Shown here piece by piece: positions 1 through 64,000 of a DNA stretch of 64,000 nt. The DNA lies in NCBI GenBank assembly GCA_021613535.1, contig CP075493.1:17980001-18044000 (forward strand). The letters run 5' to 3'. The DNA is from Adineta vaga. Lineage: Eukaryota > Animalia > Rotifera. Positions within the stretch are counted from its first letter, which is position 1, and every line of letters starts with the position of its first letter. The translations under genes and the position numbers were made by a program. The notes beneath the pieces were generated by a model. That model was not told where the DNA came from, made no database searches, and saw only the letters and a program-made list of their open reading frames with translations.

Positions 1-1229
1 TTTATAACAGTAAAAAGTAGCAATTTGACAAGTAAAAAATCCAAATTTGATTAGTAAATAATGCATGTTGTACCAACAGAAAAAAAAGATCGATCTGTAA
101 GACACACCCGAGCACGAGACGAAGAATCTAATTGAAGCCGTCTAAAATTCGAATCACTGCAGCATCAAAGCTGGTTTAGCTTTTGCTGGCCGGCCACTCT
201 TTCGTTTTTCACCGATCGGCACTGTCTTGGCTGGTGATGGTGGTCTGCAGTACTTCAAGCGAATAGCCATCCCAACAACGTGCTTGCAAACATAGTTTTT
301 CAAAAAGGCCGGGCAGTTGCATTTTGATTTCTTCCAGTCTGTATCATTCGGCATTTCTAAACACCATATATCATAGGATTTCTTGAACTGATTAAAGGTA
401 GTCCATTTTCTATTGATATATTTATTTACATCAGTTTGTGTAATATCTTGTATATCACGAGCTGGTATATAATGTTTTTGAACCATCATTCGGATAGAAG
501 ATTACATCTGTTGATGACTTGTCCATTGATATGAAGAAGTCCATAGCTTTAAACTTATCGTCGCTTCTATGACAAAAACTTTTGCATTTATTGAAGTGGA
601 ATCACGTTCTATTGACCAGTTGTGAACAATCCTTGAAGCTATTGCTAAAAATCTCGATAAGACATAACGTTCTTGGAAAGTCCCTTCATCTTTTATTGTC
701 TTGTTGGCTGTCTCCAGGATTTTGTTCGTAATCGGTGTATATAACTGGATACCTTCGTACCAACCGTTATTGGATTCAATCCATTCTTTGTCGAAATACG
801 ACAGATTTTCTTGTTTCTGGTACGTCCTCCTCTACTAAATCACTTTCGTATGAAGCACCTCGTGCAGCTTCCATCGGTTTTACTTGTTAGCACCGAGATG
901 GACGTGAAAGAAAGGATAGAAATAACGAATATGATGGCTGGATTTATAGTTGAATCTCGCGATTACAGAGAAATAAAAAAAAGTAGCCATCAGTCACTGT
1001 ACGACTTATTGCAATTTCTACAGTGATCCTTGCATATAATCTCCTAATAATGTATTTTATTTACTGATTATCAAATTAATTAACTATACAATCTCTTGAA
1101 CTACTGTTCCTTTATATTGTTTACTGACAGTTCAACTTCTTTACTGATCATTCATCCAATTAACTGATTTTGAAATATTTCATCTCACTGATCATACCAT
1201 ATTTTCTACTGATAAACTAAATCCATGCC
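1..1229 (-). mobile_element. Intronic MULE (Mutator-like) remnant with SWIM zinc-finger transposase C-terminus, truncated by the window edge
   Basis: ORF 154-489 has [14 protein letters not shown] (SWIM) and a KRKSGRP AT-hook-like tail. Same sequence as the complete copies downstream. Confidence 0.75.
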
Positions 1230-1497
1230 TAATTTAACGGGATCGAGCCGCAACAAGTTTGCTTCGATTGAAACATGAATAAGGTTCAGACAAAAAAGAA
1301 TCATGGTCCCGTCAGATCTGAATCCATCGATATCATAAACCCATACCATTGTAGTATCCACTTAACTGTATTTAACTATACGATGAATGTTGGATCAAAG
1401 GCGACAGACAATCATTTTTGCAGTGCGATCGACCATGATCATGCTTCTTCTTCTTCTTCTCATTTGTTCTTTTTCATCGTCGCCATCGTCGTCGTAG

Positions 1498-4400
1498 CAC
1501 CAGCATCCTTTGCTCAAGCTCGTATCTGGCTCGATGAACGACTTCGATTCGATCCAGACCATCCACAAGTGGCTATCTACAATATGCCTTTCGTCTATCG
1601 TCTTTCTCCACACGACACTCTCTCGATTCAACAACTTCATCATGCTCTACAACTTGTTGTCAACAAACATCCATCACTTCATACAGCACTCGTCTTTGAT
1701 TCTGACAAACATCAACTCATTCAAAGAATTCTTTCTCACAAAGATAACAACAACGACAACAGAACTCTCTTCTCCTTTACTCAAAGTACTTATGAAACAG
1801 ATGAAGAACTCCATGATATCTTACATGATGAACGAAGAAACACGCAACATTTCGATCTCGATCATGGTCTTGTCTTTCGATGTCATCTCGTACATTACAA
1901 AGAGATTATCCCATCGAATGATCTTCTTTCTCATCAACATCTTCTCATCTTTAGTTTTCATCATGCTTTGTTTGATTTTCTATCGATGAACATCTTTCTT
2001 CATGATCTCAATCAAGCATATACCACAAGTCAATTATCCACTGATGATGACTATACTACTCTTCGTTATTTCGATTGTATGTTATCCTAGCTTCTCATGT
2101 GTACTTTTCTTCTCTACCACATTTTCTTCTCTATTATATTCAGATGCTGCCATCGAACAACAACTGTCAATGACTGGTGCACAGATGTTCTGGCAGGATA
2201 CACTTCATGGTTGTCAACTCGATCAACCTCTTTCCTTACCCTATGATCGACATCGTCTTTCGAATGAACATCGAACTGGTCGTGGAACATCGATTTCCTT
2301 CGATCTTGGTCAACATCTGTCACATGACCTTGTCACTTATGCATCATCAAATCATATCGAACTAGAACATCTAGCTCTTGCAACCTACTATCTCTTCTTA
2401 TTCAAACTGACCAATGGAGAACAAGATCTATGTATTGGAATGAATACACATGGTCGATATCGAAATGAACTTCACTCAATCATTGGCATGTTTGTCAATG
2501 CTATACCAGTACGATGTCAACTAGATTCTTGTTGGTCTTTTGCTCAACTACTTGAACATATTCGATCGATGATAGTCAACTGTAGAAAATATTCATATTA
2601 TCCACTTCAACGTATTCTCTCTCAATATCCTCATCTCTCACATCCTGCATTTCTCGATACATCATTCGAATTTATCTCATCATCATCATTATCGATGGGA
2701 AAAGATGATCGAAATGAGATTATGATTGGTGATAGTCGACTTTCTCTCCTATCTTTCGTTACGAATATCAATGAAGATGAAGTGATGAACAAGTTTGATT
2801 TCATTCTCAGGATTGATCATCATCTGATGACAAATGAACTGTCATGCACCCTTTCTGCATCCAACGATTTGTTCAATGTAGAAACTATCTTCCAGATGGC
2901 ACAAAGATTTCACACAGTAGTCCAACAACTATTCATATCTGTTGATACAAGCATGAGGAAACTACTTTCTGAACAATCATTGATGTTGAACAATGAAAGA
3001 TTACTCATACAATCAATCAATCATACACAAACATCTTTTCCTCCCGTGAAGTGTATTCATCATGAGTTTGTATGTCAAGTGATAAGACATCCACAGAAAC
3101 TAGCTGTTGAACTCGATGATCAATCGTTGACATATGCTGAACTGTTGCACTATGTGCAACTATTATCGACACGTCTTCTAAGTGATTATAACATCCTTCC
3201 AGGTGAAGTGATTTGTCAATGTGTGGAGAGAAGCATATCAATGGTAAGTAGTTGATCAAAGACATGTGAATGTGAAGTAGAGATTGTTGTTGTTGTTGTT
3301 GTGTGGATGCATAGGTGATTGGAATGATGGCCATCGAAATGGTAGGTGGTGTTTATTGTCCATTATCACCTCGAGATCCTCAACATAGACTTCATGCACT
3401 CCTACAACAAACACAAGCTCGTCTAGTTCTTGTTCATTGGTTAACAGACAAGTTTCACGATGCAATGGCTTCACTTGATATTAATATCATCTCCTTTGCG
3501 AATAATATGCGTCAGGCTGTTGATGTTCATCGTTGGGATGATGTCATAGTTACTCCCAGTCATGTGGCCTATATCATTTTCACTAGTGGTTCAACTGGAA
3601 CACCCAAGGCGGTTCGTTGAATTTTAGTCAAATGACATCTATGACTGTATAATTCAATATTTCATTTCAGGTCCAAGTTCGGCATAGAAACTTCCTTGCT
3701 TGTATGCATGGTTTGAGATTGACTGATACGTTCAATACCAACGATACAGTCGTACAAATGGCACGATGTTCATTTGATGTTCATCTTCAAGAAATACTTG
3801 GTATCTTGACATGCGGAGCAACACTGGTGATGCTTCATCCTCGAGGAACTCTAGATTTAGAATATCTGTCACACATCATGCATGAGAAACAAATCACATA
3901 CCTGCATGCGGTGCCAACTTTACTCCAGAGTTTCTTCACTTTTCTCGAAAGCTCTCACATTTGTTATGTGGTGAAGTATGTTAGATCACTGTGCTGTGGC
4001 GGTGAGTGCCGAATGAATCACGTTTCTTGCTAGCTCCATTTAACTTGTTAATTCTCTGTAGGCGAACCTTTTCTCGTTCGATTCATTCACTTGGTCAATA
4101 GTGTCTGTATATCAAACTGTCTAATCTGGAACCTTTATGGTCCAGCAGAAATGACTATAGATTCTACACTTTTTCGTATAGATGTTATATCAAAACCTGC
4201 TGCTATCGCAATCGGGAAACCGCTTCCTGGCTACCAATGTATGATTCTGCATCCATATTCACAGGCATCTTTGATAAATGAAGAAGGTGAACTGTGCGTA
4301 GGAGGCGTAGGTGTGTTTGTTGGATATCTTGGACGAGATGATCTCACAGCCAAGGCACTCATCGAAATTGATGGTGAACTATTCTATCGAACAGGTGACC

Positions 4401-6660
4401 TCGTTCGAATGGATCATCAAGGTTTTCTTCATTACATTGGTCGACAAGATCATCAAGTCAAACTTCGAGGACAACGTATCGAACTAGGTGAGATCGAACA
4501 ATGTCTACTCAACATAGCATCATCCATCTCTGCATGTGTTGTCATCAAATGGAATGGTGATCATCTCGTGGCTTATGTTCAATGTTCTCATAACATACAC
4601 GAACAGCAACTGAGAGAACATTGTCAATCTCATCTTCCACCACATATGATTCCATCGTTCTTCGTCATCCTCGAACAACTACCTCTGAATGTCAATGGAA
4701 AGATCGATCGAAAACGGCTTCCTTCACCCGATGTCTCGCATCTGTCTTCATCAGCACATCATACGAATGACGACAATAATGAATTCTCACAACCAACCAA
4801 TGACATCGAACAGATCATTCATGACATGTGGTGTGATATTCTTCATCAAAAACAGATCTCCATCAGCACCAGTCTTTTCACCATCGGTGGTCATTCTCTC
4901 CTAGTCATGCAACTCTTTCATCGATACAAGATCGACTTTCATCTAGAATCGAGTTCTTCCTTTTCCATCTCTACTTTTTTTCAACATCCAACCATCAAAG
5001 AACATGCTCATCTCATTCATCAGACTCGCAACATCCACACCGAAGATGTCGATCATCATCAATGGCTCCCACTACATGTCACTCGAGGTAGTTTACATCA
5101 TGTATTTGTCTTCATCATCCACTCCCTTTTCTGTTTGTGTTCTAGCAAGAGCATCCTATGCACAGGAACGTATCTTCTTAGATGAACACATTCGTTTCTC
5201 CTCATCCACAAATACCACCCATTATCGTATTCATCATAATATCTATGTCATTCCATTATTGTATCGTCTCTCATCTTCTCATTCTCATCTTTCAATCTCA
5301 AGACTACGTTATGCACTGCATAGTCTCATCATCAGACACAACACTCTTCGAACAGCACTCTACCTAGATGATGTCGATGGTAGTATTGTACAAGAATGCT
5401 TCGATCAATCTCGCATTAGCAATGATATGATATCATGTCGATTTATTGTTCTTGATCTTCACAACAATAACGATAAGGATTGCGAGCGACAGGAGATTGT
5501 CGAGGATATACTCAATCAAGTGGATCTCTTTGATCTATCTAAAGGACATGTCATCAATTGTCATCTTCTTCTCGGACATCATCCTTCTCCAGAGGATGAT
5601 GATTTGTTGAATGAAAACGATTGGATCTTATTTACTCTCCATCATGCAGCATTTGATGGAGCATCCACATCGATCTTTCTTCGTGATCTTGCTCTTGCTT
5701 ATGATCAAGATGAGAACTTCTTGGTTGAGACTAATGCATTGCAATACATCGACTATTCTGTACATGAACATTGCATGGATATGACATTATCTCGACAATT
5801 CTGGCATGATCAACTGCAAGGATATGATCTGCAAAGTCGACTAGCATTGCCGGTTGATCGACATCGTGCTTCAGCTGATCAGCGCTCTGGACTGGCGTCA
5901 TCTATTCAAGTGACACTCGATGATGACATATGTACATCCTTTCTTCACTATGCATCATCACATCATCTCACTCTCTTTCAACTTGGCTTAGCTACATTCT
6001 ATGCATTTCTCTTTCGACTAACTCATGGTCACAGTGATCTATGTGTATCTTCGATTAATGCTAATCGATATCGAAATGAACTTGTCAATATGATAGGCAT
6101 GTTTGTGTCAACATTACCATATCGTCTTCACATCGATGATCATCAATGGTCCTTTGGTGAACTTGTCCGACATGTGCAAGAGAAATGTGTATCTATTCTA
6201 GAACATTCTCATTATCCATTACAAGAACTCTTCTCTCACTTTCATGTCAATCAATCGAATGTTGGATTTCTCGAAACGGTGTTTGATCTAATACATGTGT
6301 CTCCTGAACAAACACAGTTATCTTTGGGTGAAACAAACTTAGAACAAATATCATCAGACATATCATATCGAATGGCGAAATTTGATATCATGTTCACATT
6401 GGTTTATGATCGAACATGGCATGATGAGCGATTATCATGCAGTTTTGTCTGTTCACAAGATTTGTTTGATCAGGCATCCGTTACACTTCTAAGTCAAAGA
6501 CTAGTACACTTCTATCGGCAGCTGTTCTTATCTGATGGCGGTGGTGGTAGAATGGAGAGTTGGTCATTACCTTTATGTGATCTAGTTCTCATTCTACCGG
6601 AAGAAGCTAGAGAAATAGAAGACATTGTGTTTTGTCCACAACTACATGTGATAGATGAAG
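1498..6660 (+). CDS. NRPS unit 1 (C1-A-T-C2); exons 1498-2076, 2144-3243, 3315-3611, 3671-4001, 4062-5087, 5146-6660
   Basis: GT-AG introns of 58-71 nt restore split motifs (RYFD|YAA, TPKA|VQV, CCG|GE). Spliced length is 4848 nt = 1616 codons. A-domain code read by eye against GrsA numbering: DVQHCGLIDK. Confidence 0.9.
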
Positions 6661-9600
6661 GTATGTGTGATTGTTCGATGACTTTTGTTCAAATATGCAC
6701 ATGGATATCGGAGAAGATGCGAACTGTCTGTAGAGAAGTGTGCGAATATGTAAGAATCAACATGATACTTGAGAATGACATCTGATAAATGCTAAGAAAA
6801 CGATGATATTAATAGATTATTTGTAGAAACTTTGCTGTCTAGCGGTTTAGCAGTAATTGGACTATTTCCTCAGTTGAGTGTTGTAGAGTGACGAGCAGTT
6901 TTTACTTCTGAAACATTTTCTTTCGTATTAAGTGTAATTCATGAGAGTTTCTCTTGTCCTTTCTACTTATGCACATAAGTATAGGCTAAACATATTTCAC
7001 AAGTGTATTCGTAAGAGGAAGACTGTCTGAAATGTTTCTGTCGTCGGCTACAAGATGCTATGCGTTTGGATGAGTGTCCCTCAGTGTGAATGGGGTTACA
7101 CGCATGGAATAGACCCAGTTCGTATTTTGATGCGTTCTAGCAGGGAATTCGATTCGTTTTGCGCTTCTCTTCATGCATACAGAGGAGAACTAGTCGGTAG
7201 TTTTATCTACCTTCCTGGCTTTGTTTTCTGGTAAGAAGCGGAAATGATTTTGATCAGAGACAGAACTACTTATTATAAGATTACAAAAAACTACACATTA
7301 ATCGCAAAACCATGATAAAAATAGTCATCTACAAACGGTACAGTGTGATTCGATGAAAGCTGGTATTATATAGTGAACTGAAATAAGAAGACAGGCCAGA
7401 GACTATCTGCGTAGTGTGATGGATTAAAAGAGCGAATTGAAAAACAAAAGAAGGATATCGAGCACCAAGGATGAAAAGCCACATCTATATAGGTGATAGC
7501 AACAAGTATCTTAATATACACATTTCAGTGTAAGATGTGTTGATCATAAGTCATATGATTGTTTTGTTTCCTTGCTATCCTCAACTAAATACTTCATTGT
7601 TCCACACGCGCATTTTCCTGGATCTTTGTCTTTGTTTTCTTTCTTTCTCATTTCTATGTACACCAGTACAAACACACCTGTTCACCTCCAATCGACAATC
7701 CCTCTTCCACTTGAGCGACTAGTCTAAGACATGACATCGAACCGACAGAACATACAACATTAGAATAAAAACTTCCATCACGGAAGTTCCATGTGGCAGC
7801 TTCCTACCAACCAATCATACAATGAAAACACAAGCGAAATTCAGTTAGATACCGTCTGATTCGACACATCAGCATGAAAATATTGTGAAGTAAACTGAGA
7901 AGCAAGTAGAATTGAACGAGATCACAGTGGGTTTCATTCTTGAAAATCAGAATCGTCGGCAACACAAATGCCAAGGAATAATTTATCGGGAACAAATTTA
8001 TTGACCGGTTAAACAGATGAAATGATCAGTAATAAAATGGATAAATGATCAGTTCGAAGTTTGAATGATCGGTGCTTAGAATAGCAGTAAATAATATGAA
8101 AATGATCAGTCTATAATATGAACCATCCGTAAAGACATCATATTTATAACAGTAAAAAGTAGCAATTTGACAAGTAAAAAATCCAAATTTGATTAGTAAA
8201 TAATGCATGTTGTACCAACAGAAAAAAAAGATCGATCTGTAAGACACACCCGAGCACGAGACGAAGAATCTAATTGAAGCCGTCTAAAATTCGAATCACT
8301 GCAGCATCAAAGCTGGTTTAGCTTTTGCTGGCCGGCCACTCTTTCGTTTTTCACCGATCGGCACTGTCTTGGCTGGTGATGGTGGTCTGCAGTACTTCAA
8401 GCGAATAGCCATCCCAACAACGTGCTTGCAAACATAGTTTTTCAAAAAGGCCGGGCAGTTGCATTTTGATTTCTTCCAGTCTGTATCATTCGGCATTTCT
8501 AAACACCATATATCATAGGATTTCTTGAACTGATTAAAGGTAGTCCATTTTCTATTGATATATTTATTTACATCAGTTTGTGTAATATCTTGTATATCAC
8601 GAGCTGGTATATAATGTTTTTGAACCATCATTCGGATAGAAGATTACATCTGTTGATGACTTGTCCATTGATATGAAGAAGTCCATAGCTTTAAACTTAT
8701 CGTCGCTTCTATGACAAAAACTTTTGCATTTATTGAAGTGGAATCACGTTCTATTGACCAGTTGTGAACAATCCTTGAAGCTATTGCTAAAAATCTCGAT
8801 AAGACATAACGTTCTTGGAAAGTCCCTTCATCTTTTATTGTCTTGTTGGCTGTCTCCAGGATTTTGTTCGTAATCGGTGTATATAACTGGATACCTTCGT
8901 ACCAACCGTTATTGGATTCAATCCATTCTTTGTCGAAATACGACAGATTTTCTTGTTTCTGGTACGTCCTCCTCTACTAAATCACTTTCGTATGAAGCAC
9001 CTCGTGCAGCTTCCATCGGTTTTACTTGTTAGCACCGAGATGGACGTGAAAGAAAGGATAGAAATAACGAATATGATGGCTGGATTTATAGTTGAATCTC
9101 GCGATTACAGAGAAATAAAAAAAAGTAGCCATCAGTCACTGTACGACTTATTGCAATTTCTACAGTGATCCTTGCATATAATCTCCTAATAATGTATTTT
9201 ATTTACTGATTATCAAATTAATTAACTATACAATCTCTTGAACTACTGTTCCTTTATATTGTTTACTGACAGTTCAACTTCTTTACTGATCATTCATCCA
9301 ATTAACTGATTTTGAAATATTTCATCTCACTGATCATACCATATTTTTCTACTGATAAACTAAATCCATGCCTAATTTAACGGGATCGAGCCGCAACAAG
9401 TTTGCTTCGATTGAAACATGAATAAGGTTCAGACAAAAAAGAATCATGGTCCCGTCAGATCTGAATCCATCGATATCATAAACCCATACCATTGTAGTAT
9501 CCACTTAACTGTATTTAACTATACGATGAATGTTGGATCAAAGGCGACAGACAATCATTTTTGCAGTGCGATCGACCATGATCATGCTTCTTCTTCTTCT

Positions 9601-12600
9601 TCTTCTTCTCATTTGTTCTTTTTCATCGTCGCCATCGTCGTCGTAGCACCAGCATCCTTTGCTCAAGCTCGTATCTGGCTCGATGAACGACTTCGATTCG
9701 ATCCAGACCATCCACAAGTGGCTATCTACAATATGCCTTTCGTCTATCGTCTTTCTCCACACGACACTCTCTCGATTCAACAACTTCATCATGCTCTACA
9801 ACTTGTTGTCAACAAACATCCATCACTTCATACAGCACTCGTCTTTGATTCTGACAAACATCAACTCATTCAAAGAATTCTTTCTCACAAAGATAACAAC
9901 AACGACAACAGAACTCTCTTCTCCTTTACTCAAAGTACTTATGAAACAGATGAAGAACTCCATGATATCTTACATGATGAACGAAGAAACACGCAACATT
10001 TCGATCTCGATCATGGTCTTGTCTTTCGATGTCATCTCGTACATTACAAAGAGATTATCCCATCGAATGATCTTCTTTCTCATCAACATCTTCTCATCTT
10101 TAGTTTTCATCATGCTTTGTTTGATTTTCTATCGATGAACATCTTTCTTCATGATCTCAATCAAGCATATACCACAAGTCAATTATCCACTGATGATGAC
10201 TATACTACTCTTCGTTATTTCGATTGTATGTTATCCTAGCTTCTCATGTGTACTTTTCTTCTCTACCACATTTTCTTCTCTATTATATTCAGATGCTGCC
10301 ATCGAACAACAACTGTCAATGACTGGTGCACAGATGTTCTGGCAGGATACACTTCATGGTTGTCAACTCGATCAACCTCTTTCCTTACCCTATGATCGAC
10401 ATCGTCTTTCGAATGAACATCGAACTGGTCGTGGAACATCGATTTCCTTCGATCTTGGTCAACATCTGTCACATGACCTTGTCACTTATGCATCATCAAA
10501 TCATATCGAACTAGAACATCTAGCTCTTGCAACCTACTATCTCTTCTTATTCAAACTGACCAATGGAGAACAAGATCTATGTATTGGAATGAATACACAT
10601 GGTCGATATCGAAATGAACTTCACTCAATCATTGGCATGTTTGTCAATGCTATACCAGTACGATGTCAACTAGATTCTTGTTGGTCTTTTGCTCAACTAC
10701 TTGAACATATTCGATCGATGATAGTCAACTGTAGAAAATATTCATATTATCCACTTCAACGTATTCTCTCTCAATATCCTCATCTCTCACATCCTGCATT
10801 TCTCGATACATCATTCGAATTTATCTCATCATCATCATTATCGATGGGAAAAGATGATCGAAATGAGATTATGATTGGTGATAGTCGACTTTCTCTCCTA
10901 TCTTTCGTTACGAATATCAATGAAGATGAAGTGATGAACAAGTTTGATTTCATTCTCAGGATTGATCATCATCTGATGACAAATGAACTGTCATGCACCC
11001 TTTCTGCATCCAACGATTTGTTCAATGTAGAAACTATCTTCCAGATGGCACAAAGATTTCACACAGTAGTCCAACAACTATTCATATCTGTTGATACAAG
11101 CATGAGGAAACTACTTTCTGAACAATCATTGATGTTGAACAATGAAAGATTACTCATACAATCAATCAATCATACACAAACATCTTTTCCTCCCGTGAAG
11201 TGTATTCATCATGAGTTTGTATGTCAAGTGATAAGACATCCACAGAAACTAGCTGTTGAACTCGATGATCAATCGTTGACATATGCTGAACTGTTGCACT
11301 ATGTGCAACTATTATCGACACGTCTTCTAAGTGATTATAACATCCTTCCAGGTGAAGTGATTTGTCAATGTGTGGAGAGAAGCATATCAATGGTAAGTAG
11401 TTGATCAAAGACATGTGAATGTGAAGTAGAGATTGTTGTTGTTGTTGTTGTGGATGCATAGGTGATTGGAATGATGGCCATCGAAATGGTAGGTGGTGTT
11501 TATTGTCCATTATCACCTCGAGATCCTCAACATAGACTTCATGCACTCCTACAACAAACACAAGCTCGTCTAGTTCTTGTTCATTGGTTAACAGCAGACA
11601 AGTTTCACGATGCAATGGCTTCACTTGATATTAATATCATCTCCTTTGCGAATAATATGCGTCAGGCTGTTGATGTTCATCGTTGGGATGATGTCATAGT
11701 TACTCCCAGTCATGTGGCCTATATCATTTTCACTAGTGGTTCAACTGGAACACCCAAGGCGGTTCGTTGAATTTTAGTCAAATGACATCTATGACTGTAT
11801 AATTCAATATTTCATTTCAGGTCCAAGTTCGGCATAGAAACTTCCTTGCTTGTATGCATGGTTTGAGATTGACTGATACGTTCAATACCAACGATACAGT
11901 CGTACAAATGGCACGATGTTCATTCGATATCCATGTTCAAGAAATACTTGGTATCTTGACATGCGGAGCAACACTGGTAATGCTTCATCCTCGAGGAACT
12001 CTAGATTTAGAATATCTGTCACACATCATGCATGAGAAACAAATCACATACCTGCATGCGGTGCCAACTTTACTCCAGAGTTTCTTCGCTTTTCTCGGAC
12101 ATTCTAACGTTTGCTCTGTTCTTCAAGGTCTTCGATCACTGTGTAGTAGCGGTGGGTGAATGATAGTAAAAGTTGAGTTGCTTATTTATAGCCTATAACA
12201 TTTTGTTGCAGGTGAACCGTTTCCTCTTAGACTTGCTGACTTGGTCAAAAATGTCGGGATATCAAACTGTAATGTGTGGAATCTATACGGTCCGGCGGAG
12301 ATCACTATTGATTGTACCTTGTTTCATGCAGACGTTATTTCGAAACCTGCTGCTATCGCAATCGGGAAACCGCTTCCTGGCTACCAATGTATGATTCTGC
12401 ATCCATATTCACAGGCATCTTTGATAAATGAAGAAGGTGAACTGTGCGTAGGAGGCGTAGGTGTGTTTGTTGGATATCTTGGACGAGATGATCTCACAGC
12501 CAAGGCACTCATCGAAATTGATGGTGAACTATTCTATCGAACAGGTGACCTCGTTCGAATGGATCATCAAGGTTTTCTTCATTACATTGGTCGACAAGAT

Positions 12601-15600
12601 CATCAAGTCAAACTTCGAGGACAACGTATCGAACTAGGTGAGATCGAACAATGTCTACTCAACATAGCATCATCCATCTCTGCATGTGTTGTCATCAAAT
12701 GGAATGGTGATCATCTCGTGGCTTATGTTCAATGTTCTCATAACATACACGAACAGCAACTGAGAGAACATTGTCAATCTCATCTTCCACCACATATGAT
12801 TCCATCGTTCTTCGTCATCCTCGAACAACTACCTCTGAATGTCAATGGAAAGATCGATCGAAAACGGCTTCCTTCACCCGATGTCTCGCATCTGTCTTCA
12901 TCAGCACATCATACGAATGACGACAATAATGAATTCTCACAACCAACCAATGACATCGAACAGATCATTCATGACATGTGGTGTGATATTCTTCATCAAA
13001 AACAGATCTCCATCAGCACCAGTCTTTTCACCATCGGTGGTCATTCTCTCCTAGTCATGCAACTCTTTCATCGATACAAGATCGACTTTCATCTAGAATC
13101 GAGTTCTTCCTTTTCCATCTCTACTTTTTTTCAACATCCAACCATCAAAGAACATGCTCATCTCATTCATCAGACTCGCAACATCCACACCGAAGATGTC
13201 GATCATCATCAATGGCTCCCACTACATGTCACTCGAGGTAGTTTACATCATGTATTTGTCTTCATCATCCACTCCCTTTTCTGTTTGTGTTCTAGCAAGA
13301 GCATCCTATGCACAGGAACGTATCTTCTTAGATGAACACATTCGTTTCTCCTCATCCACAAATACCACCCATTATCGTATTCATCATAATATCTATGTCA
13401 TTCCATTATTGTATCGTCTCTCATCTTCTCATTCTCATCTTTCAATCTCAAGACTACGTTATGCACTGCATAGTCTCATCATCAGACACAACACTCTTCG
13501 AACAGCACTCTACCTAGATGATGTCGATGGTAGTATTGTACAAGAATGCTTCGATCAATCTCGCATTAGCAATGATATGATATCATGTCGATTTATTGTT
13601 CTTGATCTTCACAACAATAACGATAAGGATTGCGAGCGACAGGAGATTGTCGAGGATATACTCAATCAAGTGGATCTCTTTGATCTATCTAAAGGACATG
13701 TCATCAATTGTCATCTTCTTCTCGGACATCATCCTTCTCCAGAGGATGATGATTTGTTGAATGAAAACGATTGATCTTATTTACTCTCCATCATGCAGCA
13801 TTTGATGGAGCATCCACATCGATCTTTCTTCGTGATCTTGCTCTTGCTTATGATCAAGATGAGAACTTCTTGGTTGAGACTAATGCATTGCAATACATCG
13901 ACTATTCTGTACATGAACATTGCATGGATATGACATTATCTCGACAATTCTGGCATGATCAACTGCAAGGATATGATCTGCAAAGTCGACTAGCATTGCC
14001 GGTTGATCGACATCGTGCTTCAGCTGATCAGCGCTCTGGACTGGCGTCATCTATTCAAGTGACACTCGATGATGACATATGTACATCCTTTCTTCACTAT
14101 GCATCATCACATCATCTCACTCTCTTTCAACTTGGCTTAGCTACATTCTATGCATTTCTCTTTCGACTAACTCATGGTCACAGTGATCTATGTGTATCTT
14201 CGATTAATGCTAATCGATATCGAAATGAACTTGTCAATATGATAGGCATGTTTGTGTCAACATTACCATATCGTCTTCACATCGATGATCATCAATGGTC
14301 CTTTGGTGAACTTGTCCGACATGTGCAAGAGAAATGTGTATCTATTCTAGAACATTCTCATTATCCATTACAAGAACTCTTCTCTCACTTTCATGTCAAT
14401 CAATCGAATGTTGGATTTCTCGAAACGGTGTTTGATCTAATACATGTGTCTCCTGAACAAACACAGTTATCTTTGGGTGAAACAAACTTAGAACAAATAT
14501 CATCAGACATATCATATCGAATGGCGAAATTTGATATCATGTTCACATTGGTTTATGATCGAACATGGCATGATGAGCGATTATCATGCAGTTTTGTCTG
14601 TTCACAAGATTTGTTTGATCAGGCATCCGTTACACTTCTAAGTCAAAGACTAGTACACTTCTATCGGCAGCTGTTCTTATCTGATGGCGGTGGTGGTAGA
14701 ATGGAGAGTTGGTCATTACCTTTATGTGATCTAGTTCTCATTCTACCGGAAGAAGCTAGAGAAATAGAAGACATTGTGTTTTGTCCACAACTACATGTGA
14801 TAGATGAAGGTATGTGTGATTGTTCGATGACTTTTGTTCAAATATGCACATGGATATCGGAGAAGATGCGAACTGTCTGTAGAGAAGTGTGCGAATATGT
14901 AAGAATCAACATGATACTTGAGAATGACATCTGATAAATGCTAAGAAAACGATGATATTAATAGATTATTTGTAGAAACTTTGCTGTCTAGCGGTTTAGC
15001 AGTAATTGGACTATTTCCTCAGTTGAGTGTTGTAGAGTGACGAGCAGTTTTTACTTCTGAAACATTTTCTTTCGTATTAAGTGTAATTCATGAGAGTTTC
15101 TCTTGTCCTTTCTACTTATGCACATAAGTATAGGCTAAACATATTTCACAAGTGTATTCGTAAGAGGAAGACTGTCTGAAATGTTTCTGTCGTCGGCTAC
15201 AAGATGCTATGCGTTTGGATGAGTGTCCCTCAGTGTGAATGGGGTTACACGCATGGAATAGACCCAGTTCGTATTTTGATGCGTTCTAGCAGGGAATTCG
15301 ATTCGTTTTGCGCTTCTCTTCATGCATACAGAGGAGAACTAGTCGGTAGTTTTATCTACCTTCCTGGCTTTGTTTTCTGGTAAGAAGCGGAAATGATTTT
15401 GATCAGAGACAGAACTACTTATTATAAGATTACAAAAAACTACACATTAATCGCAAAACCATGATAAAAATAGTCATCTACAAACGGTACAGTGTGATTC
15501 GATGAAAGCTGGTATTATATAGTGAACTGAAATAAGAAGACAGGCCAGAGACTATCTGCGTAGTGTGATGGATTAAAAGAGCGAATTGAAAAACAAAAGA

Positions 15601-18600
15601 AGGATATCGAGCACCAAGGATGAAAAGCCACATCTATATAGGTGATAGCAACAAGTATCTTAATATACACATTTCAGTGTAAGATGTGTTGATCATAAGT
15701 CATATGATTGTTTTGTTTCCTTGCTATCCTCAACTAAATACTTCATTGTTCCACACGCGCATTTTCCTGGATCTTTGTCTTTGTTTTCTTTCTTTCTCAT
15801 TTCTATGTACACCAGTACAAACACACCTGTTCACCTCCAATCGACAATCCCTCTTCCACTTGAGCGACTAGTCTAAGACATGACATCGAACCGACAGAAC
15901 ATACAACATTAGAATAAAAACTTCCATCACGGAAGTTCCATGTGGCAGCTTCCTACCAACCAATCATACAATGAAAACACAAGCGAAATTCAGTTAGATA
16001 CCGTCTGATTCGACACATCAGCATGAAAATATTGTGAAGTAAACTGAGAAGCAAGTAGAATTGAACGAGATCACAGTGGGTTTCATTCTTGAAAATCAGA
16101 ATCGTCGGCAACACAAATGCCAAGGAATAATTTATCGGGAACAAATTTATTGACCGGTTAAACAGATGAAATGATCAGTAATAAAATGGATAAATGATCA
16201 GTTCGAAGTTTGAATGATCGGTGCTTAGAATAGCAGTAAATAATATGAAAATGATCAGTCTATAATATGAACCATCCGTAAAGACATCATATTTATAACA
16301 GTAAAAAGTAGCAATTTGACAAGTAAAAAATCCAAATTTGATTAGTAAATAATGCATGTTGTACCAACAGAAAAAAAAGATCGATCTGTAAGACACACCC
16401 GAGCACGAGACGAAGAATCTAATTGAAGCCGTCTAAAATTCGAATCACTGCAGCATCAAAGCTGGTTTAGCTTTTGCTGGCCGGCCACTCTTTCGTTTTT
16501 CACCGATCGGCACTGTCTTGGCTGGTGATGGTGGTTTGCAGTACTTCAAGCGAATAGCCATCCCAACAACGTGCTTGCAAACATAGTTTTTCAAAAAGGC
16601 CGGGCAGTTGCATTTTGATTTCTTCCAGTCTGTATCATTCGGCATTTCTAAACACCATATATCATAGGATTTCTTGAACTGATTAAAGGTAGTCCATTTT
16701 CTATTGATATATTTATTTACATCAGTTTGTGTAATAATCTTGTATATCACGAGCTGGTATATAATGTTTTTGAACCATCATTCGGATAGAAGATTACATC
16801 TGTTGATGACTTGTCCATTGATATGAAGAAGTCCATAGCTTTAAACTTATCGTCGCTTCTATGACAAAAACTTTTGCATTTATTGAAGTGGAATCACGTT
16901 CTATTGACCAGTTGTGAACAATCCTTGAAGCTATTGCTAAAAATCTCGATAAGACATAACGTTCTTGGAAAGTCCCTTCATCTTTTATTGTCTTGTTGGC
17001 TGTCTCCAGGATTTTGTTCGTAATCGGTGTATATAACTGGATACCTTCGTACCAACCGTTATTGGATTCAATCCATTCTTTGTCGAAATACGACAGATTT
17101 TCTTGTTTCTGGTACGTCCTCCTCTACTAAATCACTTTCGTATGAAGCACCTCGTGCAGCTTCCATCGGTTTTACTTGTTAGCACCGAGATGGACGTGAA
17201 AGAAAGGATAGAAATAACGAATATGATGGCTGGATTTATAGTTGAATCTCGCGATTACAGAGAAATAAAAAAAAGTAGCCATCAGTCACTGTACGACTTA
17301 TTGCAATTTCTACAGTGATCCTTGCATATAATCTCCTAATAATGTATTTTATTTACTGATTATCAAATTAATTAACTATACAATCTCTTGAACTACTGTT
17401 CCTTTATATTGTTTACTGACAGTTCAACTTCTTTACTGATCATTCATCCAATTAACTGATTTTGAAATATTTCATCTCACTGATCATACCATATTTTCTA
17501 CTGATAAACTAAATCCATGCCTAATTTAACGGGATCGAGCCGCAACAAGTTTGCTTCGATTGAAACATGAATAAGGTTCAGACAAAAAAGAATCATGGTC
17601 CCGTCAGATCTGAATCCATCGATATCATAAACCCATACCATTGTAGTATCCACTTAACTGTATTTAACTATACGATGAATGTTGGATCAAAGGCGACAGA
17701 CAATCATTTTTGCAGTGCGATCGACCATGATCATGCTTCTTCTTCTTCTTCTTCTTCTCATTTGTTCTTTTTCATCGTCGCCATCGTCGTCGTAGCACCA
17801 GCATCCTTTGCTCAAGCTCGTATCTGGCTCGATGAACGACTTCGATTCGATCCAGACCATCCACAAGTGGCTATCTACAATATGCCTTTCGTCTATCGTC
17901 TTTCTCCACACGACACTCTCTCGATTCAACAACTTCATCATGCTCTACAACTTGTTGTCAACAAACATCCATCACTTCATACAGCACTCGTCTTTGATTC
18001 TGACAAACATCAACTCATTCAAAGAATTCTTTCTCACAAAGATAACAACAACGACAACAGAACTCTCTTCTCCTTTACTCAAAGTACTTATGAAACAGAT
18101 GAAGAACTCCATGATATCTTACATGATGAACGAAGAAACACGCAACATTTCGATCTCGATCATGGTCTTGTCTTTCGATGTCATCTCGTACATTACAAAG
18201 AGATTATCCCATCGAATGATCTTCTTTCTCATCAACATCTTCTCATCTTTAGTTTTCATCATGCTTTGTTTGATTTTCTATCGATGAACATCTTTCTTCA
18301 TGATCTCAATCAAGCATATACCACAAGTCAATTATCCACTGATGATGACTATACTACTCTTCGTTATTTCGATTGTATGTTATCCTAGCTTCTCATGTGT
18401 ACTTTTCTTCTCTACCACATTTTCTTCTCTATTATATTCAGATGCTGCCATCGAACAACAACTGTCAATGACTGGTGCACAGATGTTCTGGCAGGATACA
18501 CTTCATGGTTGTCAACTCGATCAACCTCTTTCCTTACCCTATGATCGACATCGTCTTTCGAATGAACATCGAACTGGTCGTGGAACATCGATTTCCTTCG

Positions 18601-21600
18601 ATCTTGGTCAACATCTGTCACATGACCTTGTCACTTATGCATCATCAAATCATATCGAACTAGAACATCTAGCTCTTGCAACCTACTATCTCTTCTTATT
18701 CAAACTGACCAATGGAGAACAAGATCTATGTATTGGAATGAATACACATGGTCGATATCGAAATGAACTTCACTCAATCATTGGCATGTTTGTCAATGCT
18801 ATACCAGTACGATGTCAACTAGATTCTTGTTGGTCTTTTGCTCAACTACTTGAACATATTCGATCGATGATAGTCAACTGTAGAAAATATTCATATTATC
18901 CACTTCAACGTATTCTCTCTCAATATCCTCATCTCTCACATCCTGCATTTCTCGATACATCATTCGAATTTATCTCATCATCATCATTATCGATGGGAAA
19001 AGATGATCGAAATGAGATTATGATTGGTGATAGTCGACTTTCTCTCCTATCTTTCGTTACGAATATCAATGAAGATGAAGTGATGAACAAGTTTGATTTC
19101 ATTCTCAGGATTGATCATCATCTGATGACAAATGAACTGTCATGCACCCTTTCTGCATCCAACGATTTGTTCAATGTAGAAACTATCTTCCAGATGGCAC
19201 AAAGATTTCACACAGTAGTCCAACAACTATTCATATCTGTTGATACAAGCATGAGGAAACTACTTTCTGAACAATCATTGATGTTGAACAATGAAAGATT
19301 ACTCATACAATCAATCAATCATACACAAACATCTTTTCCTCCCGTGAAGTGTATTCATCATGAGTTTGTATGTCAAGTGATAAGACATCCACAGAAACTA
19401 GCTGTTGAACTCGATGATCAATCGTTGACATATGCTGAACTGTTGCACTATGTGCAACTATTATCGACACGTCTTCTAAGTGATTATAACATCCTTCCAG
19501 GTGAAGTGATTTGTCAATGTGTGGAGAGAAGCATATCAATGGTAAGTAGTTGATCAAAGACATGTGAATGTGAAGTAGAGATTGTTGTTGTTGTTGTTGT
19601 GGATGCATAGGTGATTGGAATGATGGCCATCGAAATGGTAGGTGGTGTTTATTGTCCATTATCACCTCGAGATCCTCAACATAGACTTCATGCACTCCTA
19701 CAACAAACACAAGCTCGTCTAGTTCTTGTTCATTGGTTAACAGCAGACAAGTTTCACGATGCAATGGCTTCACTTGATATTAATATCATCTCCTTTGCGA
19801 ATAATATGCGTCAGGCTGTTGATGTTCATCGTTGGGATGATGTCATAGTTACTCCCAGTCATGTGGCCTATATCATTTTCACTAGTGGTTCAACGGGAAC
19901 GCCTAAAGCAGTATGTCACCGGATCCGATCATTAAATCAATTCTCTCATTATAATCGTTTTTTGTTAGATTCTAGTAACACATTCGAATCTGATGACCTT
20001 TACTCAATCGTTGGTTCAAATTCAGATTCTTCATCGTAATGATAATGTTGTACAGCTCGCTTCTTCGTCATTTGATGCCCATATACTGGAAATTCTTTGT
20101 TCTCTGGTTTGCGGAGCAGCAGTGATTATGCTGCATCCAGATGGGAATATGAATTTTGGCTATTTTACTGAGACACTGCGAGACAAGGAAGTCACACATT
20201 TGACAGCTGTTCCAACGTTTCTCGACCATTTGTGTAAATTTATCCAGCAGAATATGTCTAGATTGTTTACATTAATAAGAAATGTTTGTTGTGTTGGTGA
20301 GTAACCGGAGAGTATGTGAAACAATTTGAGATCACATCCGTCTTGTATATAGGAGAGACCCTCTCGCCGATCTTAGTTCTGACTTTGATGCATCACATCA
20401 TGGAACCTTGTTGTATTTGGAACTTATATGGTCCAGCAGAGGCTACACTAGGAAGCACATATTATCTGTTTGATCCGACTTATAATACAGCTAACGTATC
20501 TATTGGTAAACCCTTTCCTGGTTACATATGTTTACTGGTGGATCATTTCTTACAACCTGTTGCAGTCTATCAAGAAGGTGAATTGTATGTAGGAGGAGTA
20601 GGTATCTTTGCCGGATATCTTGGACGCGATGATCTCACAGCCAAAGCACTAATTGATATTGATGGTGAAGTCTTCTATCGAACAGGTGATCTCGTTCGAA
20701 TGGATGACAGTGGATTGATTCATTACATTGGTCGACAAGATCATCAAGTCAAACTTCGAGGACAACGCATTGAACTTGGTGAAATCGAACGATGCCTGCT
20801 CAGCATCTCTACCATCTCTGCTTGTGTTGTCATCAAATGGAATGATGATCATCTCGTGGCTTATGTTCAATGTTCTCATAGTATACATGAACAGCAACTG
20901 AGAGAACATTGTCAATCTCATCTTCCACCACATATGATTCCATCGTTCTTCGTCATCCTCGAACAACTACCTCTGAGTGTCAATGGAAAGATCGATCGAA
21001 AACGTCTTCTTCTACTTGACTGCTCGTCATCGACTGCGTCAAGATGGGAGGAACTGTGTACACCTCAGAATCAGTTAGAATTATCTGTGCGAGATATTTG
21101 GTGTGAAGTTCTCCATCGCGATGAAAAGTTCGTAGCCACAACTATAAACTTCTTCACTCTAGGTGGCCATTCACTCCTCTTCATCGAACTGTATCATCGA
21201 TATCAGTCATTGTTTGATTTTGACGCTAGTTCACTGTCCATTTCTCTTCTTCTTCAACAGCCTACTGTTCGGGAACATGCACAACTACTCCATAACGCAC
21301 TTTCATCGAACAACATCAGGACAACACAATGGTATACGTTGCACATTCATCAAGGTAGGTCTTTTCGTTTAGGAAATTGCCATTTGAACTCCATTAATTT
21401 CGTGATTTCTTTTGTAAGGTATTGCTTCTTTTGCTCAAGAGCGTATCTTTCTCGATGAACAAGTTCGCTTCTCGCATGAAATTGCCATCTATAATGAACT
21501 AGTTGTTTTACGAGTTGTTCGAGGATCATTATCATTGCGTCGCTTGTTACAAGCTCTTCGATTTGTTCTCACTAAACATAAAATATTACGAACGTCTCTT

Positions 21601-24600
21601 TTTCTTAACAAAAATGATGGTACTTTGCAACAGTGTATCACAGATCAACATATTACATTCAACATGAATGCAGAACAAGCATTCTCAAATGCGAATGAAC
21701 TAGAAGAAATTATCTACAAGACAACGACGAATCCTCATCTGTTTGATTTATCTACTGGTCGTGTGTTCTACTGTCAAGTTCTCAGACATCACACATCATC
21801 GAGCATCATCAATGACAAACAATCTATAATGACTTCTGATATTCTCCTACTTGCTTTTCATCATGCAGCCTTTGATCGATCATCGGATTCAATTATTTTC
21901 AATGATCTATCTGCAGCTTATAACAATAGTGATGTTACATGTTCGAAAAATGAAGAGCCATTTGAATACATTGATTATAGTATCCATGAACGTGTGATCG
22001 ATATGACAATATCGAAAGAGTTTTGGCAGTCAGAACTAAGAGAATACAATGCCAAACATCATTTGTGGTTGCCGATCGATCGATCTCGTGCGTTTAGTTA
22101 CCAACGATCTGGCTTAGCTTCTGACGCAGTGATCTCTTTCGAACACGAGATCTCACAATCATTCCTTGATTATGCTTCTACACATCATCTTACACCATTT
22201 CAACTAAGTCTAGCTACATTTTATGCATTTCTTTTCAAGTTAAATCATCATCGTCACAGTGATTTATGTATCTCTTGTCTCAATGCCAATCGATATAGAA
22301 CAGAACTACAACACATCTGTGGAATGTTTGTATCCACATTACCTTATCGTGTTCAACTTGATAGTCATTGGTCATTTGATGAACTTGCGAGATTTGTCAG
22401 AGAGAAATGTTTCTCAATTCTAGAACATGCTTATTATCCACTACAGCATATTCTTGCTGATCATCATGTTAATCAATCGGATGCGACTTTTTTGCAAGTC
22501 ATGTTTGATTTTATTACTCGATCTTCGAATGTGGATCGACCTACCCTCGATGGTGTCCGTATGGAACAAATGTCATTCCAACAATCTTTTGAAGCAGCCA
22601 AGTTTGATTTTATGTTGACATTTGTTTATAATCCAGCAGTGAAGGAGAACGGATTATCGTTTCATCTGACATGTTCACGTGATTTGTTTGATGAAACAAC
22701 AGCGATGACTATAGCTCACCGTTTCGAATATGTATATCAACAACTGTTTTCATCCAAGTTGTCTGTTGATCATATCGATGAATGTGTCATATATTTATCA
22801 GAACTAGATCTGATTCTACCAGAGGAAGCTCGAGAGATGGAAAATAGTGTGTTTTGTCGACAAACAAGTTTTCTCAATGAAGGTATGTCTGCATTAATGT
22901 AGAAGTGTCTATCACTCGTTGATCAGATGCCAGTTAATAAAAGCGAGCGAGTCGTTGGTCGCCTGAGACACGGATTCGAGTCAGAGTTTACATATAAGTG
23001 TGACAGTACACCGAGCTTCCTTTTCTAGATTTCAAGACCTTTGCTCGAAGAGAATGAGAAGAAGGTACATACCTATAAACTCAGGAAAACAGAAAGAAAA
23101 AGATAATATATACCCACATACATGTTAGCATCTAAGCGGATATTACGGTCAAGCATATAAATAGTATCGAACATCTAGTAGCGTCCTTAAAAATGTCTTT
23201 TTGTGTGATTTGAAAAATTCGTACGCGAACACCATTGTGGTGGAAATGTAGAGATACACAGCTCGAACTTTCCGACTTCCGGATCCTATCATTTTTGACC
23301 TGGGTATAAGAAATGAAGCACACACAAATAGATTATTGTTCGATTTATTTGAGAGTTCTTGTTTTGATTGATTTTTACAACTGAAAAGTTCCTTCTGACG
23401 CTAGAAATAAAACCAAGTTGAAAAACACGGCTCAGTCATTTTTCAGCTACAAAGAACGGGTGGACTACAATAAACGAATCTCAGTATTTTATACTTTTCT
23501 TGCTCATGTTTCAATGAATTATGGGAGTTCTTTGCTTTCAAGGTTTGTCATCAAAAAGCTCTACAAAAGTATATATTCTCATTAATTCAGATAGCTTGTA
23601 TTACTCTCGGACATGTAATATAATTAGTGTGCACAAGATGTGCCACTTTCAGAGATAGTATCTTTTTGGGCACTGTTGAGTGCATGCCAAATCTGGTAGT
23701 TTGTCTGCACCATCGTGTGAGCAAACATTCCTTCGATGTCCGAACAGCATTTGGACTTCTCGCAATTACAGGAATACCAAACAACTTCTGCTCGCACGAT
23801 GGTGCAGTCAAACCACCAGATTTAGCATGCACTCAACAGTGCCCAAAAAGATACTATCTCTGAAAGTGGCACATCTTGTGCACACTAATTATATTACATG
23901 TCCGAGAATAATACAAGCTATCTGAATTAATGAGAATATATACTTTTGTAGAGCTTTTTGATGACAAACCTTGAAAACAAAGAACTGCCATAATTCATTG
24001 AAACATGAGCAAGAAAGGTACAAAACACCGAGAGTTAATTCATCGTGACCCATCCGCCATACAGTCATTCGTGAACGCTTTTTATTGTTTGCATAAATCA
24101 AGTTATAACTTTTGTTTGTCTTTTCGCGCACAACAATTCATGTTGCATTATAATCAAGAATAAAATACAATCAAGTATCCCTAATCGTATTTCAGCTCTC
24201 TTTCTTTCATTCGTAGTGATGCATGTATCACTCTGATCAAGACATGCAGACGTACGAAACTCTGGTGCAGAGCATATCTAGACATCTACACTGTAAAAGA
24301 TAACGGTTTAAGAATTTGCAACGTATAATAAATCGTTTTTCCTGTTTTTCAAGTGTCTCGTAAACGAAAGAAGGGTTTGCACCTTTGTCAAATACGGTAA
24401 AAAAAAGGTTCTTTATACGTTGCAGATTCACAAGCTTTTTTCGTTGATTAAGCATTCAATAACAGTTTTCCCGTCGGTTAATCTGCACTTTTTTAACAGG
24501 GTAGCACAAATTTCGAAAAAATCAGTCTTTTCGAAGCCTAAAACATCTTAGAAAAATAAACTTTAAGTGTACAGCTCAGCATTTCAATGACACTCTCCAT

Positions 24601-27600
24601 ATGCTTAGCTCGTCCTTATCGAACCCCTCCCTAGATCTTTGTCTTCGCTTTCTTTCTTTCTCATCTCTGTGTCTTTACACAAACATACTTTTTCATCTCT
24701 AACGAACATTCTCTCTCTCTCACTTGTGCACCTAATCTATGATCTGGCATCGAACCGACACAACGTACAGTATTAGAATACAAACTTCCATGTCGGCTTT
24801 CCACCAAAAAAAGAAAAAAACAAGTGAAGTTCAGCTAGATGCCGTCTAATTCCACTACACACACGTTTGAAGATAATCTTTAGTAAACTTGAAAATAAGC
24901 AGAGTTCGATGCCATCAGAATGGGTTTTATTCTTCAAAATCGGGATCGTCGCGAACACCAACCTGATGAAGAATTTACCGGGATCGAATCTCCATGGAAC
25001 AGATTCGCTTCGACTAAAACATGAATAAGGTTCAGACAAAAAAGAATCATGGTCCCGTCAGATCTGAATCCATCGATATCATAAACCCATACCATTGTAG
25101 TATCCACTTAACTGTATTTAACTATACGATGAATGTTGGATCAAAGGCGACAGACAATCATTTTTGCAGTGCGATCGACCATGATCATGCTTCTTCTTCT
25201 TCTTCTTCTTCTCATTTGTTCTTTTTCATCGTCGCCATCGTCGTCGTAGCACCAGCATCCTTTGCTCAAGCTCGTATCTGGCTCGATGAACGACTTCGAT
25301 TCGATCCAGACCATCCACAAGTGGCTATCTACAATATGCCTTTCGTCTATCGTCTTTCTCCACACGACACTCTCTCGATTCAACAACTTCATCATGCTCT
25401 ACAACTTGTTGTCAACAAACATCCATCACTTCATACAGCACTCGTCTTTGATTCTGACAAACATCAACTCATTCAAAGAATTCTTTCTCACAAAGATAAC
25501 AACAACGACAACAGAACTCTCTTCTCCTTTACTCAAAGTACTTATGAAACAGATGAAGAACTCCATGATATCTTACATGATGAACGAAGAAACACGCAAC
25601 ATTTCGATCTCGATCATGGTCTTGTCTTTCGATGTCATCTCGTACATTACAAAGAGATTATCCCATCGAATGATCTTCTTTCTCATCAACATCTTCTCAT
25701 CTTTAGTTTTCATCATGCTTTGTTTGATTTTCTATCGATGAACATCTTTCTTCATGATCTCAATCAAGCATATACCACAAGTCAATTATCCACTGATGAT
25801 GACTATACTACTCTTCGTTATTTCGATTGTATGTTATCCTAGCTTCTCATGTGTACTTTTCTTCTCTACCACATTTTCTTCTCTATTATATTCAGATGCT
25901 GCCATCGAACAACAACTGTCAATGACTGGTGCACAGATGTTCTGGCAGGATACACTTCATGGTTGTCAACTCGATCAACCTCTTTCCTTACCCTATGATC
26001 GACATCGTCTTTCGAATGAACATCGAACTGGTCGTGGAACATCGATTTCCTTCGATCTTGGTCAACATCTGTCACATGACCTTGTCACTTATGCATCATC
26101 AAATCATATCGAACTAGAACATCTAGCTCTTGCAACCTACTATCTCTTCTTATTCAAACTGACCAATGGAGAACAAGATCTATGTATTGGAATGAATACA
26201 CATGGTCGATATCGAAATGAACTTCACTCAATCATTGGCATGTTTGTCAATGCTATACCAGTACGATGTCAACTAGATTCTTGTTGGTCTTTTGCTCAAC
26301 TACTTGAACATATTCGATCGATGATAGTCAACTGTAGAAAATATTCATATTATCCACTTCAACGTATTCTCTCTCAATATCCTCATCTCTCACATCCTGC
26401 ATTTCTCGATACATCATTCGAATTTATCTCATCATCATCATTATCGATGGGAAAAGATGATCGAAATGAGATTATGATTGGTGATAGTCGACTTTCTCTC
26501 CTATCTTTCGTTACGAATATCAATGAAGATGAAGTGATGAACAAGTTTGATTTCATTCTCAGGATTGATCATCATCTGATGACAAATGAACTGTCATGCA
26601 CCCTTTCTGCATCCAACGATTTGTTCAATGTAGAAACTATCTTCCAGATGGCACAAAGATTTCACACAGTAGTCCAACAACTATTCATATCTGTTGATAC
26701 AAGCATGAGGAAACTACTTTCTGAACAATCATTGATGTTGAACAATGAAAGATTACTCATACAATCAATCAATCATACACAAACATCTTTTCCTCCCGTG
26801 AAGTGTATTCATCATGAGTTTGTATGTCAAGTGATAAGACATCCACAGAAACTAGCTGTTGAACTCGATGATCAATCGTTGACATATGCTGAACTGTTGC
26901 ACTATGTGCAACTATTATCGACACGTCTTCTAAGTGATTATAACATCCTTCCAGGTGAAGTGATTTGTCAATGTGTGGAGAGAAGCATATCAATGGTAAG
27001 TAGTTGATCAAAGACATGTGAATGTGAAGTAGAGATTGTTGTTGTTGTTGTTGTGGATGCATAGGTGATTGGAATGATGGCCATCGAAATGGTAGGTGGT
27101 GTTTATTGTCCATTATCACCTCGAGATCCTCAACATAGACTTCATGCACTCCTACAACAAACACAAGCTCGTCTAGTTCTTGTTCATTGGTTGACAATAA
27201 CGAAGACTAACCATGATGATATTGTTGTTTCGTTGGATATTGATACAGTCTTCTCTGATAATGCCACGACGAATGATACTGATATTGATCAATTATCACT
27301 CATCAAAGTATCACGAGAAAATGTTGCTTATGTCGTTTTTACAAGTGGATCAACTGGAACACCTAAGGCAGTCTGTTTGGATTAATATGCACTGAATATC
27401 ATTTAGACTTTATGCTTTCTTCTAGGTTCAAGTTCGACATACAAATTACATACAGTCTATGCACTCAGTGTTTTATGTTAATATGCTTAATAGGAATGAT
27501 ATAATAATACAAATGGCGCAATGTTCTTTCGATACTCATTTACAAGACATATTTGGTTCATTGATATCTGGAGCAACGCTCGTTATGCTTCACCCTGGAG

Positions 27601-30600
27601 AAGCAATGGACTTTGATTATTTGTTTAAGGTTTTCCAGCAGAAACGAATTACATACATAGACAGCGTTCCTAGCTTTCTTCAAAGTCTTTTCACCTATGT
27701 TGAAAACTGTAGCAACCAAAAAACTTTGCAGTATTTGCGGTCAATGATTGTCGGTGGTCTGTAGCTTGCAAATCATGCTCTATGGTTTTTCTTCTATGTC
27801 TCTGATTTTAGGCGAAACATTTCCTGCCAAACTAAGCAGTTTAATTTCAAATAATTTAAACAGAACTTCACAAATATGGAGCAGCTATGGTACAGCAGAA
27901 ATAACTATCGGTTGTACGCTCTTTCTTGTTAAAGCTACATCAAAGACTGATACAGTTCCGATCGGACAGTCACTTCCTAATTATGAATGTGTGGTTCTGG
28001 ATGAACATTCGCAAACGTCTTTGACAAATCAGCCAGGTGAATTGCTTGTCGGAGGTGTAGGTGTATTTGCTGGATATCTTGGACGTGATGATCTGACTGC
28101 CAGGGCACTCATCGAAGTTAATGGTCGGTTATTCTATAGAACAGGTGATATCGTTCGAATAGATGACAGTGGATTGATTCATTACATTGGTCGACAAGAT
28201 CATCAAGTCAAACTTCGAGGACAACGCATTGAACTTGGTGAAATCGAACGATGCCTGCTCAGCATCTCTACCATCTCTGCTTGTGTTGTCATCAAATGGA
28301 ATGATGATCATCTCGTGGCTTATGTTCAATGTTCTCATAACATACACGAACAGCAACTGAGAGAACATTGTCAATCTCATCTTCCACCACATATGATTCC
28401 ATCGTTCTTCGTCATCCTCGAACAACTACCTCTGAATGTCAATGGAAAGATCGATCGAAAACGGCTTCCTTCACCCGATGTCTCGCATCTGTCTTCATCA
28501 GCACATCATACGAATGACGACAATAATGAATTCTCACAACCAACCAATGACATCGAACAGATCATTCATGACATGTGGTGTGATATTCTTCATCAAAAAC
28601 AGATCTCCATCAGCACCAGTCTTTTCACCATCGGTGGTCATTCTCTCCTAGTCATGCAACTCTTTCATCGATACAAGATCGACTTTCATCTAGAATCGAG
28701 TTCTTCCTTTTCCATCTCTACTTTTTTTCAACATCCAACCATCAAAGAACATGCTCATCTCATTCATCAGACTCGCAACATCCACACCGAAGATGTCGAT
28801 CATCATCAATGGCTCCCACTACATGTCACTCGAGGTAGTTTACATCATGTATTTGTCTTCATCATCCACTCCCTTTTCTGTTTGTGTTCTAGCAAGAGCA
28901 TCCTATGCACAGGAACGTATCTTCTTAGATGAACACATTCGTTTCTCCTCATCCACAAATACCACCCATTATCGTATTCATCATAATATCTATGTCATTC
29001 CATTATTGTATCGTCTCTCATCTTCTCATTCTCATCTTTCAATCTCAAGACTACGTTATGCACTGCATAGTCTCATCATCAGACACAACACTCTTCGAAC
29101 AGCACTCTACCTAGATGATGTCGATGGTAGTATTGTACAAGAATGCTTCGATCAATCTCGCATTAGCAATGATATGATATCATGTCGATTTATTGTTCTT
29201 GATCTTCACAACAATAACGATAAGGATTGCGAGCGACAGGAGATTGTCGAGGATATACTCAATCAAGTGGATCTCTTTGATCTATCTAAAGGACATGTCA
29301 TCAATTGTCATCTTCTTCTCGGACATCATCCTTCTCCAGAGGATGATGATTTGTTGAATGAAAACGATTGGATCTTATTTACTCTCCATCATGCAGCATT
29401 TGATGGAGCATCCACATCGATCTTTCTTCGTGATCTTGCTCTTGCTTATGATCAAGATGAGAACTTCTTGGTTGAGACTAATGCATTGCAATACATCGAC
29501 TATTCTGTACATGAACATTGCATGGATATGACATTATCTCGACAATTCTGGCATGATCAACTGCAAGGATATGATCTGCAAAGTCGACTAGCATTGCCGG
29601 TTGATCGACATCGTGCTTCAGCTGATCAGCGCTCTGGACTGGCGTCATCTATTCAAGTGACACTCGATGATGACATATGTACATCCTTTCTTCACTATGC
29701 ATCATCACATCATCTCACTCTCTTTCAACTTGGCTTAGCTACATTCTATGCATTTCTCTTTCGACTAACTCATGGTCACAGTGATCTATGTGTATCTTCG
29801 ATTAATGCTAATCGATATCGAAATGAACTTGTCAATATATGATAGGCATGTTTGTGTCAACATTACCATATCGTCTTCACATCGATGATCATCAATGGTC
29901 CTTTGGTGAACTTGTCCGACATGTGCAAGAGAAATGTGTATCTATTCTAGAACATTCTCATTATCCATTACAAGAACTCTTCTCTCACTTTCATGTCAAT
30001 CAATCGAATGTTGGATTTCTCGAAACGGTGTTTGATCTAATACATGTGTCTCCTGAACAAACACAGTTATCTTTGGGTGAAACAAACTTAGAACAAATAT
30101 CATCAGACATATCATATCGAATGGCGAAATTTGATATCATGTTCACATTGGTTTATGATCGAACATGGCATGATGAGCGATTATCATGCAGTTTTGTCTG
30201 TTCACAAGATTTGTTTGATCAGGCATCCGTTACACTTCTAAGTCAAAGACTAGTACACTTCTATCGGCAGCTGTTCTTATCTGATGGCGGTGGTGGTAGA
30301 ATGGAGAGTTGGTCATTACCTTTATGTGATCTAGTTCTCATTCTACCGGAAGAAGCTAGAGAAATAGAAGACATTGTGTTTTGTCCACAACTACATGTGA
30401 TAGATGAAGGTATGTGTGATTGTTCGATGACTTTTGTTCAAATATGCACATGGATATCGGAGAAGATGCGAACTGTCTGTAGAGAAGTGTGCGAATATGT
30501 AAGAATCAACATGATACTTGAGAATGACATCTGATAAATGCTAAGAAAACGAATTGTGAGCGTTAGAATTGATATTAGTAGTAAAGATTAATTTGTGAAT

Positions 30601-33600
30601 CAAGGTATATTCATGTCTATTGTTTGACAACTCAGGATGCTGTTCGGTGTCGGTGTACATAAGGTTCTTTCTTGATGAGTACCTTGGATTGGATCCATTC
30701 CATTCTTTGTCGAAATAAGACTTCTTTTGATTTTCAACAGATGAAAGCTTGATCATAAGTAAGATAAAAGTTTTCTTACCTAGGCTATTATGTTTCGGTT
30801 TAGATTCACTTTGGAATGACAGATGGACGTGAAAGTATATATACGAAATAATATGTAGATGTCATTCAATTGTCGATCTTCTTGCTCTGAGAAAGATATG
30901 ATATATCATGGTATTATCTTCTACCATATGAAATACGGCTTTGATAACATTGCAGATGATTTCATAGAAGATTATCATACATTTTGTCTACTGATTATCA
31001 TATAGAAATCATAAAGCTACGTGTTCCTTTTATTACTGATGCATTTAATCAAATCGAATAATCCGATTCCAGTACATTCTCTCATCTAATGGAAGCGACA
31101 GAGTAATATGGCATTTTTCAGGGAGTGTGGGAAACTCTGAGGATTGTTTTTATGTATTTCCAGCTGATCATCTTTCATCGTACAGATCTTAACTGAAATA
31201 GGTCAAATATTGCTATTTCTACTGATATTTTCTTACTGCCTACTATCGACGTACTCACTTGTGTTTTATCTTGATTGCAGTGAGTCTCCCTGCTTCGAGA
31301 AACAATAGATCAATTTTGAAGATGGGTCCAAGTGATTCTTCCCGTCAGATGCTATTGAGTCATAAGGTGTAAAGACATACCATTGTAGTATCCCATAAGC
31401 TCGGTATACGATGAATGTTGGATCAAAGGCGACAGACAATCATTTTACAGTATTAAACACCATGTATGCTTCTTCTTCTTCTTCTTCTCATTTGTGCATC
31501 GTCGCCATCGTCGTAGCACCAGCATCCTTTGCTCAAGCTCGAATTTGGCTCGATGAACGACTTCGATTCGATCCACACAAGCCACAAGTGAGCATCTCCA
31601 ACATCCCCTTCGTCTATCGTCTCCCACTAGCCAACACTCTCTCCGTTCGACAACTTCATCGTGCTCTACAGCTCGTCGTCAACAAACATCCATCACTTCA
31701 CACAGCACTCATCTTCGACCCACACACAAATGAACTCATCCAAAGAATCATCTCTCACAAACATGACGACCACGACGACGGCGAAACTCTCTTCTCCTTT
31801 ACTCAAAGTACTTATGAAACAGATGAAGAACTCCATGATATCTTACATGATGAACGAAGAAACACGCAACATTTCGATCTCGATCATGGTCTTGTCTTTC
31901 GATGTCATCTCGTACATTACAAAGAGATTATTCCATCGAATGATCTTCTCTCTCACCAAGATCTCCTGATCTTCAATTTTCATCGTGCTCTCTTTGATTT
32001 TCTATCGATGAACATCTTTCTTCATGATCTCAATCAAGCATACACCACAGATCAACTATCAACCGCAACAACGAATGACACCATCACTCTACGCTATCTC
32101 GATTGTATGTCGACATATGCGTTGTTCTTTCCTCACTCATTCATCATTCTTGTGTGTTTGATTTAGATGCTGTCATCGAACATCAACTGTCAATGACTGG
32201 TGCACAGATGTTCTGGCAGGATACACTTCATGGTTGTCAACTCGATCAACCTCTTTCCTTACCCTATGATCGACATCGTCTTTCGAATGAACATCGAACT
32301 GGTCGTGGAACATCGATTTCCTTCGATCTTGGTCAACATCTGTCACATGACCTTGTCACTTATGCATCATCACATGACATCTCACTGCAACAGCTTACCT
32401 TTTCTCTGTATTTCACATTCCTGTTCAAGTTGACGAATGCACAAACGGATCTATGTGTTGGAATGAATGTCAGCAATCGATATCGAGATGAACTTCGATC
32501 CGTTGTTGGAATGTTTGAGAATATTATTCCATTGAGATGTCAACTCGATACACATTGGTGTTTCGCTCAACTGATGAATAATGTTCGAAAGATGATGACC
32601 AATGCAATGAAATATTCCTATTATCCTGTTGAACGTCTTCTATGTGATCAACATCTTCATCTTTCACATGCTACGTTTCACCATACAGCATTTGAATTTC
32701 TTTCATTATCATCATCGTTGTTGAAGAGGGTAGATGGTAAGAATGTAATCGAGATAGGTGGTAGTCGAATGTCTTTGATAGCATTATCAATGAAAATGAA
32801 TGAAGATCAAGATCAAGATGAAGTGATGAGTCAATGGGATCTCTCTCTTGTTCTTCATCATCATGATATTCAGTCGAATGGAGTGTCATGTGTGATTCAT
32901 GCATCCCTTGATTTATTCGATCGAGAAACACTGGTATTGATCTCACAACGATTTCATTCCTTCGTCCATCAACTACTCGTTTCTTCTGTTGACAATCAAA
33001 CAAACAGACCAATCTATGAACTATCGTTAACATTATTACATGAAAGATTACTCGCACAATCAGTGAATAACACCGAAGTCTCATACTCTCCCGTGATGTG
33101 TATTCATCATGAGTTTGTATGTCAAGTGATAAGACATCCACAGAAACTAGCTGTTGAACTCGATGATCAATCGTTGACATATGCTGAACTGTTGCACTAT
33201 GTGCAACTATTATCGACACGTCTTCTAAGTGATTATAACATCCTTCCAGGTGAAGTGATTTGTCAATGTGTGGAGAGAAGCATATCAATGGTAAGTAGTT
33301 GATCAAAGACATGTGAATGTGAAGTAGAGATTGTTGTTGGTGTTAATGAATAGGTGATTGGAATAATGGCAATTGAGATGATAGGTGGTGTTTATTGCCC
33401 ACTGTCACCTCGAGATCCTCCACATCGTCTTCATGCACTTCTGCAACAAACACAAGCTCGTCTAGTTCTTGTTCATTGGTTAACAGCAGACAAGTTTCAC
33501 GATGCAATGCCTTCACTTGATATTAATATCATCTCCTTTGCGAATAATATGCGTCAGGCTGTTGATGTTCATCGTTGGGATGATGTCATAGTTACTCCCA

Positions 33601-36600
33601 GTCATGTGGCCTATATCATTTTCACTAGTGGTTCAACTGGAACACCCAAGGCGGTTTGTTGAGTTACAGTGAAGTGGCATTTGTGCTCAGTTGTTTCGTT
33701 TCTCATTCTAGATACAAGTTCGACATACGAACTTTGTTAACTGTATGCATTCGTTGACATTCAATGGCACATTTTATGAAAATGATACGGCTATACAGAT
33801 GGCACGATGTTCATTTGACATTCATGTTCAAGAAATACTTGGTATCTTGACATATGGTGCCACCCTGGTGATGCTTCATCCTCGAGGAACTCTAGATTTA
33901 GAATATCTGTCACACATCATGCATGAGAAACAAATCACATACCTGCATGCGGTGCCAACTTTACTCCAGAGTCTGTTCGCCTTTCTCGATCGCTCACACA
34001 GCTCTTATGTCGTGAAGTATCTTCGATCAGTATGCAGTAGTGGTGAGCGGCTGATTAAATAATTTCAGTTCTATTCTGACATTCAATATCTGATCTATTA
34101 CAGGTGAACCTTTCCCGGTGAAATTGACCGATCTCATAGCAAAAGCTAGTACAGCAAACTGTAATGTATGGAATTTATATGGGCCAGCAGAAATAACTAT
34201 CGGTTGTACGCTCTTTCTTGTTAAAGCTACATCAAAGACTGATACAGTTCCGATCGGACAGTCACTTCCTAATTATGAATGTGTGGTTCTGGATGAACAT
34301 TCGCAAACGTCTTTGACAAATCAAGAAGGTGAATTGTTTGTCGGAGGTGTAGGTGTATTTGCTGGATATCTTGGACGTGATGATCTGACTGCCAGGGCAC
34401 TCATCGAAGTTAATGGTCGGTTATTCTATAGAACAGGTGATATCGTTCGAATAGATGACAGTGGATTGATTCATTACATTGGTCGACAAGATCATCAAGT
34501 CAAACTTCGAGGACAACGCATTGAACTTGGTGAAATCGAACGATGCCTGCTCAGCATCTCTACCATCTCTGCTTGTGTTGTCATCAAATGGAATGATGAT
34601 CATCTCGTGGCTTATGTTCAATGTTCTCATAACATACACGAACAGCAACTGAGAGAACATTGTCAATCTCATCTTCCACCACATATGATTCCATCGTTCT
34701 TCGTCATCCTCGAACAACTACCTCTGAATGTCAATGGAAAGATCGATCGAAAACGGCTTCCTTCACCCGATGTCTCGCATCTGTCTTCATCAGCACATCA
34801 TACGAATGACGACAATAATGAATTCTCACAACCAACCAATGACATCGAACAGATCATTCATGACATGTGGTGTGATATTCTTCATCAAAAACAGATCTCC
34901 ATCAGCACCAGTCTTTTCACCATCGGTGGTCATTCTCTCCTAGTCATGCAACTCTTTCATCGATACAAGATCGACTTTCATCTAGAATCGAGTTCTTCCT
35001 TTTCCATCTCTACTTTTTTTCAACATCCAACCATCAAAGAACATGCTCATCTCATTCATCAGACTCGCAACATCCACACCGAAGATGTCGATCATCATCA
35101 ATGGCTCCCACTACATGTCACTCGAGGTAGTTTACATCATGTATTTGTCTTCATCATCCACTCCCTTTTCTGTTTGTGTTCTAGCAAGAGCATCCTATGC
35201 ACAGGAACGTATCTTCTTAGATGAACACATTCGTTTCTCCTCATCCACAAATACCACCCATTATCGTATTCATCATAATATCTATGTCATTCCATTATTG
35301 TATCGTCTCTCATCTTCTCATTCTCATCTTTCAATCTCAAGACTACGTTATGCACTGCATAGTCTCATCATCAGACACAACACTCTTCGAACAGCACTCT
35401 ACCTAGATGATGTCGATGGTAGTATTGTACAAGAATGCTTCGATCAATCTCGCATTAGCAATGATATGATATCATGTCGATTTATTGTTCTTGATCTTCA
35501 CAACAATAACGATAAGGATTGCGAGCGACAGGAGATTGTCGAGGATATACTCAATCAAGTGGATCTCTTTGATCTATCTAAAGGACATGTCATCAATTGT
35601 CATCTTCTTCTCGGACATCATCCTTCTCCAGAGGATGATGATTTGTTGAATGAAAACGATTGGATCTTATTTACTCTCCATCATGCAGCATTTGATGGAG
35701 CATCCACATCGATCTTTCTTCGTGATCTTGCTCTTGCTTATGATCAAGATGAGAACTTCTTGGTTGAGACTAATGCATTGCAATACATCGACTATTCTGT
35801 ACATGAACATTGCATGGATATGACATTATCTCGACAATTCTGGCATGATCAACTGCAAGGATATGATCTGCAAAGTCGACTAGCATTGCCGGTTGATCGA
35901 CATCGTGCTTCAGCTGATCAGCGCTCTGGACTGGCGTCATCTATTCAAGTGACACTCGATGATGACATATGTACATCCTTTCTTCACTATGCATCATCAC
36001 ATCATCTCACTCTCTTTCAACTTGGCTTAGCTACATTCTATGCATTTCTCTTTCGACTAACTCATGGTCACAGTGATCTATGTGTATCTTCGATTAATGC
36101 TAATCGATATCGAAATGAACTTGTCAATATGATAGGCATGTTTGTGTCAACATTACCATATCGTCTTCACATCGATGATCATCAATGGTCCTTTGGTGAA
36201 CTTGTCCGACATGTGCAAGAGAAATGTGTATCTATTCTAGAACATTCTCATTATCCATTACAAGAACTCTTCTCTCACTTTCATGTCAATCAATCGAATG
36301 TTGGATTTCTCGAAACGGTGTTTGATCTAATACATGTGTCTCCTGAACAAACACAGTTATCTTTGGGTGAAACAAACTTAGAACAAATATCATCAGACAT
36401 ATCATATCGAATGGCGAAATTTGATATCATGTTCACATTGGTTTATGATCGAACATGGCATGATGAGCGATTATCATGCAGTTTTGTCTGTTCACAAGAT
36501 TTGTTTGATCAGGCATCCGTTACACTTCTAAGTCAAAGACTAGTACACTTCTATCGGCAGCTGTTCTTATCTGATGGCGGTGGTGGTAGAATGGAGAGTT

Positions 36601-39600
36601 GGTCATTACCTTTATGTGATCTAGTTCTCATTCTACCGGAAGAAGCTAGAGAAATAGAAGACATTGTGTTTTGTCCACAACTACATGTGATAGATGAAGG
36701 TATGTGTGATTGTTCGATGACTTTTGTTCAAATATGCACATGGATATCGGAGAAGATGCGAACTGTCTGTAGAGAAGTGTGCGAATATGTAAGAATCAAC
36801 ATGATACTTGAGAATGACATCTGATAAATGCTAAGAAAACGATGATATTAATAGATTATTTGTAGAAACTTTGCTGTCTAGCGGTTTAGCAGTAATTGGA
36901 CTATTTCCTCAGTTGAGTGTTGTAGAGTGACGAGCAGTTTTTACTTCTGAAACATTTTCTTTCGTATTAAGTGTAATTCATGAGAGTTTCTCTTGTCCTT
37001 TCTACTTATGCACATAAGTATAGGCTAAACATATTTCACAAGTGTATTCGTAAGAGGAAGACTGTCTGAAATGTTTCTGTCGTCGGCTACAAGATGCTAT
37101 GCGTTTGGATGAGTGTCCCTCAGTGTGAATGGGGTTACACGCATGGAATAGACCCAGTTCGTATTTTGATGCGTTCTAGCAGGGAATTCGATTCGTTTTG
37201 CGCTTCTCTTCATGCATACAGAGGAGAACTAGTCGGTAGTTTTATCTACCTTCCTGGCTTTGTTTTCTGGTAAGAAGCGGAAATGATTTTGATCAGAGAC
37301 AGAACTACTTATTATAAGATTACAAAAAACTACACATTAATCGCAAAACCATGATAAAAATAGTCATCTACAAACGGTACAGTGTGATTCGATGAAAGCT
37401 GGTATTATATAGTGAACTGAAATAAGAAGACAGGCCAGAGACTATCTGCGTAGTGTGATGGATTAAAAGAGCGAATTGAAAAACAAAAGAAGGATATCGA
37501 GCACCAAGGATGAAAAGCCACATCTATATAGGTGATAGCAACAAGTATCTTAATATACACATTTCAGTGTAAGATGTGTTGATCATAAGTCATATGATTG
37601 TTTTGTTTCCTTGCTATCCTCAACTAAATACTTCATTGTTCCACACGCGCATTTTCCTGGATCTTTGTCTTTGTTTTCTTTCTTTCTCATTTCTATGTAC
37701 ACCAGTACAAACACACCTGTTCACCTCCAATCGACAATCCCTCTTCCACTTGAGCGACTAGTCTAAGACATGACATCGAACCGACAGAACATACAACATT
37801 AGAATAAAAACTTCCATCACGGAAGTTCCATGTGGCAGCTTCCTACCAACCAATCATACAATGAAAACACAAGCGAAATTCAGTTAGATACCGTCTGATT
37901 CGACACATCAGCATGAAAATATTGTGAAGTAAACTGAGAAGCAAGTAGAATTGAACGAGATCACAGTGGGTTTCATTCTTGAAAATCAGAATCGTCGGCA
38001 ACACAAATGCCAAGGAATAATTTATCGGGAACAAATTTATTGACCGGTTAAACAGATGAAATGATCAGTAATAAAATGGATAAATGATCAGTTCGAAGTT
38101 TGAATGATCGGTGCTTAGAATAGCAGTAAATAATATGAAAATGATCAGTCTATAATATGAACCATCCGTAAAGACATCATATTTATAACAGTAAAAAGTA
38201 GCAATTTGACAAGTAAAAAATCCAAATTTGATTAGTAAATAATGCATGTTGTACCAACAGAAAAAAAAGATCGATCTGTAAGACACACCCGAGCACGAGA
38301 CGAAGAATCTAATTGAAGCCGTCTAAAATTCGAATCACTGCAGCATCAAAGCTGGTTTAGCTTTTGCTGGCCGGCCACTCTTTCGTTTTTCACCGATCGG
38401 CACTGTCTTGGCTGGTGATGGTGGTCTGCAGTACTTCAAGCGAATAGCCATCCCAACAACGTGCTTGCAAACATAGTTTTTCAAAAAGGCCGGGCAGTTG
38501 CATTTTGATTTCTTCCAGTCTGTATCATTCGGCATTTCTAAACACCATATATCATAGGATTTCTTGAACTGATTAAAGGTAGTCCATTTTCTATTGATAT
38601 ATTTATTTACATCAGTTTGTGTAATATCTTGTATATCACGAGCTGGTATATAATGTTTTTGAACCATCATTCGGATAGAAGATTACATCTGTTGATGACT
38701 TGTCCATTGATATGAAGAAGTCCATAGCTTTAAACTTATCGTCGCTTCTATGACAAAAACTTTTGCATTTATTGAAGTGGAATCACGTTCTATTGACCAG
38801 TTGTGAACAATCCTTGAAGCTATTGCTAAAAATCTCGATAAGACATAACGTTCTTGGAAAGTCCCTTCATCTTTTATTGTCTTGTTGGCTGTCTCCAGGA
38901 TTTTGTTCGTAATCGGTGTATATAACTGGATACCTTCGTACCAACCGTTATTGGATTCAATCCATTCTTTGTCGAAATACGACAGATTTTCTTGTTTCTG
39001 GTACGTCCTCCTCTACTAAATCACTTTCGTATGAAGCACCTCGTGCAGCTTCCATCGGTTTTACTTGTTAGCACCGAGATGGACGTGAAAGAAAGGATAG
39101 AAATAACGAATATGATGGCTGGATTTATAGTTGAATCTCGCGATTACAGAGAAATAAAAAAAAGTAGCCATCAGTCACTGTACGACTTATTGCAATTTCT
39201 ACAGTGATCCTTGCATATAATCTCCTAATAATGTATTTTATTTACTGATTATCAAATTAATTAACTATACAATCTCTTGAACTACTGTTCCTTTATATTG
39301 TTTACTGACAGTTCAACTTCTTTACTGATCATTCATCCAATTAACTGATTTTGAAATATTTCATCTCACTGATCATACCATATTTTCTACTGATAAACTA
39401 AATCCATGCCTAATTTAACGGGATCGAGCCGCAACAAGTTTGCTTCGATTGAAACATGAATAAGGTTCAGACAAAAAAGAATCATGGTCCCGTCAGATCT
39501 GAATCCATCGATATCATAAACCCATACCATTGTAGTATCCACTTAACTGTATTTAACTATACGATGAATGTTGGATCAAAGGCGACAGACAATCATTTTT

Positions 39601-42600
39601 GCAGTGCGATCGACCATGATCATGCTTCTTCTTCTTCTTCTTCTTCTCATTTGTTCTTTTTCATCGTCGCCATCGTCGTCGTAGCACCAGCATCCTTTGC
39701 TCAAGCTCGTATCTGGCTCGATGAACGACTTCGATTCGATCCAGACCATCCACAAGTGGCTATCTACAATATGCCTTTCGTCTATCGTCTTTCTCCACAC
39801 GACACTCTCTCGATTCAACAACTTCATCATGCTCTACAACTTGTTGTCAACAAACATCCATCACTTCATACAGCACTCGTCTTTGATTCTGACAAACATC
39901 AACTCATTCAAAGAATTCTTTCTCACAAAGATAACAACAACGACAACAGAACTCTCTTCTCCTTTACTCAAAGTACTTATGAAACAGATGAAGAACTCCA
40001 TGATATCTTACATGATGAACGAAGAAACACGCAACATTTCGATCTCGATCATGGTCTTGTCTTTCGATGTCATCTCGTACATTACAAAGAGATTATCCCA
40101 TCGAATGATCTTCTTTCTCATCAACATCTTCTCATCTTTAGTTTTCATCATGCTTTGTTTGATTTTCTATCGATGAACATCTTTCTTCATGATCTCAATC
40201 AAGCATATACCACAAGTCAATTATCCACTGATGATGACTATACTACTCTTCGTTATTTCGATTGTATGTTATCCTAGCTTCTCATGTGTACTTTTCTTCT
40301 CTACCACATTTTCTTCTCTATTATATTCAGATGCTGCCATCGAACAACAACTGTCAATGACTGGTGCACAGATGTTCTGGCAGGATACACTTCATGGTTG
40401 TCAACTCGATCAACCTCTTTCCTTACCCTATGATCGACATCGTCTTTCGAATGAACATCGAACTGGTCGTGGAACATCGATTTCCTTCGATCTTGGTCAA
40501 CATCTGTCACATGACCTTGTCACTTATGCATCATCAAATCATATCGAACTAGAACATCTAGCTCTTGCAACCTACTATCTCTTCTTATTCAAACTGACCA
40601 ATGGAGAACAAGATCTATGTATTGGAATGAATACACATGGTCGATATCGAAATGAACTTCACTCAATCATTGGCATGTTTGTCAATGCTATACCAGTACG
40701 ATGTCAACTAGATTCTTGTTGGTCTTTTGCTCAACTACTTGAACATATTCGATCGATGATAGTCAACTGTAGAAAATATTCATATTATCCACTTCAACGT
40801 ATTCTCTCTCAATATCCTCATCTCTCACATCCTGCATTTCTCGATACATCATTCGAATTTATCTCATCATCATCATTATCGATGGGAAAAGATGATCGAA
40901 ATGAGATTATGATTGGTGATAGTCGACTTTCTCTCCTATCTTTCGTTACGAATATCAATGAAGATGAAGTGATGAACAAGTTTGATTTCATTCTCAGGAT
41001 TGATCATCATCTGATGACAAATGAACTGTCATGCACCCTTTCTGCATCCAACGATTTGTTCAATGTAGAAACTATCTTCCAGATGGCACAAAGATTTCAC
41101 ACAGTAGTCCAACAACTATTCATATCTGTTGATACAAGCATGAGGAAACTACTTTCTGAACAATCATTGATGTTGAACAATGAAAGATTACTCATACAAT
41201 CAATCAATCATACACAAACATCTTTTCCTCCCGTGAAGTGTATTCATCATGAGTTTGTATGTCAAGTGATAAGACATCCACAGAAACTAGCTGTTGAACT
41301 CGATGATCAATCGTTGACATATGCTGAACTGTTGCACTATGTGCAACTATTATCGACACGTCTTCTAAGTGATTATAACATCCTTCCAGGTGAAGTGATT
41401 TGTCAATGTGTGGAGAGAAGCATATCAATGGTAAGTAGTTGATCAAAGACATGTGAATGTGAAGTAGAGATTGTTGTTGTTGTTGTTGTGGATGCATAGG
41501 TGATTGGAATGATGGCCATCGAAATGGTAGGTGGTGTTTATTGTCCATTATCACCTCGAGATCCTCAACATAGACTTCATGCACTCCTACAACAAACACA
41601 AGCTCGTCTAGTTCTTGTTCATTGGTTAACAGCAGACAAGTTTCACGATGCAATGGCTTCACTTGATATTAATATCATCTCCTTTGCGAATAATATGCGT
41701 CAGGCTGTTGATGTTCATCGTTGGGATGATGTCATAGTTACTCCCAGTCATGTGGCCTATATCATTTTCACTAGTGGTTCAACGGGAACGCCTAAAGCAG
41801 TATGTCACCGGATCCGATCATTAAATCAATTCTCTCATTATAATCGTTTTTTGTTAGATTCTAGTAACACATTCGAATCTGATGACCTTTACTCAATCGT
41901 TGGTTCAAATTCAGATTCTTCATCGTAATGATAATGTTGTACAGCTCGCTTCTTCGTCATTTGATGCCCATATACTGGAAATTCTTTGTTCTCTGGTTTG
42001 CGGAGCAGCAGTGATTATGCTGCATCCAGATGGGAATATGAATTTTGGCTATTTTACTGAGACACTGCGAGACAAGGAAGTCACACATTTGACAGCTGTT
42101 CCAACGTTTCTCGACCATTTGTGTAAATTTATCCAGCAGAATATGTCTAGATTGTTTACATTAATAAGAAATGTTTGTTGTGTTGGTGAGTAACCGGAGA
42201 GTATGTGAAACAATTTGAGATCACATCCGTCTTGTATATAGGAGAGACCCTCTCGCCGATCTTAGTTCTGACTTTGATGCATCACATCATGGAACCTTGT
42301 TGTATTTGGAACTTATATGGTCCAGCAGAGGCTACACTAGGAAGCACATATTATCTGTTTGATCCGACTTATAATACAGCTAACGTATCTATTGGTAAAC
42401 CCTTTCCTGGTTACATATGTTTACTGGTGGATCATTTCTTACAACCTGTTGCAGTCTATCAAGAAGGTGAATTGTATGTAGGAGGAGTAGGTATCTTTGC
42501 CGGATATCTTGGACGCGATGATCTCACAGCCAAAGCACTAATTGATATTGATGGTGAAGTCTTCTATCGAACAGGTGATCTCGTTCGAATGGATGACAGT

Positions 42601-44111
42601 GGATTGATTCATTACATTGGTCGACAAGATCATCAAGTCAAACTTCGAGGACAACGCATTGAACTTGGTGAAATCGAACGATGCCTGCTCAGCATCTCTA
42701 CCATCTCTGCTTGTGTTGTCATCAAATGGAATGATGATCATCTCGTGGCTTATGTTCAATGTTCTCATAGTATACATGAACAGCAACTGAGAGAACATTG
42801 TCAATCTCATCTTCCACCACATATGATTCCATCGTTCTTCGTCATCCTCGAACAACTACCTCTGAATGTCAATGGAAAGATCGATCGAAAGCGTCTTCCT
42901 GTACCTCAGTTTTCATTATCGACTTCTTTAGCATTGGATGCTTTGTTAGCGCCTAAAACGCGTTTAGAACAATCTGTAGAAGGTGTTTGGCGTCAAATTC
43001 TCCAATGTGATGAAAAGTTTATATCCACAACCGCAAACTTCTTTGACGTTGGTGGCTATTCACTTCTCTTCATTCAACTGTATTATCGCTATCAGTCGTT
43101 GTTTGGTTTTGGTGCCCATTTACCTGCAATTGCTCTTTTTTCTTCAACAACCAACCATTCAACAACATGCACAGTTGCTTGAAAATAGGCTTCTATCCAA
43201 GGATATGTACGTTAAACGATGGCACGCATCAGATACAGAGCAAGGTAGGACATTTTTGATCAGAAAAAAGCAACGAAACTGATCGCTCTTTTGGTTTCAC
43301 CTTGAGACGTTGCTGTTTCCGCTCGTGCTCCTTTCTTTTTTGATGAGGAAGCTTGTTGTCCGCATGAATTTGCCGTCTGTTTAGATGATTTTGAGCATCC
43401 GTTTGTTTTATTCAATGAAAATGCCGATAATATTTTGTTCATTTTGCCGCCTGGTGAAGGTGGTGCCGAAAGCTACTTTAACAACATTGTGCCTCATTTA
43501 TCGCGATTTAGACTAGTAATATTCAACAATTACTATATGGATCTTAAAAGAAAAAATATGGGAAACGATCTGTCGTTTGAAACATTAGCTCCTGTGTATA
43601 CATAAAGTATATAAAGCAGATTCAACACAACGGTCCGTATAACTTTCTAGGCTGGAGTTTTGGTGGCATCTTGTCTTTTGAAATTTCTCGCCAGTTAAAC
43701 AATGCTGGCGAGAAAATTCGTAATGTCTTTATGATCGACTCATACTTTAATTTGATGAAGGCTTTGTGTGACATTGGCAACACAGATAAGATGGAAGTGT
43801 ATGTTACTGATCAAATACAAGGCACCTATCTACCGATAGTAAACAATGAACCATTTGGATTAAGTTTGCCCAATAGAACAACGAACATTGTATTGTTCAA
43901 AGCCAACAAGGTAGATGAACGCTTTACATCAGACGATTACCTGAAATTAAGCGAATACTATTGCAATTCATCATTTAATAATCTTGACACAATAGTGAAT
44001 CATGAATACATTCAAGTATTTCAAATGTATGACGATAGCCATGAGTCTTGGAAATTTAATAAAGAGCAAATTGTCCACATGTGCGATTATGTAACAAGTT
44101 TATTAAAATAA
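1498..44111 (+). CDS. Giant intron-containing multimodular NRPS, 5'-incomplete: [C1-A-T-C2]x5 + C1-A-T-TE, roughly 9,400 aa within the window
   Basis: Core motifs recur in every unit: [16 protein letters not shown], HHxxx[15 protein letters not shown] (A3), SFD (A4), NLYGPAE (A5), GELxVGGVG (A6), YRTGD (A7), [20 protein letters not shown] (A8), LPPHMIP (A9), NGKIDR (A10), GGHSLL (T), and GWSFG (TE) at the end. Each C2 exon ends GAA G|gtatgt and each next C1 exon starts cgtag|CA CCA GCA, giving an in-frame ...E-APASFAQ join. The only natural stop is at 44109-44111, followed by AATAAA. Four 1-2 nt frameshifts interrupt the reading as assembled. Confidence 0.88.
7988..9372 (-). mobile_element. 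Internally deleted MULE element in NRPS inter-unit intron
   Basis: SWIM ORF 8296-8631. 9-bp TSD TAATTTATC/TAATTTAAC. Degenerate TIRs with (A)TGATCAGT and ACTGATCA subterminal repeats. The homologous site at about 24970-24990 lacks the insertion. Confidence 0.8.
9647..14809 (+). CDS. NRPS unit 2 (C1-A-T-C2); exons 9647-10225, 10293-11392, 11462-11761, 11821-12151, 12212-13237, 13296-14809
   Basis: Near-identical to unit 1 except around the A pocket and intron 4. Code DIQHCSLIDK. A 1-nt deletion (GG to G) at about 13773 frameshifts C2. Confidence 0.88.
16137..17521 (-). mobile_element. MULE remnant, co-duplicated copy
   Basis: Near-identical to 7988-9372 with the same flanks; SWIM ORF 16445-16750. 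Confidence 0.8.
17796..22882 (+). CDS. NRPS unit 3 (C1-A-T-C2 with divergent A core, T and C2)
   Basis: Same intron positions (exon 4 19969-20296, exon 5 20353-21354, exon 6 21419-22882). Code DALTCVLLGK, T motif LGGHSLL, C2 motif HHAAFDR. Confidence 0.88.
23479..24033. repeat. Foldback inverted repeat (about 245-bp arms, about 65-bp spacer) in the unit 3/4 intron
   Basis: 23479-23722 is the reverse complement of about 23788-24033 with few mismatches. This explains the mirror ORFs 23587-23832(-) and 23680-23925(+). Confidence 0.9.
24289..24501. mobile_element. Small CACTG-terminus MITE with TA target duplication
   Basis: TA|CACTGTAAAA...TTTTAACAGGG|TA, with an internal inverted pair GAATTTGCAACGTATAA / TTATACGTTGCAGATTC. 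Confidence 0.55.
25250..30409 (+). CDS. NRPS unit 4 (C1-A-T-C2)
   Basis: C1, T and C2 match units 1/2, while the A core is unique from about 27190. Code DTQDIGSIGK. An extra AT at about 29837-29840 frameshifts C2. Confidence 0.88.
30650..31260 (-). mobile_element. Older, diverged MULE-related fragment in the unit 4/5 intron
   Basis: Shares CCATTCTTTGTCGAAATA, GATGGACGTGAAAG and TACTGAT repeats with the 1.4-kb MULE. Boundaries approximate. Confidence 0.5.
31517..36699 (+). CDS. NRPS unit 5 (divergent mosaic C1, A, T, C2)
   Basis: Same exon layout. C1 motif HRALFDF, code DIQHCSLIGK. T and C2 match unit 1, and the C2 exon is intact. Confidence 0.88.
38027..39410 (-). mobile_element. MULE remnant, co-duplicated copy
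   Basis: Near-identical to 7988-9372 with the same flanks; SWIM ORF 38335-38670. Confidence 0.8.
39685..43244 (+). CDS. NRPS terminal unit 6 (C1-A-T)
   Basis: C1-A essentially identical to unit 3 (code DALTCVLLGK). Unique T domain with VGGYSLL. An extra T in the run at about 43136-43141 shifts the frame. Donor CAA G|gtagga at 43244/43245. Confidence 0.85.
43307..44111 (+). CDS. Terminal exon: ACV-synthetase (PcbAB)-type thioesterase domain
   Basis: Manual translation gives [19 protein letters not shown]...FNNYY...[27 protein letters not shown]...IDSYFN...IVLFKA...DDSHESW. Catalytic Ser codon at 43656-43658. An extra TA at about 43597-43600 shifts the frame. The acceptor at 43306 is inferred. 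Confidence 0.88.
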
Positions 44112-44122
44112 ATCACCAAGAG

Positions 44123-44128
44123 AATAAA
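44123..44128 (+). promoter_or_regulatory. Probable polyadenylation signal of the NRPS gene
   Basis: AATAAA 12 nt after the TE stop codon. Confidence 0.5.
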
Positions 44129-44160
44129 TACGGTAATATAGTAACTTGTTAACTCATAAG

Positions 44161-46491
44161 GTGTGCATGAGGCAGAATTCGGCGAGAAGACAAATCTGGA
44201 TAGATCACACCTCAGTCGACAGAACTTTTTGCGCTGGCTAAGAATATGCGTCTTTCTATCTTTCTAACCTTCTAACCTTCCCGTAGTCGACTAAATTGCA
44301 ATACACAAGTGTTTTCAGAGGATTCAGAAAAGCTGCTCTTCGACTACAAGTTTCACGGCTGATATGTATGTCGAACTAGACTTTTCTCAACGAAAGTGTT
44401 TCATCTCATTCAGATACATCGAACTATAGCATCGAGATCAGTTTCATGCAATTTTATCAATCTTATGAGATTTTGCTGGCTTTCAGATATCGACGCTTGG
44501 CTTTGTCGAGACTCTTACTTTGTAAATCTATCTCCTTTTTTCTCGAAAAGCTAAAATGAATATTCCTCTATCATCTGAGCACTTAGATCAATGCGAAAAA
44601 AGTCACGCATGCTCGGGTTGTGATCTCTTGATATTATCGAGAAATGAAAATTTTCTAAAGACGTGGTCTTTCAGAAGGGACTTAATTTTGCATCCTCCTA
44701 ACAAATTAATAACACTCCAAGTTAAGACATTTTTCCGCGGTGGAAAATGTGGTAAAACTTAATCAGTATCATATGAGACCTTGACTGAGCCTTACAAGAC
44801 TCTAGAAACTTATTTGTCAAACACTGCACTGAAAAAAATTTTCGGTGAATAATAAACCCTGGAAAAGGGTTTATAGTGGCAAAATTTGTTTATTAGGGTG
44901 ATCTACCGTTTGATAAACCCGTTTCCCGTTTATAACTGTTCAAGGATTTGCCACCATAAACCCTTTTCCAGGGTTTATTATCCACCGAAAATTTTTTTCA
45001 GTGTGGTTCTCCGGGTGTTCGCACAACACCTCTCGCGTTATAGGATGAATTTCGTCTAACTAGTACTAGATCTGAGAAATAGTTTATTTCTTTGCTTCCG
45101 AAATTCATAATTAAGAATAAATAAGAACAAAAATTACATAAGTGATGTTTGCCTATTTGTTAGTGATCATCTTACAATCTGCACAAACAACGATCGGTGC
45201 AAAAAATAGCTAAACATTTGTGTTCTTTTGTTAGATACGTATACTTTCTTCTCAGATTTGAGTCTGACACGATTTTAAGGTCGAAACGTGTTCAACATGC
45301 ACAGTTTTCTCTTCCAATATGGAGTGGCGCATACAAAAAGAATTGTTTTGTCAATGAAAATTGTCTAACGAAAATTCAAGTGTGTCCTTAAGACTTTTAC
45401 TAATGATACAACATATAATAGAGTATTTCAACTTGTCCTCATTGATCATATAAGTACAATATTGCGCAGTATGAAAAGTGACCTATTCCGATCTCGATCG
45501 GCAATATACTTTTTTCTTTATTCTAAAATAACCTTTCGTTTTCTTAAACTCAAGAAAAACTGCAAATCTAAAAGTCGATGTGTTGTCACACTTTCCAGGA
45601 AAAGGGAATGTTTATCTCTCAATAATCCTTTTTTCCAATCATATCCCCTTCTTTTTTACTTTTTATAAAGCACTAATCTAGGAACTGAGGGTTAATAAAG
45701 ACGCGTAAAATAATATATTAGTGGAGCTCTGAAATGATCTCTTATTACTGTTTATTTAACTCGATGATTTTTAATATGAAATAATGATGAGTAAACACCA
45801 CGAAATTCACAAAATCTCTAGAAACCAGTGTTTGACAAATAAGTTTCTAGAGTCTTGTAAGGCTCAGTCAAGGTCTCATATGATACTGATTAAGTTTTAC
45901 CACATTTTCCACCGCGGAAAAATGTCTTAACTTGGAGTGTTATTAATTTGTTAGGAGGATGCAAAATTAAGTCCCTTCTGAAAGACCACGTCTTTAGAAA
46001 ATTTTCATTTCTCGATAATATCAAGAGATCACAACCCGAGCATGCGTGACTTTTTTCGCATTGATCTAAGTGCTCAGATGATAGAGGAATATTCATTTTA
46101 GCTTTTCGAGAAAAAAGGAGATAGATTTACAAAGTAAGAGTCTCGACAAAGCCAAGCGTCGATATCTGAAAGCCAGCAAAATCTCATAAGATTGATAAAA
46201 TTGCATGAAACTGATCTCGATGCTATAGTTCGATGTATCTGAATGAGATGAAACACTTTCGTTGAGAAAAGTCTAGTTCGACATACATATCAGCCGTGAA
46301 ACTTGTAGTCGAAGAGCAGCTTTTCTGAATCCTCTGAAAACACTTGTGTATTGCAATTTAGTCGACTACGGGAAGGTTAGAAGGTTAGAAAGATAGAAAG
46401 ACGCATATTCTTAGCCAGCGCAAAAAGTTCTGTCGACTGAGGTGTGATCTATCCAGATTTGTCTTCTCGCCGAATTCTGCTTCATGCACAC
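44161..46491. repeat. Long inverted repeat or foldback element (arms 44161-44826 and 45826-46491, 666 bp)
   Basis: Arms are near-perfect reverse complements; the same spurious 68-aa ORF appears on both strands. About 1 kb non-coding spacer and no obvious TSD. Confidence 0.92.
44827..45003. mobile_element. 177-bp CACTG...CAGTG MITE (CMC/CACTA-like) nested at the inner end of the left arm
   Basis: About 60-bp TIRs and TG duplicated on both sides. Removing it extends the outer inverted repeat (ACTGGTT). Confidence 0.8.
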
Positions 46492-47116
46492 GGAGCAAAA
46501 GGAAATAAACAGAAATTTTAAGTTTATTTTTAGTTTTTAGTTTTGTTCCGAACTGAACGCATTATATTGAAAGCATCCATACATTTGTTTTTCATGCAAC
46601 CAGTGATCCTTATGTTTCAAGTTTCGCAATTCATCTTATTTTTAATCAGTTTTCTATTTATGATTGTAAAACACTAATAAATATCAATCTTATAATTTTC
46701 CAAACATCATAAACAAGATTTAATAAAAATAAACGGAATACATATTTTCGCGACTTCGGAGAGGATCATGTGAAAAATACTTTGTTTGTGGCTTTGTGTC
46801 TCAGTTTGTGCCAGGGTGAAAAAATCATTGGATGGATAAATCTAGGAATAAAAATCGGCTTTTGAATCTGTCTGGTCCGAATTCGGATCAACGAGATTTT
46901 AGGTGGGGTTTGCTTCAGAAATTTTTGGATGAACTCTATTAGTTGCTTAGACCAACTTGAGGTTATCGATGATGCTGTTTCAGATGAGGTATATATCAAG
47001 GGGATCTGTACTAACAGAGACCGACTTTCGATTCTCATCGGCTGAAGTTCTGACCAATCAGTTCTCAAGAAGGTTTTTGGCACTATTTGTCAGGGTGTGA
47101 TGCTGAGTGGTTAGCT

Positions 47117-47161
47117 ACCATGACCGGTTATCGTCCTTGCTAAAGGGACTCATCAGATGAC
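47117..47161 (-). ncRNA. Variant or degenerate minimal hammerhead ribozyme
   Basis: Minus strand GTCAT-CTGATGA-GTCC(9 nt)GGAC-GA[T]AA-CCGG-TC-ATGGT; one extra T in the GAAA box. Confidence 0.6.
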
Positions 47162-47174
47162 TGACATCTTCTTA

Positions 47175-47202
47175 TGAGGGTGTGTGAGGGTGTGTGTGTG
47201 AG
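47175..47202 (+). repeat. Interstitial telomere-like repeats (TGAGGG/TG)
   Basis: TGAGGG TGTG TGAGGG TGTGTGTGTGAG, with a shorter CAGGGTGTGA at 47091-47100. TGAGGG and TGTGGG are the telomeric hexamers known from bdelloids. Confidence 0.55.
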
Positions 47203-47815
47203 TAAGAGCAGCCATAACATGTTTCGACCATCAGTGTGAAGCTAGCACGACGAAGAGCTAGCACCATCTACCAAACTACCAATCAAATTACATCCATAAA
47301 ATACCATCAGTATCCATAGATTACCAACACAAACCTCCTTAGTTACCATGAAAAACGATCATCTGAAAGCCATCTCATTCAAAAAATCTTATAGCATTAA
47401 CAGCAGCTTTGAATTTTAATTTCATTATTAATTTAAAAAATTAATTAAAAAAGAATCAACAAAATAATTGATTTAATTGAGCAATAATTTATTTAATAAT
47501 TTAATTAATTTTTACAATACACAAGAAAAATTTTTGTCGACGTTTCGGGAATTATCTCCCCATTATTAAGACCGTAAGAATTGGTCTTAAAAGCGATCAA
47601 CATACATGCACGAAGAGAGAAAAAAACGACAGACCGACAGAACGAAGAAAAGAGAAGAAAAAGAAAAATTATCAGGTTGTAACTTATAGAAGAAAATTCT
47701 AAAGCTATCTCTACTAGGCATGAAATCTGAGTTATGTTTTATCATAAGACTAGAAAATATCCATTGGTAGTGAATCACTCGTTGACTTAATTTTGACCTT
47801 AGGTTTATATGTTTT

Positions 47816-48030
47816 TAATATGAAAACAACTTGATCTATATAACTAGGATATAAACCAAATTGCTAAACCCAACTTTTGCTTTTCAGCAATCGATTCAAA
47901 GTCAAAAAGTAACTTGATAAATTAATGGATAGATGTTTGAAAATGATATATAATATAATAAATGCAGAGTTTAGCTTTGCCGACGCGTTTCATGTATTTA
48001 TTTAAAAAATAAAGAACACTCATCAGGGCT
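47816..48030 (-). repeat. pLTR copy downstream of the RT
   Basis: 47816-47991 is a 176-bp direct repeat of 52074-52249, followed by the rest of the hammerhead. Confidence 0.9.
47979..48029 (-). ncRNA. Minimal type I hammerhead ribozyme
   Basis: GCC-CTGATGA-GTGT...ACAT-GAAA-CGCG-TC-GGC; 3-bp stem I and palindromic ACGCGT stem III typical of PLE hammerheads. Confidence 0.85.
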
Positions 48031-48167
48031 CTGCATATTATAAAAAACTTTAGCAAACAAGTGATGGAAAATGAAATAATAAATGTCAAATATATATATA
48101 TATATGTATAGATATGAGAACGAGAAAATATACAATGAAAAGATTATTTTATGAAAACCATACCTAT

Positions 48168-50063
48168 TTATAATTGACGAGTATGAACCAATTGTTGTTG
48201 GAGATTTTCAGAATTACGAGTACCAAGAATAGGAACGATATCGTTGATCGGTGATTTATCAAAATATTCATTCCATAAATGATGAAATTTCTTAGGAAAT
48301 ATTCTCATACTGGAACAATAAGTAAAATGGATGAACATTGTTTGATTATAATCGATCGGTATCTTAGGTTCAAACGAATGATTGATAACTTGTTGACGTA
48401 ATTTTGGAAAATTTTCTGTATTAAATAATTCATTGATATTGAATTTATTAAATACATTTTGGAATTGTTCGTCAATGAATTTGATAGGATATTTATTTAT
48501 AAGTAGATCCATACGTAAACGACTTCTTTCTTTCGAATAAGCGTCATATGTTGAAGAATATCGGATCGCACGTATAAACATAGCGAAAGGAATATTCTTT
48601 TTCATATGTAATGGATGTATACTATTGAACGGTAAATAATATGGTTCATAGGATGGTTTATGATAGACTTGTGTAAATAATTGACCATTTTGGTTTTCAA
48701 TAGATAAATCGAGAAAATTAATTTGATGACCAATAGTTGGAATTAAATTGATATTTTCGTCGAATGTATTCCATCGATTGATTTGTTTTTGAAAATGTTG
48801 TAAAGGCCAATTAATTATAATAAATATATCATCAATATATCGGAAGTAGAGACCACCACTATTTGTAATTTGTCTGATAATATTTTGTTCAAAAAAGAAC
48901 ATATAACAATTAGCAATAGTGAGAGTTAATGGAGAACCCATAGCTCCGCCTCGGATTTGATGATAAAATTGATTATTGTAAGAAAAATAATTATTTTTCA
49001 TCACAAATCTTGCAAGACGAATAATTGCCTCTACCTTTAAATTTTTAATTTGTTTTAATTGATGATAATCTAACATTTGTTTTAATGTTAATACACCTTC
49101 TATTTGTGGAATCATTGTATAAAGATCTGTAACATCGATTGTTGATAATAAACTTTCTTTGTTTAATTTAGTTATTGACCATTTTTGTAAATGTTTAATT
49201 AATTCAAAACTAGATGTAACTGTTGTTTTTGAAGCCATTTGATCAAATAGTGGTCGTAATAAATTATCGAGAAACTTCGATATCTTCAATGTTGGATGTT
49301 TAAGACCAGAAATGATTGGACGTAAAGGTGTATTAGGTTTATGTGTTTTTGGAAGATAATAGAGATGAGCTAATTCAACTTCATCTGATTTTACACATAA
49401 TTCTTCATATTGTTTTTGTGTAATCCATTTAGTTAATCGAAGATCTAACAAATATTGATTTGTCCGTTGAACGAGATCAGGTAAAGGATCAATTGAACCA
49501 AGACATTGATATGCTTTGGTTTTGTTCATATATTCTGTGGACTTTTGTTCATAATCTTCTTTTTTACCTAAATGAAATACTTTGGATTTGTCTGTTTTTC
49601 TAATGATTGTATTCGTTAATTTTAATTTATATTTTAATCGTTTTAATGTTCGGTGATAATTTTTCTTCTTTTTATTATTATTATTATTTTCATTAATTTG
49701 ATGCTGATGACTATGATTTGTACAATTATGTAAATTTTGAAGTAATCCATCTAATTTATTAATAAATTCATCAACTGAACGACCAGGACATACTTTTCTA
49801 TCGAAGAAACGACTTTCAATTTTTCTCTTTAAAGTTGTTAATTCAATAGTACGTCGTCGAATTGCTGTTTGAGGATTATCATAAATAAATTGTGGACCTA
49901 ATTGTAATAAATCATATTCATTATCAGTTAAATTAATGTGTGATGTTTCTTTGATTATATTCGGACGGATAGTGTCGTTCCCAAAGAACGAATATGAGTC
50001 GTTGGAACGATTGTTTCTTTTGTTGCTATTAAATTGATATCGTCCTCGACTCGATATTCCTCT
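48168..50063 (-). CDS. Athena-type (Penelope-like) reverse transcriptase without GIY-YIG endonuclease, translated by -1 frameshift from ORF1
   Basis: IRKTDKSK, LYYLPKTHK, LRPIIS, DVTDLYTMIP, QIRGGAMGSPL, RYIDDIF and FLDL motifs. The frame stays open upstream of the annotated Met (49529) to the slippery site. Confidence 0.93.
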   Translation of the reverse strand, partial: RGISSRGRYQFNSNKRNNRSNDSYSFFGNDTIRPNIIKETSHINLTDNEYDLLQLGPQFIYDNPQTAIRRRTIELTTLKRKIESRFFDRKVCPGRSVDEFINKLDGLLQNLHNCTNHSHQHQINENNNNNKKKKNYHRTLKRLKYKLKLTNTIIRKTDKSKVFHLGKKEDYEQKSTEYMNKTKAYQCLGSIDPLPDLVQRTNQYLLDLRLTKWITQKQYEELCVKSDEVELAHLYYLPKTHKPNTPLRPIISGLKHPTLKISKFLDNLLRPLFDQMASKTTVTSSFELIKHLQKWSITKLNKESLLSTIDVTDLYTMIPQIEGVLTLKQMLDYHQLKQIKNLKVEAIIRLARFVMKNNYFSYNNQFYHQIRGGAMGSPLTLTIANCYMFFFEQNIIRQITNSGGLYFRYIDDIFIIINWPLQHFQKQINRWNTFDENINLIPTIGHQINFLDLSIENQNGQLFTQVYHKPSYEPYYLPFNSIHPLHMKKNIPFAMFIRAIRYSSTYDAYSKERSRLRMDLLINKYPIKFIDEQFQNVFNKFNINELFNTENFPKLRQQVINHSFEPKIPIDYNQTMFIHFTYCSSMRIFPKKFHHLWNEYFDKSPINDIVPILGTRNSENLQQQLVHTRQL

Positions 50064-52021
50064 AAAAAATGAATCGATTGATCCAGTTGTAAAGCATAAC
50101 GTTTTTCTCGTAATGCAAGATAACTTTTGTATGTAGTCAAAGGAAGTTGATTGGAATCTTCAATTGGAAAACCTTGAATTATTCGATTAATTTTTTCTTT
50201 GAGAATTTCAGTATCTTGTGCCAATGTTTCTATATAATATTCCATGCCATCCTTCTGAAAAGATTTCAAAATTGAATTCATTTTATCATATCGAGCTTGT
50301 ATTTGTTCCTTTTCGAGAATAGATTCATTAAAATTAAATCTATAGGTTGTTTTACCAACAAATTTTGGAAATAAATTTATTTGAAAACGTTTACTCGTAA
50401 TATGATAATTTCTATTATATGTATTCCATAATTTAATTTTTGATTGTAGAATTTCGTGTATATTCAATTGTGTTGAAGTAGCCATTTGTTCAAATTCTTT
50501 ATATTTTTTATATTCTTCCATTTCCGTTTTGGCTATATCGAGACGGATGTCAGCTATTTTCTTGATATGCTGAATCTTTTCTTTAATATAGTCAGTTAAT
50601 AATCGTTCGATATTTTTAACTTCTATACGACTTTGATTTGGAGTAATCGTCGTTTTTGTTGTTGTTGTTGTTGTTGTTGTTGTTGCAGGTGGTGCTGCTG
50701 CTGCTGCTGCTGCTGTCACTGCGACCGTTTCTGCTATTGTTTCTGTCTCTGTGATTGCCATTGGGATAATATCATCATTATTATTATCTTTTGTTGTTGT
50801 TGTTGTAGAAGAAGGAGGATGATGATGAGCTGATGTTGTTGTAATTGTTGCACTTGCAGGTGTAATATATACATCTCTTTTATTTCGAATTTGTGACCAA
50901 TAATGTGCTAATTTAATTTGTAGATTATTAATCTTTGTATTAGCTTGATTAATTATGGTTTCGAAATGATCAATCTTTTTTTGTATAAATATTTTGCATG
51001 TGTCATCGTTACGTGTTCTTGTACGATTAACAACTTCTTTAGTCCAATGTTTATATTCAATACCTAATTTTTGATAACCTTGCCATACTTGTAATTCATA
51101 ATCTGATCGAATCCATTCATTGTAGATTGGAGCAGCTTCTATAACAAAACATTGATTGCCTGTACTTTTAGTAATTTCATTTGTTCTTGAATTAGTTGAT
51201 AACCATTGAGCAAATCTATTAATATTTAAGTATGAACGATGTTTTGTTTTTGGAATTTTGTTATCTTTCTTTTTCGTATTATTTTTCTTATTTTTCTTGT
51301 TGTTGTTGTTGCTTTTTAATGAATACGATTTATTATCATCATCATCAACAACTTGAACAAATTCATTTTCATCATTATTATCATTATCAATAGTAGCTAA
51401 TATATCAAATGGATTTTGATGAACAGGAATTTGATTATTATTCTGTTGTTGTTGTTGTTGTTGTTGAATTCGACCTTGTTGACGTCGAAATGCTGATGTT
51501 GTTGTGTGTGGTTTATGTTGATTGTTTCTATTATTCGATCGTTGTCGTTGTTGCCTTTGTGGTAATGCATTATTTGTTGGTAGTGGTGGTGCTACTGTTG
51601 TTGCTGCTGTATTATTATTATTATTAATAGCAGCAATAGTACTAGTAGTATTAGTATTTGAATTCGGTGCTACCTGATTTGTTTGTTGATGATTTGTAGT
51701 AGAACTACCACGATTATTATTAAATGGACGACGAGGACGACGATAATGATAATAATAATCGTTATTGTATGGATAATAATAAGGCATTGGAGGATGATAA
51801 GGTATATTATTATAATAAAATGGAGGAGGAGATGGTGGTGATGGAGGAGGTAAATAATAATTATTATTTGGTGGTGTTGGTTGATAATATCCATGATTTC
51901 CATAATTTGGTGGATAATATGATGGATTATTATTATTATTATTATTGTTCGCCCCATAAACACCACCATAACCATAACCGTATTGTTGTTGTTGTGGATT
52001 ATTTGGAGTTATTGTTGACAT
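49955..52021 (-). CDS. Athena ORF1, coiled-coil protein with low-complexity Y/P/N/Q-rich N-terminus
   Basis: 688 aa directly upstream of and overlapping the RT frame; helical C-terminal two-thirds and basic NLS-like tracts. Confidence 0.85.
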   Translation of the reverse strand: MSTITPNNPQQQQYGYGYGGVYGANNNNNNNNPSYYPPNYGNHGYYQPTPPNNNYYLPPPSPPSPPPFYYNNIPYHPPMPYYYPYNNDYYYHYRRPRRPFNNNRGSSTTNHQQTNQVAPNSNTNTTSTIAAINNNNNTAATTVAPPLPTNNALPQRQQRQRSNNRNNQHKPHTTTSAFRRQQGRIQQQQQQQQNNNQIPVHQNPFDILATIDNDNNDENEFVQVVDDDDNKSYSLKSNNNNKKNKKNNTKKKDNKIPKTKHRSYLNINRFAQWLSTNSRTNEITKSTGNQCFVIEAAPIYNEWIRSDYELQVWQGYQKLGIEYKHWTKEVVNRTRTRNDDTCKIFIQKKIDHFETIINQANTKINNLQIKLAHYWSQIRNKRDVYITPASATITTTSAHHHPPSSTTTTTKDNNNDDIIPMAITETETIAETVAVTAAAAAAAPPATTTTTTTTTKTTITPNQSRIEVKNIERLLTDYIKEKIQHIKKIADIRLDIAKTEMEEYKKYKEFEQMATSTQLNIHEILQSKIKLWNTYNRNYHITSKRFQINLFPKFVGKTTYRFNFNESILEKEQIQARYDKMNSILKSFQKDGMEYYIETLAQDTEILKEKINRIIQGFPIEDSNQLPLTTYKSYLALREKRYALQLDQSIHFLEEYRVEDDINLIATKETIVPTTHIRSLGTTLSVRI
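50037..50069 (-). promoter_or_regulatory. -1 programmed ribosomal frameshift signal (U_UUU_UUA plus hairpin)
   Basis: TTTTTTA at 50069-50063 in the correct phase of ORF1, followed after 5 nt by ATATCG-agtcgagga-CGATAT. The -1 frame reads into the RT. Confidence 0.85.
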
Positions 52022-52073
52022 TGTAATCGTTTGAATAAGTTGAGATTAAATAATGTAATAAATAAGTGCGAAC

Positions 52074-52281
52074 TAATATGAAAACAACTTGATCTATATA
52101 ACTAGGATATAAACCAAATTGCTAAACCCAACTTTTGCTTTTCAGCAATCGATTCAAAGTCAAAAAGTAACTTGATAAATTAATGGATAGATGTTTGAAA
52201 ATGATATATAATATAATAAATGCAGAGTTTAGCTTTGCCGACGCGTTTCGTACCTTTACAAAGGTAGTACTCTTCAGGGCT
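52074..52281 (-). repeat. pLTR copy upstream of ORF1
   Basis: Direct repeat of 47816-47991 plus hammerhead. Confidence 0.9.
52237..52280 (-). ncRNA. Minimal type I hammerhead ribozyme
   Basis: GCC-CTGAAGA-GTAC...GTAC-GAAA-CGCG-TC-GGC. Confidence 0.88.
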
Positions 52282-52448
52282 GTACTAATATATCTGAAAG
52301 AGAAAAAGAAAGAAAGAATGAATGAACGAAAAAATGAATGAATGAATGAATGAATGATATGTTTATAGCTTGATTAAATGAAAGTAAGAAAAAGAACATC
52401 TATGAGTTCAGATTGTTAACTTAAATTGTATAGTTTATCTTTGATTTG

Positions 52449-53114
52449 TTATACTTGTGTAAAATATATTGATTGACTTATTTCAAAATCTAGTCGTTTT
52501 TCACGTAACATATGATATCGTATAAATGCATTGTAACTATTTTTTTCTTTGTCAGTTTGTTGTTGAAAACCTTGAATGATTGTTTGAATTTCTTTGTTTT
52601 TTGCTTGAAATGCTGAATTAATTGATTGAGCATATGATTCCGTATATTCTTTATGATATTTATTTGTTAATTGACGCATTCCATAATAGAAAATTTTATT
52701 GTATTTTCGATTTAAACCTGTTTCTTTACATGAAAAGCTACTTTTACTTGATGAAACTAATTCATGTAATACATTATATTCAGCATATCTTTGAATAATA
52801 AGATGTATTTCTTTCAATTGAGACCACGATTTTATCTTTGATATTAATATTAAATGTGGTTCCCAATGAATTGAATTAGCAATTCGTTTGAAATCTTGTA
52901 ATGCTTGATATTCTTTTGATTGTATTTCAGTTTGACTCTGTTGCTGTTCGTGAATATTATTATCATAAGTTTGATAACGATTGTTATTGTTATAATATTG
53001 TCGCTGTTGTGGTTGATAAGATTGATGAACATTTCCATGATTATAATTATCATATGACTCACATTTTGTTGCTGATCGCTTGTTGGAGATTGAATTGTTT
53101 CGTTTCGATAACAT
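52449..53114 (-). CDS. Coiled-coil ORF1 paralog (C-terminal part only)
   Basis: ILISKIKSW, IIQGF and LREKRLDFEISQSIYF align by eye with ORF1 ILQSKIKLW, IIQGF and LREKRYALQLDQSIHF. Confidence 0.75.
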   Translation of the reverse strand: MLSKRNNSISNKRSATKCESYDNYNHGNVHQSYQPQQRQYYNNNNRYQTYDNNIHEQQQSQTEIQSKEYQALQDFKRIANSIHWEPHLILISKIKSWSQLKEIHLIIQRYAEYNVLHELVSSSKSSFSCKETGLNRKYNKIFYYGMRQLTNKYHKEYTESYAQSINSAFQAKNKEIQTIIQGFQQQTDKEKNSYNAFIRYHMLREKRLDFEISQSIYFTQV

Positions 53115-53159
53115 ATTTTAACTGAACAGGGAAAAATGTGAAACAGATGAAAGTATAAT

Positions 53160-53320
53160 CTAGAAGGATATTCAATGTGAAACAGATTAACTTATATATG
53201 TAAAATACAAATTAATTTGCTAATTTCAACTCTTGCTTTTCAGCAATAAATCTTCAATACCAAATGATGTATATTTGCTAGACTTCTAATGAAAAATAAA
53301 TGTAGAATTTACTTCATTTA
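53160..53320 (-). repeat. Degenerate pLTR-like repeat without hammerhead
   Basis: Shares TATATA...TTGCTAA...CAACT.TTGCTTTTCAGCAAT...ATAAATG.AGA.TTTA with the pLTR. Confidence 0.65.
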
Positions 53321-53530
53321 TCGTAGATAAGTGTCATGGATTCATGTTTATATAAATTGATAACCAAAAAAGCGTATGAAAATAGAATGTGTTCTCTATC
53401 TAAAATAGAAAGAAATATGTGTTAATGAGTAAACGAAAAAACATGTTGAAATAGAAAAACAAAGAAAAAAAACTAGAACAATGTTATATTAGTCTATGTG
53501 TAATGCTGATGTTTAATATTTTCCACGTAT

Positions 53531-54547
53531 CTAGAAGAAACTATAGAATTGAAGAAAAAAGATAATGATTAACGAAGATCTATTTACTTGACGAAGATTA
53601 ATATGTGCTTGAATATAATTTTGGACTTGTTCACGAGTCCATTGTTGTTCGATAACTATTGCTAATGTACTAATAGCTGAAAATATATGTTTACTAATAA
53701 TATTATCAATAGTATCATGATAAAGATATTCACCAAAGGTATATCCAATAGCTTGATTGATTTCCCATTCTTCATTAATAGATTTTAATGGACGATATGA
53801 ACAGGAACACAATGGACCATCAATTGTGTTAAATTTTAATTGCTGTTGACAATAATGATGATGAATAAAGGTATTATTATACCATTGTTTGAATTGTTTT
53901 TGTATATTTATATAATTAATTGGATGAGACATATCACGATAGAAAAATTCATATTTTTCTAATATTGAAACCATATTGTTGATATTTCCCCATATATAAA
54001 CACGATTTGATGAATCCATAATTATATTAAATAATTGTTGGATTTGTTCAAGTACATCAGGTGGATATTCCAATGAACGTCTAATTGAAACCATTAAAGA
54101 AAATGAATTCTGTATCAATTCTAAATGAATATAATCATTTTCTTCAAGATAAACATTGGAATAAAATAATGTAAATTTTGTTGTTGATGCTGCAGTACGA
54201 ATTAATTCATTGATATTTGATAGTGTTGTTAATTCATCGATATGAATACATCGATATGGTTGTAATGGCATATATTTTGGTAAATCATTTAATTTCCGTT
54301 GTTGTTTTTTTGAAAACCACTTATCCATGAATGATTCCATAATAGAAAAGTAATTTTGTCTTTGTAAATAAATGTTTGACCAGTCATATCCATGGATAAA
54401 TAATACAAGTAGAAATGAACAACCAAGTACTTTAATAAATAATGCCAAACATATGTTGATATGAACAGAAAAGTCCATGAAATCCATAGGTATGCATACA
54501 ATGATAAAAAAACAGGTGACTATTAGAAATAATGATGAAGAATTCAT
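53531..54547 (-). CDS. DEDD/DnaQ-like 3' exonuclease homolog, probably inactive, with N-terminal hydrophobic helices
   Basis: IHLELIQ, YIWG, INIQKQFKQWYN, H..C...CSCSYRPLK and W.I..AI..TF pattern. The ExoI DxE position reads FTLFYS. Paralog of 60426-61307. Confidence 0.6.
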   Translation of the reverse strand: MNSSSLFLIVTCFFIIVCIPMDFMDFSVHINICLALFIKVLGCSFLLVLFIHGYDWSNIYLQRQNYFSIMESFMDKWFSKKQQRKLNDLPKYMPLQPYRCIHIDELTTLSNINELIRTAASTTKFTLFYSNVYLEENDYIHLELIQNSFSLMVSIRRSLEYPPDVLEQIQQLFNIIMDSSNRVYIWGNINNMVSILEKYEFFYRDMSHPINYINIQKQFKQWYNNTFIHHHYCQQQLKFNTIDGPLCSCSYRPLKSINEEWEINQAIGYTFGEYLYHDTIDNIISKHIFSAISTLAIVIEQQWTREQVQNYIQAHINLRQVNRSSLIIIFFLQFYSFF

Positions 54548-54569
54548 TGAAGAATTTGTAGTAGATATC

Positions 54570-54783
54570 TGAAATCAAGATCAAACCAATTAATTTATAT
54601 ATTTAAAATACAAATGAATCTGCTCAGTTCAATTCTTGCTTCTTCAGCAATTGATCTGTAATGTCAAATAATGTATATATATATATATGTATTCAATCGA
54701 TGTCTAATATAATGTATAAATGTAGAATTTGCGTTCTCGACACATCTGTGTATCTTCTCAAAAGACAGTACTCTTGAAGGCTT
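54570..54783 (-). repeat. Degenerate pLTR with decayed hammerhead
   Basis: pLTR-like core; minus strand GCC-TTCAAGA-GTAC...-CAGA-TGTG-TC has lost the CTGA and GAAA boxes. Confidence 0.65.
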
Positions 54784-54909
54784 GCAATAAAATTATAGAT
54801 CTGAAAAGAGAATGAAAATGAAAATGGTATAGAGTTATAAGTTGGTTACAAAAAAGAATGAAATAAAAGAACTAAAGTGAGATGAAACAAAAACAAGAAA
54901 CAAGATAAA

Positions 54910-55728
54910 TCATTTAATGGCTTTCATAAAATCTTTTAATAAAAGAAAATGACCAGCATGTGCTTTAGCCGTTTGAATTTTGATATCAATTGATTTTCGA
55001 AAATGTTCATTACGTTGCATGATATAATCACGGACATATTGTTGTAATTTTAATGCTGAATTATCAAAGTTATCTTTTGGAAATACCATGTTTCTAATAC
55101 TTAAACCAGATAATTCCAATAAATTTTTAATAATTTGTACATCACAATTACGTTTTCTATGTGTTTTATATACCACTGAACACTTATTGTAATCATCAAT
55201 TAGAGAATGAATATTATTATTCAAAACATTTATTTTCTCTTCTATGAACTTAATTTTTGTACTATTATCTGATTTTTGAATTGATCGAAACATTTCCGGT
55301 GCCCAATAATCACAGTTTTGTCCTAATTTTAAATAAACTTTCCAAAGCTTTCGTCCATTATCATCTTTAACCCATTTATCCAAAATAGAAGCTAATGTTA
55401 TAACATAAACATATGTTACATGATCAGGTATCATTAAATTTCCATCAATGGATTTATTTGCAAACCAATTTAGTATTCGAATTCCATCAAGATAACTACG
55501 ATTATCACATTCATTACAACCATTATAATCTGCAGACTGTTGTAATGGCCCTTGTTCAATATGAGAAGAAGAAGATGAAGAGGAATTCGTTTGAAGATTA
55601 TTAGAAGGATTATGATCATCATCATTTGAATTTCCAGATATATCCAAAATGTCATCATTTGTCAAATTAGGAACTGTTGTATTGAATGCTATCAATGAAT
55701 AGATGAGATACAAAGAAGAATCAATCAA
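54910..55728 (-). CDS. Coiled-coil ORF1 paralog (central part only); true start uncertain, possibly spliced
   Basis: LWKVYLKLGQNCDYWAPEM, FIEEKI and DYI...IDIKIQTAK align with ORF1 VWQGYQKLGIEYKHWTKEV, FIQKKI and DYI...ADIRLDIAK. Confidence 0.7.
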   Translation of the reverse strand: MIDSSLYLIYSLIAFNTTVPNLTNDDILDISGNSNDDDHNPSNNLQTNSSSSSSSHIEQGPLQQSADYNGCNECDNRSYLDGIRILNWFANKSIDGNLMIPDHVTYVYVITLASILDKWVKDDNGRKLWKVYLKLGQNCDYWAPEMFRSIQKSDNSTKIKFIEEKINVLNNNIHSLIDDYNKCSVVYKTHRKRNCDVQIIKNLLELSGLSIRNMVFPKDNFDNSALKLQQYVRDYIMQRNEHFRKSIDIKIQTAKAHAGHFLLLKDFMKAIK

Positions 55729-56889
55729 TAGATTGTAGAAATCTAGAATATATTCAAAAACTAAATAATATCAACATATGGTGAATACAACATGTTGTTT
55801 ATTATAGAATAAATCAAACTAAATGACTTCAAAAATAAAACAATAATGAGAAAAAAAACTATGTCAATCAGATAATGTTGTTGTATTAATACCATGGTGG
55901 AGGAGGTAAATCTAACCAATCTGCTAGAATATGAGTATTATTAATTGCAATTGGTATTATTTCATTGTGTTCTATGAATCGACTTTGACGAGGCATGTTT
56001 GAGAATATTCTGCAATACAAAATAACACTTTATTATTGTATGGTTTTTTTTTAATACAACTGATATTATAATAAAAACATATTCATAGAAAATTATAGTA
56101 TAAAGTGGTATTTATAAAATTGATTACAGAGAAAGACAAAAAGATTCTATTACAATACAATAAACAAAAAATTAAAACTATAAGAAAATTTACAAAAAAA
56201 AAAGAATACAACTAACAAACAACTACATTACATTCAAAATAAAAACATAAAAAATAAAAATCTTATTCTATAACTTAATCTACAGGATACTTTTTATTCA
56301 AAATCCCATTCAACTGAAATCATCTCAAATAAGTTACTAATCACCTATCTGATCATGTTCTATCTGGTGGTATAGCCACTACAGATAGATACGATGACCT
56401 AACGCAAAAGCTCACTTAATCTATTTAATGTCCGTATTCGACGATATGCCATTACCATTTGAATTCGACGATACTTAATCTCAAAATTCCCTACAAAAAG
56501 TTACAGAGAAGAGATGTAATCACTAGCACAAAGATAACTATGAAGTTATCTTTATGGCCGGAAAGGATTAGCTATCACTGGACCACTCTTTCCAACAAGC
56601 ACATCGATATATAAATACATATATATCGACGCTAGTGATTACGAAAGAATTAAAGATGAAAAACAAACACATTCTAACTCAATCTCAAATACAACTACAA
56701 GATTTTTATTCTAATTTTTGTATATAAGAAACACCAAACCAATGAAAATATACTAAAACCTCTAAGACTAATCTCAAAAATGAAAACCCAAATATAAACT
56801 AGTACGTACCAATTCGAAGAATGAAGATATATAATGAAAAAAAATGAATAGAATTAATGAAAAAGCAGCGATTTATATAGATATGTATG

Positions 56890-57225
56890 CGACATACCAG
56901 CTACGACATAGCAGGTTCGACATAGTAGGTACGACATATCAGTTAAGACATAGCAGCTAACGACATAGGAGCTGCGACATACCAGATTCATTATAGAAGG
57001 AACGACATAGCAACTACGACATAGCAGCTAACGACATAGGAGCTACGACATAGCAGGTTCGACATAGTAGGTACGGCATAGCAGTTACAACATAGCAGTT
57101 ACGACATAGTAGGTACGACATAGCAGTTGCAACATATCATTTAAGGCATAGGAGATACGACATAACAGATATTTATCATTGAGAACGACATAGGAGCTAC
57201 GAGATAGGATTTACGACATAGGAGA
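56890..57225 (+). repeat. Minisatellite of about 20 copies of a 14-15 bp unit CGACATAG(C/G/T)AG(C/G/T)TA
   Basis: Directly visible; interrupted twice by related ATT(C/T)AT.AT.GA..(G)AA spacers. Confidence 0.9.
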
Positions 57226-58512
57226 TTTATTATAAAAGGAGTAGAATATGGATTAGTTTATATAAAATAATTTCATTCGAATTTGAGATAGGTAGATTTT
57301 AGTTCGGAAGAACTTTACAAGTGACTGTTTAAATTCTCTCATGCCTAGTTTCTAAATGGAAACATAGGTTAAGATTTTTTCTGAATTAAATTTATTTCAT
57401 TTATTTCTTTTCTCTTGAGAAAAATAGGTGAAGTTTTGATTTGTATATGTGAATAGAAAAAGAAAGATAGAGATATTTTGAATTTACATATAAATGACTA
57501 TAGTATTCTAACAATAAAGAAATATTCTTGTATTCGTATTAATAAATTTTTTCTTTATTCTTTCAGATTGTTTTCTGTTGACCTACTACTATTATTATTA
57601 TTATTATTATTATCATTATAAAGAATCTCTTATAACTTATTGAGAAGTAAGAAAATATACAAATCTTTAATAACAAATAGAAAAAAAGGATTCTAATTTC
57701 TTTTCTTTTACTTTTCATTTTAGATTTTCTTTTAAATGGCTTAAGTTCTATTTTTTTTGTTTTATATTTAAATTCAATTCGTCGACAGGTAAGTATTATT
57801 TTAATTTTATTGAGATATTTCTTATGTAGTGAGGATAAAATAGAAGATAGATAATAAGCACTTAAGTTTCTTTTTCTTATATAATGAATTCTTTTCTTCT
57901 TCATTACTGGCGTCAGGTGAGAATAAGGCCGCCCATTGGTCGCCCTTCTTCCTGACTCAAGAGTTAGTTATATTTAATAGCTATACTCTACCAGTAACTA
58001 TTTCTTTAAACTAAGTGTAATATTCTTTAGAATGAGTATAGATAAATGACGTTCGTTGAATTATTTTAATTTAAGAACAATTGAGAGAAGCTTTCTAAAT
58101 AATTAACGAGTTATGAGTAAACTTTTTCTACATAAATATTAGTAGTGAGAGTGAATCAAGTTTTTTTTTTATTTGTTGAATACAATCATAAGTTCAAGTA
58201 GACAAGTGGATTGTATCAATCATTGTGATGTTAAATTCTAGCTTTCATTCGATTCTGTCCCGCTGTCAAAAGTGTTGATGGCAGGAGTTTTAGGATAAAA
58301 ATGAAAGTTAGTAATCATATGATAAATATGATACAATTTAAGCAGTGATTGTTTTCATTTCTTTTCTGTTTTTTTTTCTATTGATATAATTAACAAAAAA
58401 GAACAATAGAATTGAGTATAAATTATAATAATTATTATTAAAATGTAATATTCATATATTTATAGATTAAGAAAATAGTTTCTTTTAAGTAGCTATACTA
58501 TCATATCGTACA

Positions 58513-59727
58513 ATGTCATATATAACGCGTAGTTTACCACCAAATATGGATAAAATTCCTCGAATTCAAAGACAACCATTAGCACTTGATCAAGCTAAGG
58601 TTGCTAAATCAACAAAAATTTCTTTAGTGGCAAATCGTTTGCCACGAGATGATTATTTAAAGATCTTCAAAGGGCTTACTATTTTATTCATTGGTGACAA
58701 TACAATTCGTACTCTCTATCGAGATCTTTGTTCGGTTCTTCAGTACGATCGATTACTTACCGCTGATGAGACTGCACGTCCACATGGAGATTATCATCTA
58801 ATCGAAAGTATATATCTACATATAGTAGTGAAAGAGTATATTTGTAAAATTTATCTTTGTTTTTAATGTAGATGAGCATGTTCTCGTAAAAGAAGGAAAA
58901 CTTAAGACAGACGAGTATCGTGATATTAAAGAATTCGTTCTTACAGAGGATTCTACTCGTTTAATATATATTTACATTGCAACAATTTTCAATGGCATTC
59001 CTCAATTTAATCTTGAACATCTAAAAACTATCAATCAACAATCATCTATCGATATGATTGTATTTTGTTCATATGGAAATGATTTTACTAAGTAAATTTA
59101 GAAAGAGTGTAGTTATCGTAGTTTTGATTTTTTTGAATAATTTTTTAGAGCAAAAATCCAGTCTTCTAAAATGAAATCAAACGCTTATTTTGAGAAATAT
59201 CTCGTTGAGTTAAGTAACTTTTTAAATTACTTAAGAAATTTTTGTCATGTTCCAAGTAAAACTCAACACTTTTTCTGGTTCACACCTCTTCCACAACCGT
59301 TTCATGCATCGCCAATTAAAGAGGAACAATTTGAACGATTTCTCAAAGTTACTACAGATCTTGTTATTAAAACAGATGATTTCATTTCATTCGATCGTTA
59401 TGACATTTGGAAACGTCGCAAGGATTTGACCGTTCCTCAAAACGGATATCTTTCGTTACATGGTAAAATAGAATAATTAGTCATAGATTACAGTAATTCT
59501 CATGAGTTCTTTTTTCTTCTTATTAATTCAAAGGAATTCGTGAAGTTAATGATTGCTTTGCACGATTTTTTGCAAATAAAGTTAATCGACCTTTTACATC
59601 TTCAATTCCACCTTCGAAAAGTCCACTGAGTCATCTAAATGATAAGCCATCTTCTCATACAGAATGGCCAAAAACAACTTCACAAACATCAACAAAATCA
59701 GATCGATATCATCCATATAGTCGTTAA
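58513..59727 (+). CDS. Spliced SGNH/GDSL (PC-esterase-like) hydrolase homolog; exons 58513-58807, 58872-59091, 59149-59462, 59534-59727
   Basis: ILFIGDNTIRTLYRDL resembles block I (GDS..R..Y.DL); DMIVFCSYGND and FFWFTPLP follow. Three GT-AG introns join in frame and the protein ends RYHPYSR. Confidence 0.75.
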
Positions 59728-60425
59728 TGATCATTTTCATTTAATCATATGACATTTGTTTTTTCATTTTCATAGTTTTCGTTGTTATTTTATTTGTTTA
59801 TTACTTATCATTATGAAAAAAAGAACAAACTAAAATTGTTTCTGATGTTATTCGCCATCTGATTAGGCAAAATAAAGCTTTTCTTCTTTGAATTCAAGTA
59901 TGCATTTCAAACAATTTATGTTCAGGTAAGATGAAAATAGAAACAATTAAAAAAAACAAAAACATTTACATGTTAAAAGTTTTCAAATTGAAATGGTTTT
60001 AAATACACAAACTGTCTCTTTACTATATAATGTCATTAATTGTGAATATCGTCTTTTGAATTAGATAACCTTTGTGATGATACCGGGATGTGTTCATTTG
60101 AAGATTATCAGAAAATCAAAATAGTTCAATTCGTTATATTATCATCTGTTACATTGTCAAATGATATTTGCTATTAACATCATCATATACGAATAAGACC
60201 CAGAGAATTATACAACTTTCCTAGATAGTAGAATGATCTAGAATATACTAAATTATATCGTTCTTTTTTTTTTCAAAAATGTTCGTATAAATCAAAAAGA
60301 AAATGAAACTGATACTATATGTTCTACGTTTGATAATAATAATAATAATAATAATAAGAAGAAGAAGAAGAAGAAACAACAAGGTTTTGCTATGTCATGA
60401 GTGATATAATCGTCTGTCAGGTCTA

Positions 60426-61307
60426 TTATTTGATAAATTTACGATGACAACATTTCCAAATATAATCTTTAATTTGTTTACGAGTCCATTGTTGTTCGAT
60501 TACTGATGCTAATGAAGTAACAGCAAGACATTTATGAATATCATTGTCAATATCATCATTCTTCAAATGTAAATATTGTGAAAAGGTGTATGCAATGGCA
60601 TATTCGAGACACCATTGTTCATTCAATGATTTCAATGGTCGGTGAGAACATGAACATAAAGGTCCGTCAATATTATGATAAGCAAGTATTTGTTTACAAT
60701 CTGTATTATGACCAAATGCTCTATTATACCATTGTTTAAAACTTTGTTGTATATCAATAACATGAACGAGACGATTAATATTATGAAAGAATAAATCATA
60801 ATAATTTAATGTTATTATAATATCGTCAATATTTCCCCATGTATTGATATGATTTCTATGATCGAATATAACTAGAAATAATTGATGAATTTGATGAAAT
60901 AAAACTGACGAATAACCAAACGATAATTTGATTGAAATCATAAATGATTGTGAATCTTGAATTAATTCTATTTGAATACTATCTCGAGGTAAATTAATTT
61001 GACCACAAAAAATCGTAAATTTAATTGTTTCTTTAGCCTCTTCAATCAATTCACCTACTGTTATAGGTGATGTTAAATCATCTATATGATAAGTTCTAAA
61101 TGATGTTAATGGCATAAAATCTGGTAGATCAATGATTTCTTTATTGGTTTTAGTTTCATCGATAGATGCCACAGATCTATTTAATAATTTACTTTCAAAA
61201 GATTTAATCAATGATGTTTCATTTTCTAGTTCACGACGATTTAAAATTATGTAGAGTAAACCAGATGATAATATTGATACGAATGAACAAATGATCATAT
61301 TTATCAA
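60426..61307 (-). CDS. Second DEDD/DnaQ-like exonuclease homolog, probably inactive, with N-terminal TM helix
   Basis: IQIELIQ, TWG, IDIQQSFKQWYN, CSCSHRPLK, WCLEYAIA and CLAVT. The ExoI position reads FTIFCG. Confidence 0.6.
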   Translation of the reverse strand: MINMIICSFVSILSSGLLYIILNRRELENETSLIKSFESKLLNRSVASIDETKTNKEIIDLPDFMPLTSFRTYHIDDLTSPITVGELIEEAKETIKFTIFCGQINLPRDSIQIELIQDSQSFMISIKLSFGYSSVLFHQIHQLFLVIFDHRNHINTWGNIDDIIITLNYYDLFFHNINRLVHVIDIQQSFKQWYNRAFGHNTDCKQILAYHNIDGPLCSCSHRPLKSLNEQWCLEYAIAYTFSQYLHLKNDDIDNDIHKCLAVTSLASVIEQQWTRKQIKDYIWKCCHRKFIK

Positions 61308-61384
61308 TAAGAATGAGCCATTATTGATATTGATTGAAAGCTTATTCCAATTGAAAGCCAGATAGATTAATATATGAAAAGTAA

Positions 61385-62564
61385 TCTTCTATATATATAA
61401 AGAAGAAAGTTTGTCTGTCTGTCTGTCTGTCTGTTCGCTATACATTCAGTCGCTGTAATAGCCACGATTACCAAACTTTCTATGATGCTTCCTTAGGTCC
61501 CAGGAAAGGTCGACATGGGGTTAGAATGGTCATCAGGGGGTGGGGCTGGGGAGCGTGGGTGAAATTTCACCCAGGCAGTTCAATGATAGCTAACATTCCC
61601 AAACTTTCCACAATGCTTCTCTAGGCCCACGGGAAGGTCGACATTTACTTTGTTTTAATAAAAATGAATTCTACGCTTTCTACGGGCAATCTATGAAACT
61701 GGCCAATAGGATTGCAGCATTTCAAAAACTTTAAATAATTCATAGCGAAGGCGGCCGAAGGCCGTCTGAGCGCACATCGACGATAATTTACACGTTCCGT
61801 ATCAAAATATATTGATTTAAGGGTGGGAATCGGTGTCTGGGTGAAACTTCACCCAAGTCGTATTGATTTTCAATTGTCGTTATTTTGGTAGAAACTTACA
61901 GAATGTGCTCCAGTTTTGAGGTTTTTTTATTTGATACTATTTATTTGCAATAAATGTGACAATTAAAGGTTCTTTAATCTATATCTATCTATCCATCTAT
62001 ATAATCTTCTATATATATATATAAAGAAGAAAGTTTGTTCGTTATGCATTCAGTCCCTGTAATAGCTAACGTCACCAAACTTTCCACAATGCTTCCCTCG
62101 ATCCAGAGGAAGGTCGACATGGGGTTAGAATGGCCATCAAGGGATGGGGAGGCGGCGTGTGTGAAATTTCGCTCTCAAGATGGCATATAGGAATCAGGGT
62201 GGGTGTGGGTGTCTGCATGTAGGATAGACAACTACAAAGTGTGGGTTGGATTCTCAAAAAAACTGAATCTGGAGTGAAATGACTACTCTACCTGTATAGA
62301 GTAGAAGTGAAGTTTATAAAGTAGAGAATGACTTGCAGCGGGACAGTGGGTGTAGAATGGGACTGGAGTTGCAGCGGGACAGTAGGAGTGGATTTAAAAG
62401 GAACAGAGCATTATGTCGTATGGATAGCGAGACAAGATAAGTAGAAAAGAACTAATGAAGAGATGTGAAAATTTCTGAGAAAATACCTGGTGCATGACGC
62501 GAAAAGCACTGTTGTAGAGGGAAAACGTAAATTATGCCCTCTTTGCAGCGGGTATCTCCGCTAG
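61385..62564 (+). mobile_element. Non-autonomous Helitron with duplicated 5' end
   Basis: A|TCTTCTATATATATAAAG 5' ends at 61385 and 62005, a (CTGT)n tract, a subterminal hairpin GCCCTCT-TTGC-AGCGGGT and a CTAG|T 3' end. Confidence 0.8.
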
Positions 62565-62972
62565 TAAGATATAATAATGAAAACAAATAAGTATGTAATG
62601 TTGCCATATACGTTAGGATAAACGAAAATATCTATAAATATCAAAAGAAAAATGAGTTCAAGTAACGAGAGTAAATAGAAAAGATGTTTATTGAATATAG
62701 AGAAAAATAAATGCGGAAAACCTCGGACTGAAATCCGAGTGTTATGTGTACTCTAAAAAGTAAAGACGATGACAAATCAGTTTTAATGAATTTATCTAAA
62801 ATAAAGCATCCTTGAGCGCACTAAGGAGCTTCCCCTTAGGCCCTGCGGATGCCCTCTTTTTGTCCCGTAGGACGTGGCGAGGAGTTAGTTCCACATGTTT
62901 AACTACTTGCATGAACGAAAAGTATGTTTTTTGTAGTTTTCTATATTTGTAATGAATACTTTGCTATCTATG

Positions 62973-64000
62973 TTATAAACTCATGTTTATTAAGTCGAAA
63001 TGTGGTACAAACTGAGGAGGATTATGTTGAAAAGGCAAAAGAGCATCATAATGTCTACCATTGTAATAAACACAAAGTCCTATTTTGTTTCTGTCAGATC
63101 TATATCCAAGATATATTAAATGACCACCTGCTGTTTGCTTATTAAATCGATCGATTAAGTCCTGTAAACTGATATTTGATGGAATATAACGTATTCTGTT
63201 TGGATCATTGTTAAACTTTACATAAGAATATATAGGATGAGATAGCGCTACAGACAAAGCTTGAATTTGCACTTCTCCTCCCCATACTGTATGTGTAGCA
63301 GTGTTTTCCAACTGCTCTTCAAGTGTATATCCCAGTGTGTTACAAAGTGTTCCGAAATAATCCATATGATTGGTCATTGCATTGAGTGCCAACCTCATTG
63401 AATGTGTTAGTTTCTCAGATCCAACATTCAATATCGAAAGAGAGCTATATAAACAATTTCCATCTGCAGCCGTACGTGTTCGAGCATAAACTGAATCAAA
63501 TGCCGGAACGGGATATTCTGATCGTGTTTCTAACCGCACAGATTTATCTTTATTTTGCATAGTTATAAACGGTGCTTTTTCAATTAAATCTTTGATTATT
63601 CGAGCTTGACTTGAAATTTGATTAGTGTCGATAACATTATCAAAACCAAATGTAAAAAGAAAACGATCAAGAATTTTCCTTGAATTGGAATCAACGATTT
63701 CAAAGTTCTCTGAAGAAGAGTTTTCTTCAATTTCCATCATATCAGATGACTCATTAACGCTGAGATCTTGTAATTGTAAAGACATATCTAAGTCAATCTG
63801 TTCGTTTTTATCGATTATATCATGACGGTCGAAAGCAATTTTGTTATCAACTTCCATTGCATCAGATTGATCATCATTAATATCAAAAGACATATTTGTA
63901 TGAATGTCTTTATTTTCATCAAAATGAATCTTAGCCAAAACTTTGTGTGTTCTTATCCATATTGGCTTATGAAAACTTGTTAAACTTTCAAAATAATCAG
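62973..64000 (-). CDS. OTU-family cysteine protease/deubiquitinase domain protein, 5'-incomplete
   Basis: ADGNCLYSSLS (D..C), WGGEVQIQALS and HYDALL (H.D). The frame remains open to the window edge. Confidence 0.85.
   Translation of the reverse strand, partial: DYFESLTSFHKPIWIRTHKVLAKIHFDENKDIHTNMSFDINDDQSDAMEVDNKIAFDRHDIIDKNEQIDLDMSLQLQDLSVNESSDMMEIEENSSSENFEIVDSNSRKILDRFLFTFGFDNVIDTNQISSQARIIKDLIEKAPFITMQNKDKSVRLETRSEYPVPAFDSVYARTRTAADGNCLYSSLSILNVGSEKLTHSMRLALNAMTNHMDYFGTLCNTLGYTLEEQLENTATHTVWGGEVQIQALSVALSHPIYSYVKFNNDPNRIRYIPSNISLQDLIDRFNKQTAGGHLIYLGYRSDRNKIGLCVYYNGRHYDALLPFQHNPPQFVPHFDLINMSL

Follow-up and report, generated by a model that had tools for sequence, protein, structure and literature searches.

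Animals hardly ever carry multimodular nonribosomal peptide synthetases (NRPSs); bdelloid rotifers stand out as the exception (Nowell et al. 2024; 'Nonribosomal Peptide Synthetases in Animals', 2023). A stretch of chromosome 1 of Adineta vaga Av20 (CP075493.1) raises the question whether a long row of NRPS reading-frame fragments constitutes a single spliced gene, and whether this gene is intact in the animal. The 64 000 nt analysed here ('the window') are subtelomeric, starting ~165 kb and ending ~100 kb from the end of the 18.15-Mb chromosome. On the + strand they contain the downstream two-thirds of a single NRPS gene, which is very long and divided by introns.

This gene is region1.9 (Cluster 1.9) of the Av20 inventory, whose CDS coordinates match the reading frames in the window (e.g. 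18022205–18023182 = window 42205–43182). The catalogue places Cluster 1.9 at Chrom_1 17942949..18035224 (+) and gives an estimated 13,683 aa, 3 frameshifts and 'Heterocyclization' in an upstream exon (Nowell et al. 2024, Nat Commun 15:5787, Supplementary Data 9). Because that study catalogued the locus and estimated its size, the existence of one multi-module NRPS gene at this site was already known. The entry, however, consists of ORF fragments and a length only. Absent from it are the thioesterase, the exon–intron model, the splice junctions between units, the location of the frame breaks (of which we count five), the mosaic of identical blocks and variable cores, and the T-C-C-A layout. Our refinements are an explicit exon–intron model, transcript evidence for the splicing of 1–3-kb inter-module introns, and the exact frame-break positions. 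As described for bdelloid NRPS clusters by Nowell et al. (2024), the locus is subtelomeric, has spliceosomal introns and has its nearest relatives in other bdelloids; the best named protein matches in a search with the A-T exon came from Adineta steineri, A. ricciae and Rotaria (55–66% identity).

Exon–intron structure of the gene

Pfam searches of the ORF fragments identified Condensation (PF00668), AMP-binding (PF00501), AMP-binding_C (PF13193) and PP-binding (PF00550) domains, in agreement with the NRPS reading in the initial annotation of this DNA. All protein and domain searches were run per exon, and exons were joined only arithmetically for phase checks. Between positions 1498 and 44111 the domains form six units of the plan C1-A-T-C2, the last of which (U6) lacks C2 and ends in a thioesterase (Table 1). 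By self-BLAST, the units repeat in tandem every ~8.14 kb and are up to 99–100% identical to each other.

Table 1. Features of the NRPS gene, in window coordinates
Feature	Position	Strand	Evidence or remark
3' part of long inter-unit intron U0>U1	1..1497	+	99% identical to 8143-9646
Upstream unit U0	-6646..-1482	+	found upstream of window
Unit U1 (C1-A-T-C2), 4848 coding nt, fully open	1498..6660	+	Pfam, exon phases, splice sites
U1 exons	1498-2076, 2144-3243, 3315-3611, 3671-4001, 4062-5087, 5146-6660	+	
Long phase-1 inter-unit intron U1>U2, 2986 nt	6661..9646	+	removal in RNA-like contigs for junction type
Unit U2, exon plan as U1	9647..14809	+	1-bp deletion at 13773 in C2 exon
Unit U3, fully open	17796..22882	+	A core = U6 A core; C2 divergent (44% aa identity to common C2)
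Inter-unit intron U3>U4, 2367 nt	22883..25249	+	splice-site sequences; single-copy palindrome 23479-24033
Unit U4	25250..30409	+	extra TA 29835-29836 in C2 exon
Short inter-unit intron U4>U5, 1107 nt	30410..31516	+	unique part 78% identical to equivalent intron of chromosome 5 homoeolog
Unit U5, fully open	31517..36699	+	C1 divergent, HR instead of HH in active-site motif
U5 exons	31517-32104, 32167-33290, 33354-33653, 33712-34042, 34104-35126, 35185-36699	+	
Long inter-unit intron U5>U6, 2985 nt	36700..39684	+	
Unit U6 (C1-A-T, no C2)	39685..43244	+	T6 run 43136-43141, needing T5, shifts frame in T domain
U6 exons	39685-40263, 40331-41430, 41500-41799, 41858-42185, 42242-43244	+	
Intron before thioesterase, 62 nt	43245-43306	+	
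Terminal thioesterase and stop codon	43307..44111	+	Pfam PF00975, PDB matches; GWSFGG nucleophile elbow; extra GT 43594-43595
Poly(A) signals	44107..44128	+	AATAAA overlapping stop codon (44109-44111), second AATAAA at 44123

The initial annotation, made from the letters alone, had read the ORF fragments as exons of six units with the same intron positions, and this was borne out. Each unit is interrupted by five GT-AG introns of 55–71 nt, in phases 1, 0, 0, 1 and 1 and at the same codon positions throughout. The boundaries of intron 4 in U3 (20296/20353) and U6 (42185/42242) are consistent with a GGE-type motif and with the shared intron position. The five junctions at which long introns had been proposed to link C2 to the next C1 (6660/9647, 14809/17796, 22882/25250, 30409/31517 and 36699/39685) were all recovered at exactly these coordinates, with donors AAG/gtatgt and acceptors tag/CACCAGC, each in phase 1. 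A single thioesterase and a stop codon end the array as predicted, accompanied by two polyadenylation signals. The window also opens within a further copy of the inter-unit intron, from which at least one more unit upstream had been deduced; unit U0 and additional modules were indeed found there.

The whole gene starts ~19 kb upstream of the window and comprises nine modules (~13,900 aa), of which the window holds modules 4–9 and the releasing thioesterase. The gene is larger than the earlier estimate of roughly 9,400+ aa and six or more residues. In order, the gene encodes a loading module (A-T, preceded by a truncated remnant of C), a Cys-specific Cy-A(Ox)-T module with an FMN-oxidase insert, seven elongation units and one thioesterase; three of the modules lie upstream of the window. 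The phases fit at every junction.

Splicing of the inter-unit introns

Beyond the domains and intron positions, the analysis established transcription and inter-unit intron splicing. Each unit starts and ends with a C domain, and the inter-unit introns are ~50 times longer than the other introns, as might be expected if every unit were a separate gene whose C1-A-T-C2 protein acted in trans. However, RNA-like contigs from three runs of two studies (X1 and X3 from 2024; X5 from 2013) connect the C2 exon directly with the C1 exon that follows, the intron being removed at GT..AG ends, and one 2.3-kb contig contains a T exon, a C2 exon and a C1 exon in succession. The DNA run X7 (2013) reads into the inter-unit intron without its removal. 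The label 'RNA' is a guess, and the runs were taken as RNA because their contigs lack introns. Moreover, there is no stop at the C2 end and no start codon context at C1, and the same phase-1 junction occurs with an intron of only 290 nt in a paralogous cluster. Separate unit genes are rejected by the junction contigs, and we regard them as highly improbable.

Removal of all five short intra-unit introns is likewise seen in the RNA-like contigs: in U5, four are spliced (32104/32167, 33653/33712, 34042/34104 and 35126/35185) and the E2/E3 junction is visible as a 9-letter overhang, whereas the DNA run reads through the introns. Contigs join at 30409/31517 as well, but with the common C1 sequence, which differs from U5 in 28 of 201 letters. 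Since they carry this common sequence, the contigs prove the junction type represented by 6660/9647, 14809/17796 and 36699/39685, and are not assignable to one particular unit pair. The transcript check proposed in the initial annotation thus confirmed intron removal for this type, but not for 30409/31517 and 22882/25250 individually. The RNA-like runs give contigs of low depth, so that expression looks weak. The reading as one spliced multi-module NRPS gene is supported by these results.

Frame-breaking indels

As assembled, the reading frame is broken by five indels in ~42 kb of coding sequence. Four lie within the window (Table 1): in the C2 domains of U2 and U4, the T domain of U6 and the thioesterase. 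The last two show in the domain matches. In U6, PP-binding is matched only up to position 37 of the 67 in the profile, compared with positions 3–66 in U3. The thioesterase (PF00975, 43623-44108, 46.5 bits) is matched over profile positions 2–53 in one frame and 63–103 in the next, and the nine intervening residues are present two bases out of frame.

These defects could mean that the gene is a transcribed but decaying pseudogene, with genuine indels, translation ending in U0 and no nonapeptide produced. Frameshifts also appear in the published Cluster 1.9 entry, contig depth in the RNA-like runs is low, and two of the five indels (43136-43141 and 43594-43595) are located in unique sequence, in which polishing with short reads ought to have succeeded. 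The kind of difference, however, argues against decay: the four 6.9-kb blocks that recur along the gene differ by 1 substitution versus 5 indels in 27 kb, with all indels in short runs, which is the profile of long-read consensus error rather than of mutation. Apart from the effects of the indels, no exon contains a stop codon, there is no nonsense substitution, and the A-domain cores are under purifying selection. The extra TA at 29835-29836, the one indel compared with read-derived contigs, is missing from every contig covering the site, including those of the DNA run at depth 135; contigs drop minority variants, and a true indel in one of five copies could stay hidden in this comparison. 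The protein search with the A-T exon, meant to test the frame break in U6, returned relatives of at most 66% identity and none from A. vaga itself, and the C2 ORF product, sought by exact match among read-derived assemblies, was not on record.

Nowell et al. (2024, Nat Commun 15:5787) noted that such defects may reflect assembly problems. We infer that the five indels are mostly long-read assembly errors and that the animal's gene is intact, and we consider a decaying pseudogene rather unlikely. The window probably contains modules 4–9 and the thioesterase of one horizontally acquired, intron-bearing A. vaga NRPS gene, Cluster 1.9, that is intact in the animal. Frame breaks that are assembly errors matter for anyone expressing the NRPS gene or predicting its product.

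Identical blocks and diverged adenylation cores

The four practically identical 6.9-kb blocks, each including a 3-kb intron, alternate with diverged A-domain cores (dS 0.17–1.09, dN/dS 0.2–0.5). The cores are unique in the genome, or two-copy in the case of U3 and U6; no donor of more than 71% identity exists elsewhere in the genome, and recent import of cores from other clusters was rejected on this ground. Insertion of the long intron as a transposon was likewise rejected, its only copies being the four practically identical ones in the NRPS gene and fragments in the two shorter inter-unit introns of that gene.

Blocks of this identity are hard to assemble and polish, and Nowell et al. (2024) advise caution on subtelomeric assembly. 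The array might be real with a wrong copy number or order in the reference, its identical repeats having been mis-joined or homogenised by polishing, and the DNA run indeed left 30553-31399, where the U4>U5 intron is unique, without a contig. Yet word depth in this independent 2013 DNA run was 116–136 on blocks assembled five times and 29–34 on sequence unique to U5, a ratio (~4–4.7) that fits five assembled copies of the common block, and the A cores that anchor the units are unique or two-copy. We therefore think an error of copy number or order improbable.

The combination of identical blocks with old, constrained cores is indicative of concerted evolution, not of duplication alone. Presumably, the 6.9-kb inter-core blocks are kept identical by gene conversion or unequal exchange, while the A-domain specificity cores stay distinct. 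Both the exon structure and the phase-1 intron between units recur in a paralogous cluster on chromosome 2 and in the homoeologous cluster at the chromosome 5 end; they are therefore old. Tandem duplication after intron gain, as first proposed for the array, hence describes part of its history: the exon plan and intron are ancient, and identical blocks flank long-diverged cores. In bacterial NRPSs, A-domain core recombination exchanges variable specificity cores within conserved flanks. In contrast to the bacterial case, the rotifer flanks belong to a single animal gene and are practically identical along 6.9 kb, of which a 3-kb intron forms part.

Two condensation-type domains per elongation module

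Every elongation module has two C-type domains, encoded on either side of the long intron (T-C2/intron/C1-A, giving T-C-C-A). The active-site motif HHxxxDG reads HHAAFDG in C2 and HHALFDF in C1 (HRALFDF in U5). The best PDB matches of both types are C domains of bacterial NRPSs (tyrocidine, teixobactin Txo1/Txo2 and linear gramicidin), with which the gene shares its domains, core motifs and colinear logic; unlike these bacterial systems, it has spliceosomal introns, two C-type domains per elongation module and a location on an animal chromosome. C2 was rejected as an epimerisation (E) domain: it starts with SYAQERIFL and has C-type motifs C1–C6, the carriers are GGHS and not of the GGDSI type, its named PDB matches are C-domain-containing synthetases with none named E, and no E-specific NCBIfam model matches. 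With its canonical HHxxxDG, C2 is likely to be the working condensation catalyst and C1 auxiliary.

Two adjacent C-type domains also occur in the icosalide synthetase assembly line, whose tandem C domains arise at one module, through a single starter C placed in line that adds a fatty acid (PMC10510592, section 5.4.3). In the rotifer gene, by contrast, each of the seven elongation modules has the pair, which is also present in paralogous clusters. It is possible, and we propose it tentatively, that T-C2-C1-A is a functional innovation of the bdelloid NRPS clade, in which every elongation step uses a C-type pair with divided labour, separated by the inter-unit intron, and that this asexual animal keeps the 6.9-kb inter-core blocks identical by gene conversion while its old, selected A cores are preserved. 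If so, the arrangement would be a natural scaffold for swapping specificity cores. Both the double C domain at each elongation step and the identical blocks around diverged specificity cores deserve the attention of enzymologists.

Upstream thiazole-type module and predicted product

The module with Cys specificity upstream of the window carries the Cy motif DLLILDLWS (DxxxxDxxS), the Cys code DLYNLSLIWK (read by motif anchoring from the translation) and, between the A core and the A C-terminal subdomain, an FMN-oxidase insert of the SagB/nitroreductase-like kind. Epothilone EpoB and bleomycin are of the thiazole-forming Cy-A(Ox)-T type. The rotifer module resembles modules of this type in having DxxxxDxxS in place of HHxxxDG, a canonical Cys code and an FMN-oxidase insert; it differs in that its Ox matches (SagB family, E 1e-10; Nitroreductase, E 0.07) are below curated cut-offs and in that it occupies one 5.6-kb intron-free exon of an otherwise intron-rich gene. 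By NRPS colinearity, the product would be a peptide of nine residues that has a thiazole at its second position, formed by the Cy-A(Cys, Ox)-T module, and would be released or cyclised by the thioesterase. The latter matches type I thioesterases of NRPSs in the PDB, its GWSFGG fits GxSxG, and it is unique in the A. vaga genome. The A domains contain motifs A3, A5 and A10, including NGKIDRK, and the carrier sites GGHS, GGNS and GGYS conform to the GGxS phosphopantetheine attachment motif. The genome has two PF01648 loci for PPTase.

Exon-intron structure and published record

Self-comparison of the window revealed tandem copies, up to 99-100% identical, that repeat every ~8.14 kb from position 1 to ~43,200. 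The ORF fragments follow the repeating order C1-A-T-C2 (Condensation, AMP-binding, AMP-binding_C and PP-binding domains; domain and protein searches were run exon by exon), C1 and C2 being the condensation-type domains at the start and end of each of six units, U1 to U6. In U1 we derived six exons, E1 to E6, totalling 4848 nt with start phases 1,1,0,0,1,1. The five short introns per unit (55-71 nt, GT-AG) occupy identical codon positions in all units, one acceptor in each of U3 and U6 having been assigned by hand. If every unit is read from phase 1, U1, U3 and U5 are fully open and end in phase 1; every C2 exon can therefore be joined in frame to the following C1 exon. All five inter-unit junctions proposed in the initial annotation have an AAG/gtatgt donor and a tag/CACCAGC acceptor. 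U6 lacks C2; beyond a 62-nt intron (43245-43306) it continues as a thioesterase, which matches PF00975 (46.5 bits) and PDB thioesterases and whose elbow reads GWSFGG.

The initial annotation had described six units with shared intron positions, joined by in-frame introns and closed by one thioesterase, stop and poly(A) signal. Splice sites, phases and profile matches confirm this observation, and the coding sequence inside the window sums to ~9,440 aa, in agreement with the 9,400 aa or more that had been claimed. The interpretation as one spliced multi-module NRPS is supported.

Features of the NRPS gene and its surroundings (window coordinates unless prefixed; L002, sequence upstream of the window)
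Feature	Position	Unit or domain	Remark
1863-aa exon	L002:2949-8540		end of first A, T, heterocyclisation domain, complete A, second T
U0	-6646..-1482		upstream unit
E1-E6	1498-2076, 2144-3243, 3315-3611, 3671-4001, 4062-5087, 5146-6660	U1	derived here
1-bp deletion	-4957 (genome 17975043)	U0
1-bp deletion	13773	U2, C2 exon
Extra TA	29835-29836	U4, C2 exon
T6 run, should be T5	43136-43141	U6, T domain	U6 versus U3 comparison; truncated PP-binding match
Extra GT	43594-43595	thioesterase	Pfam profile 2-53 in one frame, 63-103 in the next
Stop codon	44109-44111	end of thioesterase
Poly(A) signals	overlapping stop; 44123		AATAAA, both
A-domain code		module 1	DVRSCGMIDK
A-domain code		module 2	DLYNLSLIWK
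A-domain code		U0	DIQHCILIGK
A-domain code		U1	DVQHCGLIDK
A-domain code		U2	DIQHCSLIDK
A-domain code		U3 and U6	DALTCVLLGK
A-domain code		U4	DTQDIGSIGK
A-domain code		U5	DIQHCSLIGK
Palindrome	23479-24033	U3-U4 intron	245-nt arms (96% complementary), 65-nt loop
Inverted repeat	44161-44826 / 45826-46491		666 bp, 99.85% identical, ~1 kb between arms, mirrored ORFs
Low-GC block	48168-63938, minus strand		26-30% GC, long intron-free ORFs
Similar segments	53612-54309 / 60459-61151		66% alike
Tandem array	56890-57221		14-nt unit CGACATAGCAGCTA, ~24 copies; higher-order periods 71 and 85

The Adineta vaga Av20 genome consists of six contigs (100.8 Mb), of which Chrom_1 (CP075493.1) measures 18,146,847 bp and holds the window at 17980001-18044000. 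The locus appears in Supplementary Data 9 of Nowell et al. 2024 (PMC11258130) as region1.9, here Cluster 1.9 (17942949..18035224, +, 3 frameshifts, 13683 aa), with CDS fragments that match the window ORFs in coordinates. The main claim of the initial annotation was thus right yet already known. The same inventory holds about 40 such clusters, most of them subtelomeric, which form a bdelloid clade apart from bacterial and fungal sequences; an earlier survey had reported NRPSs to be abundant in bdelloids. Our additions are modest: splice evidence, a map of frame breaks, the mosaic structure and the T-C-C-A layout.

Splicing between units

Read-derived contigs were compared over 29600-35590, using RNA-like runs X1 and X3 (2024), RNA-like run X5 (2013, another study) and DNA run X7 (2013). 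We took X1, X3 and X5 as RNA because all introns are absent there but present in X7; the run label alone would be a guess. In all three, depth over the inter-unit intron was zero and the joint 30409/31517 occurred with GT..AG ends, whereas X7 lacked this joint and its contig continued into the intron. One 2.3-kb X3 contig ran from the last part of the A-T exon through the entire C2 exon to the beginning of a C1 exon. On the acceptor side, the junction contigs match the common C1, 28 of 201 letters differing from U5, which proves the junction type of 6660/9647, 14809/17796 and 36699/39685. Splicing across the proposed inter-unit introns is thus borne out for this type, but the contigs do not prove the U4-U5 junction itself. 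Within U5, introns were removed at 32104/32167, 33653/33712, 34042/34104 and 35126/35185, and the common type of E2/E3 junction was visible as a 9-letter overhang.

Over 30553-31399, the part of the U4-U5 intron that is unique, X7 has no contig at ≥97% likeness; past 30552 its contig carries the long-intron sequence. Either a filter hole or a discrepancy of the 2013 reads with the Av20 assembly could account for this gap.

Upstream modules and the whole gene

At least one more unit had been predicted upstream of the window. We found one further unit of the same kind, U0, and differently laid-out modules beyond it. The exon series begins at ~L002:1053; its first C domain is present only as the C-terminal half, and A and T come next. 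In the heterocyclisation (Cy) domain of the next module, DLLILDLWS replaces HHxxxDG. The A domain after Cy carries an insert of ~450 aa with Ox motifs, which matched the SagB family at E 1e-10 (under the cut-off) and Nitroreductase weakly. The specificity codes in the table were anchored on motifs and are approximate readouts from which no substrates were assigned; that of the Cy module (anchored on FD, P, GGE-type, NxYGPTE-type and GK motifs) is what we take to be the canonical Cys code. No further NRPS exons were found within 60 kb upstream. The whole gene comprises nine modules, namely ΔC-A-T, Cy-A(Cys,Ox)-T and seven elongation units, followed by the thioesterase. Its exons sum to ~13,950 aa; a thioesterase of ~266 aa, absent from the catalogue, accounts for the difference from the published 13,683 aa.

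Short mirrored ORFs and inverted repeats directly precede the first NRPS exon (L002:1-600 and, also upstream of the window, L003:7365-8700), and reverse-transcriptase-like fragments lie further upstream still.

Frame breaks

The assembled reading frame is interrupted at five sites. In the thioesterase, exactly nine residues separate the two parts of the profile match, two bases out of register. We read most of the breaks as assembly errors. Among the four 6.9-kb blocks (A9-T-C2-long intron-C1-A2) we counted one substitution versus five indels, all in short runs. Such an excess of indels is the opposite of what mutation produces and is typical of long-read consensus. The TA at 29835 in U4 is missing from every contig, including an X7 DNA contig at word depth 135, and no nonsense substitution was found in any exon, which again argues for assembly errors. 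The inventory authors voice the same suspicion of assembly problems (Nowell et al. 2024, PMC11258130). Two points speak for real indels instead: minority variants can be hidden by contigs, and the two 3' breaks sit in unique sequence.

Mosaic units

Of the U1 sequence, 1498-3299 recurs unchanged in U2, U3, U4 and U6, and also in U0 save its indel and the unit's first few bases; 4558-6660 recurs unchanged, indels aside, in U0, U2, U4 and U5. U3 has a divergent C2 (21419-22882). The A core between them (~3,400-4,560, U1 coordinates) shows 30-90% identity among units. The cores of U3 and U6 are mutually identical, and a genome search found no relative of the others above 71% identity outside the gene. 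Between A cores, dS was 0.17-1.09 and dN/dS 0.2-0.5. The long intron exists in four practically identical copies, only in the Cluster 1.9 gene.

The initial annotation had explained the array by tandem duplication after intron gain. The tandem array stands, but duplication followed by even divergence cannot explain old, constrained cores in practically identical flanks. Judging from these sequence patterns, the simplest account would be that gene conversion or unequal exchange has homogenised the flanks. Polishing with multi-mapped reads could have exaggerated flank identity; X7 depth over the five-copy blocks was 4-4.7 times that of U5-unique sequence, in agreement with the assembled copy number. 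The C1 of U5 (31517-32104) is the only one that would have escaped homogenisation, with 57-96% identity to the others.

Tandem condensation domains

Two C-type domains separate every T from the next A. Both start with an SxAQxR motif and contain C-type core motifs; their best solved relatives are bacterial C domains, none of them named an E domain, and neither C1 nor C2 matched an E-specific model. The carrier domains read GGHS. C2 has HHAAFDG, with similar canonical forms in the paralogues. In C1 the motif is HHxxFD with F or L as the next residue, and in U5 HRALFDF replaces HHALFDF, with loss of the second His. With modest confidence, the canonical motif of C2 and the altered one of C1 suggest that C2 is the condensation catalyst and C1 may be auxiliary or structural. 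The only tandem-C precedent that we found in the literature comes from icosalide synthetase (PMC10510592), whose in-line starter C is confined to a single module, whereas the pair described here occurs in all seven elongation modules.

Paralogous clusters

The same E1-E6 series occurs in Cluster 2.4 on chromosome 2 and in a homoeologous cluster at the very end of chromosome 5 (46-62% and 48-79% aa identity to the Cluster 1.9 exons, respectively), with gaps of 50-70 nt between exons. Both share the phase-1 C2-C1 junction, ATGAAG/gt ... tag/CACCAGC, the intron measuring only 290 nt in one paralogous case. The shared exon plan and junction imply that the unit was already split by introns, with the inter-unit intron in place, before these clusters arose. 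The homoeolog on chromosome 5 (L010-L013, G000:C5:16900001-16930519) shares the Cy-A(Ox)-T start and the units of Cluster 1.9, and breaks off partway through an A-T exon, where the assembly ends.

At a cut-off of E 1e-20, searching with the A-T exon retrieved 5316 database proteins. Of these, the best 120 are exon-sized (~280-520 aa) with 55-66% identity, and their sources are other bdelloids and many JGI/ENA metagenome contigs; the latter are probably bdelloid NRPS exons called as proteins in environmental metagenomes.

Neighbouring elements

The 666-bp inverted repeat directly 3' of the NRPS stop resembles a foldback or TIR-type element, and the palindrome in the U3-U4 intron is single-copy in the genome. 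A weak RVT_1 match (E 3.9e-6) and one to an OTU-like protease (E 3.3e-7) fall in the low-GC block, probably a large retroelement.

Follow-up and report, generated by a model that had tools for sequence, protein, structure and literature searches.

How can consecutive modules of one peptide-synthetase gene remain almost identical along most of their length, introns included, and still carry different substrate pockets? This question is raised by a 64-kb window of the bdelloid rotifer Adineta vaga (64,000 nucleotides, the whole stretch analysed here, with positions counted from its first letter). A preliminary description had proposed that its adenylation (A) domains swap pockets on a nearly invariant scaffold, generating diverse peptide chemistry in an animal. 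The gene does belong to an animal, A. vaga. It is a giant spliced peptide-synthetase (NRPS) gene with at least seven tandem modules, and the window spans its 3' two-thirds. Among the clusters that Nowell et al. (2024; PMC11258130) list, it is 'Cluster 1.9' (Chrom_1 17942949..18035224; 13,683 aa; '3 frameshifts'; subtelomeric).

Architecture of the gene

Each module has the form C1-A-T-C2, and consecutive modules are linked via introns of 1-3 kb, so that the transcript repeats T-C2-C1-A. Exons were modelled on GT-AG sites and anchored on A-domain motifs; database searches were run with single exons, which were joined only for frame checks, dN/dS and trees. On the exon ORFs of several units, Pfam families PF00668, PF00501, PF13193 and PF00550 gave Condensation, AMP-binding and PP-binding domains in series, and the PDB matches of the module domains include LgrA, TycC, SrfA-C and PheA. 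Motifs A1-A10 and the carrier motif GGHSL were placed in u2 and aligned across all seven units. A search for HHxxxD found HHAAFDG in C2 and HHALFDF, without the final G, in C1. All GT-AG sites are intact in every unit, and intron positions are kept in every unit and every paralog. Unit u0 was found 1.5-6.6 kb upstream of the window; the main features within the window are the following.

1498-6660, + strand: module u1 (C1-A-T-C2); Pfam Condensation, AMP-binding and PP-binding; GT-AG models; open frame; code DVQHCGLIDK
1498-2076, 2144-3243, 3315-3611, 3671-4001, 4062-5087 and 5146-6660, + strand: exons of u1, from GT-AG models
3775-3829, + strand: small patch of 5 u1/u2 substitutions; code position 236, read as V in u1 and as I in u2, falls inside it
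3938-4192, + strand: main u1/u2 divergence island of 255 bp, running from the last part of exon 4 across intron 4002-4061 into the first part of exon 5
5088-5145, + strand: intron of u1, confirmed by RNA-type contigs of two studies
6661-9646, + strand: inter-unit intron of 2,986 bp (GT..AG), joining C2 of one unit to the next C1
8296-8631 (copy at 154-489), - strand: SWIM zinc-finger ORF within the 6661-9646 intron, by Pfam SWIM match
9647-14809, + strand: module u2; code DIQHCSLIDK; C2 out of frame after the loss of 1 bp at 13773
17796-22882, + strand: module u3; code DALTCVLLGK; open frame; Pfam Condensation; intron 20297-20352
25250-30409, + strand: module u4; code DTQDIGSIGK; C2 out of frame after two additional bases, AT, at 29835-29836
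31517-36699, + strand: module u5; code DIQHCSLIGK; open frame
39685-44111, + strand: module u6 (C1-A-T) with a putative terminal release region; A domain equal to that of u3 (DALTCVLLGK); ORF end at 44111

The modules are co-linear on one transcript. RNA-type contigs supply the joints across 6661-9646 and 5088-5145, and conserved GT-AG sites point to the remaining introns between units. For the 2,986-bp intron, the splice joint (6658>9645, cut +2) is found in three RNA-type runs from two studies, and RNA depth inside the intron is zero, whereas a DNA run covers it. Near-identical copies of this intron (99.9-100%) lie at about -1442..1497, 14810-17795 and 36700-39684. In u6, a run of six T (43136-43141) interrupts the reading frame of the T domain, and Pfam gave no match on the two terminal exon pieces, searched separately.

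Two other layouts were considered and rejected. The first, in which each 8.1-kb unit would be its own C-A-T-C gene followed by a 2.6-kb spacer, is ruled out by the RNA-type contigs that splice 6661-9646. The second, in which C2 would be an epimerisation domain (a T-E-C-A layout), is ruled out by the nearest solved relatives of C2, the condensation domains of Txo2, TycC, TomB and LgrA; an E-domain structure is absent among the 34 structure matches of C2. The antiSMASH calls that PMC11258130 gives for Cluster 1.9 are all LCL.

Homogenised scaffold and old pocket islands

The contrast between scaffold and pocket is sharpest between u1 (1-8142) and u2 (8143-16291) in a MAFFT alignment of the six window units. 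They differ in 112 columns, and all 89 substitutions fall at 3775-3785 (4), 3829 (1) and 3938-4192 (84, along with 10 gap columns). These sites span 418 bp, which is 5% of the unit; within 3938-4192, 94 of the 255 columns differ. Outside that span only five indels separate the units, at 1201, 1443 (6 bp), 3300-3301, 3445 (3 bp) and 5624 (1 bp). The near-identity over 8 kb reported earlier is therefore upheld, while the scattered SNPs said to accompany it are absent. The patches do cover code positions 236 and 299-331, as had been noted (positions 299, 301, 322, 330 and 331 fall in the larger one), and they include the whole 60-bp intron 4002-4061 as well.

The same division runs through the array. 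Scaffold exons and introns are 99.9-100% identical among units (100% for scaffold introns), whereas introns inside the islands are 57-69% identical (68% in the u1-u2 patch). In that patch dS is 1.03, dN 0.27 and omega 0.26, against a dS of 0 in the flanks; in other island pairs dS is saturated, and islands show a dN/dS of about 0.25 (0.2-0.3). Borders are sharp: u2 and u4 match without a difference for 2,132 bp, and identity then drops to 63% for 1,149 bp. Pairwise diversity is highest, at 0.43-0.51, from position 278 to motif A5, where the seven units carry 6 haplotypes. The islands are thus old, constrained and retained sequence, and both the homogenisation of C, T and intron sequence and the retention of pocket segments, as first proposed, are borne out. 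Hypermutation or positive selection in the u1/u2 patch was also considered and is rejected, given a dN/dS of 0.26 and an intron that has diverged just as far.

Breaks between island and scaffold lie after A2 (11566), at A3 (11726), at A5 (27886) and between A8 and A9 (12703). Compared with deeper paralogs, the u2 island extends over 11726-12703, from A3 to between A8 and A9. The unique island of u4 covers 27169-27885, and from A5 (27886) on u4 is 98.6-99.7% identical to u5. Units u3 and u6 are the same from 16292 to 20980 (motif A10), with 3 differences in 4,689 bp; downstream of 20980, u3 continues with a T domain of its own and another C domain (21419-22882). Deep divergence stops near A6, and dS is 0.1-0.27 across A6-A8. 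The divergent segment thus reaches approximately from A2/A3 to A5/A6 and spares the C-A linker as well as the small C-terminal A subdomain, as in an A-core unit. The non-homogenised islands therefore coincide with the pocket-forming A3-A6 region, in agreement with the preliminary description and with bacterial NRPSs (PMC8097286; PMC9205934; PMC11428043).

Specificity codes

Codes were read from the exon models in a register set by a phmmer match to PheA (1amu), in which residue 22 of exon 5 corresponds to chain residue 320, yielding L322, I330 and D331. The six codes obtained for u1 to u6 are exactly those previously given by eye, and u0 adds a sixth distinct code, DIQHCILIGK. The earlier count of five codes is correct as a count of sequences, but only about three pocket classes are clearly different, since four of the codes are variants of D[IV]QHC[GSI]LI[DG]K. 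Of the 10 positions in this pattern, 6-7 are the same in DVWHLSLVDK, a code for Ser/Dha (PMC12283262). No literature match was found for any of the six codes, including DTQDIGSIGK and DALTCVLLGK. In amino-acid identity, the patches of u1, u2, u5 and u0 are about equally distant from one another (49-69%) and from a paralog on another chromosome (52-62%). Judged by their codes, the modules may activate distinct substrates.

Origin of the mosaic

The most probable reading of this mosaic is that gene conversion between modules homogenises the scaffold while old pockets are retained. Non-allelic recombination (gene conversion and/or unequal exchange) would hold most of each unit at 99.9-100%, acting on C1, the ends of the A domain (A1-A3 and A8-A10), T and C2 together with every intron that they contain. 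Conversion tracts would end at the conserved motifs A2/A3, A5, A8/A9 and A10, leaving each module an old pocket island from about A3 to A6, which between u1 and u2 would have shrunk to 255 bp around positions 299-331. Islands may persist through selection against conversions that overwrite the pocket, through divergence too great for heteroduplex formation, or through both. Selection on pockets and a neutral barrier to homology would leave the same pattern.

The u5 C1 domain shows conversion in progress. It belongs to a second, older lineage that is 21% divergent and sister to the C5-end paralog (support 98), and it contains three perfect tracts in common with the majority C1 type: 31785-31931, 32184-32372 and 33098-33290 (147, 189 and 193 bp). 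Against the 21% background, a run longer than 61 bp occurred in none of 10,000 shuffles. Sister arrays repeat the block pattern at 91-99.6% identity, and in family-wide trees, from which the paralogous arrays at C3 19.9 Mb and C5 10.2 Mb are excluded, C1 domains group by array and pockets by code type. AU tests, whose clade groups were defined with the trees already in view, rejected array-monophyly for the C3a pockets (p=3e-38) and type-grouping for the C1 domains (p=1.5e-4 and 5e-5); a single clade of the window array's own pockets was not rejected (p=0.215).

The swapping that the preliminary description favoured would require that one module was recently duplicated in series and that islands were pasted in later from other A domains. 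We regard this as improbable, although it has a bacterial precedent in A-core substitution with diverse breakpoints (PMC8097286; PMC9205934), and the patch of u1 diverges more than any other in its group. Four whole-genome DNA searches of the 100.8-Mb haploid assembly found no donor for the u1 patch, the u2 patch, the u3/u6 core or the u4 core; beyond the islands themselves (plus u6 for u3), they returned weak matches at 65-87% identity, and the best non-self matches reached 65-81% over fragments. Local BLAST against four paralogous regions likewise found no donor. Signs of exchange are confined to the array: u3 and u6 place one pocket in two different downstream contexts, and the tract common to u4 and u5 from A5 on includes u5 positions 330 and 331. 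These observations lend some support to exchanged pockets. Against swapping, the partly converted u5 C1 shows homogenisation acting directly on the scaffold, and the scaffolds of sister arrays are homogenised per array, whereas the arrays retain the same pocket types. The associated idea of a diversity generator is also weakly supported, as the documented process removes differences and preserves old pockets, and no new specificity is seen arising.

Integrity of the gene and the assembly

The reference carries four frameshifts of 1-2 bp, in u0 exon 2, u2 exon 6, u4 exon 6 and the u6 T domain, three of them inside the window. The gene would be broken if they were real, and its function is therefore unproven. 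They raise the possibility of a decaying array, in which divergence alone blocks conversion, chemistry is under no selection and no full-length synthetase is made. The entry of '3 frameshifts' as a putative defect in the published curation (PMC11258130) points the same way, as does the lack of RNA contig coverage over the u1 pocket. Decay nevertheless appears quite unlikely, somewhat more so than swapping: island dN/dS is 0.2-0.3, paralogs on other chromosomes keep the same codes, and splice sites are intact throughout. Furthermore, RNA-type contigs and an independent DNA contig carry an intact C2 at both C2 frameshift sites, and differences between copies that consist of indels only fit ONT consensus error (PMC8494291).

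Assembly reliability was judged from the assembly and the contigs of public runs. Because the scaffold differences between copies are all indels, ONT assembly or polishing may have rounded scaffold identity of 99.x% up to 100%. In an independent DNA run of 2015, the u1 patch forms a separate contig (3908-4222, the patch plus 30 nt on each side) at a word depth of about 50, against about 345 over the common C2 region. That the near-identical flanks or the array itself arose from consensus-building over a repeat is very improbable: the assembly is ONT-based and short-read polished (PMC8494291), its scaffold copies differ by indels only and depth ratios of about 6.8x for C2 and 3.3x for the large intron mismatch the 5 and 4 assembled copies, but the 2015 run holds an unbroken 1,909-bp C2 contig at about 7x single-copy depth beside the contig exactly over the u1 patch, runs of seven studies contain the stretch (14 runs with at least half of its words), adjacent segments at 100% and 60% identity cannot arise from such an artefact, and the sister arrays repeat the pattern.

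Implications

Tentatively, ongoing conversion between modules in bdelloid subtelomeres together with selection on product chemistry might have standardised the scaffold of these animal-encoded NRPSs, leaving a single island of 0.25-1 kb in each module to specify the residue. The arrays would then be a natural exchange-unit library, with seven identical C1/T/C2 contexts beside six pockets and a smallest island of approximately residues 290-343 plus position 236. Where conversion breaks off inside the pocket, as at A5 in u4/u5, new code combinations would occasionally result, so that an asexual animal would also gain peptide diversity. Having been acquired horizontally and having gained introns, the NRPS genes of this animal appear to follow the bacterial rule that the scaffold is interchangeable and homogenised and the A core carries identity.

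The array offers NRPS engineering an unusually clean natural experiment: six different pockets adjoin acceptor C domains, carrier domains and linkers that do not vary, with natural exchange borders marked at A3, A5, A6-A8 and A10 and a minimal unit of 255 bp. If the enzyme is active, this arrangement argues against strong C-domain gatekeeping for these substrates. For bdelloid biology, a defence-related gene family near the telomeres here yields base-pair-level evidence of non-allelic gene conversion, in tracts about 150-200 bp long. Annotators should be aware that frameshifts published as 'defects' of such arrays may stem from errors in the long-read consensus.

Comparison with known systems

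The mechanism is already known from bacteria; the present case is an animal gene. Nowell et al. (2024; PMC11258130) treat the same locus and list domains only; term searches of the main text and supplements returned no module-by-module identity, specificity codes, splice evidence for the 3-kb introns or recombination analysis.

Recombination of A-core subdomains in bacterial NRPSs was described by Baunach et al. (2021; PMC8097286) and Booth et al. (2022; PMC9205934), who also cite Crusemann (2013) and Kries (2015) on these subdomains. As in those systems, the variable unit of A. vaga lies inside the A core, from about A2/A3 to A5/A6; the C-A linker, the small C-terminal A subdomain and the A-T interface are constant; breakpoints are diverse and fall at conserved motifs; and identical C domains stand beside different pockets. 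In contrast, bacteria import from identifiable donor modules between orthologous clusters, whereas no donor was found in A. vaga, where the dominant signal is homogenisation of everything but the island. The A. vaga gene is also nuclear and its spliceosomal introns are homogenised or retained along with the exons.

The unit-and-linker NRPSs of Ca. Endobryopsis kahalalidifaciens (PMC11428043) provide a second parallel. There too, intense recombination erases covariation outside functional units, a 'specificity unit' extends from A3 to (extended) A6, and conserved linkers are the sites of recombination. However, the symbiont is bacterial and has about 20 separate pathways, whereas the A. vaga events occur within one gene and its sister arrays; identity in A. 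vaga is far higher (100%), and a tandem C2-C1 pair replaces the chirality unit with E domains.

Finally, module homogenisation in assembly lines has been noted (PMC9205934), and gene conversion has been reported in A. vaga (PMC8494291). Like tandem repeats under concerted evolution, the array shows non-allelic conversion leading to near-identity, non-coding sequence included, and short tracts in a divergent copy. It differs in that homogenisation is broken, in each repeat, by small functional islands of saturated divergence.

Array layout and gene structure

Self-BLAST of the window places a tandem NRPS array on the forward strand from position 1 to about 44,100, with a period of 8,142-8,149 bp. 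Six units (u1-u6) lie inside the window, and a seventh, u0, lies directly upstream, where positions are negative. Beyond u0 are a module with the code DVRSCGMID and a Cys-like adenylation (A) domain (DLYN..LIW). In every unit, Pfam searches on ORFs identify Condensation, AMP-binding, AMP-binding_C, PP-binding and a second Condensation domain, the two condensation-type domains being termed C1 and C2 and the carrier T. The gene is animal-encoded, lies in a subtelomeric position some 100 kb short of the contig end, and is already catalogued. In assembly Av20 (100.8 Mb, six contigs), CP075493, CP075492 and CP075494 are Chrom_1, Chrom_3 and Chrom_5 (Supplementary Data 9, Nowell et al., 2024, PMC11258130). 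The same curation lists the locus as region 1.9 (17942949..18035224, + strand, 13,683 aa, "3 frameshifts") and calls every C domain in it LCL; no sub-domain-level analysis of the locus was found in the term-searched parts of its main text and supplement.

Contigs from three RNA-type runs, belonging to two studies, support two splice joints within 3701-9700, namely 5085>5144 (58 bp) and 6658>9645 (2,986 bp), both of which read GT..AG when cut two places rightward. The long intron has no RNA coverage at all, and a DNA run covers it whole. Because these contigs splice C2 straight to the C1 of the next unit, the units are not separate genes, and the repeat is T-C2-C1-A. Other introns were placed by GT-AG rules plus reading frame, yielding the following exons for u1; putative inter-unit introns further along are 22883-25249 and 30410-31516.

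Exons of u1
1498-2076, forward strand, exon
2144-3243, forward strand, exon
3315-3611, forward strand, exon
3671-4001, forward strand, exon
4062-5087, forward strand, exon
5146-6660, forward strand, exon

All splice sites are kept across all units, and all the paralogous modules located at other loci of the genome retain the exon-4 unit. Database searches were run on single exons, joined spliced proteins being used only in local scripts.

A tandem condensation-type pair follows every carrier domain (5146-6660 joined to 9647-11392, and likewise in every unit), and RNA contigs verify the junction. The C2 motif is the canonical HHAAFDG; that of C1, HHALFDF, is without the final G. Assignment of C2 as an epimerisation domain was rejected, as its closest solved structures are condensation domains. 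C1 and C2 both look like C rather than E domains, and, given the Ser-like A codes described below, a modifying (e.g., dehydrating) role for one of the two is conceivable.

Divergent pockets in a homogenised scaffold

Alignment of the six window units with MAFFT reveals a mosaic in which kilobase blocks that are 99.9-100% identical border directly on segments of 50-78% identity. Between u1 and u2, all 89 substitutions are confined to 3775-3785, 3829 and 3938-4192, in agreement with the patches located by the preliminary description; elsewhere in the 8.1 kb, the two are separated by just five small indels. Similarly, u2 and u4 have 0 differences over the 2,132 bp of C1, then an A core at 63% identity over 1,149 bp, then 4 differences over 2,225 bp, and u3 and u6 differ at 3 sites in 4,689 bp. 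Across the seven units, mean pairwise diversity peaks at 0.43-0.51 from position 278 to core motif A5 and falls to 0 in several scaffold windows.

These divergent islands hold the substrate pocket. Specificity codes were taken from motif-anchored alignments, and phmmer aligned exon 5 with PheA (1amu), pairing query residue 22 with chain residue 320, which backs positions 322, 330 and 331. The six codes previously read by eye for the window units were right.

Specificity codes of the units
u0, DIQHCILIGK
u1, DVQHCGLIDK
u2, DIQHCSLIDK
u3 and u6, DALTCVLLGK
u4, DTQDIGSIGK
u5, DIQHCSLIGK

Four of the codes are variants of one theme, so that clearly different pocket classes number about three. The D[IV]QHC[GS]LIDK codes match the Ser/Dha code DVWHLSLVDK (as listed in PMC12283262) at 6-7 of 10 positions, a resemblance that offers a lead rather than a substrate prediction. 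None of the listed codes occurs in the searchable literature. Within the genome, DIQHCSLID recurs in one of the chromosome-3 sister arrays (C3b), and the chromosome-5 end has DIQHCSLIG.

Age of the islands and the direction of exchange

The u1/u2 patch has a dS of 1.03, a dN of 0.27 and an omega of 0.26; for most other unit pairs, dS in the island region is saturated, and flank dS is 0. Identity is 57-69% for the island introns (one after A3, one at codon 301/302) and 100% for the scaffold introns. The high dS, low omega and diverged introns point to islands of old sequence under purifying selection, within a scaffold that has no measurable divergence. On the same grounds, hypermutation of the islands was dismissed. 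Within the patch, u0, u1, u2 and u5 are mutually 49-69% identical in amino acids and stand equally distant (52-62%) from the NRPS paralog at the chromosome-5 end, the flanks of which have only 78% identity to the window array.

Whole-genome searches of the haploid assembly, with the patches of u1 and u2 and the cores of u3/u6 and u4 as queries, gave no other copy of any of these four islands, which leaves import from a resident donor without support. Scaffold conversion, by contrast with such import, can be seen in progress in the C1 of u5. This domain belongs to a second C1 lineage, sister to the chromosome-5 paralog (support 98), and differs by 21% from the six remaining C1 copies; it nevertheless carries three zero-difference tracts of 147, 189 and 193 bp, and the longest run in 10,000 shuffles never exceeded 61 bp. 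Breakpoints between units lie at or beside conserved motifs.

Breakpoints in the A domain
At A3, u2/u3
After A2, u2/u4
At A5, u4/u5
At A8-A9, several pairs
At A10, u3 = u6 vs the rest

Since the A5 breakpoint puts positions 330 and 331 of u5 on a tract common to u4, conversion is able to reach into the pocket.

Sister arrays on chromosome 3

The same block pattern recurs, at 91-99.6% identity, in a pair of sister arrays on this chromosome. In trees of 27 modules, from a family of roughly 40 and with the C3 19.9-Mb and C5 10.2-Mb arrays left out, C1 domains group strictly by array and pockets group by code type across arrays, DVMACGIVV and DIQYCGLLQ, for example, being common to both chromosome-3 arrays. 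With groups named after the trees were seen, AU tests rejected both a pocket tree monophyletic by array (p=3e-38) and a C1 tree grouped by type (p=1.5e-4 and 5e-5); for the window array alone, the AU result was not significant (p=0.215). DVMACGIVV and DIQYCGLLQ each occur twice per array (C3:235001-335000 and C3:1575001-1655000), and C1 is homogenised within each. The shared chromosome-3 pockets and the C1/pocket incongruence fit an old whole-array duplication followed by separate concerted evolution.

Assembly check and copy number

Av20 was assembled from ONT data with NextDenovo, then polished using short reads and PacBio data (as described in PMC8494291), and the 100% identity figure refers to this ONT-based polished reference. 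Four 1-2-bp shifts interrupt the frame in the reference, versus three in the published curation (PMC11258130).

Frameshifts in the reference
-4956, u0 exon 2
13773, u2
29835-29836, u4
43136-43141, u6, T6 run

Each is the sole difference from otherwise identical sister copies, and independent DNA and RNA contigs have an intact frame at both C2 sites. Long-read consensus error is suspected, and ONT assembly or polishing may have caused both the indel-only scaffold differences and the four frameshifts. The mosaic itself is real. In this check, which is based on assembled contigs, one contig of an independent 2015 DNA run covers exactly the u1 patch and a 30-nt margin at either end (depth ~50), and another, 1,909 bp long, runs unbroken over C2 with intact frame (depth ~345). 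Over 3701-9700, word depth in that run was ~345 at C2 against ~50 at the single-copy u1 patch, which suggests ~6.8 C2 copies where the assembly has 5; the large intron, assembled in 4 copies, had ~165. C2-bearing units may be more numerous in the true array, or in one haplotype, than in the assembly.

Other elements in and near the gene

Several further elements accompany the array.

154-489 and 8296-8631, with copies in each 2,986-bp intron, reverse strand, SWIM zinc-finger ORF, 111 aa (Pfam)
23479-24033, within the u3-to-u4 intron, 555-bp palindrome, 90% identity to its own reverse complement
44161-44826 and 45826-46491, just downstream of the gene end, 666-bp inverted repeat pair, 99.85% identity
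48168-49529, 49955-52021 and 62973-63938, reverse strand, downstream ORFs

The SWIM ORF sits inside the large intron, was duplicated along with the unit and is probably a transposase remnant accounting for the intron's size. The u3-to-u4 intron is unlike the other inter-unit introns. The 666-bp repeats may be terminal repeats of a mobile element. Of the downstream ORFs, the first is a weak reverse-transcriptase ORF, the second encodes 688 aa and has no Pfam match, and the third is OTU-protease-like; they lie in an AT-rich region (26-30% GC) that is typical subtelomeric mobile-element territory.

Probable concerted evolution around retained pockets

The most likely reading is that inter-module gene conversion keeps the module scaffold in concerted evolution and that the old islands of the A core are retained, through either selection or a homology barrier. 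Of the preliminary proposal, homogenisation around retained pocket segments holds, given the old islands and a flank dS of 0; pocket swapping from donors finds no backing in the genome searches, and a role as diversity generator is not shown. The mechanism matches the one reported for bacterial NRPSs (PMC8097286, PMC9205934, PMC11428043); the A. vaga array adds an unusual host and an unusually fine resolution.

Follow-up and report, generated by a model that had tools for sequence, protein, structure and literature searches.

A thioesterase of the ACV synthetase family as the release domain of an eight-module NRPS in the rotifer Adineta vaga, probably grafted into a condensation domain and broken in the reference haplotype

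Positions 43385-44108 of the window (the whole 64,000-nucleotide stretch analysed here, positions 17,980,001 to 18,044,000 of the forward strand of contig CP075493.1) are the chain-release domain of an A. vaga NRPS gene of about 60 kb and eight modules. Our joint explanation of the locus, to which we assign a probability of roughly 0.78, is that a thioesterase (TE) of the ACV synthetase (ACVS) family acts as the release domain of the eight-module NRPS, that it was grafted into a C2-type domain, and that it is broken in the reference haplotype.

The genome is A. vaga Av20, and the ORF coordinates in the window are those in Supplementary Data 9 of Nowell et al. 2024 (PMC11258130). That catalogue lists cluster region1.9 at Chrom_1:17942949..18035224, flags it with '3 frameshifts', estimates its product at 13,683 aa, and ends the entry at a PCP CDS with no TE, TD or NRPS_term domain given. 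The CDS coordinates of region1.9 equal those of the window ORFs plus 17,980,000 (18022205-18023182, for example, is 42205-43182). It is the same locus; the present analysis adds to it the thioesterase and the kinship of that domain. The features of the locus are listed below with the evidence for each.

1..39684, + strand: upstream part of the assembly line, five C1-A-T-C2 units of about 8.1 kb each (self-comparison, frames, domains)
39685..40263, + strand: exon for the N-terminal portion of the last module's C1 condensation domain (PF00668, E 2.8e-16)
40331..41429, + strand: exon in which C1 ends and the A domain begins (PF00668, E 1.4e-31)
41499..42184, + strand: two A-domain exons (41499-41799 and 41858-42184) around a 58-nt intron (PF00501, E 7e-16 and 1.4e-11)
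42241..43244, + strand: exon with the C-terminal half of the A domain, AMP-binding_C, the T domain and the T linker (PF00501, PF13193, PF00550)
43245..43384, + strand: 140-nt phase-1 intron separating T and TE (RNA joint 43244>43385, GT..AG)
43307..43384, + strand: decayed stub of a C2-type condensation-domain N-terminus, about 20 residues (position of the unit-5 acceptor, plus motif)
43385..44111, + strand: coding part of the terminal exon, ACVS-family type I thioesterase domain (PF00975, alignment, trees, RNA contigs)
43600..43605, + strand: frameshift of two extra bases, ACA[TA]AAG, giving an in-frame TAA before the catalytic serine (frames, DNA and RNA contigs)
44133..46540, + strand: 2408-nt intron in the 3' UTR (RNA contigs exit at 44132; GT at 44133, AG at 46539-40)

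The five upstream units are 81-99.6% identical in pairwise self-comparison, with introns of about 3 kb linking one to the next; two further modules lie upstream of the window (loci L093 and L094). The C2>C1 junction in front of the last module has a GTATGT donor at 36700 in phase 1 and an acceptor at 39684 (AG at 39683-84), by which the exon 39685..40263 is spliced to upstream exons. RNA contigs start to match at 39683, and their 1917 additional upstream letters fall outside 39400-39682. Five GT..AG joints at the locus were seen only in the RNA sets X9 and X11. The joints 40263>40331 and 41429>41499 occur in RNA contigs of these two sets only, the A-domain exons are connected by RNA joints 41799>41858 and 42184>42241, and the T-TE joint (43242>43383, cut +2) occurs in both X9 and X11 but in none of the DNA runs. 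We infer a single transcript across all eight modules; the RNA evidence consists of assembled contigs, which give no expression level and no full-length continuity.

The preliminary description, made from the letters of the window, had put the TE on a phase-1 exon of its own directly after the T domain, with no E domain. This holds to the extent that RNA contigs join 43244 to 43385 in phase 1, and spliced RNA contains no domain between T and TE: about 151 codons separate the T serine (43060-43062, GGYS) from the TE serine (43656-43658). The exon start proposed at 43307 does not stand, the start supported by RNA being 43385. The RNA contigs cover 43385-44132, and the stop codon of the exon is 44109-44111. 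An alternative acceptor at 43305-06 is in frame and would lengthen the TE exon by 26 codons; on its sequence, this acceptor before 43307 is an ancestral-looking alternative to the start at 43385. The donor of the T-TE intron matches that of the T|C2 intron of the other units, as compared with unit 5. Downstream of the stop codon, we read 44133..46540 as an intron because the 30 RNA letters that follow 44132 match 46541-46570 exactly and because of the GT/AG borders; the same exact match led us to reject a haplotype-specific insertion as the cause of the contigs' departure at 44132. A foldback element of 2.33 kb lies within this intron; its inverted repeats, each 666 bp long (44161-44826 and 45826-46491), are 99.85% identical.

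The two pieces of the TE were searched separately, and the trees were built from the C-terminal piece only. The C-terminal piece (window:43593-44108) matches the Pfam family PF00975, Thioesterase, with an E of 5.1e-15 and 56.7 bits against a cut-off of 26.4, and has 139 matches at E<=1e-10 among 1.84 billion representative proteins, the best at 7.8e-65, a likeness well outside what chance would produce; the N-terminal piece alone (72-99 aa) gave no match in Pfam or PDB searches. Its best solved relatives are the NRPS TEs AB3403, NocB and fengycin, to which the regions of the serine and the aspartate align. By family the domain is an alpha/beta hydrolase, and a putative triad is formed by Ser 43656-43658 (GWSFGG), Asp 43737-43739 (MIDSY) and His 44040-44042 (DDSHESW), all three in columns that are conserved across ACVS and rotifer TEs. 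With generic NRPS type I TEs (SrfA-C, fengycin, NocB, AB3403) the domain shares the Pfam family, the GxSxG-Asp-His order and the place after the last T domain, but the similarity is limited to about 50 residues around the serine and the generic TEs lie outside its subfamily (100/99).

That subfamily is sharply separated, being split from the generic TEs at 100/99 in a careful IQ-TREE analysis, and it contains the TE of every ACV synthetase; FastTree and a quick tree gave the same placement. Profile scores for the subfamily are bimodal, at least 140 bits over the full length, whereas generic TEs score 50-85 bits and are matched over part of their length. The earlier assignment of the domain to the ACVS kind of TE, as opposed to a generic type I TE, is upheld by phylogeny: it is not placed among the generic TEs, and it stands next to the ACVS clade. 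Within the subfamily the rotifer TEs form a clade at 100/98 and the ACVSs one at 96/89, both inside a single 42-row clade at 92/85. In the best tree the rotifer clade lies outside the ACVS crown clade (96/89); forcing the rotifer TEs together with the Plectus ACVS costs 25.2 lnL and is not rejected (AU p 0.138). The domain is 39-43% identical to fungal ACVS TEs and 53-60% identical to the Plectus ACVS TE.

All six motif strings that had been noted earlier are in the window, split over frames starting at 43201 (including FNNYY) and 43203 (including DDSHESW). They had been taken as distinctive of PcbAB. The PcbAB strings given for that comparison are real, since the Penicillium and Aspergillus ACVSs (P0173 and P0170) carry them, including (V/I)LFKA and DTHFSW, but they mark a wider subfamily and not PcbAB alone. 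A motif table of 77 rows shows the subfamily motifs present along the whole TE domain, and with the ACVS (PcbAB) TEs of fungi, actinomycetes, Lysobacter and some animals the window TE has in common GPYxFxGWSFGG, IDxYFN, IVLFKA, FNxLDT and HxSW. The named ACVSs are genuine, that of S. clavuligerus (P0245) lying between lat and pcbC. Subfamily TEs also end NRPSs of one or two modules in uncultured bacteria.

In its setting the window TE differs from its ACVS relatives. Almost every member of the subfamily has the order T-E-TE, whereas the window TE does not stand behind an epimerisation domain. Between T serine and TE serine, the Rotaria proteins and nearly every ACVS row, as well as the majority of the basal rows, have 555-630 aa with an intervening HHxxxD; in A. 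steineri the spacing is 197 aa, against the ~151 aa of the window. The line that it terminates has eight modules of the C1-A-T-C2 type and not the three modules (A-T-C-A-T-C-A-T-E-TE, ~3,700 aa) of an ACVS, and a search of the A. vaga genome found no IPNS partner. Against A. nidulans ACVS the A and C domains reach identities of only 22-34%, and generic NRPSs match them at least as well. Over 100 Adineta NRPS proteins, nearly all of which lack a TE, share 50-75% identity with the A-T region, whose best matches outside the rotifers are generic bacterial NRPSs (31-38%). Judged by its sequence, the A-T module upstream of the TE is part of an expansion of NRPSs specific to Adineta. The view that the TE caps a non-ACVS assembly line is supported.

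It had also been suggested that the genome may hold other beta-lactam pathway genes, and none was found. The best match to IPNS (S. clavuligerus PcbC) in the genome search has 28% identity and an E of 1e-24, the level of generic 2OG-oxygenases; nothing matched the ACVS-type E domain, and matches to an ACVS-type A3-T reached at most 39% identity. With these searches negative at the level of orthologues, we reject a beta-lactam pathway in the A. vaga genome. Because the motifs of ACVS TEs are shared by a wider subfamily, a match to them is not by itself evidence for such a pathway.

The closest kin of the TE are other bdelloid TEs, those of Rotaria and of A. steineri (P0001), at 55-59% identity and in one clade (100/98). 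Our analysis points to ACVS-like genes in Rotaria; a limited comparison with the literature found no published report of such genes. In Rotaria magnacalcarata the ACVS-like NRPS proteins are P0269 (2549 aa), P0002 and P0268 (~1560 aa) and P0018. P0269 is colinear with residues 1185-3699 of the ACVS P0200 (47.5% over ~2,600 aa, A-T-E-TE) and 41% identical to S. clavuligerus ACVS, and a tree of A-T-E-TE groups the Rotaria proteins with ACVS at 100. These NRPSs have kept A-T-E-TE in colinearity with ACVS modules 2-3, but their A-T region is only ~32% identical to the last Adineta module. The Rotaria genes lack introns and are found on contigs of 9.7 kb and 19 kb, so contamination is possible.

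The junction between T and TE bears on how the domain came to the Adineta array. Homology to unit 3 stops at 43173, and homology to Rotaria starts exactly at 43384. The stub that ends there is in frame behind the alternative acceptor at 43305-06 and, as the RNA shows, is removed in this genome with the T|C2 intron. At the position of the stub, P0001 reads ITSSAQKNIFLDEQ, which aligns to C2 N-termini with scores of 49-53 and to ACVS-type E N-termini with scores of 19-28. For this reason we rejected the stub as the remnant of an E domain left by an internal deletion. The choice between graft and loss nevertheless rests on a short, degenerate stub. The earlier idea that a separately acquired TE was exon-shuffled onto the array survives as a graft, supported by the condensation-domain stub between T and TE; a second horizontal transfer is not supported. 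The TE would have joined a C2-type condensation domain of the Adineta-specific array some 20 residues from the start of that domain, giving T-(C2 stub)-TE, and it may derive from an ACVS-like gene of bdelloids similar to those that Rotaria retains. We give roughly even odds to the fuller history in which a bdelloid ancestor gained an ACVS-like synthetase of which Adineta keeps only the TE, inserted by recombination roughly 20 codons into one of the array's condensation domains.

The proposal of a graft competes with one in which a single bacterial donor with a C-A-T-TE end supplied both the TE and its modules, so that its likeness to ACVS is shared subfamily ancestry. Such ends exist, the subfamily being found at the end of NRPSs of one or two modules in uncultured Alphaproteobacteria, Rickettsiales, Legionella and others. 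A few members (P0035, P0103, P0125) have a short T-to-TE spacing, and so has L004, an AT-rich contig from a metagenome with a TE that the tree places as sister (85/71) to those of the rotifers. A direct bacterial donor of the TE was nevertheless rejected, because a scan of one genome per species (185,579 species) gave no TE above 40% identity. The A-T module comes from an expansion within Adineta whose members almost all lack a TE, the Rotaria TEs stand behind an ACVS-type A-T-E that is little like the Adineta A-T, and the condensation-domain stub between T and TE also speaks against a single donor. We consider this origin distinctly unlikely.

The condition of the gene differs between versions of the locus. 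The TE has to be read in two frames because two extra bases near 43600-43604 shift the frame, and the domain had indeed been missed by the ORF track, though the cause includes this real 2-base insertion and not splicing alone. The two bases are missing at 43600..43605 in one DNA contig each of the sets X1 and X2 and in both RNA contigs, where the homologue P0001 reads APVYTKYIK; other DNA contigs match the insertion of the window, at a depth of 27.8 of 38.4 in X1 and 40 of 71.4 in X2. The insertion is real because short-read-type contigs of two studies carry it, so that the view that all the frameshifts are assembly errors was rejected for the TE. The window copy also has one extra T in a T-run near 43136, in the T domain; every contig covering 43136 lacks one base, and the run is covered by contigs of the other version only. 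That second version shows ~2.4% divergence, has neither the T nor the TE frameshift, carries an in-frame 6-nt length difference, and is the version found in the spliced RNA contigs. The assembly has four frameshifts in the gene (13774, 29835-36, ~43136 and ~43600), of which the two upstream ones sit in C2 domains, within 99.9%-identical repeats, and could be assembly errors. The reference haplotype is unable to make an active TE because the stop precedes the serine, and with four frameshifts across the gene the locus may be decaying.

Taken further, decay would make the TE exon a dead relic and the locus a pseudogene in both haplotypes, from which no product is released. The four frameshifts fit such a reading, as do the flag in the published catalogue (PMC11258130) and the independent DNA contigs that support the TE insertion. 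It is harder to reconcile with the second version, which besides being free of the T and TE frameshifts and differing in length only in frame is spliced at all five introns compared, or with the retention of the triad and all the subfamily motifs in both Adineta and Rotaria, whose sequences have diverged by 37-45%; some of the frameshifts, too, may be products of assembly in near-identical repeats. A relic in both haplotypes seems to us unlikely.

If the TE is, as we favour, the grafted release domain of this NRPS, its serine would take over the finished peptidyl chain from the phosphopantetheine arm of the final T domain. Release would then follow, most probably through hydrolysis that yields a linear peptide, as with the ACVS relatives; hydrolysis is preferred to cyclisation solely because of the ACVS kinship. 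The epimerase coupling of T-E-TE would have been lost in Adineta. The TE is single-copy in the haploid assembly.

These findings give the published, unterminated cluster region1.9 its missing release domain and locate the breaks in the reference haplotype. They describe what is probably a naturally occurring graft, in an animal genome, of a domain from one NRPS lineage onto another, with a visible junction scar. If the proposed history is true, it represents a natural thioesterase swap that uncoupled an epimerase-partnered TE and through which the array gained a release domain that it otherwise lacks. The portability of TEs is a practical question in NRPS engineering, and a grafted TE from a family that normally stands behind an epimerase may therefore be a useful test case for it.

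The nonribosomal peptide synthetase (NRPS) cluster in the window is itself known; what is new here is its terminal type I thioesterase (TE), the kinship of that TE and the junction that joins it to the array. The coordinates of the window ORFs, plus 17,980,000, are the CDS coordinates of region1.9 (Chrom_1 17942949..18035224; PMC11258130) in the A. vaga Av20 assembly, the genome of Nowell et al. 2024, Supplementary Data 9 (PMC11258130). That entry records '3 frameshifts', estimates the length at 13,683 aa, lists no additional domain and ends at a PCP CDS (window 42205-43182; PMC11258130), so the TE is absent from the catalogue. The contig ends about 100 kb from the locus, a position that fits the subtelomeric bias reported in that paper (PMC11258130).

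The window is eukaryotic DNA, AT-rich and with short GT..AG introns, and tandem units of about 8.1 kb, up to 99.6% identical on self-comparison, fill it from position 1 to about 44.1 kb; two further modules lie upstream. These units (C1-A-T-C2: two condensation domains, adenylation, carrier) appear to be modules of a single gene separated by introns of about 3 kb. We infer their end-to-end continuity because RNA contigs from runs X9 and X11 carry 1917 letters upstream of 39683 that do not match 39400-39682, because a strong phase-1 donor at 36700 is compatible with the acceptor at 39684, and because the C2-to-C1 junction is the same in the A. steineri protein P0001. Every module boundary has paired condensation domains in the order T-C2-C1-A (5004-6785, 9418-11404 and all other units), and C1 has HHALFDF in place of HHxxxDG. 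The C2-to-C1 introns (36700-39684 and the other inter-module gaps) hold a minus-strand ORF of 111 aa with a SWIM zinc finger (38335-38670, minus strand; PF04434, E 2e-5), which may be a transposase remnant copied together with the modules; a 1.5-kb intron stretch occurs in four copies of about 100% identity, at 1, 8143, 16292 and 38182. Beyond the array, 48000-62000 has a GC content of 26-30% with positive GC skew, against 37-41% in the NRPS part, and it contains a direct repeat whose two copies have diverged (53612-54309 and 60459-61151, 66%).

Contigs from two DNA runs (X1, X2) and two presumed RNA runs were compared with 39400-44300. GT..AG joints occur in X9 and X11 only, and these two are thus spliced RNA; as assembled contigs they show splice joints, while levels, strand and the full-length molecule are outside their reach. 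The features of the last unit are as follows, each intron having its GT..AG joint in the X9 and X11 contigs.

39400-44300 (region compared with the contigs): covers the last unit, C1-A-T and then TE, from domain matches and RNA joints
40264-40330, plus strand: intron
41430-41498, plus strand: intron
41800-41857, plus strand: intron
42185-42240, plus strand: intron
43245-43384, plus strand: intron between T and TE
44109-11, plus strand: stop codon ending the TE frame

The phase-1 TE exon of the preliminary description is borne out in its phase but not in its start at 43307, since the RNA contigs begin the exon at 43385; 43307, 26 codons upstream and in frame, is an alternative acceptor and corresponds to the site where the T|C2 intron ends in the other units. 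A 3' UTR intron of 2408 nt (44133-46540) is also removed in the RNA contigs. Inside it, just past the stop, sits a foldback element of 2.33 kb with inverted repeats of 666 bp (99.85% identical), which begin and end 28 and 49 nt inside the splice sites.

All six motif strings first read from the sequence are in the window, split over two reading frames: a 16-residue string and FNNYY in one, a 24-residue string and DDSHESW in the other. The TE was searched as separate pieces, each frame as it stands in the window. The C-terminal piece matches PF00975 (Thioesterase, E 5e-15); its nearest solved structures are NRPS thioesterases, the likeness being confined to about 50 residues flanking the Ser. 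In the alignment the catalytic columns are conserved (Ser 43656-58, Asp 43737-39, His 44040-42).

The top TE match is an A. steineri protein, and when the C-terminal piece was searched exhaustively, bdelloid proteins came first (53-63% identity), followed by many proteins of 3,600-3,800 aa that match at their C-terminus. By name, and by a second search seeded with one of them, the latter are ACV synthetases (ACVS, PcbAB), from A. nidulans, Acremonium, Penicillium, Lysobacter lactamgenus and S. clavuligerus, and also from a tardigrade, sciarid flies and Plectus; the S. clavuligerus match lies between lat and pcbC and is therefore the genuine pcbAB product. Domain profile scores were bimodal, with full-length matches at 140 bits or more against partial ones at 50-85 bits. 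In a careful maximum-likelihood tree (77 rows, LG+C20 PMSF) an ACVS-type subfamily that includes the window TE stands apart from generic TEs at 100/99, and within it the trimodular ACVS proteins form a clade (96/89). Another clade (100/98) unites the window TE with those of A. steineri and of two Rotaria proteins; it joins the ACVS clade and three short AT-rich fragments at 92/85. A tree forcing the rotifers beside Plectus ACVS was not rejected (AU p 0.138), and the tree is compatible with rotifer TEs that are sister to, or inside, the ACVS clade. The PcbAB motifs named at the outset are indeed present in ACVS sequences, but they occur throughout the subfamily and so are less specific than claimed. 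The subfamily also terminates NRPSs of one or two modules in uncultured Alphaproteobacteria, Rickettsiales, Legionella and others; in no bacterial species genome scanned does the identity of a TE to that of the window exceed 40%.

Among other members, an AT-rich ENA metagenome contig (L004:1-7816, 30% GC) encodes an NRPS of several modules that are 40-44% identical to those of ACVS. In it the TE comes straight after T, with no epimerisation (E) domain, and the tree places this TE as closest sister to the rotifer ones (85/71); overlapping ORFs on the contig suggest introns or frameshifts. Annotated ACVS-like proteins of about 2,600-3,700 aa (P0009, P0208, P0255) from a tardigrade (Paramacrobiotus) and sciarid flies (Bradysia, Pseudolycoriella) fall within the ACVS clade; these are animals further to the springtails and Plectus discussed in PMC10531068.

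The Rotaria proteins keep T-E-TE as ACVS does and, judged by sequence, are ACVS-like along their whole length. P0269, from R. magnacalcarata, is colinear with residues 1185-3699 of the ACVS P0200 (47.5% over about 2,600 aa) and 41% identical to S. clavuligerus ACVS, its A-T region being 50-53% identical to ACVS module 3, and a quick A-T-E-TE tree with an assumed root sets Rotaria and every ACVS together, apart from the non-ACVS members, at 100. Two R. magnacalcarata loci are concerned.

L095:5900-16354: intronless genes, colinear with ACVS modules 2-3
L096:4292-8971: intronless gene, colinear with ACVS module 3 alone

Both lie on short contigs, which may be contamination; no rotifer ACVS is reported in the literature cited here. 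Upstream on L095, part of an ACVS-type C domain is repeated in inverted orientation.

Across the subfamily 555-630 residues separate the last T Ser from the TE Ser, with an HHxxxD motif between them, and this T-E-TE spacing is shared by the Rotaria proteins, by most basal rows and by almost every ACVS row. The distance is 197 residues in A. steineri and about 151 in the window, and this spacing and the spliced RNA agree with the initial reading of a TE directly after T without an E domain. Unlike the Rotaria proteins, the last Adineta module shares only 22-34% identity with A. nidulans ACVS modules; more than 100 other Adineta NRPS proteins, of which nearly all lack a TE, match it at 50-75% identity, and outside rotifers it comes closest to generic bacterial NRPSs (31-38%). 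Homology of the last unit to its sister unit 3 ends at 43173, and the Rotaria proteins first match at precisely the codon that opens the TE exon. The A. steineri protein reads ITSSAQKNIFLDEQ in the stretch that separates T from TE; this core motif marks the N-terminus of the C2 condensation domains in the array, not that of ACVS-type E domains, and the T-TE intron of the window holds a decayed copy of it (12 residues). On this reading the fusion point of the TE would lie about 20 codons inside a C2 domain of the Adineta array, and in A. vaga a downstream acceptor would now skip the C2 stub.

Of the original interpretation, the ACVS-family TE and its grafting stand; motif specificity and a beta-lactam pathway do not. 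Against the genome, S. clavuligerus IPNS found only 2OG-oxygenases (28-36% identity), a Rotaria ACVS-type E domain found no matches and an ACVS-type A3-T region found only generic A domains (39% at most), so that with these queries further pathway genes are unsupported.

The frame of the TE switches at 43600-43605 (ACA TAA AG), where there are two bases more than its relatives predict; A. steineri reads APVYTKYIK there. A second version is present in one DNA contig each of X1 and X2 and in both RNA contigs. Over 42861-43661 it differs from the window by about 2.4%; it is one T shorter at 43136 (T domain) and two bases shorter at about 43600 (TE), and a length difference of 6 nt further on keeps the frame. 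It reads unbroken through T and TE. Other DNA contigs have the same bases as the window at 43600, which makes the 2-base insertion a real feature of one version; 43136 is covered in contigs by the second version only, and the additional T there could be either genuine or an error of the assembly. Since both TE pieces are single-copy in the assembly (100.8 Mb, six contigs), the second version is most simply the other haplotype. Two more indels in the assembly copy show against unit 1, otherwise 99.9% identical: one nucleotide is deleted at 13774 (GG>G; C2 of unit 2), and an ATAT run has two nucleotides, AT, inserted at 29835-36 (C2 of unit 4). Either may be real or an assembly error; these two and the T-domain indel are consistent with the three catalogued frameshifts.

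The TE has a complete triad and is spliced directly behind the T domain, and one open-frame version is present in RNA. It would release the peptide made by eight modules, probably by hydrolysis, by analogy with ACVS. On its sequence, the assembly haplotype would be incapable of this release, because translation stops ahead of the Ser. Several modules are near-identical, so the product should carry repeated residues.
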